From: Thermodesulfobacteriota bacterium
Lineage (GTDB): Bacteria; Desulfobacterota; Desulfarculia; JACQYL01
Assembly (NCBI GenBank): GCA_963675595.2
Contig: CAXXLZ010000001.1
Span: 416,001 to 480,000, forward strand
DNA: 64,000 bases
Direction of reading: 5' to 3'
The translations under genes were made by a program, and so were the position numbers. Below the pieces are notes generated by a model. It ran no database searches. It was not told the DNA's origin and worked only from the letters and a program-made list of their open reading frames with translations. Each line of letters starts with the position of its first letter. The stretch's first letter is position 1. Of the stretch, positions 1 through 64,000 are shown one piece after another.

Positions 1-39
1 AGAGCGTGTCGAAAGAACGTGAAGCATTGGCGTACTCTG

Positions 40-864
40 TCATGAATTAGGTCCATTTAATTGTTTTGCGACATAAGAGGCGATTCCCCCTGCGGCGGAG
101 TTGCAGCATCGGGAAAAGCTGGGCCAGTCGTTGAGATCGACGAGCAATACCCCGCCCGAAGGGGTCAGGATAAGGTCCCCGCCGTATATTTCCAGTCCGG
201 CGGCATCGGCCGCGCGACGAACGCAGTCCACGAGGGCGGAAGAAGGGGAGTCGATCAGGGTGCCGTCCGGGATACGGTAGGCACGGAAGTAGGCGCCCTT
301 ACCTACGCCGTAAAATTTCACTTCTTCTCCCCGCACGTGCTCTTGAAGCAGAATTTCACGGATGTCCGACTCTCGATAATGGCGCAACGCGATTTCCAGG
401 TCTTCGTCCGATTCGACCAGAACCACGTCTCCTTTCCTGACGGCATGCACGTCCCCTCGTTTCAGCCAGAAGGGAAACGGAAAAATGGAGGAAGGCTCCT
501 TCCTTTCCAACTCTTCCGTGGAAACGATTCGGCTGGAGGGCATGGGAACGCGGGCATCCTCGAGGGCTCGAATAAGAGATGCGCGAAAGCAGGTGCGAAC
601 CGATCGCACGGAATTGACGATGCGGACTCCGTTCGTGCCCACTCGCTCCAACTCGGCAAGGGCCTCACGAGATTGAGCCATACTGAGCACGAGAGCCCGA
701 TCGCCTTTGAGCATCGCGATCTCGTCGAGTCGCAGCGTACGAGTGCGAAAACCGAGGCGTGACAGCTCTGCAAGACTTTTCTGCAGAATCGCGGCGTCCT
801 CCGAAACCTTGCCCGGAGAGAAGACCGATTCTCTGAGCACGCCGTAAATCATTGTCGGATTCAA
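40..864 (-). CDS. ATP-grasp fold protein (RimK/ITPK1-like), last visible gene of the inositol operon
   Basis: Motifs PFWLKRG, LLQEHVRG..VKFYGV, IYGGDLIL, LVDLNDWPSF typical of ATP-grasp C-terminal domains; start overlaps stop of upstream gene (861-864). Confidence 0.7.
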   Translation of the reverse strand: MNPTMIYGVLRESVFSPGKVSEDAAILQKSLAELSRLGFRTRTLRLDEIAMLKGDRALVLSMAQSREALAELERVGTNGVRIVNSVRSVRTCFRASLIRALEDARVPMPSSRIVSTEELERKEPSSIFPFPFWLKRGDVHAVRKGDVVLVESDEDLEIALRHYRESDIREILLQEHVRGEEVKFYGVGKGAYFRAYRIPDGTLIDSPSSALVDCVRRAADAAGLEIYGGDLILTPSGGVLLVDLNDWPSFSRCCNSAAGGIASYVAKQLNGPNS

Positions 865-1571
865 TGGCCGCCCGTTTCTCTGAGGTAGTCCTCAGCTTTC
901 TGGATGTCCGCCGGGTGATCCACGTCAATGGTCTTCGGGATCGGCACACCATACAGGGGAAAGCCGGACTCCGTCAATAGCGCGAGAAACTCTCTGAGAG
1001 CTCCGAGATTGCGCCGTCGAGCCTCCGGGATCAGAGTAAAAATATCGGGACCGAAATGGTACAAACCCGCCGTCACAAAAGGAGTGGGGCGCGCTTCGGG
1101 ACCCAAACGCATTATTCGGCCCGAAGAATCGTCCATTTTGGCCCAAAGAGGTTTTTCGTCGTCGACATAGTCGGTCAGGGCCAAGACGGCCCCCGCATCC
1201 GAAAAAGTCAGTGCCTTGGACAAGAAAAGCGATGGAACCTCGGGGCGAAACACCGCATCCACCGTGAAGAGCAGAAAGGGTTCTCCTCCAAGTAACGGTT
1301 GAAGTCCAAAAAGACTTTCCATGGAACTAGGCGTCGTCCGAACCACCAGATCGACCGGGAGCGGCCAGGGACCACGCTCCAAATACGTCTTCACTTCGAC
1401 ATTCACTTCGTTGATGATGCACGCCACCGATTCGGCGCCTGCGGAGTGCGCGGCTTTGATGACCCTGGCAATCAAGGCGTCGCCCAAGATGGGGACCAAG
1501 GGTTTGGACACGGGAATTCCGCCTTTTGTCATTCTTTCTCCCATGCCCGCCGCAATAATTCCCGCTTTCAT
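861..1571 (-). CDS. Nucleotidyltransferase (NTP_transferase family; putative inositol-1-phosphate cytidylyltransferase)
   Basis: N-terminal GIIAAGMGERM...SKPLV signature, C-terminal IDVDHPADI; 4-bp overlaps with both neighbours. Confidence 0.8.
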   Translation of the reverse strand: MKAGIIAAGMGERMTKGGIPVSKPLVPILGDALIARVIKAAHSAGAESVACIINEVNVEVKTYLERGPWPLPVDLVVRTTPSSMESLFGLQPLLGGEPFLLFTVDAVFRPEVPSLFLSKALTFSDAGAVLALTDYVDDEKPLWAKMDDSSGRIMRLGPEARPTPFVTAGLYHFGPDIFTLIPEARRRNLGALREFLALLTESGFPLYGVPIPKTIDVDHPADIQKAEDYLRETGGH

Positions 1572-2287
1572 GACAGTAACGCCTCCAATTGATCCAGCGC
1601 CGTGATGCAGGCGTCGATCGCCCCGGGTGCCTCAGGCAATCTGGGATTCGGCCCTTTCATCCAAATCGTGACCATTCCCAGCTCTCGGGCCGGTACCATA
1701 TCTCGTTCGAAGGAATCTCCTACGAAGGCCACTTGCTCCGGGGAAAGCCCCAGGGAAGCGATCGCCGTTCGGAATAATCGAGGATCGGGTTTGGCTAATC
1801 CGACTCGGGTAGAGTCCAGAATCACGTCGAGAGACGAGGCGAGGCCTGCCTCGCCGCAAAGCACCTCTACGTTGCCGTAGAAATTGGACACTACCCCCAT
1901 GCGGAATCTGGGACGGAGTCCCGCTAGTATGACGGCGTTTCGGGAAAGGAAAGACTCCGTTTTCTTGCAGAAACTTCCGACGATTTCGGCTTCTCCGGCC
2001 GGATCATCGATTCCCAGCTCAAGAAACTGGAGATGAACGTGGTGGGTCATCAGTGGGCGAAGGCCCAAAATATTCACACTCGGGTCTTCATCGCAACGGC
2101 GATCCGCCTGGTAAAAAACTCGCTTAATCTCCTCGAAGGGAATATCCGGAAGGCTCTCGCGGTAGTGTTCTACGAACCTGTCGAGCCAGTGTTCGCCGTC
2201 GGAGTCCAGCGTCCCGCCGAAATCGAAAAGGATCCCCCGACAACCGGAGATCCTTTTCATATTGTTACATATTTCCGGAACAATCAC
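1568..2287 (-). CDS. HAD-superfamily hydrolase (phosphatase)
   Basis: Motif I LFDFGGTLD, motif II VVSN, motifs III/IV KPDP...FVGDS..RD. Confidence 0.85.
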   Translation of the reverse strand: MIVPEICNNMKRISGCRGILFDFGGTLDSDGEHWLDRFVEHYRESLPDIPFEEIKRVFYQADRRCDEDPSVNILGLRPLMTHHVHLQFLELGIDDPAGEAEIVGSFCKKTESFLSRNAVILAGLRPRFRMGVVSNFYGNVEVLCGEAGLASSLDVILDSTRVGLAKPDPRLFRTAIASLGLSPEQVAFVGDSFERDMVPARELGMVTIWMKGPNPRLPEAPGAIDACITALDQLEALLS

Positions 2288-2329
2288 GTGACTAATTTAT
2301 CCTGAAGGATTGGAACCCCACATCGATCT

Positions 2330-3505
2330 TTAGATTTCAGTGGCTTTCCTCACGGGAACCTGCTCGTCGGGGGTGGATCGAGGTTCATTGGACGACGCGG
2401 CTCGGACCCCCCAACTTCCTTGAATAAAGGCCTCCGTCATGCGGAACGCCTCGTCGTCGCTGTACTGTCGGGGAGGATGTTTCATGAAATAAGAGGAGGG
2501 TGCGTATAAGACGCCGCCTTCTCCCCGGATCAGCGCCAGTTTGCAGCAACGGATCGCATCAATGACCACTCCGGCGGAGTTGGGCGAGTCCTCCACGGAA
2601 AGGCGCAGTTCCAGGTTCATGGGAACGTCGCCGAAGAGCTTGCCTTCCATTCGGATGAAACACAGCTTGTTGTCTTTCTGCCAAGCTACATAATCACTGG
2701 GACCGATGTGGATATTCTCGTCCTCCAGCCGACGCGCGGCCACGGATTGGACCGCCTCGGTCTTGGATTCCTTTTTCGAAAGCAGACGAGAGCGGTTGAG
2801 CATATTCAGAAAATCGGTATTTCCGCCGGTGTTCAACTGGTAAGTGCGCTCCAGTTTGGCTCCTCGTTTCTTGAACAGATCGGTCAGGGTGCGATGAACG
2901 ATGGTCGCCCCGAACTGAGACTTGATGTCGTCTCCGATGATGGGCAGTTTCTTCTCGGCGAATCGAGCGGCCCATTCCGGATCACTGGCGATGAACACCG
3001 GAATGTTGTTGACGAACGCGGTTCCCGCTTCGAGAGCGCATTCGGCGTAAAACCGGGCGGCCTGCTCGGACCCCACCGGTAGATAGTTCAACAGCACTTC
3101 GGCGCCCGACTCTTTCAACACGGACACCACTTCTTCTTTGGTCGGCTGCGGTTTATCGGCGGGGACAAAGGTGTATGAATCCGGATAATCCTTCATGTGG
3201 TCCGAAAAGCCGTCCAGAATTCGCCCCATTCTCACGGAAACGCCCGTTCGTTGAATATTTTCACAGAAAACTTGGGTGCAATTGGGCGCTTGGAATATGG
3301 CCTCCGACAGGTCTTTGCCGACTTTCCGACTGTCGATGTCGAACGCCGCCACCACTTCTATGTTGTGCGGTTTGTAGCCGGCGATGTCCAAATGCATCAA
3401 ACCGATGGCTTCATCGCCCGTCCTGTTCAGATAGAAATGGATCCCCTGTACCAGAGAGCTTGCGCAGTTCCCAACTCCGATAATGGCGATCTTGATGTTC
3501 TCCAT
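2330..3505 (-). CDS. ino1: myo-inositol-1-phosphate synthase
   Basis: IAIIGVGNCASSLVQG, NYLPVGSEQA, IIGDDIKSQFGATI, QLNTGGNTDFLNM, SVEDSPNSAG motifs; SD AAGGAG upstream. Confidence 0.95.
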   Translation of the reverse strand: MENIKIAIIGVGNCASSLVQGIHFYLNRTGDEAIGLMHLDIAGYKPHNIEVVAAFDIDSRKVGKDLSEAIFQAPNCTQVFCENIQRTGVSVRMGRILDGFSDHMKDYPDSYTFVPADKPQPTKEEVVSVLKESGAEVLLNYLPVGSEQAARFYAECALEAGTAFVNNIPVFIASDPEWAARFAEKKLPIIGDDIKSQFGATIVHRTLTDLFKKRGAKLERTYQLNTGGNTDFLNMLNRSRLLSKKESKTEAVQSVAARRLEDENIHIGPSDYVAWQKDNKLCFIRMEGKLFGDVPMNLELRLSVEDSPNSAGVVIDAIRCCKLALIRGEGGVLYAPSSYFMKHPPRQYSDDEAFRMTEAFIQGSWGVRAASSNEPRSTPDEQVPVRKATEI

Positions 3506-3859
3506 CAGTGGTTCATCTCCTTCCTCGGTCTCCTAAAAGGCGGGTACGTCAAAGCTGATAACCCGCAGCCCCCTTGGGTTTCCGACAGGTGATCGTATGG
3601 AGGTCCAGCTGTGTGATGAAAAAAGGCGAAAACCAAAGGCACGATGTTCGTGCCTGCATCAGGTTTCGGCAGGCACGACGGTTTCAACTCGTACGCGGGA
3701 TGCCGAAGCCGTTCGAGGACAATTTGGGTTTTCGCCGATTCGTATTCCGAGTCGTCAGAGCAAGATCGACGGGGACACGGACCCTCCCTTGTTGCATCAA
3801 TATGACCTAAAAAGAGCGTATCCCCTGCTTAAAGCCGCCTGACGCTTTTTGTCAATGAC

Positions 3860-3888
3860 TTGTTAGCATTTTGCCGTAATTGTGTAAA
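3860..3888 (-). promoter_or_regulatory. Candidate sigma70 promoter for the ino1 operon
   Basis: Minus strand TTTACA-N17-TAACAA with TG extended -10; imperfect match. Confidence 0.3.
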
Positions 3889-4016
3889 GCACTGTCTCGT
3901 GCCGGGGCCTCTCTTAACGTAAGCGTCACGGGACGAGGAGCGGTTTTTTCCCCCTCCACGACGACTGAAACGGCGAAAGCGCGTGAGTAAGGCTTCATCG
4001 GGCGAGAAACGTCCAA

Positions 4017-5054
4017 GTGGTCTCGCAAGCAGGGAGTCTTGGAAACACAGGGGGGTGGGATATGCTTTGTCTCCGAATTGTCACAAACGGATGGAAGCCG
4101 CTCATGGATTGCGATCGTCTATCACGCGCCGTCTTTGTCTTTCAGGGTCAGCCATGACAATATCAGGAAAAAGGCCGGCGAGCCCAAGGCGCTCAGTATG
4201 AGGAACCATTCCAGTTTGCCCCACAGTGCCAGGATCACCACCAGATAGATAAAATCTCGTCGGGTCAGGGCGTCCGCCACCCTGCCGAGGCGGCCGGGGG
4301 CGGCGGTGGTTTGAACGGAGGTGAACAACGGGCCGTCTCCGCTTTTACGGCGCATGGTGCGCCAATACACCAGTCCCGCGGAACCGATGGTCCCCAATAC
4401 CGCGGACGCGGAAAGGACGAGTGGAACCTGGGAAGTGATCCGGTCGCTCCAAGATAGGCCGATGCAGAAGAACACGGCACAGTGGACCACGTTATCTCCC
4501 CAGAAGTCCAGAAGCCCTCCGAAACGACTTTCCTGGTGGTCTCGCAAGCAGGGAGTCTTGGAAACACAGGGGGGTGGGATATGCTTTGTCTCCGAATTGT
4601 CACAAACGGATGGAAGCCGCTCATGGATTGCGATCGTCTATCACGCGCCGTCTTTGTCTTTCAGGGTCAGCCATGACAATATCAGGAAAAAGGCCGGCGA
4701 GCCCAAGGCGCTCAGTATGAGGAACCATTCCAGTTTGCCCCACAGTGCCAGGATCACCACCAGATAGATAAAATCTCGTCGGGTCAGGGCGTCCGCCACC
4801 CTGCCGAGGCGGCCGGGGGCGGCGGTGGTTTGAACGGAGGTGAACAACGGGCCGTCTCCGCTTTTACGGCGCATGGTGCGCCAATACACCAGTCCCGCGG
4901 AACCGATGGTCCCCAATACCGCGGACGCGGAAAGGACGAGTGGAACCTGGGAAGTGATCCGGTCGCTCCAAGATAGGCCGATGCAGAAGAACACGGCACA
5001 GTGGACCACGTTATCTCCCCAGAAGTCCAGAAGCCCTCCGAAACGACTTTCCTG
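4017..5054. repeat. Exact 519-bp head-to-tail tandem duplication (4017-4535 and 4536-5054)
   Basis: Both units begin GTGGTCTCGCAAGCAGGG and end GAAACGACTTTCCTG; ORF stops at 4122 and 4641 differ by 519; no mismatch seen in the stretches compared. Confidence 0.95.
4122..4535 (-). pseudogene. Duplicated 3' fragment of the CDP-alcohol phosphotransferase gene
   Basis: Protein QESRFGG...KDKDGA identical to C-terminus of the 4641-5816 product; lacks first half of the catalytic motif. Confidence 0.8.
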
Positions 5055-5816
5055 AAACTTGATCCGGGCGATTTCCCCGTCACAGCCGTCCAGGATCGAA
5101 TGGCCCAGAAACAACAGAGCCCCAGCCACTTGTACGGCGAGGACGTCCGGGACCATGAGCAGGGCTCCCAGCAGGCCCACGGTCAGGCTGATCAGAGTCA
5201 TCTGGTTGGGAGTGATGGAGGTGTTCACCAAACGCCGACTCAAAGCCAGAGAAATCCTGCGTTCGAAATGCCTGGACATGAAGCCTTCAGTGTCTTTGAT
5301 GAGAGACCTGAACAAATTTCGTTCAGCCTTTTCCAGTTTCCGTCTATCCCGAACATCATAGATCGTTCCCGAAACGGTTCGCGGTGACGGGTTCTCTCGC
5401 TCCACGGCGTGACGGATTTCGGAGAAACTTCTCTCGACCCACACGACACGCAATAATTCAACTGCGGTGTCGCCCGGCAGACCCAACACTTCGGGGCTTC
5501 CCGCCACGGTGAAAGGTACATCGTTCGGCGAAGTTTCCTGAATGCTCTCCAAGAATTCCATATCCGGGAGGTAACCGTTTTCAAGAAGGATGTACAAACT
5601 GCCGGGCCGATCGCCCACTTCTTGAGCACTCGATGCGAACACCGCGCCGCATTCCGCCACTTCACGAGGCACGGGTCGCTCACAAAGCACGACGACTTCC
5701 CGTATTCCAGCCTTCTTCGACGCCGACACCAGACGTTGAAGAAGTGGGAGTCCGGCTACACGCACGGCCGTGTTCGGCTCGGTTCCGAGAGCCGATATCA
5801 CCAAGACGGTCTTCAA
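4641..5816 (-). CDS. CDP-alcohol phosphotransferase with degenerate N-terminal nucleotidyltransferase-like domain (IPCT/DIPPS-like architecture)
   Basis: Signature DGCDGEIAR-x8-G-x3-D-x3-D, ITPNQMT, several TM helices; N-terminal VAGLPLLQRLV resembles NTP transferases; TTG start at 5816 with GAAGGA SD. Confidence 0.88.
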   Translation of the reverse strand: MKTVLVISALGTEPNTAVRVAGLPLLQRLVSASKKAGIREVVVLCERPVPREVAECGAVFASSAQEVGDRPGSLYILLENGYLPDMEFLESIQETSPNDVPFTVAGSPEVLGLPGDTAVELLRVVWVERSFSEIRHAVERENPSPRTVSGTIYDVRDRRKLEKAERNLFRSLIKDTEGFMSRHFERRISLALSRRLVNTSITPNQMTLISLTVGLLGALLMVPDVLAVQVAGALLFLGHSILDGCDGEIARIKFQESRFGGLLDFWGDNVVHCAVFFCIGLSWSDRITSQVPLVLSASAVLGTIGSAGLVYWRTMRRKSGDGPLFTSVQTTAAPGRLGRVADALTRRDFIYLVVILALWGKLEWFLILSALGSPAFFLILSWLTLKDKDGA

Positions 5817-6036
5817 AACGAATCCTTCGATCTTTTTTACATGGGTGCGTCGCAAACCCGCACGAAGCACGACCGGGAAGAAGAGCTTCTCGCCGGCGAA
5901 GTCCTCAACGCAGGAAAATCAATGAACCGGGAAGCCTGGAATTTCTCACAACGGGAGGCCGACTTCAAGAGCTTCAAAGAAGCCGAGCGCTCCCGGCCGA
6001 GACCGATTGAGGGCGGTTCGGTCTCGGGTCCCTCCG

Positions 6037-7098
6037 TTATCGAATCGGCGGGACTCCTGCGGAGGTGGTGGGACTCTTGCGGAGACGGAGTTGATTCCAT
6101 AGGTGTATCGCATAGAACAGGGGCACGTGGTCGCGCAGGGAAGGGAGAGAACCCAATAGTTCGGAGTTCTCGTCCGTTTGAGGGATTTCTTCGTGAATCT
6201 CACCTTGGGCATCAATATATTTCAACTTTCCCACATGAACATAAGGCGGGAAAGGGGGAAGCTCGGTCACCACGTCGTTGTGGTGCACAAAACGGTAAGC
6301 GGTGACGGGAAATCGATTCCGAAATTCTTCGTCGCCCACCTTGGGGGAACCGAAGGTGTAAAGACCCTGGATATAGGGATAACGGGAAGCCGCCACGGTG
6401 GCCAGCGCCGCTCCCAGGCTGTGGCCCGTGAGCCAGATTTTCGATCCTTCGGCTCTAAGGGCGTCCAGATAAGCTCTTAATCCCTCCTTTTCCCAGACTT
6501 CGTCCAACGCCTCGTTGAAACCATGGTGGACTTTGCCTCCTGCCGGGATTTCATCCATCCAAAGGGAGAAGTCGGTCCTTAAGTCGTTAATAATGTTTAG
6601 GATGTCGTACCATTGCCCCTCGGAGCGGACTTCGGTTCCGCGAAAGGCCACCACGGTGAAGTTTCCCTTACGGGCCGTGAAGCACTGGGTGCTGCGGCCG
6701 CTGAAAAACCGCACGTCGGAAAAACCGGCTTTTTCAAACTCTCTCGTTACAAACCCTGGTGAAGCGAAGACCAGGGTGGACGCTTCAATAAGCCACCACG
6801 CATTGACGAGGTCGAACCTTTCCGCGTAGGGGTTGAAGGGAAAGGATCGATGATCCTTGAAATACTCGTAATCCGGATAGGGGGGGCGCAGGTTTTTCAG
6901 AGTGATCTCAGGAAGGGGCCTCTTTTCAGGGCGTTGACTGTCGAGGACGGAATTGTCGTCCCGATCGGAAGGCTCGGCGGCAACCCCCCAGGCCGGCTCC
7001 CGCAGGTTCGGCAGGTCGGTCGAGAGCGCATATGAAGAAACCTGAGATACAAAAATTAGAGCGACGAAAATGAGGATCCCGGTCTGTAAGTGTTTCAT
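6037..7098 (-). CDS. Secreted lipase (class 3)
   Basis: VAFRGT, WLTGHSLGAALA nucleophile elbow, TFGSPKVG, HHNDVV, DH; signal peptide MKHLQTGILIFVALIF; AAGGAGA SD before ATG at 7098. Confidence 0.88.
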   Translation of the reverse strand: MKHLQTGILIFVALIFVSQVSSYALSTDLPNLREPAWGVAAEPSDRDDNSVLDSQRPEKRPLPEITLKNLRPPYPDYEYFKDHRSFPFNPYAERFDLVNAWWLIEASTLVFASPGFVTREFEKAGFSDVRFFSGRSTQCFTARKGNFTVVAFRGTEVRSEGQWYDILNIINDLRTDFSLWMDEIPAGGKVHHGFNEALDEVWEKEGLRAYLDALRAEGSKIWLTGHSLGAALATVAASRYPYIQGLYTFGSPKVGDEEFRNRFPVTAYRFVHHNDVVTELPPFPPYVHVGKLKYIDAQGEIHEEIPQTDENSELLGSLPSLRDHVPLFYAIHLWNQLRLRKSPTTSAGVPPIR

Positions 7099-7479
7099 CA
7101 GGGTTCTCCTTTCGTGCGGCCGTTCCATTGAGCGGCGGAGTTGATTCCGTGGGAGCGCCGCCGTGAGAAGGGCGAAGTCGGCCAGTCCTTTGAATGCGGC
7201 TTGTTTCCTTTGACACCGAGGAACAACATCGGCTTAATCGATCTCAACGACGGTGGAACAATCTCCGACGGAAGGCCCGTCGTCGGAACCTCGGGGGTTG
7301 ATATTCACGAAGAGGTCTGTTCAGGGATTCCCCCCTCGTCCGGTTATGGACTACTATTCCCTATGGGGGGCAACGAGCTTGGGGTTCGAGTGTATCCAGC
7401 TGATATAACAAGAAACGGTTGGAGTAAGCCCGTTGTCGATCGGTTGTTCCTTACCGGACTATGACGACGGTCTTCATCC

Positions 7480-8056
7480 CTTTCCACAGAGGGTTTTCGG
7501 GCGGCCGGTCCAGGTCCGAAGTGATCCGGTAGCGTTAGGTTTCGATGCGGCCATAGTTTTCGCCCGCTGTTTCAGATAATCATAACTCATGTCCCGGTAT
7601 TCGGACCGGAGTCAATCAGGAGCAAAAAAGCCGAGGTCCTCAGGAAAGCGTCCCAGGTTGCCTTTGAGGGCCGAAATGGATTCGATTTTCCCCGGAACCA
7701 CGACCGTGAGGTCGACTCAGGGCCTTGCAGCCAATAGTTCCAGTCTCTTTTTGAGACAAAGTCCGGATGACTCGAAGCCAACTCACGAAAGCTCCCTGAG
7801 ACTCCACCGGATCGATGCCGCTGGAAATCCGGGAAAAAGACACATGCGAGGGAATGCCGTGGGACAAACCCAAGAACATCCGGAACCGGTCTTCTTTGCA
7901 ACGGCCAAAGCCTGCATCCGTCACACCCGCCGCAGATGCAAATGACCGCGCAAAGGGCAATGGCAACCGTATCTTTGAGTTTACGGCTCTTGTTCGATAC
8001 ATCGGCTCCGTCAGATCGGAGAAATGTTCTTCAAAGGTCGTCTTGGCATCGCCCAA
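7480..8056 (-). mobile_element. Degraded ISAs1-family (H-repeat) transposase remnant
   Basis: FEEHFSDLTEP, FLGLSHGIPSHVSFSRI..IDP, IGCKALSR match ISAs1 N-terminal motifs; a second frame at ~7500-7575 reads ETAGENYGRIET*RY (cf. HGRIETR) with an in-frame stop; large internal deletions. Confidence 0.75.
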
Positions 8057-8407
8057 GTCCAGCCTCTTGATGACATTGATGTTATCAAGTACATAAAACG
8101 TGTAGCCTTACCCGCCGATGTTCATTTGTTCTTCCCAAATGAGGATTCCCTGGTTTCATACCGAAACGGACTGGTTTCCAAAATGATTCGCTTGAAAAAC
8201 GCCCATAATCGAAGCTAGACAAATCCGATAGGCGTGAATGCCCGGAGTCCCGCCTTGAAGAACGAAAATAGGCCCCGTCAAGAGCCGCTCCTTTCTCACT
8301 TCACTCGAGCCGACATGACCGACAGCGTTCTTGGCGGGGGCCCGGCGGAAGACCCCGGTGCGAGGAATCGGGCAACTCCACGTACCTTTTTCCGCTGGGA
8401 CCTTCCG

Positions 8408-11400
8408 CTATTTCGGAATCCTGATGCGGATATGGGTATCCCCTTCAATCACCAGAGATTCCTCACATTCCCGAAAAGTGTAGAAATCCGTAATGTAGGG
8501 AGTCACGGCAGCCCCCTCCGCTCCGTATTCCCGGTAATCGGTTCCCTCGGAAGTCAAAGGCAATCCCTCCATCCGCAGCCGGACAGGGAACACATAGGTT
8601 TCATACTCGAAGAACAGCAGGGCCGACCGGTCCTCCGAGACTTCACCCTCGATCCCTGCCGCGGCTTCGCCTTCCATGATATAGGTTCCGGAAAAGCGGT
8701 TTTCATTCCAGGTGAGGGGAATCGGCGTCTCACCGTCCGAATTGAAGATCAGCCTTGGAATACACTCAAGATCGGGATCGTCGCTTTCGAACACGAGTCT
8801 CAACCAAACCCGTATGCCCGGATCCGGAAGCTCAAGCGCCACCTTCACGGTCTTGTCCTCCACGTAACCGTTCATGATCAGAATGGTCAACGTGGGTACG
8901 TCTTGGCTCACCGAAACCTCGACCGGTTTGGAAATATCCGTGAGGTACATTTCCCCTCCGGAGGAAAGCATGACCCCCTGGTCGTTCTCCCGGAAGATCA
9001 CCATGCGGACGGCCTCCGCTCCAAGTTCTCCTCCCGTCAGGGAGAAAGACAGGGGCAGTTTGCTCTCCGTCTCCGTCTTGTAGCTCTCAGGCACCACCAC
9101 CTTCACCGCGTAGCAGGACAGCGGCTCCACCGCGTCGAACTCCACTCGCTTGTTGGTCTCGTCCAGGGTCTGGTAGCCCGTGTCGGCCGTGAACAGACTT
9201 GCGGCCAGCTTGTTGGGAACAAAGGCCTCGCTTTCCCGGAAAACGGCCTCCGCCGGGTGTTTGTACGTCCGGTCCACGGCGTAGTTACAGTACACTTCGG
9301 ACAGGCTCCTGGAGGTCCAGAAGGAAACCCACTCGCTGAGAGCCGCTCGGTACAACTTCCGATACGTCGCCATGGTGCGCCCGAACTTGTTCAGTGTCGC
9401 CGTGTACAGGTCCTGGAACAGGGACCCCAGGTAGGACCAGTCGTTGTGGTTGTACATGCGGGTCACGTACACGAAGAAGTCCTGCTTGGAGTAGTAGTCC
9501 TTGTTTTCCCCCCGGTGGGTGTAGTCGTCCACGGCACGGTTCAGGAATGCGAATTCGTCTCCGCCCCCCGTCATCTTTCGCACAGAAGCCGACGGCCCGG
9601 AAATGGACCCGTTGTTGTCCTGGTAGGACTGGCCCACGGGAACGGCCGTACCTTCCCAGTAGGGCTTCAACGAGTGGGTCGTGGAGTCCCAGCCCACCCG
9701 AACGTCGTACCCGGCCTGCACCGCGTGAAGCATTTCGTGAATTACCACGTGCCCCAGGGTGATCCCTTTGGCGGCCAAAGAGGTCTTGATGGCGTTGTAA
9801 TCCAGGTACAGCCGGCCCAGGGCCAACATTTCCTGCTCGGTCCTGCTCACCAAGCTGAAGTTCGCACTCTCCTCCGTTCCCGGTTGGTTGAAGCATACTT
9901 TTCCCGCCACATTGTGTATCAGGCGGGCATGAGGTTCCGTCGTCGTCGAAACCCACAGCTTGGGTCCACGAAACAGGGCGTTGGAGAGTGTTTGAGCCAC
10001 CGCCTTGGCTGCCGACTGGATTTCCCGGACGTTGACTTCCGTCAATGCGTTAGAGGAGTCCACCACGTGCCACGCAAAGGTCTTCCAGTCATACTCCGTC
10101 TGCCATGCCGCTTCGGAAAGGCTCCCCGTGTCCGGATAAAGTACCTGGTCGGGTTGAATCACCACCCCGAACACCCAGCCGTCATACAGCCCCGCCAGCT
10201 CCGCCGTGTACGTCTTGGAGACCGCATCGTATTCCCCGTGCACCGGCAACACCAGCCCGGTGCTCAGCCTGGTCTTCAGGGTCAGGTGAGCCGCATTGCT
10301 CACCGGCCCCGTCACCGGGAGGGAAACCTTGAAGAATCCATCCCCCGAAAGGGGTCCCTCATCCCCACCCACGGAAACCCGAACCACTCCGGATACCGAT
10401 GTCTCCCCCGCCTCTAATATCTCCGACGGGTCTGCCGAGGAAAGGGTCACCGGCTTCCCCGGAATCACGTCGTCGGTCAATTCGATGGAACTCCCCCCCG
10501 GTCCCGTGATCACCTTGGGATTGGGGTTCGGACCCATGCCCGTGAGACTGCACGAAGCCGCCGGAGTCCCCCCGCCGGCGTTCTGCGGTGCGGCGAAGCA
10601 ACGAGCCATGGCCGTTCCCTGCCCGCCGCTCAAAGACAAGGTCAGATGGGCCCCCGCACCCGCCAGGTCCCCCACATCCATTCCGTTTGACAGGTCCGGG
10701 TCCAGAAACACGTAAAGCGTGGACAGGTCCGCCGTGGCGATGACGATGCCCGCTCCCGTATCGTAGGACTGAACGTAGTAGTTCAGGGTCCCGGCCTGGC
10801 AGTCGGGGGACTTCCAGATGCCGTCGTGGGTCGTGACGGACGGGGTGCCGAAATGCTTGGTAATCGGATAGCTCTGCGGCCCGGACCCCGAAGGGGTCAG
10901 CACCGCGGAAGCCTGGCTCGAGGACGAAAAACTCAACGTCAGGTGATGCCCGCCGCCCGCCAGGTCCCCCACGTCGATGCCGTTGGAAAAGTCCGGGTCC
11001 AGAAACACGTGGAAGGTCTGAAGGTCCGCTGTGGCGATGACCAGGGCCGACCCCGCGACATAGGTCTGGATGTAGAAGTTCATGGTCTGGGCCGCGTTCT
11101 TCCATATCCCGTCATACTCCCCCGCAGGAGGAGGCGTTGTTCCCGGAACGTCCGCGCACACGTTGTCGAAACGGGCCTGGGTTCCCGTTCCCTGGGCCAT
11201 GAGCCACAACGTATCCACCACCCAGGGGGCGAAGGAGAAGGTCCCCTGGAAAACGGCCGCGGTGTTCTGCCGGTTGACACGCAGCACCGCCTGACTGTCG
11301 TAGAGCGCGAATCCTACGGAAGTGATGGGGCCGGCAATCGAAACCACGTTGGACTCGTACCATTTTCCTTCGAGCACGTCCCAGGCCATGAGGGAAGCCG

Positions 11401-11788
11401 CACCCTTACCAGGATACACCATGGCCGCGATTCCGTCGCTAAAGCTGCCTCCCACGTCCAGCACGGCGTCTCCCCGGGTGAAGGTGTAAATCCCGAAGCC
11501 GGCGTCCGTCCCGGCATCGAGAACCTCGAGGTCCACGTCGATCTGATACAACGCATCGGTGTAGAAGACGGTTTCCGCCGTGCCGAACCAGCCCGCCTGG
11601 ATCTGCGAAACGGAAAGCTTTCCGCTTTGTTCCATCCAGGTTGCATCATAATAGGACCAGGAATGGGGTGAACTCTCTGAAAAGTCCTCGTAAAAGAATG
11701 CACAATCTTCCGCCTGGACCCCCGCCGCGAACAACAGCGCCAAGCCAAGCCTGCACGTCGCCATAATCCACAACGCTCTTTTGCTCAT
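8408..11788 (-). CDS. Large secreted multidomain protein (~1126 aa) with HEXXH zinc-metallopeptidase motif and an internal two-copy repeat
   Basis: ATG at 11788 with TGGAGG SD; signal peptide ending AGVQA; VIHEMLHAVQ (9725-9739) followed by YWEGTA; two DGIWK...IATADL...FLDPD.SNG.DVGDLAG repeats. Confidence 0.8.
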   Translation of the reverse strand: MSKRALWIMATCRLGLALLFAAGVQAEDCAFFYEDFSESSPHSWSYYDATWMEQSGKLSVSQIQAGWFGTAETVFYTDALYQIDVDLEVLDAGTDAGFGIYTFTRGDAVLDVGGSFSDGIAAMVYPGKGAASLMAWDVLEGKWYESNVVSIAGPITSVGFALYDSQAVLRVNRQNTAAVFQGTFSFAPWVVDTLWLMAQGTGTQARFDNVCADVPGTTPPPAGEYDGIWKNAAQTMNFYIQTYVAGSALVIATADLQTFHVFLDPDFSNGIDVGDLAGGGHHLTLSFSSSSQASAVLTPSGSGPQSYPITKHFGTPSVTTHDGIWKSPDCQAGTLNYYVQSYDTGAGIVIATADLSTLYVFLDPDLSNGMDVGDLAGAGAHLTLSLSGGQGTAMARCFAAPQNAGGGTPAASCSLTGMGPNPNPKVITGPGGSSIELTDDVIPGKPVTLSSADPSEILEAGETSVSGVVRVSVGGDEGPLSGDGFFKVSLPVTGPVSNAAHLTLKTRLSTGLVLPVHGEYDAVSKTYTAELAGLYDGWVFGVVIQPDQVLYPDTGSLSEAAWQTEYDWKTFAWHVVDSSNALTEVNVREIQSAAKAVAQTLSNALFRGPKLWVSTTTEPHARLIHNVAGKVCFNQPGTEESANFSLVSRTEQEMLALGRLYLDYNAIKTSLAAKGITLGHVVIHEMLHAVQAGYDVRVGWDSTTHSLKPYWEGTAVPVGQSYQDNNGSISGPSASVRKMTGGGDEFAFLNRAVDDYTHRGENKDYYSKQDFFVYVTRMYNHNDWSYLGSLFQDLYTATLNKFGRTMATYRKLYRAALSEWVSFWTSRSLSEVYCNYAVDRTYKHPAEAVFRESEAFVPNKLAASLFTADTGYQTLDETNKRVEFDAVEPLSCYAVKVVVPESYKTETESKLPLSFSLTGGELGAEAVRMVIFRENDQGVMLSSGGEMYLTDISKPVEVSVSQDVPTLTILIMNGYVEDKTVKVALELPDPGIRVWLRLVFESDDPDLECIPRLIFNSDGETPIPLTWNENRFSGTYIMEGEAAAGIEGEVSEDRSALLFFEYETYVFPVRLRMEGLPLTSEGTDYREYGAEGAAVTPYITDFYTFRECEESLVIEGDTHIRIRIPK

Positions 11789-12222
11789 AATTGTCCTCCA
11801 GTGAAGGGCAATGCTCGTCCCGGCGGACTGCCCATGACCACGTTTTCCCTCACCGAGTCGCCCGGCTTGAACGTGCCCGTCCCCAGGAGCATCCCGGTGC
11901 AAAGTCGGGAAGCTGCGCGCGGAACCGTCGGCGTGGGGAGTGGATTCTTGCTGGTGGAGACTTGGAGAAACTCTTGTGCTTGTATGAGGTGCCGCATAGG
12001 ACTGGACCCCATGACGGGCGTCTGAATCAAGACGACCTCGGCTGCATGAACACATGCGGATCGGTCGTTATTTTCCCGGCATAGGGGTGTCGTGTGTTGT
12101 ACCCGGAAGAAGATGGTGGTTTTGTAGGCCAAGCCGGTGACGCCCAAAATCTTCCTGACACCGTTTGAACCTCGTGGGAACCGGAAGCATGGCCCCTATC
12201 ATATCCCGATGGTATGTCTTCC

Positions 12223-12251
12223 TAAATACCAAGTGGAGTCGGGGGTGTCAA
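12223..12251 (-). promoter_or_regulatory. Candidate sigma70 promoter upstream of the secreted peptidase gene
   Basis: Minus strand TTGACA-N17-TATTTA with TG extended -10, ~430 bp upstream of the start. Confidence 0.4.
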
Positions 12252-12424
12252 CAGGGCAAGCTTATTTGGGGTTAAGGAAAACGGGTTTTGGGCAAATCAG
12301 TTGTCCCCTCCTGCCTTGATCCTTTAGGCTCCGATGCTGTGATTATTGGAGCACACTTCTGTTCTTTCCAAGAGGGACACCTGCCGCGCTCCACCTGCCG
12401 TGTCAACTTCTGCCTTGGCTGTGC

Positions 12425-12660
12425 CATATAACCACCCCCCGGAAAGGCCCGAACAGAATTCCGCCGACAAAGGCAATCGGCAGCCCGTGAAGACGCAGCG
12501 CCGGCGCAACGGCGTAAATGAGCGAGCAGACTGCGGGAGCAAAGGCCCCATAGCTCTCGATCACTTCACGCAGGGTTTCCTGATCCGGGTATCGGGTTGC
12601 GCCGGTGGTCCGCATGACTCTATGGCGCCCACAACCGCAGCAAGGCCGGCAATCGTTCGA
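12425..12660 (-). pseudogene. Frameshifted, truncated VTT/TVP38 (DedA-family) domain, likely the former C-terminus of the upstream Fe-S protein
   Basis: Shifted frames read IAGLAAVVGAI, then RYPDQETLREVIESYGAFAPAVCSLIYAVAPAL..GLPIAFVGGILFGPFRGVV, a VTT-type motif; ends abruptly. Confidence 0.65.
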
Positions 12661-13966
12661 GCAGGCCCTTCTTCTTCGGAGCCTCGGGGACGTTGAAGGC
12701 TCGTTCACGGGTCACAGCGGAATCGACGGCCTTTTTGAAACGCTTCTTGAGACGGATTCGGTTCAGGTAGGTAAACGGGGCTTTCGCGACTTTGCTTTTC
12801 CCCCGCATAACGGCTTCAGGATCGAAAATGAGATCGAGAACGTGGTCGGTGGGCGTTCGGCGGTTCAGGAACCCGGCGCACCCGGCGCAGTAGGTGACGA
12901 TGCGTCTGTTCCCGGCTTCCTCTTCTCTGATCGTGCCCCATCGGCCGGGGAACTCAGGAGCCAGACAGGCCACCGATCCTCCTTCCCCGCAGCAAACAGT
13001 CTTTACGCCGCTGTGGGTCATCTCTTTCACTTCAAGGCCCTGCTTCCGGATCAGGCGGCGAACGGCGTCGTGAACCGTTTTTTCCGTGCGCACGCTGCAA
13101 GGGTCATGAACCGTCACCATGCCGGATACCGTGCTCAGCGGAATCCATCCATTGCCGGCCAATACCTCGTAAACGGTCTTGACCTTCAGGTCTCCGCCAT
13201 ACCGGGCAAAGACTTTGTGGCAATTGGGGCAAGCCACAAGAACCTCTCCAACGCCGTGATCCGTTAAAAAATTCTTCATCTCGCCGAACATAACGGCGAA
13301 ATAGTCCTCCCGACCCAGGTCGTGGGATATCTTGGTGCAGCAGTCCAGTACGATGCCCAAAGAAGGGACGCTTCTCCTCAATTGTTCAAAAATGGAGAAT
13401 GTCTTGTCCGGTCTTGTGCCGGGCAACGTACAACCCGGGAAGAACACGGTTTCGCATCCTTTCGGCAGGCCGTAGTAGCTGTAACGCCTGGAGGTACCCC
13501 GTCGCTCGTAGCCGAGCAACATCCCGTGTTCGGGATAGACGCCGTGGCCTCGTGCCACGGTTTCGTTACGCATTTGCAGAAACATTTCCGCGGGGTTCGC
13601 TCCCACCGGACACACGATGCCGCACAGACCGCATAGGCTGCACTCGAAGCACATGGCACGCTGTTTTTCTTCAAGGGGATCGTAGCCGTCGGCGATCTGT
13701 TTTGGGCTCCCGTACTTGCGGAGAAACGCACATTCCTTCGCGCAGAAGCCGCAATCGACGCACGTTGATGAGATTTGCTCGAGCTCCCGCCGTAAGGCCT
13801 CCCGCACCGGCAGGCGAGAAAAGTCATGGAGCTTGGGCTTTGCCTTTGCCACGGCGGCTTGCTTCTCTCTTCGATGTTGGTGGATTGCATCCATATTGAG
13901 GAGGATACCTGAAGAGTCGTTCCGCCCAGGTGATTGAAAGACGCGGTCTGCAACGTTGCGCTTCAT
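12620..13966 (-). CDS. Fe-S oxidoreductase with two ferredoxin motifs and CCG domains (HdrD/GlpC-like); start may be at MDAIH
   Basis: CVDCGFCAKEC, CSLCGLCGIVCP, FFPGC, DCC, ACPNC, HDPC, CCG, YCAGC. Confidence 0.85.
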   Translation of the reverse strand: MKRNVADRVFQSPGRNDSSGILLNMDAIHQHRREKQAAVAKAKPKLHDFSRLPVREALRRELEQISSTCVDCGFCAKECAFLRKYGSPKQIADGYDPLEEKQRAMCFECSLCGLCGIVCPVGANPAEMFLQMRNETVARGHGVYPEHGMLLGYERRGTSRRYSYYGLPKGCETVFFPGCTLPGTRPDKTFSIFEQLRRSVPSLGIVLDCCTKISHDLGREDYFAVMFGEMKNFLTDHGVGEVLVACPNCHKVFARYGGDLKVKTVYEVLAGNGWIPLSTVSGMVTVHDPCSVRTEKTVHDAVRRLIRKQGLEVKEMTHSGVKTVCCGEGGSVACLAPEFPGRWGTIREEEAGNRRIVTYCAGCAGFLNRRTPTDHVLDLIFDPEAVMRGKSKVAKAPFTYLNRIRLKKRFKKAVDSAVTRERAFNVPEAPKKKGLLERLPALLRLWAP

Positions 13967-14670
13967 CCCTCGTCACGGGGATGTTCACTATGGGTGCTTC
14001 TCCGGCCTTGAGACTTACGCTCCTTGCATATTGTCATTTTCCAGCGGCCCCATCCCGGCCTTTTTATATGGGCTGAATGCTTGGGCACGTGGATTCCGAG
14101 AGCTGCGGCTCTTACTTCGTGAAAAGACGTGAAGGGTGCCGATGCGATTCATGGGCTCTTACGGGGAGATTCTTATATTTGGATGGGTAATAAGTCAAAT
14201 TGCATCAGTCGATGGATCGGTGAACGATTCATTGGCTCATCCGATGTCCACGTGCCGGCCGTTGAGATCGCGAGAGGGGAAACATCGGAAGACGGCCAGA
14301 TTTCTAGCAGATGCGGTGTCTCTTGAACGGAATGCGCCATGGGAGGAATTCCGGCCGACGGCCGAGGCGCTTGTCTGCAATTGGAAGTGTCCCTCGTCGG
14401 GATTCACTCCACCAAAGATTCGGGCGCCGGACATGGGGTGAAAAGTTCACCGGGGAGTGTCTCTTTTACTATTGCTACGCGGCCGTTGATACGGTATTTT
14501 CAAAATACAGAGAAGGGTTTCGGGTTTCCCGCGGAAAAAGCCGTTGCATGCATCCGCAAGTTTGGGAGAAGGAACGGACCCCTTTTTGCGCCATGGGGAT
14601 TGTTCGAAGCCTCGTTCATTGCTATGATCTATTTGCGTTTGTTTGTCCCCATATACAAGGAGGGCTGGAC

Positions 14671-14982
14671 ATGAAAAGCTGGAGAGAAAGGATTGAGGGA
14701 GTATTTTCGGCCGTTGCTTTCGCGGAGGCGGGCGACAGTGGGACCTCCCTGGAACTGGCCCAATGGAATGCTTGGGATTTTAAGGTTGCAAGATTTCTCC
14801 GTCGCGCGAGCGATTATATGACTGCGGCGGCCTACGCGGAAGCGGGGATGCCGGAAACCGCGCTGTCGATTGTCGAAGTCCCGAAACCCAAGCCGGTCTT
14901 GAAGCTGCGAGCCCGCAATCCGTTTTTGCAAAGTGTGGGTCTTTCCGATGCTCAGGTTCATTTCGGGTTGGCACGGCTTTAG
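14671..14982 (+). CDS. Small hypothetical protein (103 aa) with two A-x-A-[FY]-A-E-A-G motifs
   Basis: ATG at 14671 with AAGGAGG SD; SAVAFAEAGD and TAAAYAEAGM. Confidence 0.7.
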   Translation: MKSWRERIEGVFSAVAFAEAGDSGTSLELAQWNAWDFKVARFLRRASDYMTAAAYAEAGMPETALSIVEVPKPKPVLKLRARNPFLQSVGLSDAQVHFGLARL

Positions 14983-15260
14983 AGCGGCAAGTAGAGGTCT
15001 GGGCACCTTTCCTCGGAGGAGCCTCGGAGGAGGGGTGCGCTTTGCCGGTGGGTTGATGGTTTGGTCCGACTTTCCAAGGGAATGCGCAAGGCGGTTTCGG
15101 TCGATGGTTGCCCAATCAATGGAATGAAACGGATTAATGTGAGTTCTCACGGGTACTGGAAATTTCAGGAGTCTCGAAGACACCAACAAGCGCTTTCCGG
15201 CCGAGCGACCGCTGCGACCCATCTGCCGCCTGGAAAGCCTGATGCCGAAGGAGACGGGTC

Positions 15261-15719
15261 ATGAAGGAGATGAAAGTTCTTTTGGTGGACGACGAGGAAG
15301 ATTTCGTCAAAACTCTTGCTGAGCGAATCAAGATGCGCGATTTGGGGTCGGAGGTGGCCCTCGACGGCGAACAGGCACTGCAGAGCGTGGACACCGATGT
15401 GCCCGACGTAATGGTTTTGGACCTCAAGATGCCCGGAATCGACGGGATGGAAGTCCTGCGTCGCGTGAAGAAGGCCTACCCTGAGGTTCAAGTGATCATT
15501 TTGACGGGCCATGGCTCCGAGAAGGATGAAGAGGAAGCGCGGAGGCTGGGAGTTTTTGAGTATCTTAAGAAGCCCGTGGATCTGGATGTATTGATCAAAA
15601 CCATGAAGAAGGCGTACCGCGAGAAGATGGAGAACACCATGGTTGCGGCGACCTTCGCTCAGGCCGGGGACTTTGATACGGCAAGAAACGTTATTAACGA
15701 AGAAAAAAAGAAATCCTAG
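15261..15719 (+). CDS. Stand-alone response regulator receiver with C-terminal AATFAQAG tail
   Basis: VLLVDDEE, VLDLKMPG, ILTGHG, YLKKP; GAAGGAG SD. Confidence 0.92.
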   Translation: MKEMKVLLVDDEEDFVKTLAERIKMRDLGSEVALDGEQALQSVDTDVPDVMVLDLKMPGIDGMEVLRRVKKAYPEVQVIILTGHGSEKDEEEARRLGVFEYLKKPVDLDVLIKTMKKAYREKMENTMVAATFAQAGDFDTARNVINEEKKKS

Positions 15720-15786
15720 GATTCTTCGAAGGGCATCTTCTGAAAGGCTTCTTCCACGATGAGGGAGCCCGACGGTTTTTTTGGGG

Positions 15787-15824
15787 CCGTGGGTGGGACC
15801 AGGGGTCCTTCCCACGGTTTTTTT
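15787..15824 (+). terminator. Rho-independent terminator
   Basis: CCGTGGGTGGGACC-agg-GGTCCTTCCCACGG hairpin followed by T7. Confidence 0.7.
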
Positions 15825-16165
15825 GGTTTTTTTGACGCGCATATGGGGTTTGGACGGCCCTTTTCCCGATGCCCCGGGTTCCGTTTACCTGATCTCCTCG
15901 TTTCACCGTCGTTCGGGCACGTCATTGCCGAAGACTTGATTCCCGCATCTTCAGCTCTCCCGATCATGGTCGAAGTCCGGTGCCGACAAGCCGGACCCTG
16001 TTGGAGGAAGGGGTTCCCCCGGGATCGTGTGAAAGGTTTCTCGGCTGCCGGGCATTGACAGCACGGCCGGCCGTGACCAAACATGAGTTATCGGCTTATA
16101 CTTTTGGGTCGATGGATTCTTCAGAAAAGCGGCGAAGCGGTTTCACGGCGAGGAAAGGGGCGGAC

Positions 16166-16603
16166 ATGAATACACGAGACGGCGATGCAGAGCAAGCGTC
16201 GGCCCAACAACCGCCGAGGATAAATGAGAATCTACGGCGTCATCCAAGAATGATGCCCGAGAGTGATACCTATGTGGGATTGGGCCCGTCGTTTGAGAAA
16301 TATGGAAAGGTCCTGGATGTCGGGTTGGGGGGGCTCGCCTTCGAGTATTTGGTGGGGGCGAGGCATTTCCCGGACGAGGAGGCCACCGAGGTGGACTTCT
16401 GCATCCGAGAGAGAGATTTCACACTTCGGGCGGTCCCTTGTCACATTGTCTATGATCGGGCCGTCCAGTCCGCGGGGAAATCGGATTCCCACATGAGAAG
16501 GTGCGGGGTGGCATTCGGGAGGCTCTCCACGGAGCAGCGCGAAGGGCTCAACGAGTTTCTCACCCGTCACGTCGTACCCATGTCGGGACAGGCAGCGGCG
16601 TAA
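16166..16603 (+). CDS. PilZ-domain (c-di-GMP-binding) protein
   Basis: RRHPR (RxxxR) and DVGLGG (D/NxSxxG-like), C-terminal RCGVAF; ATG at 16166 after AAGGGG. Confidence 0.75.
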   Translation: MNTRDGDAEQASAQQPPRINENLRRHPRMMPESDTYVGLGPSFEKYGKVLDVGLGGLAFEYLVGARHFPDEEATEVDFCIRERDFTLRAVPCHIVYDRAVQSAGKSDSHMRRCGVAFGRLSTEQREGLNEFLTRHVVPMSGQAAA

Positions 16604-16679
16604 CGACCTTCATTCAAGAGGGGGAGCGCCGGCTGTGCCGGCCTGGTCTGCGACCCTTCGGTCCGGCGTGGATCCCCTT

Positions 16680-16865
16680 TTAATAGAGATAGCTCCAGGT
16701 ATAGGTCAAGGGCCCGAAATCGCGTGCAAGATGGTCCCCGAAAGAGGCGGTTACGGGCCGATGATACGTGGGCACCGGGTAGTAGTAGCCCGAAATTCGG
16801 GGAGCGCACCCCAGTGCCGAAATGAGCAGCCAACCGATGATCAACGCCTTGGCGACAATCTTCAT
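16680..16865 (-). CDS. Putative small lipoprotein (61 aa)
   Basis: MK + hydrophobic core + lipobox SALGC; strong GAGGAGGG SD. Confidence 0.5.
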   Translation of the reverse strand: MKIVAKALIIGWLLISALGCAPRISGYYYPVPTYHRPVTASFGDHLARDFGPLTYTWSYLY

Positions 16866-17182
16866 TTCAATCCCTCCTCAACTGCCGTAGGATTTTCTTT
16901 CCCTCTGGTACGGGGGTCGGATCGAACCGACGGTATCTCCGCAGCCTTCCTGAATATCGGTCGAATCCCGTCAAATCTTTACATATACGCTTGCGGTCGG
17001 GCAACCAAACTTATAGAAAGTCGAGGAAGGAAGGTCGCCGAAGCGATTGGGCCTCGATCGGCATACGGCACGAAGGTTGTTTTGTCGCTTGATTTATGAT
17101 TAATGGGACCTTTTGAAAAAAGAGTCGTCCCAGTGGCCTGCGGGGTAAAGGATATCGTTGTGGAAAGCGGAGGATTCTTCCG

Positions 17183-18655
17183 GTGTTCGTCAATATGAGT
17201 CTGCGCGTTAAGATCGCGCTGCTGCTTTTCTTGTTGATAACGGTGACCCTTTCGGGCGCTTTTGTCACCATCTGGTATGCGGACCGAACGGACGAACTTT
17301 TCGGATCGGTGGCCGATCGGGACGTCAACGCCCTCAGAGCCGCGGAGGAACTTCAGCTCTCCTTGGCCATGCAAAAAGGGTATGTGACGTATTTCTACCT
17401 TTACGGTGAGCCTAAGTGGCTCGATGCTTTGAACGAATTTCATCATCGTTTCAAAGACCTCCTGACCACCGCGAGATCCACGGCGCGGTTGGACAGTGAA
17501 ATCGACATCTTGAACCGAATCGAATCCGGCTATGTTCGATATACGTTCTTCAGAAACCAAGTGATCAAGCTGTATGAGGAAGGGAATCGTGACAAAGGAG
17601 CGTTGCTGCACGAAGATGTGCGAGCACGCTTCCACGAGATCTACGGACTCTGCGATGAGTACAAGTCTCGATTTATCCGCAGCATCAGTGAGGCCAGGAA
17701 GCAGAGCAGCAAGAGGGTGGGCGCCATTACCAGCCTGGCCGTGGGGGCCAGTTTGGGGGTCTGCTTCCTGGGAGCGATTCTCGGCTATATTCTGTTTCAT
17801 CAGATTTTGTCCCCCATTCGCAGGCTGGCACTGGAGAGCAAACCGGAAACGCCTCGTAAAAGGGGCATCGACGACGAAGTGAAAGCGCTGAGTGAACGAG
17901 TCCACGGTCTCATGGAGGATGTGGACGCTACCAAGAACCGCCTTGAGGCGAGCCAGGAACACCTGATGCAGTCGGAGAAATGGGCGGTGGTGGGCAAACT
18001 CGCGGCCGGCATGGCACACAGCGTTAGGAACCCCCTCACATCGGTCAAGATGCGGCTTTTCTCCATCGGACGAAGTATGAACATGTCCGAAACGGAAAAG
18101 GAGGATTTCGAGGTTATTTACGAGGAAATTCGCCATATTGATACAATTGTCCAGAATTTTCTCGAATTCTCCCGACCGCCGAAGTTGAAGATGCAGGATG
18201 TGCACTTGTCGGAAGTGGTGGAGACAACGCTTCAATTACTGCGGCATCGCATGGAATCCTACGGCATCACGGTGGAGGTCAAAAAGGCGGAAGCGTCTCC
18301 CATGGTTCACGCAGATCCGGAACAGCTGAAGGAAGCCATGGTGAACTTACTGGTCAACGCCTGTGACGCCATGCGCGAGGGCGGGAAGATCATCATCGAG
18401 GAAGAGGCCCATAAGGGGGATGGGGAGGGCGCAGATGCCGTTATTCGGATTTCCGATACGGGTCCCGGTATTCCCGAGTCCGTGAGAGAAAAGGTTTTTC
18501 AGCCGTTCTTCAGCACCAAAGAGGAAGGAACCGGACTGGGACTCTGCATTTCGGCGAGAATCATAGAGAGCCATGGAGGTGCCCTGGATTTCACATCGGA
18601 AGAAGGAGTGGGAACAACCTTCATTATCAAGCTGAAAAGCAGCGCCCGCGGATAG
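17183..18655 (+). CDS. Membrane sensor histidine kinase (four-helix-bundle-like periplasmic domain)
   Basis: Two TM helices; H-box AGMAHSVRNPL; N-box NLLVNA; G boxes DTGPGI, GTGLGL. Confidence 0.92.
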   Translation: MFVNMSLRVKIALLLFLLITVTLSGAFVTIWYADRTDELFGSVADRDVNALRAAEELQLSLAMQKGYVTYFYLYGEPKWLDALNEFHHRFKDLLTTARSTARLDSEIDILNRIESGYVRYTFFRNQVIKLYEEGNRDKGALLHEDVRARFHEIYGLCDEYKSRFIRSISEARKQSSKRVGAITSLAVGASLGVCFLGAILGYILFHQILSPIRRLALESKPETPRKRGIDDEVKALSERVHGLMEDVDATKNRLEASQEHLMQSEKWAVVGKLAAGMAHSVRNPLTSVKMRLFSIGRSMNMSETEKEDFEVIYEEIRHIDTIVQNFLEFSRPPKLKMQDVHLSEVVETTLQLLRHRMESYGITVEVKKAEASPMVHADPEQLKEAMVNLLVNACDAMREGGKIIIEEEAHKGDGEGADAVIRISDTGPGIPESVREKVFQPFFSTKEEGTGLGLCISARIIESHGGALDFTSEEGVGTTFIIKLKSSARG

Positions 18656-18848
18656 TTTCGGGAATCGCCGTCGGTCGGGTTTTCTGTTCGGCCTCTGAGT
18701 CCGACCTCTCGGTGAGGCGGTGCGGCGCGCAGATCGCTCGCATGCGCCCGGTCCAAGCCCTGCGGCCGGGATCTTGAGGCCGTCGCTTGCCGTGGGAGGG
18801 CATATCCGGGCGGCTTGCGGACCATTGAATCGGGGAAGGGAGAACACG

Positions 18849-20282
18849 TTGTCGAAAATTCTGATCGTGGACGACGATGCTCAACTAAGGCAGAGCTTCA
18901 ACAAACTGCTTTGCCGGGAAGGTTATGACGTGGCCATGGCCGCGACGGGAGAGGCTGCGGTTTCCATGGTCCGCGAGTCTTCGCCCGATCTCGTCATTCT
19001 GGACGTCCGATTGCCGGGAATGGACGGTTTGGAGACATTGGAGGAGTTGCTGCAAATCGATTCCAGACTCCCCGTCATTATCATGACCGCGTACACCACT
19101 ACGGACACGGCAATCAAGGCGACCCAGAGGGGAGCCTTCGACTACGTTATCAAGCCCTTCGATATTCCGGATATTCTCAAGCTGATTCTTGAGGCCTTGG
19201 AAGTCAACAAGGCGATGCGGGCGCAGGGAGAGTCGGAATCTCAATTTGAGCCGGGTTCCATGGAAGGGCTGATCGGCACGAGCAAAGCCATGCAGGACGT
19301 CTACAAAGCCATCGGCCGAACGGCTTCATCGGACGCCACGGTTTTGATTCGAGGTGAGTCCGGCACGGGCAAGGAATTGGTGGCCCGGGCCATCTATCAA
19401 TACAGCAGACGATCGGACAAACCTTTTGTGGTCATCAATTGCGTTGCCATCCCCGACACCCTCCTGGAAAGCGAGCTTTTCGGGTACGAGAAGGGAGCGT
19501 TCACAGGAGCCCACAACCGCCATCTAGGCAAGATCGAATTGGGCCAACGCGGAACCGTTTTCTTCGACGAAATCGGGGACATGCCCATGGGAATTCAGGC
19601 TAAGGTCCTGAGGTTGCTGCAAGAGAAGAAAATCGAGCGCTTGGGCGGTGGAGGAGAAGTCATCCCGGTGGACGTTCGGATCATCGCGGCAACAAAGACC
19701 GATCTGGAGGCCGCCATAGAGCAGGGGAAATTCAGGGAGGATCTTTATTACCGGCTCAAAGTCGTCACCATTCAGCTTCCTCCTTTGCGGGAGCGGCCGG
19801 AAGACATTCCTCTGCTTGCGGATTTCTTTCTTTCTCGGTTCTCCACGGAACTGGGCTTTGAGAACCCCGGCGTCTCCGAAGAGGCCAAGAAGCTGCTCGG
19901 CGGATTGCCATGGCCCGGCAATGTGCGAGAGTTGGCCAACACCATGCAAAAGGCCTTGATCTTCAACAGAGGATGCCCCATTCGACCGGAGGACATCTCT
20001 CCGGTGATGAACGGCAGGGAACCTCAGTCGGGACTCAAAGAGAGCGAAGTGGAGGAAGTGCTTCGAAAATGGGTCCGGCAAAGGTTGGTCACAGGTTTCG
20101 AAGACAATCTCTTCGATGTTCTCATGGACGGTTTCGGCAGCGCTCTCGTGGGTGAAGCCTTGGAGCTGTCCGGGGGCAACCGGAGCCGTGCCGCCAAAAT
20201 GCTGGGCATTTCGCGCCCCACTCTTCAGTCGAAAATCGAAAAGTATCATTTGAGGATCGACGCTTCCATCAAGCAGGAGTGA
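18849..20282 (+). CDS. Sigma54-dependent response regulator (NtrC/AtoC family)
   Basis: Receiver ILIVDDD; Walker A GESGTGKE; [15 protein letters not shown]; WPGNVREL; Fis-type HTH; TTG start at 18849. Confidence 0.95.
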
Positions 20283-20710
20283 CTCGAACCGCCGCCCCTG
20301 CCACATCCTTTTCCACAACCCCTCCCTCCCCTGTTTCCGGCGGACGCCGGCCGATGATTCACCGCTTGGTTCATCACTGCTTCGACGCCGCGCCGTCCAT
20401 CGCGCTCCATCCTTTATGACGGGGTAACAACCCAACGATACTACGTCAATCGCGCCGGCCCGGGGACCACTCTCAGCGCCGCGACGATATCCAAACGAAG
20501 CGTTCTTGAGTCGGCCGGCATGGGGCTCACCCGCGCATTTCGGAAGGCCGATCTCGCAGTGTCCTTACCGCTTCCCACCGACACAGAATCTTTGCAATCT
20601 GTAAAAGAACTTGTCGCCGCAAATATTTCCCTCACCGTTTCATCCTGCCGATATTCGATAAAAGACCCGTTAAGTCAGATAGTTACGGATTTCCCGAGGG
20701 GATGGGGTTC

Positions 20711-20726
20711 TGGCACGAGGCTTGCT
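20711..20726 (+). promoter_or_regulatory. Sigma54 (-24/-12) promoter
   Basis: TGGCAC-GAGGC-TTGCT, full consensus, ending ~34 bp before the next gene; IHF-like AGTCAGATAGTTA at 20673-20685. Confidence 0.85.
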
Positions 20727-20759
20727 CAAAATGCCGTAAACCCTAAAGAGGTCCGTGCG

Positions 20760-21185
20760 TTGGCTCAAGTTCCCTTAATTATGGTCGCAGACCGAAATCG
20801 CCACGTTCGCGAGCTGTTGCGGCGGGAGCTTTCTTCCCGCGGGTACGGGGTGTGCATCGCCAAGGACGATCGCGAGGTCTTTGAAAGCATTTCAGAGAAA
20901 ACGCCCGACCTGCTGGTTTTGGACCTGGAATTACCCTTTGACGGCGGGATGGCGATTTTGTCCAAGCTCAAAGCCATGGGTTCCGCGATCCAAGTCGTGG
21001 TTTACTCCTATGCCAATGATTTCATGCCGGACCCATCGATTTGTGATGTCTCGGCATTTGTGGAAAAGACGGAAAATACCGACAGGCTGCTCTCGGTGGT
21101 ATCGGAACTGATCCAAAAAAGAGAAGACGGAGGCGTTGTACAAGACTCCTTATGCCAACAAGAAACCGGTACAAAAGTTCGGTGA
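20760..21185 (+). CDS. Atypical stand-alone receiver-domain protein
   Basis: IMVADRNRHVRELL, PDLLVLDLELP, FVEK; acidic pocket DR instead of DD; TTG start at 20760. Confidence 0.75.
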   Translation: MAQVPLIMVADRNRHVRELLRRELSSRGYGVCIAKDDREVFESISEKTPDLLVLDLELPFDGGMAILSKLKAMGSAIQVVVYSYANDFMPDPSICDVSAFVEKTENTDRLLSVVSELIQKREDGGVVQDSLCQQETGTKVR

Positions 21186-21189
21186 TCAA

Positions 21190-22908
21190 ATGAAAGAAGA
21201 TAATAACATACATCATTCCACGCGCTATTATAATTCAATCAAGAGAAATATGCTGGTAATGCTTTTGGTTGTTTCGCTTGGACCATTGGCTTCAGTAAGC
21301 GCAATCATATTATACCAGTTCCAGAAATCGTATTATGAAAAATCTACAGCTTTTCTAGAATTGTTGGTTCTTAAACATAAGCTCCAAATAGACAATTTTC
21401 TTTATGATAGGCTGTCCGATATTAAACTCCTGCTCGATATGACTAGCTTCGAGCAACTAACGGATGAAAGGTTCCTTGAGAAAACTCTTTTTGGATTACA
21501 GAAAAACTATGGCGGTGTGTTTGTCGATTTGGGGGTGATTGATCAGAACGGGCTCCAGGTGGCCTATGCGGGTCCCTTCAAGCTCGGCATGGTTGTCTAC
21601 TCCGACTCCACTTGGTTCCGTGAGGCGGTCAACAGCGACTCATTTGTCAGTGACGTGTTTATGGGATTTCGTGGCCTGCCGCACTTCATCGTGGCTGTTC
21701 GGAGACAATGGGAGGGGGAAACCTGGATTGTTCGAGCGACCATCGACTTTGTGGCGTTCAACTCGCTGGTTGAGCGCATCCAGATCGGCCGGACGGGTCA
21801 GGCTTACATCCTTAACAAAAAAGGGGAGTTCCAGACCCAGGTGCGTTCCAAAGCCATTTCAGCTAGCCTGTTGAGCCGGGAGTTTTCGGACAAGGAATTG
21901 AACGCGGGAGAGGTTCTGGTCGCCAGAAGGCATAACGATGCCGGGAAGGAGTTCATTTACGTCGTCACGGATTTGAAGAACGGCGATTGGATTCTGGTGT
22001 ACCAGCAGACGATCTCGGACTTCCTGGCGGGTTTTGAAACGGCCAGGGCGCTGTCCGTCCTGATCTTTATCATAGGCGGCTTATGTATTGTCGCTACCGC
22101 TTTCATTGTCTCCACCACCATGGTCAACCGGATCATCAAAACGGATCGAGAAAAGGAAATGATGAACGAGCAGGTGATTGAGGCGGGAAAGCTTGCGTCC
22201 GTGGGCGAATTGGCTGCGGGCATCGCTCACGAGATCAACAATCCTGTGGCGATCATGGTGGAGGAAGCGGGATGGATGGAAGACCTTCTCGAGGAAGAGG
22301 AACTGGCGGAGACGAAGAACGTCGAAGAGTTCAGAGCTTCTCTACTGCAAATCAGGAATCAAGGCAAACGTTGTAAGAACATAACCCACAAACTCTTGAG
22401 TTTTGCCCGCAAGACGGATCCCGAGGCCCGGGATATCGATGTGAATGAGTCTCTGGAAGAAGTGATCAATCTTTCGCGACAGCGGGCCAAGTACGGCAAT
22501 GTGGAAATCAGGATGAACCTGACCCCCGGATTGCCCAAGATCAAAGTATCGCCGTCGGAGTTTCAGCAAGTCTTGCTGAACCTGATCAATAACGCCTTGG
22601 ACGCCATGGACGGTAAAGGCGGCCGGCTCGAGCTCACTACCCGACTCGATGGGCGTTTTGTGGCGGTGGACGTATCGGATACGGGTCACGGGATTCCCAA
22701 AGCGGACCTGTCCAGAATCTTCAATCCTTTTTACACGACCAAACCCGTGGGTAAGGGAACGGGCCTGGGGCTCTCCATATGCTTTGGAATCATCAACAAA
22801 GTTGGCGGAGAGATCAAGGTGAGCAGTGCGGTGGGGGTCGGGACCACCTTCCACATAATGGTTCCCTTGTCCGTTAGGTTGGAAGAGGAAGCCGATTCGG
22901 CTTCCTAA
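21190..22908 (+). CDS. Sensor histidine kinase with Cache-like periplasmic domain
   Basis: Two TMs; AYAGPF, WF..A, SDVFMGFR; H-box AGIAHEINNP; NLINNA; GKGTGLGL. Confidence 0.92.
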   Translation: MKEDNNIHHSTRYYNSIKRNMLVMLLVVSLGPLASVSAIILYQFQKSYYEKSTAFLELLVLKHKLQIDNFLYDRLSDIKLLLDMTSFEQLTDERFLEKTLFGLQKNYGGVFVDLGVIDQNGLQVAYAGPFKLGMVVYSDSTWFREAVNSDSFVSDVFMGFRGLPHFIVAVRRQWEGETWIVRATIDFVAFNSLVERIQIGRTGQAYILNKKGEFQTQVRSKAISASLLSREFSDKELNAGEVLVARRHNDAGKEFIYVVTDLKNGDWILVYQQTISDFLAGFETARALSVLIFIIGGLCIVATAFIVSTTMVNRIIKTDREKEMMNEQVIEAGKLASVGELAAGIAHEINNPVAIMVEEAGWMEDLLEEEELAETKNVEEFRASLLQIRNQGKRCKNITHKLLSFARKTDPEARDIDVNESLEEVINLSRQRAKYGNVEIRMNLTPGLPKIKVSPSEFQQVLLNLINNALDAMDGKGGRLELTTRLDGRFVAVDVSDTGHGIPKADLSRIFNPFYTTKPVGKGTGLGLSICFGIINKVGGEIKVSSAVGVGTTFHIMVPLSVRLEEEADSAS

Positions 22909-22967
22909 TGAGCGCTGTGAACACCGGCGCTTGCCGGGAAGACATCGAGAACACGATAGGGGGTATC

Positions 22968-23399
22968 ATGGAGTCGACAAAAGTGATGTTGGTGGATGAC
23001 GAAGAGGCCTTCGTGCAGACCATGGAGAAAAGGATCACCCGGCGGGGACTTTCAGTGGTTACCGCGTCTAGTGGAAGGAAAGCCCTCGAGGTGATCAAAG
23101 GAAACAAAGACCTCGACGTTGTCATATTGGACGTCAAGATGCCGGAAATGGACGGCTTAGAGACGCTGAAGAGAATCAAGAGCGACTATCCTCTTGTGGA
23201 GGTCGTTATGCTCACCGGGCATGCCACCGTGGAGTCGGCCATAGAAGGGATGAAATTGGGGGCCTTCGATTACCTCATGAAGCCCTCCGACCTGGACCTG
23301 CTTCTCGCCAAGGTGAAGGAAGCCCACGACAAAAAGAAAGCTCACGAGCAGAAGATCATCGAAGCTCAACTCAAGGAGATCACCTCTCGTCGAGCTTGA
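22968..23399 (+). CDS. Stand-alone response regulator receiver
   Basis: VMLVDDEE, ILDVKMP, MLTGHA, DYLMKP. Confidence 0.92.
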   Translation: MESTKVMLVDDEEAFVQTMEKRITRRGLSVVTASSGRKALEVIKGNKDLDVVILDVKMPEMDGLETLKRIKSDYPLVEVVMLTGHATVESAIEGMKLGAFDYLMKPSDLDLLLAKVKEAHDKKKAHEQKIIEAQLKEITSRRA

Positions 23400-23815
23400 T
23401 GGGGAATCCGAGAATGGTTGGTACGCCCGAGAAATTCGACCGCCGAATCAGGGTCCTGCTCGTGGACGACGAGGAAGGGTACGTGCGGGTCCTCTCCAAA
23501 CGGATGCGGAAACGAAATATTGAAGTCACCTCGGCTCTCAGTGGTGAAGCGGCGATACGGGCCGTACGACGAGAAGACTTCGATGTGGCGGTCCTGGATC
23601 TGAAGATGGAGGACATGGACGGCATGGAAGTCCTCAAGATACTAAAAAAGATGGACCCTGATCTGGTGGTTGTCATGCTCACGGGACACGGTTCGGAGAC
23701 GGCGGCCAGGGAGGGAATCGCCATGGGAGCATCCGATTACCTGACCAAACCCTGTGACTTGGACGAACTACTGGCAAAAATCCGCAAAGCGCGCGGGAAC
23801 GTTCGTAACTGCTGA
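23399..23815 (+). CDS. Stand-alone response regulator receiver
   Basis: VLLVDDEE, VLDLKME, MLTGHG, DYLTKP. Confidence 0.9.
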   Translation: MGNPRMVGTPEKFDRRIRVLLVDDEEGYVRVLSKRMRKRNIEVTSALSGEAAIRAVRREDFDVAVLDLKMEDMDGMEVLKILKKMDPDLVVVMLTGHGSETAAREGIAMGASDYLTKPCDLDELLAKIRKARGNVRNC

Positions 23816-23851
23816 AGAGGATAAGGAATTCCGGATCGAGAGGGAGATGAC

Positions 23852-25438
23852 ATGAAGAAAATCTTGACCAATAAAGCCTTCCAGCTCTGTTTTGCAGTGA
23901 GTTTGGGGGTCATTGTCCTGTTGCTGCCCAGGCCGGAAGGAACCCGGTTCAAAATTGTCGGCGACGTGGACAAGAGTTTGGCAACGCAGGTAAGTTCGCA
24001 CTTCGAGTTGTTCTCGGAGGGCAAGAAAAAAGGGGACGGATATGTCCTGAAAGTCAAAGAACCCATCGGCCCTGAGTCTAATGCGCGGTACCTTGTGAAT
24101 CAGGCGGCCGCGTTGGACCTTCAGGGAGTTCAGGTCGATTACGTGGACGGCCTGTCTCCGAGAAGCAAGCGGTTTCTGGCCGTACTGGTTTTCTTGATTT
24201 TCTTGTTCGTGGTGGAAACCATTCCCCTCGAAATCACGGCGGCGCTCATCGGCGTCTTCCTGGTCGTCATGGGGGTCACGGACACCAAAGGAGCGTGGGC
24301 GCCGTATATGCACCCGGTGGTGGTGTTCATCATGTGTTGTCTGATCTTCGCCATCGCCTTGGACAAATCGGGACTGACCAAACGCCTGGGCTATTATATC
24401 GTGAAAAAAGCGGGCGATAGTGTGATCCGTTTTACTTTCATTCTCAGTATGGGGCTGGGAATCGCCTCAGCGGTGATGCACGACGCCGCGGCCACGGCCA
24501 TCGGGATCGTGACCATGCTGCCCATGATGCGTGCCGCGGGAATAGAACCTCAGTCCAACACGGCCAAATTTATGATGCTTTCTCTTCCCTTCGCCTGCTC
24601 TTGCGGAGGTATGGGCACCTTGATCGGAGGCGGTCGATGCATGGTGGCCGCCGCCTTTCTCAAGGAGTTCACGGGAATCGAGATTACCTTTCTGGACTGG
24701 ATTCTCTATGCCATGCCGGCGGCGATCATTACCGTTCCTCTGGCGGTTCTGATTGTCTATTTCGTATTCCGGCCCAATCCCAAGTACAGACTGCCTCAGT
24801 TCGATGAGGAGTTGGGGCCCCTGACTCCGCTGGAAAAGAAAACCTTGATCATCTCCGCCATTGTGTTTGCGCTCTGGTTGACCAAGAGCCTGCACGGTCT
24901 CCACTACTCCATCACGGGTATTCTGGCGGTGGCGGCGTTGGTGCTTTCCGGTGTCCTGAAATGGGAGGATATCCACACTCATCTGGAATGGGGTACGGCG
25001 CTGTTCATCTTCGGCGGGGGCATTTCCCTCGGTTTGGCCATGGGTGAATCCGGAGCCGCAGACTACTTCGCCAATCTGTTCTTCCCCTTGGTCAAAGGCG
25101 GCGGTTGGCTGTTGCTTTTCATCGGTATGGGAGTTTTCGGGGCCTTGGTGACCAACGCCATGGCCAATGTAGCTGCGGCGGCCTTGATTCTGCCCATCGT
25201 GATTCCCATGGCTCAGCTCGAGGGCGTAGACCCGAGGGTTCTGGCCATGGGGCTGGGAATGGCCACCTCGTTCGCCATGCTGCTGGTGATCGGTTGTCCG
25301 CCCAACGCCATCGCTTATAGCTACAGGTATTTCAAGGCTTCCGACTTGACCAAGGTGGGAGCCGTTGCGACTCCCATTCTGCTGGCGGCATTGGTTCTGG
25401 TGGCCGCGCTTTGGTGGCACATTCTTGGATTGGTGTAA
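23852..25438 (+). CDS. SLC13/DASS-family sodium:anion symporter
   Basis: Many TM helices; CGGMGTLIGG, ITFLDW, LFIFGGGISLG, SFAMLLVIGCPPNAIAY. Confidence 0.88.
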   Translation: MKKILTNKAFQLCFAVSLGVIVLLLPRPEGTRFKIVGDVDKSLATQVSSHFELFSEGKKKGDGYVLKVKEPIGPESNARYLVNQAAALDLQGVQVDYVDGLSPRSKRFLAVLVFLIFLFVVETIPLEITAALIGVFLVVMGVTDTKGAWAPYMHPVVVFIMCCLIFAIALDKSGLTKRLGYYIVKKAGDSVIRFTFILSMGLGIASAVMHDAAATAIGIVTMLPMMRAAGIEPQSNTAKFMMLSLPFACSCGGMGTLIGGGRCMVAAAFLKEFTGIEITFLDWILYAMPAAIITVPLAVLIVYFVFRPNPKYRLPQFDEELGPLTPLEKKTLIISAIVFALWLTKSLHGLHYSITGILAVAALVLSGVLKWEDIHTHLEWGTALFIFGGGISLGLAMGESGAADYFANLFFPLVKGGGWLLLFIGMGVFGALVTNAMANVAAAALILPIVIPMAQLEGVDPRVLAMGLGMATSFAMLLVIGCPPNAIAYSYRYFKASDLTKVGAVATPILLAALVLVAALWWHILGLV

Positions 25439-25526
25439 TAGCCCGAAGGGTTTGGCTCGAACCCGAATGTTGCGCTCTTGCGAGGACACTTTCGGGTTCG
25501 AGCTTCACGGTTGAGGAGATCGAATT

Positions 25527-25967
25527 ATGGTGCGAATTCCGACGAAGGTATTGGTCGTCGATGACGAAAAGGACTTTGTGGAAATGTTCACCATGCGCCT
25601 GGAAGACGCGGGTGAACGGGTCCGGAAGGCATACAGCGGCGAAGAGGGCCTGGAGGTTCTCGCCAAATCCGACATCGATGTGGTGATTCTGGATATCAAG
25701 ATGCCCGGAATGGACGGCATCGAAACGTTGAGGGAAATCAAACGGAGGTTTCCACTGGTGGAAGTGATCCTGCTCACGGGTCACGGAGCCGTGGACACGG
25801 CGGTGGAAGGAATGAAATTGGGGGCGTTCGATTATCTGAATAAGCCCGCCGAGTTCAAGGAGCTACTGGAGAAACTCACCGGAGCGCGCAAGCGTAAGGA
25901 TGAGCAGGAAGAAAGGATCCGGAAGGCGGAAGAACGTGGTCTTCTGAGGAGAACCGGAGAATTCTAA
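25527..25967 (+). CDS. Stand-alone response regulator receiver
   Basis: VLVVDDEK, ILDIKMPG, LLTGHG, DYLNKP; GAGGAG SD. Confidence 0.92.
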   Translation: MVRIPTKVLVVDDEKDFVEMFTMRLEDAGERVRKAYSGEEGLEVLAKSDIDVVILDIKMPGMDGIETLREIKRRFPLVEVILLTGHGAVDTAVEGMKLGAFDYLNKPAEFKELLEKLTGARKRKDEQEERIRKAEERGLLRRTGEF

Positions 25968-26000
25968 GAAGGGTCGGTATGGGAACGGTCCAATTTTGAT

Positions 26001-26036
26001 CGGAGGGCGGGCCTATGGCCCGCCCTCCGCTTTTTC
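26001..26036 (+). terminator. Rho-independent terminator closing the sigma54 operon
   Basis: Perfect 13-bp stem CGGAGGGCGGGCC-tat-GGCCCGCCCTCCG followed by CTTTTT. Confidence 0.85.
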
Positions 26037-26137
26037 TGATTGAACATAGTGTCGCGGCCTAATCCCATTGGGGAAGTCGGAAATTGACAAAACTCCAACA
26101 GTCTGCGATTGTCATTTCCTTAATAGAAGGGGCTTCT

Positions 26138-27397
26138 GTGGCACGTTCGGAAAACTACATCTCGATCCCACTGGACGAAGACGGTCTCAGGATGAGAAAC
26201 CGTGTGTTGTCCGTGCTTCTGGACATGAGCAGCTTTTTGTCCGGCGACTGGAGCCTCCAGGAATTGTTGAACGGGGCGCTTTCGCGGCTGATGGAGGTGC
26301 TTCGTTTCGACGGCGGACGCATTTACCGTGTCGAGCGAGAGAGTGGATCCCTTCGTCTGGTCGCGTTTAAGGGACTGGAGCCCACCGGCCTGGAAAACAT
26401 GGCGATGGGAGAGGGATTTTCCGGGAGATCGGCCGAGAGTCGCTCGTTTCTCGCCCAACGCGTGGATGAGTTGGAGGATTGGGAGCGTGCCAACCTTCTA
26501 TCGCAAAAGGGCTTCAAAATCATTGTCTGTGTTCCCATGCTGGTGGGACACGATGTCGTGGGGGTGATGAACCTCGCATCACGCCGCGAGATCGGATTAA
26601 ATCAAGAAGATGTCGATCTGATGGTCGCCATGGCAAACCAGATCGCCGTAGCGGCGAGCCGGGTGGAGACCTACCAGGGGTTGCTCGCCGGACTTGAGGA
26701 GATCAAACAGAAGAATGAGACCATCAAGTTCATGACCTATTCGGCGTCTCACGATCTGAAGAGCCCGGCCACGGCGGTACTCGGCCTCGCCAGATTGCTT
26801 CGGAAACGGTATGCGGAGACACTGGCCGAAGCCGACAGGCAGATTTGCCTGCAGATCGAGAAGGCCGCCGAGCAGATGATTCGCCTTCTGGATGACTTGA
26901 ACGCTTATGCTAAGTCCAAAGAGTCCACCCTGAAGTACGAAGTGTGCCCCATGACCGAGGTTTTTGAAACCATCGCTCAGGAATTCGATTCGGTCTTGAA
27001 GGGAAAAAAGGTTCGATTTGAAGTTCCCGCCGAGCTTCCGGCCATTGTGGCCGATAAGATCGCGGTTTTGAGAATTTTTAGGAACCTGACGGACAATGCA
27101 CTCAAGTACGGAGGGCCTGATTTGCGGAACGTGGTCGTCCGCTATAATGAAGATAAGGACGCCCATATTTTTTCGGTTGTGGACGATGGTGTGGGCCTGT
27201 CCAGGGAGGGCATGGAACTTATTTTTGAACCGTTCCGTCGGTATGAAACTTCAAAAGGGACCGAAGGAACCGGTCTGGGGCTCGCCATCGTCCAGGAACT
27301 CGCCAAACGCCACCAAGGTACCCTGGCCGTCAGTTCGGACCCCGGTAAAGGGGCCACATTCAGGGTGACTTTCTCCAAGACTCTGATACCTTCTTGA
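26138..27397 (+). CDS. Cytoplasmic GAF-domain histidine kinase
   Basis: GAF (GEGFSG, VCVPML...VVGVMNL); H-box SHDLKSP; NLTDNALKY; GTGLGL; GTG start at 26138 after GAAGGGG. Confidence 0.88.
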   Translation: MARSENYISIPLDEDGLRMRNRVLSVLLDMSSFLSGDWSLQELLNGALSRLMEVLRFDGGRIYRVERESGSLRLVAFKGLEPTGLENMAMGEGFSGRSAESRSFLAQRVDELEDWERANLLSQKGFKIIVCVPMLVGHDVVGVMNLASRREIGLNQEDVDLMVAMANQIAVAASRVETYQGLLAGLEEIKQKNETIKFMTYSASHDLKSPATAVLGLARLLRKRYAETLAEADRQICLQIEKAAEQMIRLLDDLNAYAKSKESTLKYEVCPMTEVFETIAQEFDSVLKGKKVRFEVPAELPAIVADKIAVLRIFRNLTDNALKYGGPDLRNVVVRYNEDKDAHIFSVVDDGVGLSREGMELIFEPFRRYETSKGTEGTGLGLAIVQELAKRHQGTLAVSSDPGKGATFRVTFSKTLIPS

Positions 27398-27490
27398 ACC
27401 ATCGGTTCACGGCGCATTCGAAAGAAAATCGCGGCGGAGGTACGGAGAGGCAATCGCCGGCACCTACCCCCTTAGAAAGAAGGAATCCCG

Positions 27491-28144
27491 ATGAGTATTC
27501 GGATTCTGCTTGCGGAAGACCAGTTTCTTATCCGGGAAGCACTCAAGGACCTCATTGAACGGGAGCCCGATTTTGAGGTGGTCGCCGAAGCGGACGACGG
27601 CAGAGACGCCGTGCAACTGGCGGGTGAAACGCTCCCTGATGTCGTAATCATGGATATCTCCATGCCCCATTTGAACGGCGTGGAAGCCACTCGCCGAATC
27701 CGGAACAAAGTTCCCGGAGTGAAGGTAATCGCGCTTACCATGCATACCGATCGACTTTTCGTCAGCGAGATGTTGCGGTCGGGAGCCTCCGGTTTCCTGG
27801 TGAAGCACGGATCATTTGAAGAGCTGGTGACCGCGGTCCGGTCGGTGATTTCCGGAAGAACATATCTCAGTCCTTCCGTGGCCAATGTGGTGGTCGAGGG
27901 ATTCCTGAACGAAAATGAAAGAAAGGATCCTTCGCCCTTCAACGTCCTTTCCCACCGTGAAAGAGAGGTGCTGCAACTGCTGGCGGATGGAAAGACGGCG
28001 AGAGAGATTGCGAATCAGCTCAGCATCAGTAGGAGCACGGTGGAATCCCACCGTCGGCAACTGAAGATCAAACTTAAAGTGGACACCATGGCGGGTCTGA
28101 TCAAATACGCCATTCGTCACGGTCTTACCAATCTGGATTCCTGA
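27491..28144 (+). CDS. NarL/LuxR-family response regulator
   Basis: ILLAED, IMDISMP, LSHREREVLQL, HTH STVESHRRQLKIKL. Confidence 0.93.
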   Translation: MSIRILLAEDQFLIREALKDLIEREPDFEVVAEADDGRDAVQLAGETLPDVVIMDISMPHLNGVEATRRIRNKVPGVKVIALTMHTDRLFVSEMLRSGASGFLVKHGSFEELVTAVRSVISGRTYLSPSVANVVVEGFLNENERKDPSPFNVLSHREREVLQLLADGKTAREIANQLSISRSTVESHRRQLKIKLKVDTMAGLIKYAIRHGLTNLDS

Positions 28145-28387
28145 ACGGCGTCGGGCCTTCGAACTCAATTCCTCGTCCCTCTCTTCCGCCTCCTTATGAA
28201 TGTTTTTTAGACCGGTCTCGAATCGAATTCCCGTGCGCTGAACGGGCCGGCCCTGTTTTCGGGGTCTCGGAGTATACGTGGCCGAAGGCTCGTTTCGGCC
28301 TTTTCCGAAAGCTGGAACGGCATTCGCCATCGTGGACCTCGCAGTACCGGCTCCGAAACCTTGTCCAACGCGGGTTTCAGGAATTAG

Positions 28388-28502
28388 TGCTCAAAAAATG
28401 AGCAGCTAACCCTGCTTATTTTGATTTCTAATGCAATTTCAATAAGATCTGCCGGCTCAAATTTTGAGCAGGAATGTTTGAGAATTGTTCAGTTATTGGG
28501 CA
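28388..28502. promoter_or_regulatory. Three 17-bp palindromic sites (putative upstream activator sequences)
   Basis: TGCTCA-N5-TGAGCA (28388-28404), GGCTCA-N5-TGAGCA (28454-28470), TGTTCA-N5-TGGGCA (28486-28502) in an AT-rich spacer. Confidence 0.7.
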
Positions 28503-28552
28503 GATATCGGCGGTGCTCCAAATAAATAGCGTGAATTCAATCGATTAGCATG

Positions 28553-28568
28553 TGGCATAGGCCTTGCT
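28553..28568 (+). promoter_or_regulatory. Sigma54 (-24/-12) promoter
   Basis: TGGCAT-AGGCC-TTGCT, ~107 bp upstream of the second NarL-type gene. Confidence 0.8.
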
Positions 28569-28674
28569 ATCGGAGAGCGGGAGAAAGAACCTGATTATTT
28601 CCGGACGTCCGTCCGTTTGCTCCGTCCCGCCGGCTCGTGCTCCGAAGGCTGGAGACGGGAGAAAGGAAAGCCGC

Positions 28675-29328
28675 ATGGCCATTCGGATCCTATTGGTGGA
28701 GGACCACATCATTGTACGTGAAGCGCTTCGGCGAATGATGGAAAAACATCGCCACCTGGAAGTCGTGGGAGAAGCCGATAACGGCCGGGACGCCGTGCTC
28801 CTTACGGGAGAGTTGTTTCCCGACGTCGTCGTGATGGATTTGAGCTTACCCAAACTTAACGGGGTGGAGGCCACCCGTCAGATCGTATCCGAACATCCCG
28901 ATGTTCGCATCGTCGCACTTTCGATGCATGTGGAAAGGGTATTCGTCGCCGAAATGTTGCGCGCGGGAGCTGCGGCCTATGTGGTCAAAAGCGGCCCCTT
29001 TTCCGAAGTGCTCGACGCGGTTGAAGCGGTTTCTCGAGGCCGTAAGTATTTGAGTCCCGCCGTAGCGGGCATCGTGGTGGAAGGCTTTCTGGGGAGGGAT
29101 CAGGAGGCGAAGACTTCGGCGTTCATGGTTTTGACGGATCGGGAAAGAGAAGTTCTTCAACTCATCGCCGAGGGGCAGTCCACCAAAGAGATCGCCACCC
29201 AACTTCAGGTGAGTCCCAGCACGGTGGATTCTCATCGCAGGCAGTTGAAGTTGAAGCTCAGCATCCACAACATCGCGGATCTGGTCAAGTACGCCATTCG
29301 ACAGGGATTGACCGGCCTTGAGGCATGA
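28675..29328 (+). CDS. NarL/LuxR-family response regulator (paralog of 27491-28144)
   Basis: ILLVEDH, VMDLSLP, LTDREREVLQL, STVDSHRRQLKLKL; ATG at 28675 after AAAGGA. Confidence 0.93.
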   Translation: MAIRILLVEDHIIVREALRRMMEKHRHLEVVGEADNGRDAVLLTGELFPDVVVMDLSLPKLNGVEATRQIVSEHPDVRIVALSMHVERVFVAEMLRAGAAAYVVKSGPFSEVLDAVEAVSRGRKYLSPAVAGIVVEGFLGRDQEAKTSAFMVLTDREREVLQLIAEGQSTKEIATQLQVSPSTVDSHRRQLKLKLSIHNIADLVKYAIRQGLTGLEA

Positions 29329-29331
29329 GGT

Positions 29332-30054
29332 TCACGGTCTGTGAACGAGTTCTTTGAGCTGTACCGCCAACAGCATTTTAAGGGCGTCTTCGATTCTCCG
29401 GTCCAGCCGTTTATCCTGCTCGGAGAGCGCGGTTTCGAATTCGGCGCTTTCTCGAGTCAGCGTCGGAAAACCGCGACCCGGACCTCGTCCTACGAGCTGC
29501 AACCCCACCACGCCCCAGGACGGCTCCCACAGGGATATCCATAGTCCGGTGCCTTCATTGCATAGGCAAAGGTAGAAGCTCTCCGGACGGCTGCAGGCCG
29601 CGGCGTCCAGTTCTTGGATTCGTTTGGGCGTTCCAAGGAGTTCTGAAAGGCGTTCTTCCAGCGATAGGAAGCGCCGCCGCCCTACGTCGCCGTCGGCGTC
29701 TCCAAGGATCTCGGCTCCTTTCCAAACGGTTTTCACCAATCCATAGTCACGGTCCATGATGAGCAGGAACAGGTCGGTGGCGGGCAGATATTCAGGCGCA
29801 TAGTCCATTCGATAGATGGAAAAGCGTCCGATTTCTCTTTCCAGGGTAACCTCTTTTCCCTTCTTTTCGATATCTTGAACCTGCATTCCCCATTGGAATT
29901 CGGGGGCGTCGCCCGCCCTCGCGGAGGGAACCGACAGCAAGACGGCTAAAGCCGTCAGCAGACTGAAAAAGAGGGATTCGGCCGAGAAAAGGGTAGGGCG
30001 GTGCGAGAATCTCAGGGACGACTTTGAGAGGTCGCACATGGTGGATCGAGTCAT
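29332..30054 (-). CDS. Hypothetical exported protein
   Basis: ATGA overlap with upstream stop; hydrophobic segment ending ARA followed by FQWGM. Confidence 0.6.
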   Translation of the reverse strand: MTRSTMCDLSKSSLRFSHRPTLFSAESLFFSLLTALAVLLSVPSARAGDAPEFQWGMQVQDIEKKGKEVTLEREIGRFSIYRMDYAPEYLPATDLFLLIMDRDYGLVKTVWKGAEILGDADGDVGRRRFLSLEERLSELLGTPKRIQELDAAACSRPESFYLCLCNEGTGLWISLWEPSWGVVGLQLVGRGPGRGFPTLTRESAEFETALSEQDKRLDRRIEDALKMLLAVQLKELVHRP

Positions 30055-31043
30055 TTCAACCATGAAATGCCCCCGTGTGGGTTGGCCCAGTTCAACGGGG
30101 CTTCTCCCGACATGACTCGGCGTATGTTTTCAGCCACTCCTGAGCCGATGCCATGGTAAGAAACATCGGTTACGCCTCCGATGTGCGGTGTGACCAGAAG
30201 ATTTGAACACTGGAAGAGTGCATCTTCGGGGTCCGGCGGTTCGCTCCAATACACATCCAGGGCCGCTCCTCCGATTCGGCCGCGGTTCAACGCCGCCTGG
30301 AGCGCCTCCTTGCCGATAATGGGGCCACGCGACGCGTTGATGAGAAAGGCGCCGTCGGGCATGAGGTCGAACTCCTTTTCACCGATGAGTTCGAAGGTTT
30401 CAGGCTTCAGCGGCAAACAGATGAAGAGGTAATCCGACATCGCGATGAGTTGGGGAAGGGAGTCCATGTCTCCCAACCAGACTAGATGGAATCGCTCTTT
30501 CAGATCGTGGTCGGGACTCCGCTTGACCGCCGCGAGGTGCATTCCGAACGGACGCAGTCGGGATGCCAGGGCTCTGCCGATGCCGCCGAAACCAACGAAT
30601 CCCGCGGTCCGACCGATGAGGGACCGCCCGGCGGGAGCCCCCCAGGGGCCTTTTTCACGAACAGTCGCTTCGACGGCGGGATAGCTGCGGCTGAGGCAAA
30701 TGGCGGCCATAACGCACCATTCGGCCACGGACTCCGCGTTTCCGGTGTTCTCCGTGGGCACGTTGGCCACGGCCACCTTGTATCGGCGGGCCATTTCCTG
30801 GTCCACACCATCCAGACCGGATCCCCACTGCTGGATCAGACGAAGTCTGTCGGCGGCTCGGAACACGGACTCGTTAATCCTGGTCATGGCCGGTATCAAC
30901 ACGTCCGCCTCTTTCACGGCGTTTTCCAGGTGTTCGACCTCCGATGCCTCCACGGTGCTCGCGGGCAGCAACGCTCTCAGGTGATGCACCAAGGGTTCGA
31001 AATGCTTTCCGGCGACAACGATGTGAGCTTTGATTTCAGGCAT
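30051..31043 (-). CDS. D-isomer-specific 2-hydroxyacid dehydrogenase
   Basis: NAESVAE, GFVGFGGIG, LINASRG, LDVY..EP, TPHIGG. Confidence 0.92.
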   Translation of the reverse strand: MPEIKAHIVVAGKHFEPLVHHLRALLPASTVEASEVEHLENAVKEADVLIPAMTRINESVFRAADRLRLIQQWGSGLDGVDQEMARRYKVAVANVPTENTGNAESVAEWCVMAAICLSRSYPAVEATVREKGPWGAPAGRSLIGRTAGFVGFGGIGRALASRLRPFGMHLAAVKRSPDHDLKERFHLVWLGDMDSLPQLIAMSDYLFICLPLKPETFELIGEKEFDLMPDGAFLINASRGPIIGKEALQAALNRGRIGGAALDVYWSEPPDPEDALFQCSNLLVTPHIGGVTDVSYHGIGSGVAENIRRVMSGEAPLNWANPHGGISWLK

Positions 31044-31299
31044 GATCCAAATATTCTCCGAATAGGTTCGTCGGGTTGCGTATGGTCGTACTGAAACGCG
31101 GCCGCGAGGGATTGTGAACGACTGAATAGGGTTGCGCAGAGGCGTCGTTTCGTCAGCCGCTCTGTTGACTCTCCCCGCGTGCAAACCATCCTTAAACCCT
31201 TAGGCTCCGAGCCACCAGAGGCGAAACGACTGTGCTCGAAAAGGTTCGCCTCCCCGTTGGCTGGTTGCAGGTTAGGAGACGACCTTCGGCACGGCAAGC

Positions 31300-33216
31300 T
31301 CAACAGTCCGGGCGTCGTTCGGTATTTCTTTCTTCTACCTCCCCGGATGCGCGGGCTCGTTTGATCCAGACCTGCAGAATGCTGATGGCGGCCGGTGTAA
31401 TGCCCGAGATGCGAGACGCCTGCCCCAGGGAACGGGGCCGGATTCGGCCGAGTTTCTCCTTCACCTCGTTGGACAAGCCGGGAATCCCGCTGAATTCCAG
31501 AGCGTCAGGGATGGTTTCCGACTCCGCCTGACGGAAGCGGGCCACTTCATCCTCTTGCCGCCTGATGTAGCCGTCGTACTTCACCTGAATCTCCACCTGT
31601 TCGGCGGCAACGGCGGAAAGGTGCGACAGGCCCTCGTCAAAGCGGGCCAAGCCCTTCAGGCGGATTTCCGGGCGTCGCAACAGGTCTTCCAGGGTGGCCG
31701 GATTAATCAAAGGTGCGGAACCCAGTTCGCGTAATTGATCGTTGACCGCCGCGGACGGCATCAGTCGTTGAGCCCGGATGCGCTCAAGCAGGCTTTCGAC
31801 GGCTCGTTTTTTTTCCTGAAAAGCCTGATATTCCGCATCCTTCAGAAGCCCGATGGATCGCCCTCGTTCACAGAGTCGCAAGTCCGCGTTGTCCTCACGA
31901 AGCAACAAACGATACTCCGCCCGACTGGTGAACATTCGGTATGGTTCCTGCGTTCCGCGAGTGACCAGATCGTCGATCAGCACTCCAATGTAGGCATCGG
32001 CACGCGTGGGGACGAAAGGCTCCCGGCCCTGCACACGAAGGGCCGCGTTGATCCCGGCCATCAATCCCTGTGCCGCGGCCTCTTCGTATCCCGAAGTGCC
32101 GTTGATCTGTCCGGCAAAGAACAGACCGCCCACTTCCTTGGTTTCCAGGCTGTGATGGAGGTGGGTCGGGTCTACATAATCGTATTCAATGCCGTATCCG
32201 GGACGGACGATTTCCGCTTTCTCCAGTCCCGGGATGGATTTGACCATCCGAATTTGAGTCTCAATGGGCAGAGAGGTGGGAATCCCGTTGGGGTAGACTT
32301 CTTCGGTTTCCATTCCCTCGGGTTCCAGGAAAATCTGATGCCTGGGTTTTTCACGGAACCGGACCACCTTGTCTTCGATGGACGGGCAATATCGTGCCCC
32401 CACCCCGGTGATGACGCCGGCGTAAAGGGGAGACTGGTCCAGGGAGCCCAGAATGATTTCGTGCGTCTTATCATTGGTGTAGGTGATGTAACAAGGAACC
32501 TGCTCACGTTCGATGGGGGGTGAAAAAAAGGAGAACGGGCGTGGGTTCGGGTCGCCGTGCTGGGGCTCGAGGCCCTGGAAATCAATGGTGCGGCCGTTGA
32601 GGCGCGGCGTGGTACCGGTTTTCAAACGACCCACTCGGAAGCCCAACTGAGAAAGACAGTCGGAGAGCCGGTTGCTGGGCGGGTCGCCCAACCGCCCTGC
32701 GGGGAAGTTCTTGAGACCGATGTGCACCAGACCGTGCAGAAACGTTCCGGTGGTGAGAATTACATTGGGTGCGAAAAAACGTTGACCGATGCCGGTTTCG
32801 ATTCCCCGGACCCGATGGTCTTCCACCAGGATGAGGTCGGCGGTTCCCTGTTTGACATCCAGATGCTCCTGGTGTTCCAGGACACGGCGCATCAATCGTT
32901 TGTACAGTTCCATGTCCGCTTGGGCTCTGGACGACTGTACGGCGGGCCCTTTCTTCGTGTTCAGGCGGCGGAACTGAATCCCCGCTTGGTCCGCCACCTG
33001 AGCCATACGTCCCCCAAGGGCGTCGATCTCCTTCACCAGATGTCCTTTGCCCAGACCTCCCACGGCGGGGTTGCAGCTCATGGCGGCAATGTGATCCACG
33101 TTGATCGTCAGCAGCAAGGCCCGACAGCCCATGCGGGCGGCGGCCAAGGCGGCCTCGCACCCCGCGTGCCCCGCGCCCACCACGATCACGTCATAGTCAT
33201 AAGTGTTTTCCGCCAT
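31300..33216 (-). CDS. mnmG: tRNA uridine-5-carboxymethylaminomethyl(34) synthesis enzyme MnmG (GidA)
   Basis: [57 protein letters not shown]. Confidence 0.97.
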
Positions 33217-33564
33217 GGGTGCTCAATTATCTCCCGAGAGTTATTTGATCGGACCGGTCAAAAACGTGGACTGTCGCGCCATGCTCCATCACTCGTCACA
33301 GTGATGTGCTCCATGCACGTCCTCTCGTGAGCGGCAGGAGTTGTATGTCGTCGTTCTTTTGTTCGCTCTTGTCGAATCCGGTTCTTTCAGCGGACTATGA
33401 TAATACGGATTCATATAACAGATTCTCTCTCAAGATGCATCCGGTCCGGAGAAAACGACGATGAAGCCGTTGGATCGAGGATGCGGTTACTCTTGAACAT
33501 GGGGAGGATTGGATAGGGAGGTTTCCGGAGCCACGGATACCCCTTCAAGCGGGAAATGAGAGAA

Positions 33565-33588
33565 GGGCGGAGCAGGGACGCTCCGCCC
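33565..33588 (-). terminator. Hairpin, likely terminator after the GalT-like gene
   Basis: GGGCGGAGC-6 nt-GCTCCGCCC, followed on the minus strand by TTCTCTCATTT. Confidence 0.55.
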
Positions 33589-33608
33589 GATCAATCGACC
33601 AACGGAGA

Positions 33609-34640
33609 TCAGGACTGGAAAAACGTCCGCAGCCCCTCGGCTATTTCCTCAGGCGTGAAAAAGGTGGTGGATTCGTCGTGCATTCGTTCGAAGTAATTGA
33701 TGTCCGATACGCCGAAACCGGGCAGATTCACCCTCGGGATCAGACGGACAAGATGGAAAACCGAGTCGGCATCGGTAACGGCGGATGTGTAGAGGCTGAA
33801 GTTGAAGCTCTGAATGTTTCGGCTTCCGAAGAAGCGGATGACCCGGGACATGCCGTCCGCCAGATCACGCGTCAGAGAAGAGGATAAGGACAAGAAACCG
33901 GATGACCTTGGGAGGACCCCCCACAGGTCCATCAGGCCTTTGGGCGCGAATGCGCTGAGCCAGTGGACTTCCCCTGTTCGACCCACGTATCGTTTTCCAT
34001 CGGTGACTTCATGTTCGAGCAAAGCGTCGAAAATCGCTCCCGAATCTTGTCCGTTGAACTCACCGGCGGCCCGCAGCAATGTCGCCTGGTAGCGGGTCGG
34101 TGTGTTCGAGGCGAGAACTTGGACATGGGGATGAATGAGACCCGCACCGGACAACGGCATGTAATTGCAGTTCACCGAAGCGTGGATGCAATCGGGGTTT
34201 TGCTCCACGATCTTAATCAGGTAGGCCTTCGCCACTGCGAGACCATCGGTCACAAGCTCCGGCCGGAAATCCGCCGGTGCCACGAAATGATCCGGACCCA
34301 GCACGGCTACGGCGCTGTGCCGGGCATAAGGAAAGGCATTGGGGAACAAGGTGGCGCAACCTTCTCGAATGCGCCCGCCGGGCACTCCGAAAGAGGGCAG
34401 GAAACGGCTTGTCTTGGCTTCCAGGACCTCAGGGCAGAAGGGACAGGTCTCCTTGGATCGTTCGACGATTTGAGTGAGGTCCACCGGTTCGAAGGGCTTC
34501 AGTCTGAAGGGAACGATGCGGCAGACGTGTCCGGAAAGAGGGTCTATTCGGACTTCGCCTTTCATGGTGGCGGGTTCAAATCCTTTGAAAGGACTTTCAA
34601 AGGTAGCCTCCTGAGCCTCTGCGACAAAATCCAGTTTCAT
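33609..34640 (-). CDS. Galactose-1-phosphate uridylyltransferase-like (GalT/HIT superfamily) protein
   Basis: EVRIDPLSG, CPFC, FPNAFPY, SGAGLIHPHVQ (HxHxQ), FAP. Confidence 0.8.
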   Translation of the reverse strand: MKLDFVAEAQEATFESPFKGFEPATMKGEVRIDPLSGHVCRIVPFRLKPFEPVDLTQIVERSKETCPFCPEVLEAKTSRFLPSFGVPGGRIREGCATLFPNAFPYARHSAVAVLGPDHFVAPADFRPELVTDGLAVAKAYLIKIVEQNPDCIHASVNCNYMPLSGAGLIHPHVQVLASNTPTRYQATLLRAAGEFNGQDSGAIFDALLEHEVTDGKRYVGRTGEVHWLSAFAPKGLMDLWGVLPRSSGFLSLSSSLTRDLADGMSRVIRFFGSRNIQSFNFSLYTSAVTDADSVFHLVRLIPRVNLPGFGVSDINYFERMHDESTTFFTPEEIAEGLRTFFQS

Positions 34641-34673
34641 TTTCTACCTCCCCGAGCTTGCCACGACGGACGT

Positions 34674-35246
34674 TCAGACGGTTTCCGCCGTTTCTTTACG
34701 CGTGCGTCCTTCATGAGTGCGTACGTATTCCGAGACTTCCACACGAACCCTTTCCGTAACCAGGTCCGCTTTGTCGATGAGCCACAAAGGTGCCGATGTG
34801 CCGGTCATGACCAATTCCACGTTTCTGGGTTTCGCTCTGATGAGGTCCTTGGTCTCCGATTCCGTGATCCAACCTGCCGTCAGGGCGTCCAGAACGCCGT
34901 CGGCTATGACGAGAGCGTAAGAGCCGGACTTCAGCGCTTCGATGAGTCTGGTGATGCCTTGATGGGGATTGCCGGAGGGAACGTCGCGGATATCGGGTAG
35001 GCTTCCCGGCAGGCCGAAAAGTTCGATTTTAATTTTGGGCAAAAGCTCTCGAATGGCCGCGTAACCATGAATTTCGTCGTGCCGGAAGCGGGCCATGAAG
35101 GTCTCGAAGCGGTAAGTGGACATTCGGACCGCCAAGCCGAAAATGGCCAGCGATTTCCCGTAGCCGCTTCCCATGTGTATCTGCGTGTAGCCTTGCCGGA
35201 TCTTCTTGGGAGGTCTTGATGGCTTGCGGTTGGGCATACTGTCCAT
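34674..35246 (-). CDS. CobA/CobO/BtuR-like cob(I)alamin adenosyltransferase homolog with degenerate motifs
   Basis: QGYTQIHMGSGYGKSLAIFGLAVR, YALVIADG, KPRNVELVMTG..AP..LIDKADLVTE. Confidence 0.7.
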   Translation of the reverse strand: MDSMPNRKPSRPPKKIRQGYTQIHMGSGYGKSLAIFGLAVRMSTYRFETFMARFRHDEIHGYAAIRELLPKIKIELFGLPGSLPDIRDVPSGNPHQGITRLIEALKSGSYALVIADGVLDALTAGWITESETKDLIRAKPRNVELVMTGTSAPLWLIDKADLVTERVRVEVSEYVRTHEGRTRKETAETV

Positions 35247-35865
35247 GGATTCTTCGTTTCTCGTGGGTTTTCGGCATAGCCGGCCGGTGCTCCGGCAAGG
35301 GATCGGGTTCTCCCGATGATTAATCGAAAGTCGCTTTGTTGCTTGAACGGTGGAGCGCCGACGGGTACAAAGGCCGCAGTCGGGGATCCTCGCTCGTTGG
35401 GTTCATGATCTCCCCGTATGTTCACCTTGATCGGACTCTCGACCGGAAGATTCCATCATCTCCGGCAAAGGTGCTTCCAAGAGAAGCAGCGGGACCGGGC
35501 AAGGATAACGAGTTCGCTGTTGAGCGCGAGGCAACAGAGGATTCTTGGATTACACGAGCGAAACATGCGGCAAAGATTTTTCTAACGTAAGGGTCGGAAG
35601 ACTGTCAAGAGAGTTGTATATTTTCCGGAACGGCAGGTCCCGCTTTGGCGAAAATCCTCGCGTCGGGCTTCGGCGAGGTAACGGATATTTTTCGCGACTT
35701 ATTGGTTCCGTAGCGCGGCTTCCGGGCCAAACACTTGATCGCCGAGAAGCCGGGCCTTAAACTCCCCCGAAGTACCGTCCGAGCGTATCGTCGATTGATG
35801 CGATAGAAGGGCATGAACGACGGCCCTCAATTCCTTTTGTCCTTTGGAACCCCACATGAGCCAAG

Positions 35866-37221
35866 ATGCGCTGTCTCTTTGTTAATCCACAAATCGGCGA
35901 CTTTTTCGAGGGGCTGACTCCCGGGCAGGTGCCCTTGCTCAAAAGGGTGGTGGCCGGCAGCAGAACGTTGCGGGAACGCCTCGAATTCAGCCGCAAAGCC
36001 CTGTCGTCGTTAGGACTCCTCACCGCGGCGACTGTGGGCTCCGGAGTTCGGCCCGGCGTACATTTCGACTTTATCGACGAGAATCTGGATGCGCGGGCGG
36101 TGGAAGACGAGCTCGAGCAGGGAGTGGACCTTCTTGCTCTGGGCGGTACCGTCTATCAGATGAATCGCATCCTGGCCTTGATCCGGGAAGCGGTTAAGCG
36201 GAAGATTCCCGTTGTGGTGGGCGGCGCTGCGGCGATGACCTTCCCGGACCTGTTTATGCGGAAAGGCGTCTCCGTCGTTCTTGGAGAGAGTGAGCCACTT
36301 TTCCCGGAATTCTTGACCGATTGGGAAAAGGGCGCTCCCAAAGGCAGGTACGAGTCGCATTCCAATGCCGGTATGGATCTCAAACACTCTCCCGTGCCGG
36401 ACTTCTCTCTGGCCGAGACGTACGACCACACCTTCGTCGGGATTCAGACGAGCCGGGGCTGTCCCTATCACTGTGAATTCTGTCAAGTCTCCGGGATGCT
36501 TGGAGACACCTACCGACGAAAACCCTTGGAGCGTATCGTGGAAGAAACACGGCGGGTGAAGTCTCTGTGGCCCGATGCGTTCTTTTTCTTCTATGACAAC
36601 AATTTTTTTGCCGACCGTGAGTTCGCGCGCGGTGTCCTTTTAAGTCTATCCCGCGAAGGCGTAAAGCTGGGGCGGTGGGGCACCAACGCCGACGCTTCGG
36701 TGTACGAAGACGGGGAGCTGCTGGATTTGGCGATGAGCCTCGGTCCTCTGGATTATCTGGGTATCGGGTTCGAATCTCTTTCCGGGGACAGCCTGAGCAC
36801 CATAAAGAATCGGAAGAAAGCCGGCCTTCTGAAGAAGTACGATGAGGTTGTAGCGGCCCTTAAGGCCAAAGGTGTGGGCGTTTTCGGATATTTCATGTTC
36901 GGGTTCGAAAACGGCACGGCGGGCGATCTGGAAGCGGCGGTCCAATTTATTCTTCATCACGATATTGACGCCCAAATCAGCCGCCTTGTTCCCATGCCCG
37001 GAACCCGTCTTTATGATCGACTACTGGACGAGGTCCGGGAACGATCCGGTGCGGTGAGCAGAGGGCCTTTAGGACGTTGGAATCAAGTGCGGGAATTGCT
37101 TCTGGAGAAGAGCGGCTTTACTTTGCTCGGCCTTACCGAGTTGCTGGCCGGAGCCTATGAACGGATCTACGACGATTCCAGGCGCGCTTCGGCTCTCCCG
37201 CTGCCTGCTCCCTTTCTTTGA
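35866..37221 (+). CDS. Cobalamin-binding radical SAM protein #1
   Basis: SLGLLT, IDEN, IPVVVGG (B12-binding domain); QTSRGCPYHCEFC; IGFES; YFMFGF. Confidence 0.9.
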   Translation: MRCLFVNPQIGDFFEGLTPGQVPLLKRVVAGSRTLRERLEFSRKALSSLGLLTAATVGSGVRPGVHFDFIDENLDARAVEDELEQGVDLLALGGTVYQMNRILALIREAVKRKIPVVVGGAAAMTFPDLFMRKGVSVVLGESEPLFPEFLTDWEKGAPKGRYESHSNAGMDLKHSPVPDFSLAETYDHTFVGIQTSRGCPYHCEFCQVSGMLGDTYRRKPLERIVEETRRVKSLWPDAFFFFYDNNFFADREFARGVLLSLSREGVKLGRWGTNADASVYEDGELLDLAMSLGPLDYLGIGFESLSGDSLSTIKNRKKAGLLKKYDEVVAALKAKGVGVFGYFMFGFENGTAGDLEAAVQFILHHDIDAQISRLVPMPGTRLYDRLLDEVRERSGAVSRGPLGRWNQVRELLLEKSGFTLLGLTELLAGAYERIYDDSRRASALPLPAPFL

Positions 37222-37257
37222 CGGCGCCGCCGCACTATCCCGTGTTTAGGAGCTGAA

Positions 37258-40200
37258 TTGCATTCGGACGAGGAACATTATCGCCGTTGGAAAGGGGAAT
37301 TGCAAACGGCCGAGGCCGTGGCGGTCGTGGGACTGGCCGCCCGGCTCCCCGGGGCTTCCGATATCCTGCGGTTCTGGAGGAACCTGGAGTCGGCCAGGGA
37401 CTGCATCACGGAAGTGACCCGTTGGAACCACGAATCGCTGTTTTCAACCAACCGGGAAGAGCCGGGAAAGACTTACTGTAAATGGGGGGGCTTCCTCGAC
37501 AGTGTGGACCGTTTCGATTCGGGATTCTTTCAGGTATCCCCGGCCCAGGCCCTCGAAATGGACCCAAGGCAGCGGCTGTTTCTGGAAGTCGCCTGGGAAG
37601 CCATCGAGAACGCGGGCATACCGGCGAGAGACCTCGCCGGCTCAAAGACCGGTGTGTTCGTGGGGGCTTCGAACAATCAGTACCTTCATCTATGGGGAAG
37701 CTCCGGTCTCGGAAGAATGAACGGTCTGGACAATACCGGCGCCGGTATCGCCAATCGCGTGTCCTTCTTCCTGGATTTGCGGGGACCGAGCACCGCGGTG
37801 GACACCACCTGCTCTTCTTCGATGACGGCGGTTCACACAGCCTGCCGGAGCCTGCTTTCGGGCGAATCGGAAACCGCGCTGGCCGGGGGAGTTCATCTGA
37901 ATCTTCTTCCGGAATATTACCTGACCATGAGCCGGATGCGCCTCCTGGCGTCCGAGGGGAAGCACCGGGTACTGGACCGACGGGCCGACGGCTTCATACC
38001 CGGAGAAGGCGTCGCGGTTGTGGTGCTCAAGCCGTTGGACCGGGCAATCCGCGACGGAGATACGATTCATGCGGTCATTCGGGGCTCGGCCGTGAATTAC
38101 TCCGGCAGGACGGGCCATTTGACGGAGCCGTCCCCGGAGGCCGAGAAGGAGGTGGTGGCCGAAGCCTTGGCCCGGTCGGATGTGGACCCGGAAAGCGTCT
38201 CTTATATCGAGCTCAACGGGGCGGGTACGGTCCTGGGCGATTCCGCGGAGGCCAACGCGCTTGGGGAGATATTCGGCGGGAATCGGAGCGGTCCCCTGTT
38301 CCTGGGCTCGGTGAAGAGCGGCATCGGCAACCTCGAGGCCGCCTCCGGCTTGGTGGGAATGATCAAAGTGATCCTGTCCATGCGTTTCCGAACCTTGCCC
38401 GCCATGCTTCATTTCGAGCAACCCAACCGGTTCGTTCGGTGGCGGGAGCTACCTTTTCAGGTGGTTTCGGAAACCGTACCGTGGGATGAGCGTTGTCGTC
38501 CCTTTCGTGCCGGGGTGAGTTCCTTCGGAGTGGGTGGAGCCAACGTACATGTCGTGCTCGAAGAGTGCCCCCGAGACATGGGAAACAAGGGACTCCCGGG
38601 CACCGTTCACCTATCACGGCCGCGTGAGGTTGATGAACGCCCCAGGCTCTTCGTCTGTTCGGCCCGGTCTCGTGAGGCGCTGAAACAGGGGCTGAGCAGA
38701 CTGTACCAAACGGTGGCGGAACGGATAGGCCCCGACGACCTTGGGAATCTGGCCTACACTCTGGCTGCGGGCAGGGAGCATTTCTCCCATCGTTTGGCCT
38801 GGGTCGTCTCCACCGGGGATGAGCTGCTTTCCGCCATGCGCCGATGCATGGAAACGGAAACATGGGAAAGTCTTTCCGAGGAGGAAGGGTGCTTTTACGG
38901 GGTGGCACCGACAACGAATACAAGGCGAAAAAAATCCTTCCCATGGATGGCCGAGGGAAAAAAGGAGGCGGCATCCGCCCGTCGTAACCCTGAGTTCGTA
39001 TTCGCCTTTGCGGCCTTCCGACCCGAGGATACGGCTTCATGGCGGGATGTGGAGTCTTGCGGAGCACCGGCTTGGATCCGCAAGTCCCTCATGGAACGGA
39101 AAGGCAAGGTGAACGCACTCCTGGACCGCTTTTTGTCGTCTGCGCGAGAGCGAGGCTTCACGCTTTCCAGCCAAGTCGCCGATAAGATCGAATGGGTGCT
39201 TCGAGGCATGGCGTTTCAGGAAACCGCAGCGCGCTTTCTATGGGAACTCGGTGTTCGGCCCGTCCGGACCGTGGCGGTCGGGTGGGGGGAATATGCGAAA
39301 CACTGCTTCGAGAATCCCGATGAATTGGAGACGATCTGCTCGGACTTGATGAACCGGGCGTCCTTGGACGAGCCGTTCATGGGAGAGTCCGATCCGCCTT
39401 TTGGTGTTTCCGACCCTGATGTTTTTGTTTTTTCGCCCGCATCGGTGCTTCGAGGCGGCGAGCTGTTGGGTCGGGCCGCCCGAGCCCACGTGCGGGGAGT
39501 GAGCCTCCGGTGGGAGTTGTCGACGGACGACGGTCTCAAACGCAAGTTGGCGTTACCCTCCTATCCTTTCGAGGGGCGGAGGTATTGGCCCGTTCCGGAC
39601 GGTGTCGAGCCGACAGGATCCGAGGCCTTGGAAGTCGGCGTGGAGAGGGAAGCGGCCGAGAACGCCAACCGCGCTTCGACGGATGTGGGGCCGGTTCGCT
39701 CCGAGGACCTTGCAGAGCGGATTAGTTCCGTTTTCATGCACGGCATGGTGGAGAAACTGGGCTTTCGCCCTGAAGAAATCGATGTGGACCGGCCGTTGGA
39801 GGCCTATGGATTCGACTCCATTTTCCTGGTTTCCTGCCTGGAGGAGTTGGAGCGGTCTTTGGGTGTGGTCATCAGCCGTTTCGAGGTCACGGATGCATCG
39901 ACTCTTCGGGGTATCGTGGAATGTTGCGTCTCCGTGGTCCTTCGGAAAAGTCCTGCTTCGGGCACCATTCGCCACACGTTTTCGGTGGGTACCCGCCGAA
40001 CCGATCGGAACGACTCCGAGGAGAGAATCGCAGTGGTGGGGATGGCGGGACGTTTTCCGGGAGCGGACGACCTGGACGAATACTGGGAGAACCTAATTTC
40101 CGCTCGGGAGTCCATTGTGGAGGTTCCACAGGAACGCTTCGACCTGTCTGCGCTCTACGACCCGGATTCCAGAAAGCCGGGGAAGACGGTCTCGAAATGG

Positions 40201-41307
40201 GCGGGGCTCATCCGGGATATCGATTCCTTCGACGCTGCCGGCTTCCACGTGCATCCCAGAGCGCTGCGGAGCATGGACCCGCAACAACGGCTTCTCCTAC
40301 AGGAGGCGAAAAAAGCCCTCACGGACGCCGGGTACGAGCCCGGAAGCGGTCTTCCCAAGCGAGTGGGTGTCTACGTCGGCGTGAGCGCCCATGAATACGC
40401 GTGGCGGCTGCTGCGCGACGGAAAGCCGCTGGATCATTACGCGGGTCTGGGAACGGCCCGATCCATGGCGGCGAACCGGATATCTCATTTCTTCGGTTTT
40501 ACGGGGCCGAGCCTCACCGTGGATACGGCCTGTTCCTCCTCTTTGGCCGCCGTTCACCTGGCGGTGCGGGCTCTGCAAAGAGGGGAATGCGACGTCGCTC
40601 TGGCAGGCGGCGTCAACTTGATTCTGGACCCGTCGGCGTTCTTGATCTTCAGCAAGGCGGGTGTGCTTTCCCCCTCGGGGAGTTGCAGGGTATTCGACGA
40701 CGGTGGGGACGGGTACGTGCGCGGAGAAGCGGCGGGCGTGGTGGTACTTGAAACTCTGGATCGGGCCTTGCGTAATGAGGACGGAATCCGAGGAGTGGTG
40801 CTGGGCTCGGCGCTCAATCATAACGGCGAAAACTTCAGCATCACCGCGCCGAGTCTCCGCGGGCAAATTGCTCTGCTGGAGGAGGTCTACGGAGGCACGG
40901 GCGTCGATCCGGGTTCGATTTCCTACGTGGAGGCCGGAAGCACGGGGAGCAGGGAAGGCGATCCTTTGGAGACGAGGGCTCTCCTCTTCGTGCTGGATGG
41001 GTCGTCGTCTCCCGTGTCGTGCGCCTTGGGGTCCGTCAAACCCAATATCGGACACGCCGAGGCGGCATCGGGTATCGCAGGGTTGCTCAAAGTACTGCTT
41101 GCCCTGCAACGAAAAACCATTCCGCCTTTAGTGATCCATTCGGCCATGAACCGGGCGATCGATCTTTCGGCTTCGCGATTGTTCATTCCGCATGGGCCTC
41201 TCGGGTGGCCCGTGGGCGAACTCCCGAGACGTGCCGCCGTCACTTCCTTCGGGTACGGGGGAGCCAACGCGCATTTGGTAGTGGAAGAGGCGCCGTCGGC
41301 CGACTGA
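37258..41307 (+). CDS. AT-less type I PKS-like protein KS-(AT remnant)-ACP-KS; both KS non-canonical
   Basis: KS1 DTTCSS / ELNGAGT / GIGNLE; LPSYPFEGRRYW linker; ACP GFDSIF (Ser 39817); KS2 DTACSS / EAGSTGS / NIGHAE; no GHSxG AT motif; TTG start with AGGAG SD. Confidence 0.92.
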   Translation: MHSDEEHYRRWKGELQTAEAVAVVGLAARLPGASDILRFWRNLESARDCITEVTRWNHESLFSTNREEPGKTYCKWGGFLDSVDRFDSGFFQVSPAQALEMDPRQRLFLEVAWEAIENAGIPARDLAGSKTGVFVGASNNQYLHLWGSSGLGRMNGLDNTGAGIANRVSFFLDLRGPSTAVDTTCSSSMTAVHTACRSLLSGESETALAGGVHLNLLPEYYLTMSRMRLLASEGKHRVLDRRADGFIPGEGVAVVVLKPLDRAIRDGDTIHAVIRGSAVNYSGRTGHLTEPSPEAEKEVVAEALARSDVDPESVSYIELNGAGTVLGDSAEANALGEIFGGNRSGPLFLGSVKSGIGNLEAASGLVGMIKVILSMRFRTLPAMLHFEQPNRFVRWRELPFQVVSETVPWDERCRPFRAGVSSFGVGGANVHVVLEECPRDMGNKGLPGTVHLSRPREVDERPRLFVCSARSREALKQGLSRLYQTVAERIGPDDLGNLAYTLAAGREHFSHRLAWVVSTGDELLSAMRRCMETETWESLSEEEGCFYGVAPTTNTRRKKSFPWMAEGKKEAASARRNPEFVFAFAAFRPEDTASWRDVESCGAPAWIRKSLMERKGKVNALLDRFLSSARERGFTLSSQVADKIEWVLRGMAFQETAARFLWELGVRPVRTVAVGWGEYAKHCFENPDELETICSDLMNRASLDEPFMGESDPPFGVSDPDVFVFSPASVLRGGELLGRAARAHVRGVSLRWELSTDDGLKRKLALPSYPFEGRRYWPVPDGVEPTGSEALEVGVEREAAENANRASTDVGPVRSEDLAERISSVFMHGMVEKLGFRPEEIDVDRPLEAYGFDSIFLVSCLEELERSLGVVISRFEVTDASTLRGIVECCVSVVLRKSPASGTIRHTFSVGTRRTDRNDSEERIAVVGMAGRFPGADDLDEYWENLISARESIVEVPQERFDLSALYDPDSRKPGKTVSKWAGLIRDIDSFDAAGFHVHPRALRSMDPQQRLLLQEAKKALTDAGYEPGSGLPKRVGVYVGVSAHEYAWRLLRDGKPLDHYAGLGTARSMAANRISHFFGFTGPSLTVDTACSSSLAAVHLAVRALQRGECDVALAGGVNLILDPSAFLIFSKAGVLSPSGSCRVFDDGGDGYVRGEAAGVVVLETLDRALRNEDGIRGVVLGSALNHNGENFSITAPSLRGQIALLEEVYGGTGVDPGSISYVEAGSTGSREGDPLETRALLFVLDGSSSPVSCALGSVKPNIGHAEAASGIAGLLKVLLALQRKTIPPLVIHSAMNRAIDLSASRLFIPHGPLGWPVGELPRRAAVTSFGYGGANAHLVVEEAPSAD

Positions 41308-41397
41308 ATGTGAGTCGCGCTTCCGCGGATCGAGGTGTTTCCCATGGACCGCAGCGGAAAAGCATCTCTGCGACTTTGAGGCAAAACGGAGTCCTGT

Positions 41398-42729
41398 TTG
41401 GTTGTTTTGCTGGTGAATCCCAACCGGGTTAAGCCTCTAGTCCCTCCGTTGGGACTGGAATACTTGTCCGATGCGCTGCGCCTTGCCGGGCACGAAGTGC
41501 TTTTCTTCGATCTGGGATTCCGGCCTCCCGCGTCTTTGTTCGAGCTGGTTCGGCGGAAGAAGCCTGACATCATCGGGGTTTCCATCCGAAACCTGGACGA
41601 CGTCACCCTGCTTCGGAAGCACAACTACGTGCCCGGCATCGTCCGTCTGGTGAGGGAACTCCAACGTGTCTCGGATGCCCGGATCGTTCTGGGGGGGGCC
41701 GGCTTCTCGATTCTACCCCGAGAGCTCATGGAAGTCACGGGTGCGGATTTCGGGATTGCCGGTGATGGGGAAGAAGCCATGGTGGGGCTTCTGAACGATC
41801 TCGGTCAACCGCAACATATTCCCCGGGTTTGGTTCCGGGAGGGTGGTCCTTCGGGGCCGGTCCGTTTTTCTTTCGAGGGGCTTTCCGGGTCCTGGGGAGC
41901 CGGTTGCTCGCCACGTTCACTGCTGGACTACGCAGGATATCTGCGTCGAGGGAGTTCGTGCAACGTTCAGACCAAACGAGGTTGCACTCACCGTTGTCTA
42001 TACTGTCCAGAGCCGCGTGTTATGGGACGGATGATGCGGCTGCGCCCCGCGGAAGCGGTTGCGGAGGAGTTCGAAATCCTCGCTTCCATGGGCGTCCGGG
42101 AGCGGGTCTTTTTGGTGGACTCGGAATTTAATCTTGTTGAGGAACATGCCCTGGAAGTCTGTCGGATTCTGACGGAAAGGGCCTCCGGGGTGAAATGGGT
42201 ATGTTCCATGACCCCGAAATACGTGACGGAAGAACTCATCGGCTTGATGAAACGGGCGGGTTGTGACATGGTGATTTGGAGCGTGGACTCCGTATCCGAT
42301 GCAACACTGCAATCCCTGAGAAAAGACGTAGAGGAGACGGATGTTTTTCGAGTGTGCGGCTGGTGCGAAAAGGCGGGCTTGCCTTATTGTCTGGCACTGC
42401 TGCTTGGCGGACCGGCGGAAACGCCGGACACATTGAAGGCAACCTTTCGGAACGCCGGGAAGACTCGGGCGGCGTTTATCGCCGTGGGTGTCGGCTTGAG
42501 AATCTATCCAGGTACCGGTTTGCACGAAGTGGCCTTGGCGGAGGGCCAAGTGACCCGAGAAACGGATTTCCTGCAGCCTGTGTACTATCGAGAAGCTTGG
42601 GTGCGCGACACGTTGATTCCTCTGGTTCGAACGCAGATCGCAGAGGAGAGAAGGGCGGTGATGTTCGGCTCTCGACCGGACGTGACGGTCGAGGCGGAGA
42701 TTCGGAAGGTTTATCCCGTGCCCTTTTGA
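41398..42729 (+). CDS. Cobalamin-binding radical SAM protein #2 (lipid-biosynthesis/TsrM-like N-terminus)
   Basis: LLVNPN..KPLVPPLGLEYL, IGVSIRNLDD, LGGAGFS, QTKRGCTHRCLYCPEP, VDSEFN, GLRIYPGT. Confidence 0.9.
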   Translation: MVVLLVNPNRVKPLVPPLGLEYLSDALRLAGHEVLFFDLGFRPPASLFELVRRKKPDIIGVSIRNLDDVTLLRKHNYVPGIVRLVRELQRVSDARIVLGGAGFSILPRELMEVTGADFGIAGDGEEAMVGLLNDLGQPQHIPRVWFREGGPSGPVRFSFEGLSGSWGAGCSPRSLLDYAGYLRRGSSCNVQTKRGCTHRCLYCPEPRVMGRMMRLRPAEAVAEEFEILASMGVRERVFLVDSEFNLVEEHALEVCRILTERASGVKWVCSMTPKYVTEELIGLMKRAGCDMVIWSVDSVSDATLQSLRKDVEETDVFRVCGWCEKAGLPYCLALLLGGPAETPDTLKATFRNAGKTRAAFIAVGVGLRIYPGTGLHEVALAEGQVTRETDFLQPVYYREAWVRDTLIPLVRTQIAEERRAVMFGSRPDVTVEAEIRKVYPVPF

Positions 42730-42821
42730 ACATGGTGTCGAACCGACCTGAAACAGTCCCCACCAGTAGATCCGAAGTATCCGACCGGACTGCCGACGGC
42801 CTCATCTGAACGGATTCAATC

Positions 42822-44351
42822 ATGATTCAATTCACTTCCTTGGTTCCCAGATGGATCGGTGGAACTTCGCTTTCTCTGGTGGTGCTGCGAAGTTTCCTGC
42901 TTCATCACATGCCTCGGTTGAACATCGGCTATGGAACCTATCTGTGCGACGACGATCCGGAGGAAATCCTCGCGGGCGTCTACTCCCCGGATACGCGGGT
43001 CTACGCCTTCTCGGCGTATATGTGGAACCTCGAACTCACCTTGGATCTATGCCGGCGTCTCAAAGACCGAAATCCTCATTGTTTCGCTTTGCTGGGTGGA
43101 CCCACCGCCTCCTTTTCAGCCGACGCAATCCTGTCCTCGAATCCGTGGGTGGACCTCATTGTCAAGGGGGAGGGAGAGCTTCCTCTGCTGGAGTTGATTT
43201 CACGCATGGACCGAGGGGAGGAGGATTTTTCCGACATTCCCAATCTCGCCTACCGCCTGGACGGCCGACGAGTGGACACCCCGGCCATACCCACCATCCT
43301 CAATCTCGAAGACCAGCATTATGCTTTGGACGTCGACATGTTCGCGGGTGTGTCCACGGTTTATTATGAGACTTCCAGAGGATGCGTGTTCAAATGCCGC
43401 TATTGTTCCTGGAACGTCAACCAGTCGGGGATCAAACGTATCCGGCCGTACCCTCTGGAAAAGGTGATGCGCGAGCTGAGGCTGCTTTTCCGGCAGGAGG
43501 GGCTGGAAATGTTGCTGCTCACGGATTCGAATATTCTCCTGGGGGGCGAGCGGACCAAAGCCGTCTTCTCCGAGATCAACGCGCTCAACCAGGGTCGTCG
43601 AAGCAACGGCCTCCCCATGGTCAAGATCAACTTTGAATTCAATCCGGAGCATCTTACGGACGATCTCCTTCCGGAGATCAAGAAACTGCATGTCGAGAAC
43701 TACCCCATAGGTCTTCAAAGCGTGAATAAGGAGGTGCTCACGGAGGCGGGCCGGCCTTTCCACAGGGATAAGTACCTCGATGGGCTGAACAGGCTGCGAG
43801 AGAAGGCTGGGGCCGCCGTTTTGGTGGAGATTATTTACGGGCTGCCCAAAGATACGTTGGAAGGTTTCAGACGAACTCTTGAGTTTGTCCTGTCGGAGTT
43901 GAAAGCGGAGCTTTTTGTTTGTTACCGGTACTCGGTGCTGCCGGGTTCCGAGTTCTGGGATCGGAAGGAGCGTTACGGAATCCGCCATCTGGACGCGCCG
44001 CCCTATACGATCCTGAGTTCGGACTCCTTCCCGGAAGAAGACTTGGAAAAGGCCCAGGAGTTGGTTTATTACCTTCAGATCATTTACCGGGTCTTTCGGA
44101 GCCTGAAAAAGACCGTGGAAAACTCCGTGGAGGGAGACAAGCTGCCGGTGTATGAAGCGATCATACGCCGGTTTTCCGACAAGTATGGCGAGATACTCCG
44201 CCCCAAACTGATCTATGACGACGGTTTTCTGGACGATGTGGCCCGTTTGCGTTCGCGGGAGTTTTCCGAAACCCGTCGCAAGATGCTCTCCGAGGCCAGG
44301 GAGATCGTCAAAGAATATGCAGCCTCCAGGGAGGCTGAACGGAAATCATGA
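42822..44351 (+). CDS. Cobalamin-binding radical SAM protein #3
   Basis: FSAYMWN, LLGGP, GEGE, YETSRGCVFKCRYC, IGLQS, IYGLPKDT. Confidence 0.9.
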   Translation: MIQFTSLVPRWIGGTSLSLVVLRSFLLHHMPRLNIGYGTYLCDDDPEEILAGVYSPDTRVYAFSAYMWNLELTLDLCRRLKDRNPHCFALLGGPTASFSADAILSSNPWVDLIVKGEGELPLLELISRMDRGEEDFSDIPNLAYRLDGRRVDTPAIPTILNLEDQHYALDVDMFAGVSTVYYETSRGCVFKCRYCSWNVNQSGIKRIRPYPLEKVMRELRLLFRQEGLEMLLLTDSNILLGGERTKAVFSEINALNQGRRSNGLPMVKINFEFNPEHLTDDLLPEIKKLHVENYPIGLQSVNKEVLTEAGRPFHRDKYLDGLNRLREKAGAAVLVEIIYGLPKDTLEGFRRTLEFVLSELKAELFVCYRYSVLPGSEFWDRKERYGIRHLDAPPYTILSSDSFPEEDLEKAQELVYYLQIIYRVFRSLKKTVENSVEGDKLPVYEAIIRRFSDKYGEILRPKLIYDDGFLDDVARLRSREFSETRRKMLSEAREIVKEYAASREAERKS

Positions 44352-45892
44352 AACCGGTTCTGCTCAACGCGATCATTCCCAAATATTTCGGCAGTACCTC
44401 CATTTCATTGGTGATGCTGAAAAGCTATGCGTTGGACAAGTTTCACAGGGAAGGACGGTACCGGGACCTGGAATTGAGAGTTGCCCGCCATTACTGCGAG
44501 GAGGGCGAAGAAGCCATCTTGGAGCGCATTCTCGCGGACGGCTCCGATTTCCTGGCCTTCGCCGTTTACCCCTGGAATCATGCCCTGGTTCGTAGTCTGG
44601 TATCGCGGATCAAGTCGGTTCGGGAGGAGGCATGGATCGTATTGGGCGGACCCTCGGTCACCTATGACGCCTCGCGAGTGCTTGCAGCATGGGACGGAGC
44701 GGACGTCGTTGTGCGAGGCCCCGGTGAAGAGACTTTTTCCCTGCTTCTGGACCGTCGCCTTTCCGGGCAAGGGATCGAGGGCGTGCCCAACGTGGTCTAC
44801 CGGAACAACGGAGCGGTGCTCGAAGCTCCCGTTGAATTGAATTTTCGTATCGAGGACCAGGAATACGAACTGCTTACCGAGGACCTGGAAGACCTGGATA
44901 TCGTCAACTACGATACTTCCAGGGGGTGCACCTTTCAATGCGGATATTGCGCCTGGAACGTGGACGGCATCGAGCCCAAGGGATTTCGTTTCTACCCAAT
45001 GTCCAAAGTAGGGCGGGACCTGGAAAAGATATTTAAATTGGACGCTCTCGAAAAGCTGCTGCTCAACGATTCGAACATCACGATTCGGGAGGAACGATGC
45101 ATCGAAGTGTTCCGGCTCATTCGGTCCCTTAACGAGCGGCGCCGTTTGGAAGGGAAGAATCAGGTCTTCATTGTGTTGGACCTGAATCCCCAGTACTTCA
45201 CGGATCGGATCATCGACGAGTTGAAGAGGATGCACATCGGGGTTCTGGGATTCGGATTGCAGACCATCGATTCGGAAGTCCTGGATATCGCCCACCGGAA
45301 GTTGGACCTGGAACGATACGTAGGGAATCTCCGCAAGCTGGCGGAGAAAAGCGGCATTCAGATCATCATCGAATTCATCTTCGGCCTTCCCGGCGATACC
45401 ATGGAGAAGTTTCGCAAGAACCTCGAGTTCTTCTTCGAGGAGCTCGATACTTTCAGTTTCATCAGTTTTCGGTTTCTCCTGCTTCCCGGCTCCCCCTTCT
45501 GGCGAGAGAAGGAACACTACGGCATCGTACACTCACCCGAGCCGCCGTATGACGTGCTGTCCACACCCACATTCTCCGCCGAAGAAATGGACTATGCGGA
45601 TTGGCTGTCCTCCTGGTTCGAGATCTTCTTCAGTATTTTCCGAAGCGTGAAGAAGACCGTTGACGCTTCGGCCAAAGAGAATGGTCTGTCACGGGTTGCC
45701 GTTTACGAAGCGTTGTTTGAACGTTTGTCCAAGAACTACGAATGGTTTTTCGATAAAGGGTGGAAGCAGGAGCACACCTACTACTATATCGAGAAGATTC
45801 GCGAACGGGAAAACGCGGCCGTTCGACAGGGGATTTTGGCGGATTCCAGGCGGGTCCTTAAAGATGTTGTAAAGACTCTAAACGTGCGGTAA
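44348..45892 (+). CDS. Cobalamin-binding radical SAM protein #4 (paralog of #3)
   Basis: FAVYPWN, VLGGP, GPGE, YDTSRGCTFQCGYC, FGLQT, IFGLPGDT; ATGA-coupled to #3. Confidence 0.9.
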   Translation: MKPVLLNAIIPKYFGSTSISLVMLKSYALDKFHREGRYRDLELRVARHYCEEGEEAILERILADGSDFLAFAVYPWNHALVRSLVSRIKSVREEAWIVLGGPSVTYDASRVLAAWDGADVVVRGPGEETFSLLLDRRLSGQGIEGVPNVVYRNNGAVLEAPVELNFRIEDQEYELLTEDLEDLDIVNYDTSRGCTFQCGYCAWNVDGIEPKGFRFYPMSKVGRDLEKIFKLDALEKLLLNDSNITIREERCIEVFRLIRSLNERRRLEGKNQVFIVLDLNPQYFTDRIIDELKRMHIGVLGFGLQTIDSEVLDIAHRKLDLERYVGNLRKLAEKSGIQIIIEFIFGLPGDTMEKFRKNLEFFFEELDTFSFISFRFLLLPGSPFWREKEHYGIVHSPEPPYDVLSTPTFSAEEMDYADWLSSWFEIFFSIFRSVKKTVDASAKENGLSRVAVYEALFERLSKNYEWFFDKGWKQEHTYYYIEKIRERENAAVRQGILADSRRVLKDVVKTLNVR

Positions 45893-45989
45893 CGACGGCT
45901 GATCGTCGACGGTCCACTGGCGCGGTTCGATCCCTGAAGGATCGAAATCCGGATCGTACGGTGCCGACACTCATTCGGGAGAGAGGAAC

Positions 45990-46397
45990 TTGGAAGTCAG
46001 GTCAAGAGAGGAAATTCTCGAAGAACTCAAGCTGATCATCGCGGAGATTACCGGTTACGATCCCGAGGAACTCCATGAAGAAGATTCTCTCAGCGAGGAC
46101 ATCGGCATTGAGTCTTTTGATATTGTGGACATCAACTTTCGGGTGGAGGAAACGTTCGGGGTCGAAATGGGGGACAAGGTATTTTGGAATTTCCGAGACT
46201 TGTTCGGAGACCCCGATCTCATAGACGAAAACAACAATCTGACCTTGGCGGGAATCCAAGAGGTGAAGCGGCGTGTGCCCAATCTGGATCCCGATGGGAC
46301 TTTAGAAAATCGGGGAACGGTCAATTTCTCGGATATGTTGGCTCAAGTGAAGGTGCGGCATTTCGTCGATTTCCTCGAACAGAGTCAACGCGGGTGA
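45990..46397 (+). CDS. Long (135 aa) acyl carrier protein with insertion
   Basis: DIGIESFDIVDINFRVEETFGV around the Ppant Ser; ~50-aa insert before the last helix; TTG start with GAGG SD. Confidence 0.85.
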   Translation: MEVRSREEILEELKLIIAEITGYDPEELHEEDSLSEDIGIESFDIVDINFRVEETFGVEMGDKVFWNFRDLFGDPDLIDENNNLTLAGIQEVKRRVPNLDPDGTLENRGTVNFSDMLAQVKVRHFVDFLEQSQRG

Positions 46398-46662
46398 CAA
46401 CTCGAATCCTCATGGGAAAATCACCTTGGGATGGAATTTCCGAGAGCCGGTTCCGGTAGACCTTGCCGGGCAATCAAAGGCGCTCTTATGGAGGCAAAGT
46501 CGTTCATGCGAAGTTTTGGCCAAGAGCGTTGCCCAATGGTGCCCCGACTCTTGTCCGGCTTGAGAGGCTTCACGTCCTTCCCCGCTTTCGGACTCTTATG
46601 GATGGGGCCGGCGGCCGAGCGTGCGCTTCGAGCTCTTCTTTTCGAGGACCTTTCGCGTGCCG

Positions 46663-47793
46663 ATGAAAGCTGAAGACGTTATCCAAGAGGCTCGCGATAC
46701 AGCGGCCTCGCCTTATGCTCGGTTCCGGAAGTCCCTTCCGGAAGGGCGAAAGCCCATGGGCTACGCTTGTCCGTTCATTCCCGAGGAATTGATCCATGCG
46801 GCGGGGATGCTTCCTTTGCGAGTCTATGGCCGAAGCGCCGATTTAGGGGGGGCGGACCGATACCTTCCCAGCCAGTGCTGCGAGGTCGCCCGCGCCATGG
46901 TAAGTTCCGTCGCCGGGGGAGAACTTCGGTTTTTGGAAAGCATGGTCTTCGGCTTCTGTTGCGACACCATACGGGCCGCGGCCGGGACCTTGCAGGCCCG
47001 ACCTGGATTTGAGACGTTCTTTCTCAATATTCCCACAAGACTCAACGGTCCGGGCGTTCGGGACTATCTGGTGCGTGAGATTGCGGCGTTTGGGACGAGT
47101 ATGGCGGTCCGGCTGGACTTGAAGCCGGATCCCGAAAAACTCCGATCCTCGATATGCGTCTACCGGGAAAACGACGCTCTGCTCCATCAACTCCGGCGGC
47201 TGAGGTTGGAGAAGCCCCGCGCCCTTTCCGGATCCGACTATGTCGCTCTGACGGTTATGGGACAGGTGATGCCGAAAGAGGAGCACAACGAAAGGCTGAG
47301 CGTGCTTTTGGAGGCGTTCCGTTCCGGCAAGGAGTTCAACGAAACCGGAGGCGGAAAACGCGTTTTGGTTGCGGGCCTGCTCAACGGCAATGTGGAATAC
47401 CTGAGGCGTCTCGAGTCCCTGGGCCTGGATATTGTGGACGACGATTTGTGTGAAGCGTCCAGGAGTCTCGCAGAGGAAACGCCTGCCGAAACGGATCCTT
47501 TGTATTCCGTGGCGGATCGGATCCTCTCCAGATACTGCCCCGTGAAAATCAAGGACGGCCTGGATTCGGCGACCCTATGGGCTGAAAAGTGCTCGCGCAG
47601 CGGGGCGGAGGCCGTGGTCGTGTTCCTTTTCCGCTTTTGCGATCCCCAATATATGGAATATGCCACGGGCAAACCGGGATTGAAGGAACGAGGCATTCCC
47701 TGCGCCGTCGTGGAGGTGGGGCTGGACGGAATGGGCGGCGGCCAGGCGGATACCCGTCTGGAGGCATTCATTGAAAGCCTCGGAAGCCAATGA
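46663..47793 (+). CDS. 2-hydroxyacyl-CoA dehydratase / benzoyl-CoA reductase family subunit (HgdB/BcrC-like)
   Basis: GYACPFIPEELIHAAG, SQCC, CCDTIR, VDDDLC, FCDP, TRLEAFIE. Confidence 0.85.
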   Translation: MKAEDVIQEARDTAASPYARFRKSLPEGRKPMGYACPFIPEELIHAAGMLPLRVYGRSADLGGADRYLPSQCCEVARAMVSSVAGGELRFLESMVFGFCCDTIRAAAGTLQARPGFETFFLNIPTRLNGPGVRDYLVREIAAFGTSMAVRLDLKPDPEKLRSSICVYRENDALLHQLRRLRLEKPRALSGSDYVALTVMGQVMPKEEHNERLSVLLEAFRSGKEFNETGGGKRVLVAGLLNGNVEYLRRLESLGLDIVDDDLCEASRSLAEETPAETDPLYSVADRILSRYCPVKIKDGLDSATLWAEKCSRSGAEAVVVFLFRFCDPQYMEYATGKPGLKERGIPCAVVEVGLDGMGGGQADTRLEAFIESLGSQ

Positions 47794-47955
47794 TCATTCG
47801 GATGAAAGTATTCCAAAGCCGGCGGTGGTTTTCTTGGGACGTTTGCCGGTGCGGCGGGGTTTCAGCCAGGCCGGCGCCGCGAGAGACCGGTCCGGGGGGT
47901 CGGTAGGGCATCCGCGTGGAACCATCGGCAAATTGTTGGTCACTGAAATGGGCTT

Positions 47956-49296
47956 TTGGTGACCGGAGAATTGGAAAAAGTGGCGGCAGGTAATAAGCGA
48001 CAACGAAAAGAGCCGGGCAAAAGGGTGCCGCAAGCTCCTCTATTCCTTCTCAACGACCTGTTCACCCGGTACTATCGAACTTTGAAGAAGGCGGACGCCA
48101 ACGGCCGTCTTGTGGCTTGGAGCGCCTTGGGTTTCCCCAAACACGTGCTTTTCGCCCTGGGCATGATTCCGGTGTATCCTCAATTTCATGTGGCGTTTCA
48201 GTCGTCCAGGGGGCTCACCGGCCGGATCATCCGAGACGTCGAGGGAAGGTACGAGATTCCCCACGACATCTGCGGTGAGGTCAAATCCATGATCGGCACG
48301 ATCCTCAACGGGGAAAAGCTGGCATTCAAACTTCCCGAACCCGACCTCATCGCGTCCTGCAACAGCACGTGCGGCGCGACGGCCAAGGGCTTTCAGTTTC
48401 TACGAAAGCATCTGGGAATCCCGCTCTATTTCTGTGACTATCCGTGCGTTACCGACTCGACACCGGGAGCCCACTCCCTCCGGTACGTTCGGGACCAGAT
48501 CGACGCCTTCGTCCTTTCCGCGGAGGAGGCCCACGGAGTCCGATTGGATCGGAAGAAGTATCGTCGGATTCTCTCGCAGGATTTCATGGCCCTGGAAATC
48601 TGGACGGAAATCGTGAAACTGTGCGCCCGCAAGCCCGCTCCCGTGGACGCCATGGACCTGTATTTCTTCATCCTGCCGTTTTTTATCATGGAATTCGAAA
48701 ACGACGACTTTCTCGACCTCTTGATCCGGTTGTACAACGACCTGTACCGCAGGTGCGAGGAAAGCTCCGGAGAGTCGACGGGGAAGGAAATTCGGCTTCT
48801 CTGGGACCTCCTCCCCGTTTACCACAAGACCGGTTTCTTCAAGAAAGCGTTCGCCGAGCATGACGCTTCGGTGGTCATGTCCACGTATCTCACGGGGGCC
48901 CTGGCCTACCCGGACGGTTTCGAGCCGAAATACGGTTTTCCTCTGAAGAAGGAAGCCGTGGCATCAACCCTTCAGGCAATTCCGGATGAAGAGATTGCGG
49001 ACCGACTGAACTATTCCCTGGTCCATGACGGCAAACTTCCTCTGGAATTTCGAAAGCATAAGATTCGGCGGATGATTTCCGACTTCGCCATCGACGGGGT
49101 GGTGATGCATATGGATCGAAGTTGCCGGCCGGTGTCCCTTCCCCAGTTCGAGCTGTGTCGGTATGTCGAGGAAGACCTGGGAGTTCCCGTATTGCTCTTC
49201 GACGCCGACAGTATGGACGAACGTTATTTTGCGGGAAACCAGGTGCTCACAAGGATCGAAGCCTTCATGGAGCGACTGGCGGTGAGGAAGGAGTGA
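47956..49296 (+). CDS. 2-hydroxyacyl-CoA dehydratase / benzoyl-CoA reductase family subunit (HgdA/BcrB-like)
   Basis: PVYP, DICG, LPEPD, NSTC, DGVVMH..RSCRP, DSMDER, TRIEAFME; exact start uncertain. Confidence 0.85.
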   Translation: MVTGELEKVAAGNKRQRKEPGKRVPQAPLFLLNDLFTRYYRTLKKADANGRLVAWSALGFPKHVLFALGMIPVYPQFHVAFQSSRGLTGRIIRDVEGRYEIPHDICGEVKSMIGTILNGEKLAFKLPEPDLIASCNSTCGATAKGFQFLRKHLGIPLYFCDYPCVTDSTPGAHSLRYVRDQIDAFVLSAEEAHGVRLDRKKYRRILSQDFMALEIWTEIVKLCARKPAPVDAMDLYFFILPFFIMEFENDDFLDLLIRLYNDLYRRCEESSGESTGKEIRLLWDLLPVYHKTGFFKKAFAEHDASVVMSTYLTGALAYPDGFEPKYGFPLKKEAVASTLQAIPDEEIADRLNYSLVHDGKLPLEFRKHKIRRMISDFAIDGVVMHMDRSCRPVSLPQFELCRYVEEDLGVPVLLFDADSMDERYFAGNQVLTRIEAFMERLAVRKE

Positions 49297-49357
49297 ACCC
49301 GCTTAGAGGCACACGTTCGTCGCGAACCGTTTTCCGTTGTGTCGGCAAGGGGTTGTG

Positions 49358-50725
49358 ATGAGAATGCTTTGCATCTGCCCCGGGGTTTCCCGGGCGTACA
49401 TGGCCCATGTGCGTTCCATCGCCCGAAGGGGTTGGGATCATGCGGCGTTCTTAGAGAGGGACGTAAAGCGCCACGGCCGGCATGTGAAGCGTGTGTTTTA
49501 CGGTCTGGGCCTGCTCACGCTGGTTTCTTCTCTTCCCCAAGGAACCGATGTCGTCTTCGTGGACGAGAACCTGGAAAAGGGTCCTTTGGAGACGATTTAC
49601 AGGGAGGACTACGATCTCGTGGCTCTCACGGGACAAGTGATTCAGGCGGAACGAACGCTGGAGCTGGCGGCTCGGTTTGTTGAGCGAAACATCCCCGTGG
49701 TGGTGGGAGGCGTGCACGCCTCCGTCTTCCCGGAGGATTACGAGGCGTTGGGCGTATCCGTGGTGTGCGGGGAGGGGGAAGGCCTGTTCCAGGAATATCT
49801 GGCTGATCTGGAACGGGGTGAAACACGTTCCGTCTATCGAAAGGACCCCAAGGACTGCGTCGACCTGTCCACGATTCCGGATCCCGTGTTTTCCCATGTC
49901 TCCGGGAACCGCTACAGTTTGATGGGGGTGCAGACCACGCGCGGATGTCCTTACCGGTGTCGCTACTGCAATGTCTCCGCCATGCTGGGGGATCGCTATA
50001 GGCATCGACCGGTGGAGCGGGTTCGACAAGAAGTCGTTGAAGTCAAACGGCGATGGCCGGACGCCATGTTCTACTTCTTCGACGACAACCTTTTCGCAGA
50101 TACGGAATATGCGCTCGAATTGTTCGAATCTCTGGCGGACCTGGATCTGGGAATCTGGGGGACTCACGCGGACGTTTCCATTGCGGAGAACAAGGAGTTG
50201 CTTCGTCTGCTGACACGAAACGGCAGACCTTTCCTGGCTATTGGATTCGAAACGCTTTCGGAGACCAACGCCAAGGCTCTGGGGAATCCGGTCAAGGCCG
50301 GAGCGGTAAACGACTTGGGCCGTCGTGTGGACAAGCTACGAAACGCGGGAATCGACGTGGGGGGGTCCTTCATGTTCGGGTTTCCGGGAGACACGGCGCG
50401 TGAGCTGGAACGGATCGTGAGTTTTGTTCAAGAACACGGGATTCGAGGCTATATTACCCGATACTCGGCCATACCGGGTTCCGCCATGTATGAGGATCTG
50501 GTCCGGGAAATCGAGGATGTCCGGGGACCCATTCCGGTTCACGGCACCGAGCGGGCCCGGCTGGTCAATGAGTACCTCGGAGAAACCGTGTCCGATCAGC
50601 GAACGGACTCGGAAGGCATGATCGTCGATGCCTTGAAAGCGGCCTACGCCAAAGAACTCCCTCTCTCCCAGATCGACGCCCTGGCGGTGTATCGGTGCTT
50701 CTTCGAATCTCCGGGTCATGGCTAA
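49358..50725 (+). CDS. Cobalamin-binding radical SAM protein #5 (paralog of #1)
   Basis: LGLLTL, VDEN, IPVVVGGVHAS, GEGE, QTTRGCPYRCRYC, FDDN, IGFET, SFMFGF. Confidence 0.9.
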   Translation: MRMLCICPGVSRAYMAHVRSIARRGWDHAAFLERDVKRHGRHVKRVFYGLGLLTLVSSLPQGTDVVFVDENLEKGPLETIYREDYDLVALTGQVIQAERTLELAARFVERNIPVVVGGVHASVFPEDYEALGVSVVCGEGEGLFQEYLADLERGETRSVYRKDPKDCVDLSTIPDPVFSHVSGNRYSLMGVQTTRGCPYRCRYCNVSAMLGDRYRHRPVERVRQEVVEVKRRWPDAMFYFFDDNLFADTEYALELFESLADLDLGIWGTHADVSIAENKELLRLLTRNGRPFLAIGFETLSETNAKALGNPVKAGAVNDLGRRVDKLRNAGIDVGGSFMFGFPGDTARELERIVSFVQEHGIRGYITRYSAIPGSAMYEDLVREIEDVRGPIPVHGTERARLVNEYLGETVSDQRTDSEGMIVDALKAAYAKELPLSQIDALAVYRCFFESPGHG

Positions 50726-51422
50726 AAAACGAGAGTTGGACGCCGAGGTCCTTTCGGCGCTGAGACAGGAGGTCCCGGTCTTTCTGCCCCGGGGGACGGG
50801 GCTGGGGGTGATCCATTCGGCGAACCTGGGAAACTTCGTTCTCGACCCTTTGGAGGCCGACTGCCTGAGCAGGCAGGCCGGTGAGAAGCGAAGAACGGAA
50901 TTCGCCCTGGGAAGGGCTGCGGCTCACGAGGCCCTGAGCCGGATCGGACTCGACAGTGGGCCGGTTCTCAAAGGGAAACGTGGAGAGCCGCTGTGGCCGG
51001 GTAACGTGACGGGCTCCATCAGCCATAAGGGAGGGGCGGCCGTGGCCTTGGCCGGGTCTCGAAACCGGTTCCGTTGGCTGGGCATCGACCTGGAAAGCGA
51101 TTTGGATCCCATTTCTCCGGGCATCGCCCGCCGTATTTGTACTTCCGTCGAGGGATCATGGCTGTACTCCCGCCCCCAGTTGGTTTCGCGGCGTATCCGA
51201 ATGGTTTTCTCCGCCAAGGAATCCGTGTTCAAGGCGGTGAACCAGGCAGGCGGCGTGTTTCTGGGGTTTCAGGATATGGAGCTGTCATGGTCGGGAGACG
51301 AGAGCTGTTTCGAGGCCCGGCTTTCCGAGAGAAAATCGGCAAAGGGGGGGATACCTCGAACCATGGCGGGCCGTTGTTTCCGAAGGCCGGGGGTCATCAT
51401 GACTTTTTTGGCGGTGTCCTGA
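50718..51422 (+). CDS. 4'-phosphopantetheinyl transferase (EntD/Sfp type)
   Basis: KRRTEF..GR, GEPLWP..VTGSISH, LGIDLE, FSAKESVFKA. Confidence 0.92.
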   Translation: MAKKRELDAEVLSALRQEVPVFLPRGTGLGVIHSANLGNFVLDPLEADCLSRQAGEKRRTEFALGRAAAHEALSRIGLDSGPVLKGKRGEPLWPGNVTGSISHKGGAAVALAGSRNRFRWLGIDLESDLDPISPGIARRICTSVEGSWLYSRPQLVSRRIRMVFSAKESVFKAVNQAGGVFLGFQDMELSWSGDESCFEARLSERKSAKGGIPRTMAGRCFRRPGVIMTFLAVS

Positions 51423-51426
51423 ACTC

Positions 51427-52416
51427 GTGGAGATTCGACCCTTTCAAGGCCAATACGAAGAGTTGGCCGATCTCATCGCCCGTGCCTGGCCCTTGGAACA
51501 CAAAGGACACGCGGGGTTTTCCGCCGAATATCTGCGCTTTCTCCTAAGTGCTCCGGACGTGGATCGGGAGCTGACGCTTGCAGCATTCGTCGGAGGACGG
51601 CCGACGGCTTTCCTTTTGTCCAAATCAAAACGGCTGGTGATCGGTGGAGAGCGCCGCCGGGGGCTTTTCCAGACGCTGGCCACTGCGGACCCTCGGCACA
51701 GCCATGAGTTTCCTTATCTGAAAATCAAAGATCGATGCGTCCGCATGGCCCAAGAACGAGGGTATGAACTCAGCTATGGATTCATTGCTCAAGGTATCCG
51801 GAACAATGAAATCGAAAAGAGTTACGCCGCGAGGCGCGGATTCTCCTGTATCCTCGCGGCCGCCTTCGGCTGGTTCGCGGGGCTGCCGGACGATGCAACC
51901 GGAACGGGAAAGGACGCGGTTCTCGAAATCAGGGAGCCCGTTCCTCAAGAGCTGACGGACTGCCGTTCCTTGATGGAGGAAGGGATTCGAACCCGGGCCG
52001 TGTTCGAGGAGTGGACTCCCACCGCCTTTGCCTATCGGGCCGTGGGCAACCCCTTCAATCAGCCCCTGCTCGTTCTGAAGGACGGAATCGCCGTGGGGTG
52101 GCTGCTTTACACGAGACTGACCATGCAGTACCCCAGGGTGCGACGAAAGGTGGCCGTGGTCTACGATCTCTTTCTGCAACGGTTGACCGGAACGGAAAGA
52201 ACGTGGGTATTCCGCCGACTCAAGAATCGTTGCGCGGAGGAGGGTATCGAGGGTATCAGCATACCGAATACGGGGTCGCTGCCCAAAGAGGATTTGCGAA
52301 ACGCAGGCTTCCTGGAATCCTCGCTCGGGAGTCATCGAACGAACCTGTACTTCACTTTTTTCGGCGATGACCGTCCCGTGGAATCAGGCTTGTCTTTCTA
52401 CCTGGAAATCATCTGA
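51427..52416 (+). CDS. Putative tandem GNAT-fold acyltransferase
   Basis: Two GNAT-like halves each starting with EIR (MEIRPF, LEIREP), with beta-strand segments PTAFLL and AVGWLLY; weak motif evidence. Confidence 0.55.
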   Translation: MEIRPFQGQYEELADLIARAWPLEHKGHAGFSAEYLRFLLSAPDVDRELTLAAFVGGRPTAFLLSKSKRLVIGGERRRGLFQTLATADPRHSHEFPYLKIKDRCVRMAQERGYELSYGFIAQGIRNNEIEKSYAARRGFSCILAAAFGWFAGLPDDATGTGKDAVLEIREPVPQELTDCRSLMEEGIRTRAVFEEWTPTAFAYRAVGNPFNQPLLVLKDGIAVGWLLYTRLTMQYPRVRRKVAVVYDLFLQRLTGTERTWVFRRLKNRCAEEGIEGISIPNTGSLPKEDLRNAGFLESSLGSHRTNLYFTFFGDDRPVESGLSFYLEII

Positions 52417-52429
52417 ACCGGGGGAATCC

Positions 52430-53383
52430 ATGACGGTTTCCGGACATGACGAGAACCTGGAAGATCGGTTCTACGAAATTATGGCGGAAGGGTATCGAGA
52501 GGACTCCGTTTACGACTACCTGGTTCTTTTTTCGGGAGGCAAGGACAGCACATATCTGGCGCACCTGTTGAAGAAGGCTCGAGGGAAACGAGTCTGCCTT
52601 TTCACGGTGGAAAACGGTTTCGAGGAATCCGGCTTTTTGCCTCATGTCTTTGAGACCGCGGAGCTGCTTGGTCATGATGTGTACGTGTATCGACCTCCCA
52701 AGGAACGATTCGTTCATCTGTACCGATACCTGATCACGGAACCCGTGCTCCGGTCCATGGACGGGAACCCTTTATGTTTCTTTTGCGGCAGGCATTTTAT
52801 GTCGCTGGGCGTGCGTTTCGCCGAACAATGGAAGATTCCTTTCGTGCTGTATGGTGCGACACCGGACCAAGTGAGTTCGGGGACTCGCCCCAAGACGGCG
52901 AGGGACCTGCGGATCCTGGAAATGGTTTCCGCCAGGGTGTTTGACAAGAATTATGAAAAGATTCGTTCCACCCGGGGGTATTGTGAAGACGCATGGGTGC
53001 GGGAATCCATGGATGCGGTTTTCCATCGTTCTTCCACCGTTCGGCTTCTGTTTCCTTTTCTCTTCGTCGGCTACGACGTGGAAGGAATCAAAGCGGCGCT
53101 GAAACAGGCGTATGGGTGGAAGAATCCATCCGGTTTGTCGGACGACCGATATTTGACGTCGGGGTGCCGGATGGTTGAGTTGTTCGGTGTTCTCGCGCGG
53201 AAAGCGGGGTTCGCTCCTCACGAAAAGGATCAGTTCGAGCGGAATTATCGGGAAGGAACGCTGGGGGAGTCGGCCTACCGTTGGAACCGTGACCTGTTCG
53301 ACGAGATATTGAAGGGAGAAGTGACTCCTCGTGTGAGGGAGCTGGCGGAGGAATTGGGAGTGGAGGACATGCTCCCGGATTGA
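52430..53383 (+). CDS. PP-loop (AANH-superfamily) ATP pyrophosphatase with CxxC plus distal Cys
   Basis: LVLFSGGKDSTY (52532-52549), FTVENGF, PLCFFCG, TSGC. Confidence 0.8.
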   Translation: MTVSGHDENLEDRFYEIMAEGYREDSVYDYLVLFSGGKDSTYLAHLLKKARGKRVCLFTVENGFEESGFLPHVFETAELLGHDVYVYRPPKERFVHLYRYLITEPVLRSMDGNPLCFFCGRHFMSLGVRFAEQWKIPFVLYGATPDQVSSGTRPKTARDLRILEMVSARVFDKNYEKIRSTRGYCEDAWVRESMDAVFHRSSTVRLLFPFLFVGYDVEGIKAALKQAYGWKNPSGLSDDRYLTSGCRMVELFGVLARKAGFAPHEKDQFERNYREGTLGESAYRWNRDLFDEILKGEVTPRVRELAEELGVEDMLPD

Positions 53384-53394
53384 CGGCGAGGTCC

Positions 53395-54447
53395 ATGGGA
53401 GGAGTGACGGAATTGGCGCAAAGCGACGTGCCTCCATTAGATAAGAAAGTTGTTTCCGCCCAATTGCAGGTGGTGGGAGATGTGGTCGGGGCCTGGAAGG
53501 CCCAGGTGTTGATGACCCTTTTCCGGCTGGGGGTATTCGAAGAACTGCGGGAAGGCCCCCGGAACGGCCCGTTCCTGTCGTCCCGCCTGGGCTTGCCCCT
53601 GGAATCCCTGACACGTCTATTGGAATGCGGCTCGGATTTGGGGTACTTGAAAAAGCTGGAAGATCGATACGAGAATGTGGAGGCGACGTCCTCCGTCCTG
53701 CTGGAAGGCAGTGCCGGATACCTGGGAAACTGGCTGAACCTGGCGTCGAGATGGTACCACTCCTTCGGCCGTCTGGAGGAGGCCGTTCGGCAGGGAAAAG
53801 CCGTGGAGAACGCCAACGAGCCTGAGGACTCTTCATATCGGGATGATTTTGTTCGCGGCATGATCGATTTCGCCCGATACCGGGGAAGAGAAGTCGTGGA
53901 CTATCTGGACTTGGATGGAAAGCATCATCTTCTCGACGTGGGATGCGGTCCGGGTGTTTATTCGGCGCTCTTCGCGGAACATCACCCTGAGCTTCGCTGC
54001 ACCGCCGTCGACTTGCCCGATGCCCTGGTTTCAGCGGAAGAGTACGTGAGAAGCCGCGGCCTCGAAGATCGTGTACGCCTGGAAGCGTGCGATTACCTGA
54101 CTTCCGAATTCCCCGGGAAGGAATACGACGTGGTGTTCCTCTCCCACGTTCTGCACCAGCAGAACCGGGAGGAGTGCCTGGATTTGCTTCGCAAGAGCCG
54201 GGACGTTTTGAAGAGCGGCGGACTGGTGGTGGTTCAGGCCATGTTCGGTGAAGAAGGCGGATGGGGTTCCAAGTACGCTTCTCTTCATGACCTGTTGAGC
54301 CTTCTGGTGTTCCCGGGCGGGAAAAACCATTCGGTCGCGGACACCATGCACTGGATGGAGCTAACGGGTTTTCGGAATACGGCGCACCGGAAGATGTCCG
54401 TGTTCAACTCCAATTCGCTGGTGATCGGCGAAAAGCCTCGGAATTGA
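53395..54447 (+). CDS. SAM-dependent O-methyltransferase (Methyltransf_2 with dimerisation domain)
   Basis: LGVFEEL N-terminal domain, LLDVGCGPG, VDLP, LSHVLH, LKSGG. Confidence 0.88.
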   Translation: MGGVTELAQSDVPPLDKKVVSAQLQVVGDVVGAWKAQVLMTLFRLGVFEELREGPRNGPFLSSRLGLPLESLTRLLECGSDLGYLKKLEDRYENVEATSSVLLEGSAGYLGNWLNLASRWYHSFGRLEEAVRQGKAVENANEPEDSSYRDDFVRGMIDFARYRGREVVDYLDLDGKHHLLDVGCGPGVYSALFAEHHPELRCTAVDLPDALVSAEEYVRSRGLEDRVRLEACDYLTSEFPGKEYDVVFLSHVLHQQNREECLDLLRKSRDVLKSGGLVVVQAMFGEEGGWGSKYASLHDLLSLLVFPGGKNHSVADTMHWMELTGFRNTAHRKMSVFNSNSLVIGEKPRN

Positions 54448-54451
54448 TCGC

Positions 54452-55594
54452 ATGGACCTCGAACCGAAACAATCCGAGCAGGACCGAATCCGGGAAATCC
54501 GGCGGATCTGCGGGGAATATCTGGAACCCCTTGCATCGGCCATGGACCGCTCGGCTGATTTCCCTTTGGAAACCCTGAAGCTTCTGGGTGAATTCGGCTT
54601 CTTGGGTCTTCAGGTTCCGGAGGAATACAAAGGCTGCTTCTCAGGGGATGCGTATTATTACTCGGTCATCGAAGCCATGGCCGAAACGAGTCCGGCGCAT
54701 GCGCTCACCGTGATTTCTCATTCCTTGTGCTGTCGCTTGATCAGGGACTTCGGCACGGATTCCCAGAAAGCGGCCTATCTGTCCGGCCTGGCCACGGGCC
54801 GGATCATGGGCGCCGTATGCATGACCGAAGCGGGAGCGGGATCGGATTTGAACTCCATACGAACTCGGGCGGTAAAGCGAAAGAACCGCTACGTGATTGA
54901 TGGGCGAAAGCTCTTTATCACCAACGGCGGTTTCGCGGACGTCTTCGTGGTCCTGGCGTCTACGTCGGATCAAGACGGGCCCTTTACCAAGAGTCTGTTT
55001 ATTGTTCCTAAAACGTCCAAGGGTATCCGTTCGGGGAAAAAAGAGATGAAGCTGGGCTTCCGGGGAGCGGATACTCGAGAAGTGATTCTGGACGGAGTGG
55101 ACGTGCGGTCGGACCTTCTGCTGGGCCGGGAAGGAAACGGATTGATCCAGATGGCGCGTGCCATGGAAGGATCGCGATTGGCCGTGGCGGCCATGGCCTT
55201 GGGACTTGCGGAACGGTCTCGGCGGCTGGCGCTGAAAAGCGTTCGATTCCAGGAAAAAGACGGGACTTCCGAGGCGGTGCTGGAGGGTCATCGAATGCTG
55301 TTGGCGGAGACGGCCACGGAGATCATGTGCGTGCGTTTGCTGATCAAAAGGGCCGCGGAAGTCCAGGCGGAAGGAAAACCCGTCACGGACCTGGCGGCCA
55401 TGGCCAAATGGTTTTCCGCCGAAACGGCGATGCGGGCCGCATCGAATACGCTCCAAATCTTGGCGATGACGGAGGACCGCCACCACCGGGAAGCGGAGCG
55501 GCTCTTTCGGGACGCCAAGTTGTGCGGCATCATCGAAGGCACCACGGAAATCCAGAAAAAGATCGTGGCCCGCTTCGCATTTACGGGTGATTGA
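54452..55594 (+). CDS. Acyl-CoA/acyl-ACP dehydrogenase family protein
   Basis: CMTEAGAGSD, GRKLFITNG, KLGFRG, RDAK..IIEGTTEIQK. Confidence 0.9.
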   Translation: MDLEPKQSEQDRIREIRRICGEYLEPLASAMDRSADFPLETLKLLGEFGFLGLQVPEEYKGCFSGDAYYYSVIEAMAETSPAHALTVISHSLCCRLIRDFGTDSQKAAYLSGLATGRIMGAVCMTEAGAGSDLNSIRTRAVKRKNRYVIDGRKLFITNGGFADVFVVLASTSDQDGPFTKSLFIVPKTSKGIRSGKKEMKLGFRGADTREVILDGVDVRSDLLLGREGNGLIQMARAMEGSRLAVAAMALGLAERSRRLALKSVRFQEKDGTSEAVLEGHRMLLAETATEIMCVRLLIKRAAEVQAEGKPVTDLAAMAKWFSAETAMRAASNTLQILAMTEDRHHREAERLFRDAKLCGIIEGTTEIQKKIVARFAFTGD

Positions 55595-55731
55595 TCGCGG
55601 CGCACATTGCAGTAACGAGGGACACGGCGCGAAGCATCGCATCGTGTTAACCGACGGCCCACCAATAGGTGGCCGGCCCTTGACGAACACCGGAGGCGCG
55701 TACGGCTGCGAATAAGGACGGGAACGACTCG

Positions 55732-57300
55732 TTGCATTCAACGGTCTCCTTCTTGGAGGACGCCGCCGAGGAATATTCGGGAAAGACCGCATTGATGGGA
55801 GCCGGTCGAAAGACCACCTATGCGGAGTTGCGGGCCGGCGCCCGCCGGTTTTCGGAGGCTCTTCAAAGCGGGGGGGTGAAGCCCGGGGCCAGAGTCGTGC
55901 TGAGCTTCACCCGTGAAACGGAATTCGTCCAAGCCTATTGGGGAGCCCTTCTGGCTTCGGCGATTCCCGTGTTGGTGAGCGCGGCGATGCCTCCCTCCAA
56001 GCTGGAATACGTGATCAACGACTCGGGCGCGGCAGCCTTCGTTGGTGCCGAGGCCGCGTTCAAGGCACTGCCCGAGCCTCCCTCGTCGCTGAAGACCGCT
56101 TTGCTGATTTGTGGAGGCGCGGGTGGGCCGGAGAGAGGCTTCCAAATCGAGATTCCGAACAGCGGCGTGAATGTGCATCGGCCGGACGGGGGGGCCCCGG
56201 AATCTCCCGGTGAACGGGAAGGGATTCCGGGATTCACCTGTATTTACACTTCGGGAACCACGGGCCGACCCAAGGGGGTCATGCTTTCGGCAACCAACAT
56301 CCGGTACGGAACCCGCATGATCCGGGAGTTCTTGGCCCTCGGTCCGGAAGACCGGAGCCTTCCGGCCATGCCGTTCACCCATTGTGCCGGACTGCTCCAC
56401 CTCCTCGCCCTTCTCGAGACGGGGGGGGCGGTGGTCACGGGATTTGCACCGGCATTGCCCGGTTCTTTCCTCAACGCCGTGAGGGATTTGAAGGTGACCG
56501 TCCTGCCGGTGGTTCCGGCGATGATGACCTTGCTTCTCAGCCGTTACGGAAGAGACCTGCCGGAGCGGTGTCGATCCCTCAGGGTGATGGAGTTCTCCAG
56601 CGCTCCGTTGGCGCCGTCCCTGGTGCGGGAGGTTCGCGGACTGCTTCCGCAGGTTGATCTGTTCAATACTTACGGCCTCACCGAGGCACCCAGAATCACC
56701 TACGCCCGCCTCGAAAGCGAAGAGGGCGACGAGGACCATGTGGGACGGGTGAATCCGGAGCTGACCGTGTTCATCGACCGATCCGCAAACCCTTCCGACA
56801 AGGTGGGGGAGGTTTGCGCGCAAGGGCCCAATGTGGCCGAGGGCGGCTATTGGAACGGTTCCGCGGGCGGTGACGCGCGGTTTTCTTCCAACGGGTTCCG
56901 CACCGGTGACTTAGGTTGGCTGGATGAGGAGAACCGGTTGCATCTCGCCGGGAGATCCGACGATCTGTTCAAGGTGGGAGGAGAAAACGTCTATCCGGAG
57001 GAGATCGAACGGGTCATTTCGTCAATGAAGGGGATATCGGACGCACGGATCGATGCGGTCGAAGACCCCTTGCTCGGCACGCGCATCGTTGCACGCGTGG
57101 TCGGATGTTCCCCCGAAGTGACCGCGAAAGCCGTTTCCGCGTATTGCCTGCGTCATCTCGAACGCTTCAAGGTCCCTTCCCGGATCGATTTTGTCGAAGA
57201 AATTCCACGGACGGAGTCGGGCAAGCACTCCCGGTCCCGGTCTCGTGTTGACTCGGACCCCTGCAGGTTCGGCGGATCCAACGGGAACGGGTCGGCCTAG
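55732..57300 (+). CDS. Class I adenylate-forming enzyme (acyl/aminoacyl-AMP ligase) #1
   Basis: IYTSGTTGRPKG, TYGLTE, FRTGDLG, GENVYPEEIE, PRTESGK. Confidence 0.92.
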   Translation: MHSTVSFLEDAAEEYSGKTALMGAGRKTTYAELRAGARRFSEALQSGGVKPGARVVLSFTRETEFVQAYWGALLASAIPVLVSAAMPPSKLEYVINDSGAAAFVGAEAAFKALPEPPSSLKTALLICGGAGGPERGFQIEIPNSGVNVHRPDGGAPESPGEREGIPGFTCIYTSGTTGRPKGVMLSATNIRYGTRMIREFLALGPEDRSLPAMPFTHCAGLLHLLALLETGGAVVTGFAPALPGSFLNAVRDLKVTVLPVVPAMMTLLLSRYGRDLPERCRSLRVMEFSSAPLAPSLVREVRGLLPQVDLFNTYGLTEAPRITYARLESEEGDEDHVGRVNPELTVFIDRSANPSDKVGEVCAQGPNVAEGGYWNGSAGGDARFSSNGFRTGDLGWLDEENRLHLAGRSDDLFKVGGENVYPEEIERVISSMKGISDARIDAVEDPLLGTRIVARVVGCSPEVTAKAVSAYCLRHLERFKVPSRIDFVEEIPRTESGKHSRSRSRVDSDPCRFGGSNGNGSA

Positions 57301-57302
57301 GC

Positions 57303-58247
57303 ATGGTCGTCGATTTCCACGTTCATTTATTCGACCACGACTGGCTCCCTCGTCGTTGGTGGAAGGCCATGGAGGACTTTCACGAGCGGAGAGGCCCGAT
57401 CAAAGGCCTGGGCAAACCTTTCGATATGGGAGAATACTGCGATCCCTCGGGCGAACGTTTAGTCCGGGAGATGGATGAGGCAGGCATCGACCACAGCGTG
57501 GTGTTTCCTTTGGACGTGGGTCTACTGCTGGGAGAGCCCCCGGTTTCCATACGGAAGCAGAACGAACTCCTCGCGGATGTGGCCCGCAGGTATCCTTCAA
57601 GGATTACGGCCTTTTTCGGAGTGGATCCACGAAGACCAGGGGCCGTTGAATGGATCGAAGCCGGCATCCGAGAGTGGGGCATGGGAGGCGTGAAATTTCA
57701 TCCGGGCTCGGGGTTTCACCTAAGTCGGGAGGAGTTCTTTCCCGTGCTGGAACGAATCGCCGATCTCGGGGTCCCTTTGGTAACGCATACCGGACCCGCT
57801 TTCGGACCTCTGGACGGCAGCGGCTGCGATCCCATGGAACTCGACAAGGCTTTGGGACGCATTCCCGGGCTCAAGATCGTGGCCGCCCATCTGGGCGGTG
57901 GACGGGTGGACGAGCTGTGCTGGTTGGGCGCCATGAAGGAAAGTCTTTATGCGGACATCTCCCTCCGGCAGCTCGAATGTCGCCGGAACCCCGAGGCGTT
58001 CGCTGAGACATTGAGAAAGGCCCTGGATTTCATGGGGCCCGACCGGATTCTATTCGGTACGGACTGGCCGTTTTCCCGAAAGGCGATGGCGGCGGGAGCG
58101 TATGTTCGAGCTCTTCGGGAGTTTTCCCGCGGCTCGTCGGCCGTTCTGCTCTCCGGTGAAATCAAACGATTGCTGGGGGGTAACGCCCTCCGGCTTCTGG
58201 GAAAAAAAGGAGAGGCTCTTCAGCGTGGATATCGAGTCGACACGTGA
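57303..58247 (+). CDS. Amidohydrolase_2 family metal-dependent hydrolase
   Basis: DFHVH, KFHP, HTG, AAHLG, FGTDWP, GGNA. Confidence 0.88.
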   Translation: MVVDFHVHLFDHDWLPRRWWKAMEDFHERRGPIKGLGKPFDMGEYCDPSGERLVREMDEAGIDHSVVFPLDVGLLLGEPPVSIRKQNELLADVARRYPSRITAFFGVDPRRPGAVEWIEAGIREWGMGGVKFHPGSGFHLSREEFFPVLERIADLGVPLVTHTGPAFGPLDGSGCDPMELDKALGRIPGLKIVAAHLGGGRVDELCWLGAMKESLYADISLRQLECRRNPEAFAETLRKALDFMGPDRILFGTDWPFSRKAMAAGAYVRALREFSRGSSAVLLSGEIKRLLGGNALRLLGKKGEALQRGYRVDT

Positions 58248-58482
58248 ATCGGTTTATAGGTTTATACGGGATGAAATGAACCATGGAGAGGAGTTTCCTC
58301 TGGAGACCGACCTGATTCAACAGGGGCTGATCGACTCCATGGGCGTGATGAAACTTATCGGCTTCCTTGAAACGACCTTCGGCATCCAGATCGAATTGGA
58401 CCGGGTAAGCGCGGAGCATTTTCAGTCCGTGGGGGCCGTGGCGGATCTGGTGGCCTCATGCGAGAAGGGCGAGACTGCGTGA
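58225..58482 (+). CDS. Stand-alone carrier protein (DltC/aminoacyl-ACP-like)
   Basis: LIQQGLIDSMGVMKLIGFLETTFGI; GTG start at 58225 after AAGGAGAGG. Confidence 0.85.
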   Translation: MDIESTRESVYRFIRDEMNHGEEFPLETDLIQQGLIDSMGVMKLIGFLETTFGIQIELDRVSAEHFQSVGAVADLVASCEKGETA

Positions 58483-58751
58483 TGATGGAAAGAGAAGGGG
58501 TCCTTGCCCTGATCGAAGAGTTTATCAGGGATACGTGCAACATCCCGGCAGACACTCCCGGATTCACCAGATCGTGCGATCTTTTTGAGGAAGGGTTCGT
58601 GGATTCCATGGCCCTGGTGAGGCTCGTCGCTTTCCTGGAATCCGAATTCGATGTTGAAATCGAAGAAGAGAATTTATTCGACGAGCGCTTCCTGACCATC
58701 GAAGGACAGGGAGACTTGGTCCTGGAACTGAAGAATTCAGTGGGGCGGTAA
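58482..58751 (+). CDS. Stand-alone carrier protein (DltC/aminoacyl-ACP-like), second copy
   Basis: LFEEGFVDSMALVRLVAFLESEFDV; start overlaps upstream stop. Confidence 0.87.
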   Translation: MMEREGVLALIEEFIRDTCNIPADTPGFTRSCDLFEEGFVDSMALVRLVAFLESEFDVEIEEENLFDERFLTIEGQGDLVLELKNSVGR

Positions 58752-59073
58752 GGCGAGGACGGAAGAACGTCCGAGCCTGTCATGAGTTCGCTGCACCCCC
58801 GATAGGATGCGCGTTTGGGTCGTCCTTGGACGCTTCCATGAGCCTCGTCCTCGATTTGGAGCCTCGGTCCCGTGAGGGCGGGCCATAGTCCCCGTCCTGC
58901 GCGCAAGAACACACAGATACCGAGAGTCCCCTTAGGATACGGCGGAGTTGGGAGAACAGTCACGATTCCGGCGTCCGATTCTTTCCTGATGGATGTTTCA
59001 AATGTATTATTCCCCGACCACTCCGTGGACGCGCACCTGAAAGGGTTCATGGCAAGCTGTGGTGAGGTCATCC

Positions 59074-62067
59074 ATGTCGGCTGACATGAGTCACCGGGAC
59101 ATTGCCGTCATCGGCATGGCGTTTCGTTTGCCCGGAGGAGACGATCCGGAGGTTTTCCGGGATCGGCTTCTTGCGTCGGAAGACTGCCTGGGAACGTGGC
59201 CGGATTCCATCCGCAGCGGTGCGCGGGGTCCCGTGAGGCCTGCCGGAATCATCCAAGGAGTCGACCTGTTCGACGCTGCGTATTTTGGAATCGCTCCTCG
59301 CGAAGCCGCCTTGACGGATCCAAGGCGGCGTTTGGTTCTCGAGATGTCCGCCACCGCGCTGGAGACCTGCGGCTATGGAGGAGATCGTCTTCGAGGTTCC
59401 GACACCGGGGTGTTCCTCGGCGTGAGCAACAATGGAGACTACGGCACCGGGGGCGCCGCCGGGGGCTTGGGAGCACTCAACGTATCGGACGCCATGATCG
59501 CTCACGAGGTGTCCCGATTCTTTGATTTCACGGGACCCAGCCAGGTGGTGGACACCCTCTGTTCTTCGGCCTTGGCGGCGGTGCACCAAGCCTGTTGCGC
59601 CTTGCGGGAAGGTCGTTGCTCAACGGCTCTGGCCGGAGGCGTCAGCCTGCTTCTTTCGGTGAGTCATTTCGAAGCCCTGGAAGGCATGGGACTGCTGTCG
59701 CGATCCGGAAAATGTCGAACCTTCGACGTGGATGCCGACGGATTCGTCCTGGGAGAAGGCGTGGGCGTGTTTCTCCTGAAGTCTTTGAAAGCCGCACTTC
59801 GAGACGGGGACCCGCTTTGGGGCGTGATCAAAGGCGGTGCCGTGGCTTTCAACGGGCGTGGAGAACACCCCTTGGCCCTGCGTGCCGAAGCGGTGGAGCG
59901 AGTGGTGACGCGGGCCATGAGGGACGCGGGGACCGCTCCGGCCGCCATCTCCTTTATCGAAACCGCCGGAACCGGGACCCCCATGGGAGACGCCGCCGAG
60001 GTTCGAGGGCTGCGTTCGGCCTTTGGTTCCGCGGTCGGTAAGGCACCTTTCTGTGGATTGGGAGCCGTGAAGACCCGTGTGGGCAACCTCGAAGCGGCCT
60101 CGGGGATTGCCGCACTGGTAAAGACTTTGTTGATGATGCGGGGGAAATTCATTGCGGCGAACCTGAACTTCCATCGTGTGAATCCGCTTATCCGGCTCAA
60201 AGGATCGCCCTTCCGTCTCTGCAACGAGCTCGACGAATGGACGACGGCCAACCGGGCGCCCAGGAGGGCGGGAGTTTCCGCTTTGGGCATAGGAGGAGCT
60301 CATTACCACCTGATCCTGGAGGAGCCGCCTTCGGAAGGGTTTACCCTGGGACCGAGTCGACCGCGAACATCCGAGCCGCTCTTGCTGTGCCTTTCGGCCG
60401 GGAGCCTTTTCCAACTCAGAGAGCTTTGCCGCAGGTACCGGCGCAGGCTCGAGGATCTTTCGGAATGCACGCCCGAGGAGCTTTGTCACACCCACAACAC
60501 CGGAAGCGGAGATCTGCCGGTTCGGCTGGCCTTGACCGCCCGAGACGGGGAGGAACTTATTGGCCTTCTGAAGCGGGGCGAGTTCGACGACCCCGTGCCC
60601 CGACACGGTTTGGAGGGCATGTTCTTCCACGACGGTTACGCTGGGGATATCCGAAGGAAACGGAACCCCCTCAAAGATCTTCGTTCTCCGAGCGGTGAGG
60701 GCGGGCGGGCCGATCCCGAACGCCTTGCCGGACGAACCGGACTGATTCAGGGTGATTTGGTGTCGTGCGAACATCCCGAGACTGCACTCCAATCCATCGG
60801 CGTTTCGCTCGGTGAATGGGGGGTCAGGGTGGGCCCTTCGATAAGCGCTGCGGCCGGCGACACGCAGCCCGACGCCGAGGCGATGGTGCCGGACCGCCTG
60901 CGCGAATGCGTCTCCCGAGGTATTCGCACTTTTGTAACCATGGGGCTGTCGGACGATTTTCGCAACCGGATTTCGGAAGAGGTGCCGGAAGCGTTTCTGA
61001 TTCCGTGGCCCGGCTCGGGCGCCGATCTTATGGAGCGCAGGCGTCTCGCGGCCGCACTTTACGCACATGGCGCCCGTCTCGATTTCGAAATGCTTCAGGG
61101 GAGCGGCAACCTTCGCAAAGCGATGTTGCCGCCGTACCCTTTTGCCCGGAAATCTTTTTGGAGAACGGCTCCCGATGATGGGCTGCATAAGGCTTCGCCG
61201 GCCGGGACTTGTGCTGCGGAGAGGATTTCACCTGAAGACCTCGCCGGGATGCCCCCATCGGAGTTGAAGGAACGGGTGGAGGGCTTTCTGAGGGAGGCGG
61301 CCTGCGAAAGCGCGGGCTTGGATTGCGGGAAAGAAGAGATCGTGCTCTTCTCGGATTGGTGCTTGGACTCACTGGCGCGCGTTCAACTCGCCCGTCGGGT
61401 CGAGTCTCGGTTCGGAGTCCGCATTGACCTTCAGGCGTTTCTGCGGCATGACCACGTGGCTCTGCTGGCCGAATACGTGGTGGGCCGGATTCGGTATGGG
61501 AGCGTGGAAAAGCCCGTGGAGCCCCGAGAGGATGATCATCGGGCTCGGGTCATCCTGGAGACGGCTTCCGCCGCTCATTGGGAGGCGGTGCGTGCCTGGC
61601 TGAACGACGAGGGAGTCAACCAGTGGCTGGATCCGTTTTTCCAGGAAGGATTCGGCGCTCGAGAATACGCCTACTTCCTGAAACAACGGGATCGGAATAC
61701 CTGGGTCATCGTGGAGGACGGAATTCCGGTGGGAATCTGCGGGCTGGTCCAGGTGGACCTGCGCAACCTCGGCGCGGAAACCTGGATCGTGGTGGGCGAC
61801 CTCTCGGCGCGTCTCAGGGGTGCGGCCGTTGCCGCGGGCGAAGCTTTGTGTGGAAAGGCGTTTCTTGAATTGGGCCTAAGAACCTTGAACGCCAAGGTGA
61901 GATGGGACAATGTTCCCGCCTTGGAAATGACGGAGTACTCGGGTTGGAGGCGGGTGGGCACCCTTAGAAACTCCCTGAAGGTGGGAGATGCCTTCCACGA
62001 CAGGGAGCTTTTCGAACTGACCCGTGAGGATTTCGAGGACCGGCGGAATCGAGGCGAAACTCCATGA
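59074..62067 (+). CDS. AT-less PKS-like protein KS-(AT remnant)-ACP-GNAT; KS non-canonical
   Basis: KS DTLCSS / ETAGTGT / RVGNLE; LPPYPFARKSFW; ACP CLDSLA (Ser 61369); C-terminal RimJ/RimL-like GNAT (AFLELGLRTL.A.V..DN..A...GW..VG.LR). Confidence 0.9.
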   Translation: MSADMSHRDIAVIGMAFRLPGGDDPEVFRDRLLASEDCLGTWPDSIRSGARGPVRPAGIIQGVDLFDAAYFGIAPREAALTDPRRRLVLEMSATALETCGYGGDRLRGSDTGVFLGVSNNGDYGTGGAAGGLGALNVSDAMIAHEVSRFFDFTGPSQVVDTLCSSALAAVHQACCALREGRCSTALAGGVSLLLSVSHFEALEGMGLLSRSGKCRTFDVDADGFVLGEGVGVFLLKSLKAALRDGDPLWGVIKGGAVAFNGRGEHPLALRAEAVERVVTRAMRDAGTAPAAISFIETAGTGTPMGDAAEVRGLRSAFGSAVGKAPFCGLGAVKTRVGNLEAASGIAALVKTLLMMRGKFIAANLNFHRVNPLIRLKGSPFRLCNELDEWTTANRAPRRAGVSALGIGGAHYHLILEEPPSEGFTLGPSRPRTSEPLLLCLSAGSLFQLRELCRRYRRRLEDLSECTPEELCHTHNTGSGDLPVRLALTARDGEELIGLLKRGEFDDPVPRHGLEGMFFHDGYAGDIRRKRNPLKDLRSPSGEGGRADPERLAGRTGLIQGDLVSCEHPETALQSIGVSLGEWGVRVGPSISAAAGDTQPDAEAMVPDRLRECVSRGIRTFVTMGLSDDFRNRISEEVPEAFLIPWPGSGADLMERRRLAAALYAHGARLDFEMLQGSGNLRKAMLPPYPFARKSFWRTAPDDGLHKASPAGTCAAERISPEDLAGMPPSELKERVEGFLREAACESAGLDCGKEEIVLFSDWCLDSLARVQLARRVESRFGVRIDLQAFLRHDHVALLAEYVVGRIRYGSVEKPVEPREDDHRARVILETASAAHWEAVRAWLNDEGVNQWLDPFFQEGFGAREYAYFLKQRDRNTWVIVEDGIPVGICGLVQVDLRNLGAETWIVVGDLSARLRGAAVAAGEALCGKAFLELGLRTLNAKVRWDNVPALEMTEYSGWRRVGTLRNSLKVGDAFHDRELFELTREDFEDRRNRGETP

Positions 62068-63623
62068 ATACCTTGCCGGAGTGCATTCGAGCGGCCGCAG
62101 CAGCGGGCGACAAAGAAGCCCTCGTGTTCGGAAAGGAACGGCTTACTTACGGCGATCTCGATAGGCGTTCGAGCCGTTTGGCCGGACTGCTCCGGCGGGC
62201 CGGGGTGCGCAAAGGAGACCGGGTCGGCCTCGTAATGCCCAATTGCGTGGAGAGTGTCGTTGCATTCACGGCGATCCTCAAGATGGGGGCCGTGGAAGTG
62301 GGATTCCATCTCGAGACATCGGTGGAAACCCTGGCGCGGGCGTTCCGCGAGGTGGACGCATCTCTGGTGATTTGCGCGCGCACGCCGGTCTCCAAGATGA
62401 AAGACCTGATCAGAGCCTTACCCTCCCTCAACTGGGTCATCGACGGCATCCCTCCCGATGTGGGAACAAGCGAGGGAGCATTCATCGACCTGGCGGAGGC
62501 CGAGAGGGAGCACGATGATTTTGATTTCGGCCTGGACGATCCTTCCACTCCCCTTGTCCAGTTTACGTCGGGATCCACGGGAGAGCCCAGGGGCGTCGTG
62601 TTGACCCAGGCCGGGTTTCTCGCCGCGTCGCGGGCCAGGAATGAATTCCTGCATCTGGACCGGGACGACCGGATTCTCGATATTCTCAAACTCTCCCATT
62701 CCTGCGGCAAGTCCCTGCTTTTCGACGCCTTTTACCTGGGGGCCTGTCTCGTGCTGGGTAAAGGACTCGTCCCTCCCTCCGCGTTCATCAAAACGGTGGT
62801 GGGTGAGAAGGTGAGTCTGATTACCGGCCCGCCCTACCTGTTCGAAGTGCTCCTGAAGATTCGCAACGATGTTCGGGTCATGGAAGCGCTGAAGAATTCG
62901 CTGAGATTCCTGGAGGTGGGCATGGCGCATCCATCCGTGAGGCTGCTCAAGGATTTGAGGAGCGTGTTTCCCTGGACGTCTCTGGTGAATCGTTATGGGC
63001 TCACGGAAAATGCCGGTGCGGCTTCTCTCCAGGTTCACGCGTCCGAAGACGGAGACAGGTTTGGGACCATGGGACGCGGCTGTTCCGTCATGCAATTGGA
63101 TCTGGTGGACGAATCCACCGGTCTGCCCTCGGATTCCAACGCGGGCACGATCCGATTGCGAGGCGAGGCTCTCATGCTGGGCTACTGGGACGAATGGAGC
63201 GCGGGACGCAGGACGGATTACGCTGTTTCCGGTTTCGTTACCGGAGACCGGGCCGAAAGGGACTCGGAAGGGTTTTTCTATTTCAAAGGACGCGGCGACC
63301 ATCTGTTGAAAGTGTGCGGGGAACGGATCGCTCCCGAAGAAATCGAGGAAGCGGTCTGCGCACTCCCCGGAATTGCCGAGGTCACGGTTTTCGGTGTGGA
63401 AGACGACTTGACGGGTGACCGAATTGTCTGCCTTTACCGTGCGGCCGGGGAGGTAGCGCCTGAATCGGTCAAGGCTCACTGCGCCCGATCGTTGCCTTCC
63501 TACAAAGTCCCCGCCGTGGTTCTTGTTTCCAGCGAACCCATCCCCCGCACCGCCACCGGAAAGATATCCAGGCGGCTGGCCCGGGAAGCCTACCTGTCCG
63601 GCGGGTATACCGGAGAGGAATGA
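62064..63623 (+). CDS. Class I adenylate-forming enzyme #2
   Basis: QFTSGSTGEPRG, RYGLTE, FVTGD, GERIAPEEIE, PRTATGK; ATGA-coupled to the PKS-like gene. Confidence 0.92.
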   Translation: MNTLPECIRAAAAAGDKEALVFGKERLTYGDLDRRSSRLAGLLRRAGVRKGDRVGLVMPNCVESVVAFTAILKMGAVEVGFHLETSVETLARAFREVDASLVICARTPVSKMKDLIRALPSLNWVIDGIPPDVGTSEGAFIDLAEAEREHDDFDFGLDDPSTPLVQFTSGSTGEPRGVVLTQAGFLAASRARNEFLHLDRDDRILDILKLSHSCGKSLLFDAFYLGACLVLGKGLVPPSAFIKTVVGEKVSLITGPPYLFEVLLKIRNDVRVMEALKNSLRFLEVGMAHPSVRLLKDLRSVFPWTSLVNRYGLTENAGAASLQVHASEDGDRFGTMGRGCSVMQLDLVDESTGLPSDSNAGTIRLRGEALMLGYWDEWSAGRRTDYAVSGFVTGDRAERDSEGFFYFKGRGDHLLKVCGERIAPEEIEEAVCALPGIAEVTVFGVEDDLTGDRIVCLYRAAGEVAPESVKAHCARSLPSYKVPAVVLVSSEPIPRTATGKISRRLAREAYLSGGYTGEE

Positions 63624-63675
63624 AATACTTCCCGCGGCGTATGGGCAAAAAGGGAGTGGTCGATTGAAACGAGGT

Positions 63676-64000
63676 ATGGAAACGGCCCGTCGTTTCTTCC
63701 GTAGCTTCGGCGAGGAACTGGTCATCGGAGGCGTTCCGGCTTCCGAAATCGCGGACATGGCCGGCACCCCGTGTTATGTCTATGATTTGGATCTGATGCG
63801 GCGGAATCTGGAAGGATTGCGGGAAGGATTGGACCCCGCCGTCGAGATTTTCTATTCCGTCAAAGCCAATCCGGCTTTGGCTTTGTGCCGGGAATTCGCG
63901 AAACTCGGCCTGGGGGCCGAAGTGGCCTCGCTTGGAGAACTGGAAACGGCGCTGGAGGCGGGATTCTCTCCGGATCGTATCGTGTTCGCAGGTCCGGGAA
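63676..64000 (+). CDS. PLP-dependent type III decarboxylase (LysA/BtrK-like); partial, runs off the window and is not in the ORF track
   Basis: Manual translation from ATG 63676 (GAGG SD): ...GTPCYVYD...IFYSVKANP...GAEVASLGEL...IVFAGPG. Confidence 0.85.
   Translation, partial: METARRFFRSFGEELVIGGVPASEIADMAGTPCYVYDLDLMRRNLEGLREGLDPAVEIFYSVKANPALALCREFAKLGLGAEVASLGELETALEAGFSPDRIVFAGPG

What the first reader, a model, noticed from the sequence alone, without database searches (positions are those of the whole stretch)
37258..62067. All three ketosynthase domains keep the Cys but lack catalytic His: an assembly line that may not elongate
Seen: the canonical triad is DTACSS / EAHGTGT / NIGH. KS1 has Cys 37810, Asn 38215 (ELNGAGT), Asn 38329 (GIGNLE). 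KS2 has Cys 40531, Gly 40936 (EAGSTGS), His 41053. KS3 has Cys 59560, Ala 59965 (ETAGTGT), Asn 60085 (RVGNLE). No AT, KR, DH, ER or TE is in the window. Known: loss of the HGTGT His defines non-elongating KS0 domains in trans-AT PKSs, normally a minority of modules. Inference: here every visible KS is a transacylase/gatekeeper that passes an intermediate between ACPs for radical tailoring, or does non-decarboxylative chemistry. The shared GNLE variant in KS1 and KS3 suggests selection rather than decay.
Basis: partly seen in the sequence, partly recalled or inferred. Interest (0 to 1): 0.88.

Follow-up and report, generated by a model that had tools for sequence, protein, structure and literature searches.

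The report
Conserved histidine-less ketosynthases in radical-SAM cluster
Three polyketide-type ketosynthase domains that keep their cysteine but lack the histidines needed for chain extension belong to a rare, conserved gene cluster of anaerobes rich in B12 radical-SAM enzymes, so a polyketide scaffold seems to have been turned into a non-extending carrier line.

Summary
KS1 reads Cys/Asn/Asn, KS2 Cys/Gly/His and KS3 Cys/Ala/Asn.

It is neither sequencing error nor decay:
- Independent contigs of two runs match with 0 differences.
- A ~95%-identical relative from another study keeps the motifs, and its visible changes are mostly synonymous.
- Homologues at about 40-59% identity keep the same three patterns.

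Each KS type forms its own clade. KS1 and KS3 are sister paralogues, so the shared GNLE is inherited and then maintained. Cys-x-Asn occurs in 24 family domains and in none of about 1,585 other KS domains examined.

The refuting scenarios fail. The 6.8-Mb genome has no other type I KS. Its only acyltransferase is a lone ~351-aa frame on another contig. The 17 kb downstream holds no PKS gene. Acyltransferase remnants behind the KS domains lack their active-site motifs.

The cluster (35866 to about 64980) also holds five B12 radical-SAM enzymes, five carrier domains, two adenylating enzymes, a dehydratase-like pair, a GNAT domain and a PLP decarboxylase. Gene order is conserved in unrelated contigs, yet 0 of 40 related genomes carry it.

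Most likely the KS domains only transfer or hold acyl chains. Neither that function nor the product has been tested.

The parts
35866..37221 (+). B12-binding radical SAM enzyme A; first gene of the cluster
   Evidence: Pfam Radical_SAM and B12-binding. A homologue precedes the KS1 gene in L095 and follows the decarboxylase in L015.
37258..41307 (+). KS1 - AT remnant - ACP - KS2 protein (1349 aa)
   Evidence: Pfam ketoacyl-synt twice, KS linker families and PP-binding. Nine clusters of homologues with the same architecture.
37306..38574 (+). KS1 domain, triad Cys37810 / Asn38215 / Asn38329
   Evidence: The KS1 clade (10 rows) reads Cys-Asn/Ser-Asn.
38818..39657 (+). Linker and vestigial AT: GVRPVRTVAVGWGEY where GHSxGE should be, and no GQGxQ. 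Then the post-AT linker LPSYPFEGRRYW.
   Evidence: MAFFT alignment with 8 canonical ATs. Post-AT linker matched to the erythromycin PKS (EryAII modules 3 and 4) and others. Pfam finds no AT. The AlphaFold model is unresolved here.
39751..39924 (+). ACP domain (GFDSI serine present)
   Evidence: Pfam PP-binding, residues 832-889; sequence.
40015..41298 (+). KS2 domain, triad Cys40531 / Gly40936 / His41053
   Evidence: All 11 KS2-clade rows read CGH. No CGH was seen outside the family.
41398..42729 (+). B12 radical SAM enzyme B
   Evidence: Pfam. Best NCBIfam match is TIGR04072 'lipid biosynthesis B12-binding/radical SAM protein', 297.9 bits, below its cut-off of 360.
42822..44351 (+). B12 radical SAM enzyme C
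   Evidence: Pfam. Best NCBIfam match is the KedN5-type C-methyltransferase family, 103.5 bits against a cut-off of 700.
44348..45892 (+). B12 radical SAM enzyme D
   Evidence: Pfam. KedN5 family at 106.8 bits against a cut-off of 700.
45990..46397 (+). Free-standing ACP (GIESF serine)
   Evidence: ORF. Pfam PP-binding 36.9 bits, above the cut-off of 20.8. NCBIfam acyl carrier protein matches, below their cut-offs.
46621..47793 (+). Subunit of a 2-hydroxyacyl-CoA dehydratase / benzoyl-CoA reductase-type enzyme
   Evidence: Pfam HGD-D 189 bits. NCBIfam matches to BCR subunit C, double-cubane reductase and HadC, all below their cut-offs.
47956..49296 (+). Second subunit of the same enzyme type
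   Evidence: Pfam HGD-D 172 bits. HadB-like at 144 bits, below its cut-off. The genome's 10 matches to the activator family PF01869 all lie outside the cluster.
49337..50725 (+). B12 radical SAM enzyme E
   Evidence: Pfam. Syntenic homologues in L015, L111 and L112.
50718..51422 (+). Sfp-type 4'-phosphopantetheinyl transferase
   Evidence: Pfam 4PPT_N and ACPS.
51427..52416 (+). Conserved 329-aa protein; possibly GNAT fold (a lead only)
   Evidence: No Pfam or NCBIfam family. ESM Atlas nearest clusters are GNAT families, score 0.96. Syntenic in 4 loci.
52367..53383 (+). PP-loop ATPase-like protein
   Evidence: Weak Pfam DUF7411, ThiI and PP-loop matches. WbuX amidotransferase family at 52.7 bits against a cut-off of 203.
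53380..54447 (+). SAM-dependent O-methyltransferase-type enzyme
   Evidence: Pfam Methyltransf_2.
54452..55594 (+). Acyl-CoA/ACP dehydrogenase
   Evidence: All three Pfam Acyl-CoA_dh domains.
55732..57300 (+). Adenylate-forming ligase 1
   Evidence: Pfam AMP-binding. Best NCBIfam match is the long-chain fatty-acid CoA ligase subfamily, 271 bits against a cut-off of 476.
57303..58247 (+). Amidohydrolase_2 family protein
   Evidence: Pfam 117 bits.
58228..58482 (+). Small carrier protein (GLIDSM serine)
   Evidence: ORF. Pfam PP-binding 26.5 bits, above 20.8. Conserved in L015, L108, L111 and L112.
58458..58751 (+). Second small carrier protein (GFVDSM serine)
   Evidence: ORF. Pfam PP-binding 26.8 bits, above 20.8. 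Conserved in the same four loci.
59059..62067 (+). KS3 - linker - ACP - GNAT protein (1002 aa)
   Evidence: Pfam. Eight of 8 aligned family members carry KS, PP-binding and Acetyltransf_3.
59089..60333 (+). KS3 domain, triad Cys59560 / Ala59965 / Asn60085. The gating Phe of the SFG motif is Leu.
61288..61479 (+). ACP domain (CLDSL serine)
   Evidence: Pfam PP-binding, residues 744-807.
61546..62064 (+). C-terminal GNAT domain
   Evidence: Pfam Acetyltransf_3 and Acetyltransf_1. Weak PDB matches to aminoglycoside 6'-N- and diamine N-acetyltransferases.
62064..63623 (+). Adenylate-forming ligase 2
   Evidence: Pfam AMP-binding. TIGR03098 at 224 bits against a cut-off of 592.
63523..64000 (+). 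PLP-dependent decarboxylase of the Orn/DAP/Arg fold. It runs past the window end; the whole gene is L013:1523-2980.
   Evidence: Pfam. TIGR03099 at 375.9 bits against a cut-off of 478; lysA at 291.9 against 297.9.

Best explanation
The three KS domains are working, selected, non-elongating KS-like domains. They belong to a rare thiotemplated gene cluster derived from a cis-AT polyketide synthase that has given up chain extension.

Shown:
- Each domain keeps the acyl-accepting Cys but lacks one or both of the His residues that drive malonyl decarboxylation.
- KS3 also lacks the gating Phe.
- The AT domains behind the KS domains are reduced to remnants without their catalytic motifs.
- Five carrier domains and a phosphopantetheinyl transferase are intact.
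- The whole arrangement is conserved in distant lineages.

Inferred:
1. The two adenylating enzymes load a carboxylic acid, probably fatty-acid-like, onto a carrier.
2. The Cys-only KS domains take the acyl chain as a thioester and pass or hold it between carriers, without adding carbon.
3. Five B12 radical-SAM enzymes, a 2-hydroxyacyl-CoA-dehydratase-type pair, an acyl dehydrogenase and a methyltransferase tailor the chain while it is tethered.
4. The C-terminal GNAT domain releases the chain by N-acylation of an amine linked to the neighbouring PLP decarboxylase.
For: Residues:
- Triads are CNN, CGH and CAN.
- KS3 has Leu, and most of its family Cys, at the gating Phe of the SFG motif. KS1 replaces the conserved GRCxxFD stretch with GKHRVLD.

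Conservation:
- Cys is present in all 39 family KS rows (some rows are duplicate genes).
- KS1 rows read CNN or CSN in 10 of 10. KS2 rows read CGH in 11 of 11. KS3 rows read Cys-x-Asn in 14 of 18 and CNH in 4 of 18.
- The three clades have SH-aLRT support of 99, 100 and 100, and KS1 plus KS3 together 96.

Selection:
- For KS3 genes, 16 of 36 pairs give dN/dS of 0.17-0.30 at dS of 1.9-3.1, and 17 are saturated. All frames are intact.
- Against contigs of an independent study, 25 synonymous and 11 non-synonymous codon changes are visible. Within KS1 the split is 22 to 6. The one insertion is in frame.

No extension machinery:
- Only 3 type I KS domains exist in the genome, all of them here.
- The genome has one AT-family match, on another contig.
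- Pfam finds no KR, DH, ER or TE.
- The AT remnants lack GQGxQ, and 9 of 10 aligned family segments lack the nucleophilic Ser.

Context:
- The order unk329, PP-loop, MT, ACAD, ligase, amidohydrolase, two ACPs, KS3-ACP-GNAT, ligase, decarboxylase is conserved in L015, L108 and L112, and partly in L111 and L109.
- The definition of KS0 by loss of the HGTG(T) His comes from passages read in PMC4661987 and PMC7327777.
Against: - No assay exists, so acyl transfer is inferred from residues alone.
- An Asn at the second His position is conserved. An Asn helps decarboxylation in the Cys-His-Asn enzymes of the FabH/chalcone-synthase type (recalled, not tested here), so some condensing chemistry is not excluded.
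- The genome's lone AT could load malonate in trans, as housekeeping ATs do for some synthases (recalled).
- One KS3 lineage (P0126, L106, L109, L111) keeps the second His.
- Near-identical KS3 pairs give dN/dS of 0.66-0.77, based on few changes.
- Only 40 of 177 difference rows were displayed, so the synonymous count is a sample.
- The tree used the quick method without a mixture model.
- The dehydratase-like pair has no activator gene in the cluster.
- The substrate, the order of events and the product are all unknown.
Confidence: 0.65

Rival explanations
1. The domains still form carbon-carbon bonds by non-canonical chemistry. One route is decarboxylative condensation using the conserved Asn as an oxyanion-hole donor, with malonate supplied in trans by the housekeeping AT. 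Another is a non-decarboxylative Claisen or Michael-type reaction from the Cys thioester.
For: - Asn at the second His position is kept in 24 of 28 KS1 and KS3 rows.
- The Lys of the VKxxxG motif and the Cys are retained.
- One AT exists in the genome.
- The KS1 clade has gained a conserved His in the GKHRVLD stretch.
Against: - The first His position varies freely among Asn, Ser, Ala, Thr and Gly, so it is not a constrained catalytic donor.
- KS2 has Gly there.
- KS3 lacks the gating Phe.
- The cis AT domains have lost their motifs.
- No KR, DH or ER is present to process a beta-keto product.
Confidence: 0.15
2. The KS domains are purely structural. They act as dimerisation or docking scaffolds for the carriers and radical-SAM enzymes and do not take part covalently.
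For: [quoted passage not shown] KS-linker and post-AT-linker elements are conserved.
Against: The active-site Cys and its DTxCSS context are invariant in all 39 family rows across three clades at saturated divergence. A pure scaffold would not need that.
Confidence: 0.1
3. These are ordinary KS0 domains of a larger trans-AT assembly line whose elongating modules lie elsewhere. Alternatively the cluster is decaying, or the substitutions are sequencing errors.
For: Loss of the HGTGT His is the usual mark of KS0. KS0-type patterns (CQH, CNH, CAH) are common in large synthases.
Against: - The genome is 98% complete and holds no other type I KS.
- The 17 kb downstream holds a decarboxylase, unknown genes, DUF481 and an efflux system.
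- Contigs of two runs match with 0 differences. They may come from the source sample.
- An independent relative keeps the motifs.
- The frames are intact in more than 8 lineages.
Confidence: 0.04

Closest known systems
Non-elongating KS0 domains of trans-AT polyketide synthases
   Same: KS fold, retained Cys and loss of the HGTGT His. KS2 (Cys-Gly-His) fits the usual definition. The expected role is acyl transfer without condensation.
   Different: - Every KS of the pathway is of this kind, and no elongating KS or dedicated trans-AT exists in the genome.
- KS1 and KS3 have also lost the second His, to a conserved Asn.
- Each of the three forms its own conserved clade.
- Dead AT remnants point to a cis-AT ancestry.
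Cys-Asn-Ala KS domains inside ~4,050-aa Streptomyces synthases (P0405, P0406, P0411, P0417)
   Same: Cys is kept and both His are lost.
   Different: They are single domains inside long multimodular proteins that also carry KR, DH and MT domains. Their third residue is Ala, not Asn. Whether they are related to this family was not examined.
KSQ loading domains and chain-length factors
   Same: KS fold with an altered triad.
   Different: The alteration is the opposite one: Cys is replaced (Gln-His-His in 65 of 1167 domains) and both His are kept for decarboxylation. Here Cys is kept and His is lost.
Cys-His-Asn condensing enzymes (FabH and chalcone-synthase type; recalled)
   Same: An Asn occupies the third triad position.
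   Different: Those enzymes keep the His and belong to a different branch of the thiolase superfamily. Here the middle residue is Asn, Ser, Ala, Thr or Gly.
'Ladderane-type' lipid clusters with a B12 radical-SAM enzyme (TIGR04072; PMC2649909, PMC9902471)
   Same: Found in anaerobes, with carrier-protein-based lipid genes next to B12 radical-SAM enzymes. Enzyme B has this family as its best match.
   Different: The score of 297.9 is below the cut-off of 360. Those clusters use FabF-type type II enzymes and, by the passage read, no PKS-like enzymes. Here the core is a type I KS architecture.
Exosortase-A-associated acyl-CoA ligase and PLP decarboxylase pair (TIGR03098, TIGR03099)
   Same: Ligase 2 and the decarboxylase have these families among their best matches, and they sit side by side next to carrier proteins.
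   Different: Both score below the cut-offs: 224 against 592, and 375.9 against 478. No exosortase context was seen.

Membership tests
Type I PKS ketosynthase domain (Pfam PF00109 + PF02801) | Matches to both KS halves above the curated cut-offs | tested here: met
   P0001 scores 574 and 222 bits, each over two stretches. P0002 scores 214 and 92 bits. The cut-off is 20.8.
Type I PKS ketosynthase domain (elongating) | Cys-His-His catalytic triad | tested here: not met
   The triads are CNN, CGH and CAN.
KS0 (non-elongating KS of trans-AT PKS) | Cys retained and the His of the HGTG(T) motif missing | tested here: met
   All three domains meet this. Definition from passages in PMC4661987 and PMC7327777.
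KS0 (non-elongating KS of trans-AT PKS) | Second His (NIGH) retained, as in the common CQH, CNH and CAH patterns | tested here: not met
   KS2 keeps it. KS1 and KS3 have Asn.
KS0 (non-elongating KS of trans-AT PKS) | Embedded among elongating modules that are served by a dedicated trans-AT | tested here: not met
   No other type I KS in the genome. One AT-family match only, in a 351-aa frame on another contig.
KS0 (non-elongating KS of trans-AT PKS) | Transfers acyl chains without condensation | not testable with these tools
   This needs a biochemical assay.
Acyltransferase domain (Pfam PF00698) | Profile match plus the GQGxQ and GHSxG motifs | tested here: not met
   No Pfam match for residues 511-831 of P0001 or 488-744 of P0002, even at E up to 10. 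The alignment shows remnants without the motifs. The structure model was too poor to judge the fold.
TIGR04072 lipid-biosynthesis ('ladderane') B12 radical SAM | Score at or above the curated cut-off of 360 bits | tested here: not met
   Enzyme B scores 297.9 bits. The other four score 56-87 bits.
Class B (B12-binding) radical SAM enzymes | B12-binding domain followed by a radical SAM domain | tested here: met
   All five proteins match both Pfam families at E of 0.01 or better. The B12-binding score of enzyme A is 27.6, below that family's cut-off of 32.1.
GNAT N-acyltransferase | Match to a GNAT family above its cut-off | tested here: met
   Acetyltransf_3 scores 35.7 against 25.4 and Acetyltransf_1 scores 25.5 against 20.7. 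Eight of 8 family members match. The acceptor substrate was not tested.

The most novel reading that the evidence does not exclude
This is a previously undescribed type of thiotemplate pathway. A former polyketide synthase has been converted into a non-extending relay. A distinct clade of Cys-x-Asn ketosynthase domains covalently holds and hands over a fatty-type acyl chain among five carrier domains. This lets five B12 radical-SAM enzymes and a radical dehydratase-type enzyme alkylate or cyclise unactivated carbons. The product would be an unusual N-acyl-amine lipid or metabolite of anaerobes.
Probability: 0.3. Interest if true: 0.8.

Novelty: new variant of a known kind. Interest (0 to 1): 0.66.

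Why it matters
Ketosynthases are taken as the signature of chain extension. Genome-mining tools would call this locus a polyketide cluster and predict a polyketide.

If all three KS domains only carry or hand over acyl chains, the cluster shows how an assembly-line scaffold can be reused to present substrates to radical enzymes. It also defines a recognisable sequence class, Cys-x-Asn with GNLE, for which no function has been tested here. Five B12 radical-SAM enzymes acting on carrier-bound substrates would be a rich source of difficult C-H chemistry.

The family is small, conserved and patchily distributed. That makes it a tractable target for expression and assay.

Tried and rejected
- The exhaustive representative search with KS1 was swamped by giant multimodular synthases, whose summed scores filled all 150 rows. 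It gave background KS domains but no count of the clade.
- The first scan of genome contigs with P0002 alone found nothing. The alignment-based scan worked.
- The AlphaFold2 model of residues 440-831 of P0001 had a mean pLDDT of 57, and the insert was unresolved. I ran no fold search, so the AT-fold question stays open.
- The genome search could not reach the metagenome records behind L108, L109, L111 and L112. Whether their contigs carry other KS genes is unknown.
- No run listed as RNA holds the stretch, so nothing can be said about expression.
- Run X8 covers only 12 of 30 bins with short contigs and was not used.
- Most KS3 pairs are saturated at synonymous sites, so those ratios are only rough.
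- Six literature searches for this kind of cluster returned nothing relevant. Searches cover open-access full text only.
- Rejected explanations: a CurA-type decarboxylating GNAT, because the weak matches are to amine N-acetyltransferases instead; sequencing error; pseudogenes; and modules hidden beyond the window.
Full report
**1. Observation**

The window holds two long + strand frames, 37258-41307 (1349 aa) and 59059-62067 (1002 aa).

| Domain | Cys motif | First His position | Second His position |
|---|---|---|---|
| KS1 | DTTCSS, Cys 37810 | ELNGAGT, Asn 38215 | GIGNLE, Asn 38329 |
| KS2 | DTACSS, Cys 40531 | EAGSTGS, Gly 40936 | NIGHAE, His 41053 |
| KS3 | DTLCSS, Cys 59560 | ETAGTGT, Ala 59965 | RVGNLE, Asn 60085 |

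Aligned to solved KS structures, KS1's 'ielNgag' lies under 'eaHgtg' and its 'ksgigNle' under 'ksnigHce' or 'ktnigHle'. Pfam finds KS, KS-linker and PP-binding domains, plus a C-terminal GNAT in the second protein. It finds no AT, KR, DH, ER or TE.

**2. Not an error and not decay**

- Logan contigs of two runs cover 37258-41307 with 0 differences. They may come from the sample that gave the genome.
- Contigs of a run from another study cover the stretch at about 95% identity. They show 173 letter differences and one in-frame GGC insertion.
- Of the 38 differences of that run displayed (40 of 177 rows were shown), 36 codons change: 25 synonymously and 11 not. Within KS1 the split is 22 to 6.
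- A 94%-identical protein from an independent assembly (P0003) reads ELNGAGT, GIGNLE, EAGSTGS and NIGHAE. Its partner P0123 reads Cys-Ala-Asn.

**3. A conserved family**

Protein searches found nine clusters of KS1-ACP-KS2 homologues (P0003, P0004, P0007-P0010, P0012, P0013, P0017). They also found eight clusters of KS3-ACP-GNAT homologues (P0123-P0130). These share roughly 35-53% identity with the window proteins in the search alignments, and up to 59% within the KS domains.

I extracted 1167 KS domains from all proteins and loci held and aligned them to one profile.

| Triad pattern | Domains (of 1167) |
|---|---|
| CHH | 970 |
| QHH | 65 |
| CQH | 27 |
| CNH | 18 |
| CAH | 18 |
| CNN | 14 |
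| SHH | 12 |
| CGH | 11 |
| CSN | 6 |
| rarer patterns | remainder |

- All 24 Cys-x-Asn domains (CNN 14, CSN 6, CAN 2, CTN 1, CGN 1) are KS1 or KS3 of this family.
- All 11 CGH domains are its KS2.
- Some rows are duplicate genes: L102 equals L015, P0130 equals L112, P0126 equals L106, and P0013 is close to L095 and L098.
- Four KS3 rows of one lineage read CNH.
- In 457 further KS domains from 115 long synthases, none is Cys-x-Asn. Four Streptomyces clusters carry Cys-Asn-Ala.

**4. Phylogeny**

I built a quick maximum-likelihood tree of 86 rows. It held 32 family rows plus a random sample of 34 CHH, 14 KS0-type and 4 KSQ background domains, and both CHN domains. The other background rows and seven redundant family rows were left out.

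- KS1 forms one clade (10 rows, SH-aLRT 99).
- KS3 forms one clade (12 rows, 100).
- KS2 forms one clade (10 rows, 100).
- KS1 and KS3 group together (96).

The GNLE motif shared by KS1 and KS3 is therefore inherited from a common duplicated ancestor and then maintained. The tree used the quick search without a mixture model, so the deeper joins are provisional.

**5. Other residues**

Compared with 966 CHH domains:
- The KS3 clade replaces the gating Phe of the SFG motif, mostly with Cys; the window copy has Leu.
- The KS1 clade replaces the conserved GRCxxFD stretch with GKHRVLD.
- All three clades change the Ala that follows the second His motif to Ser.
- The Lys of the VKxxxG motif stays in KS1 and KS3.

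**6. Selection on KS3**

Nine KS3 genes with DNA gave 36 pairs.
- 17 pairs are saturated at synonymous sites.
- 16 pairs have dS of 1.9-3.1 and dN/dS of 0.17-0.30.
- 3 near-identical pairs give 0.66-0.77, based on few changes.

All frames of about 1000 codons remain open at this divergence.

**7.

- In the whole genome (6.79 Mb, 3 contigs, 98% complete), PF00109 finds 24 places. Only the three in the window lie in long type I frames. The others lie in frames of about 290-500 aa.
- PF00698 finds one AT, in a 351-aa frame on another contig.
- The 17 kb beyond the window holds the rest of a PLP decarboxylase, two unknown genes on the minus strand, DUF481, a HlyD/ABC/FtsX efflux set, DnaJ and an aminotransferase.
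- Upstream of 35866 lie an unknown gene, mnmG and regulators.

There are no canonical modules to make these ordinary KS0 domains.

**8. AT remnants**

The stretch between the KS1 linker and the ACP has no Pfam match. By sequence it matches solved structures only at the post-AT linker LPSYPFEGRRYW.

Aligned with eight canonical ATs:
- The window reads GVRPVRTVAVGWGEY where G-x-x-P-x-x-x-x-GHSxGE should be, and has nothing like GQGxQ.
- Homologues carry similar remnants behind KS2 (GSRWGQ in P0007 and P0008) and behind KS3.
- Only P0009 keeps a Ser at the nucleophile position.

An AlphaFold2 model of this stretch was too poor to judge the fold (mean pLDDT 57).

**9. The cluster**

From 35866 to about 64980, all on the + strand:

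| Genes |
|---|
| Five B12-binding radical-SAM enzymes |
| The two KS proteins |
| Free-standing ACP at 45990-46397 |
| Two HGD-D subunits |
| Phosphopantetheinyl transferase |
| Conserved 329-aa protein; nearest ESM Atlas clusters are GNAT families (a lead only) |
| PP-loop protein, methyltransferase, acyl-CoA dehydrogenase |
| Two adenylating ligases |
| Amidohydrolase_2 protein |
| PLP decarboxylase |

Further details:
- The minus-strand ORF 58355-59071 overlaps the two small carrier genes and is probably spurious.
- Activator genes for the HGD-type enzyme exist only elsewhere in the genome: 10 matches, none in the cluster.
- The GNAT domain's weak matches are to aminoglycoside and diamine N-acetyltransferases.

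**10. Distribution**

- The order from the 329-aa protein to the decarboxylase recurs in full in L015 (a Desulfobacula MAG by its record title), L108 and L112. It recurs in part in L111 and L109, at 33-59% protein identity.
- Among 80 loci kept from one genome per species, only L015 matches the whole KS3-ACP-GNAT protein.
- Among 16 metagenome loci, 5 match it to the end and 2 more are cut by contig ends.
- None of 40 genomes of the same family, order or class has the non-KS half of the protein.

The cluster is rare and patchy, which fits horizontal spread.

**11. Interpretation**

What defines extension has been lost together: the decarboxylation His residues, the gating Phe in KS3, and the AT motifs. 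What defines thioester handling has been kept under selection: the KS Cys, five carrier serines and the transferase that arms them.

The best reading is a non-extending line in which the KS domains accept and pass on, or hold, an acyl chain while radical enzymes tailor it. Release would be by the GNAT domain onto an amine. The loss of elongation residues and their conservation are shown. Loading, relay, tailoring and release are inferred.

A residual condensing chemistry that uses the conserved Asn cannot be excluded without an assay.

**12. Literature**

- The KS0 definition comes from passages read in PMC4661987 and PMC7327777. Table S3 of the former was not seen.
- 'Ladderane-like' clusters with B12 radical-SAM genes outside anammox bacteria are discussed in passages of PMC9902471 and PMC2649909. 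The latter states that no PKS-like enzymes were found in those genomes.
- Six searches for a description of a cluster like this one returned nothing relevant. They cover open-access full text only, so a description elsewhere is possible.

Noticed in passing
window 861-7128, minus strand: A nucleotidyl transferase (861-1571), myo-inositol-1-phosphate synthase (2330-3505), a CDP-alcohol phosphatidyltransferase (4641-5870) and a class 3 lipase (6037-7128) lie together. They look like an inositol-lipid or inositol-solute gene set.
   Followed up: no
window 8408-12055 (-) and 8234-10417 (+): A 1215-aa open frame with no Pfam family overlaps a 727-aa frame on the other strand, in the most G+C-rich part of the left half. 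I did not resolve which frame is real.
   Followed up: no
window 58355-59071 (-): This 238-aa minus-strand ORF has no family. It overlaps two conserved small carrier-protein genes on the + strand and is probably not a gene.
   Followed up: yes
G000:C2:2503908-2505867, C2:3890785-3892790, C2:3380400-3384267, C3:195179-196922: The genome holds several pairs of neighbouring FabF-size ketosynthase frames besides the housekeeping one. They resemble KS/chain-length-factor or other type II sets. Their triads were not examined.
   Followed up: no
P0405, P0406, P0411, P0417 (about residues 1673-2121); also P0414, P0419, P0424, P0425, P0433, P0437: Long Streptomyces synthases carry one KS that reads Cys-Asn-Ala, or Cys-His-Ala/Gly in related proteins. 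This is a second, unrelated-looking case of loss of the second His.
   Followed up: no
P0009, about residue 1390 (AT remnant behind KS2): Unlike the other family members, this remnant reads GSSLGG and so keeps a Ser at the AT nucleophile position, although GQGxQ is lost.
   Followed up: no
window 41000: The ~95% relative has an in-frame GGC insertion here, inside the variable loop of KS2 between the two His-motif positions. P0003 shows a matching extra residue.
   Followed up: partly
L015 17176-17955 and L095 1-669: In the Desulfobacula MAG, the homologue of radical-SAM enzyme A follows the decarboxylase and precedes KS1. The same genes are therefore arranged in a rotated order relative to the window.
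   Followed up: partly
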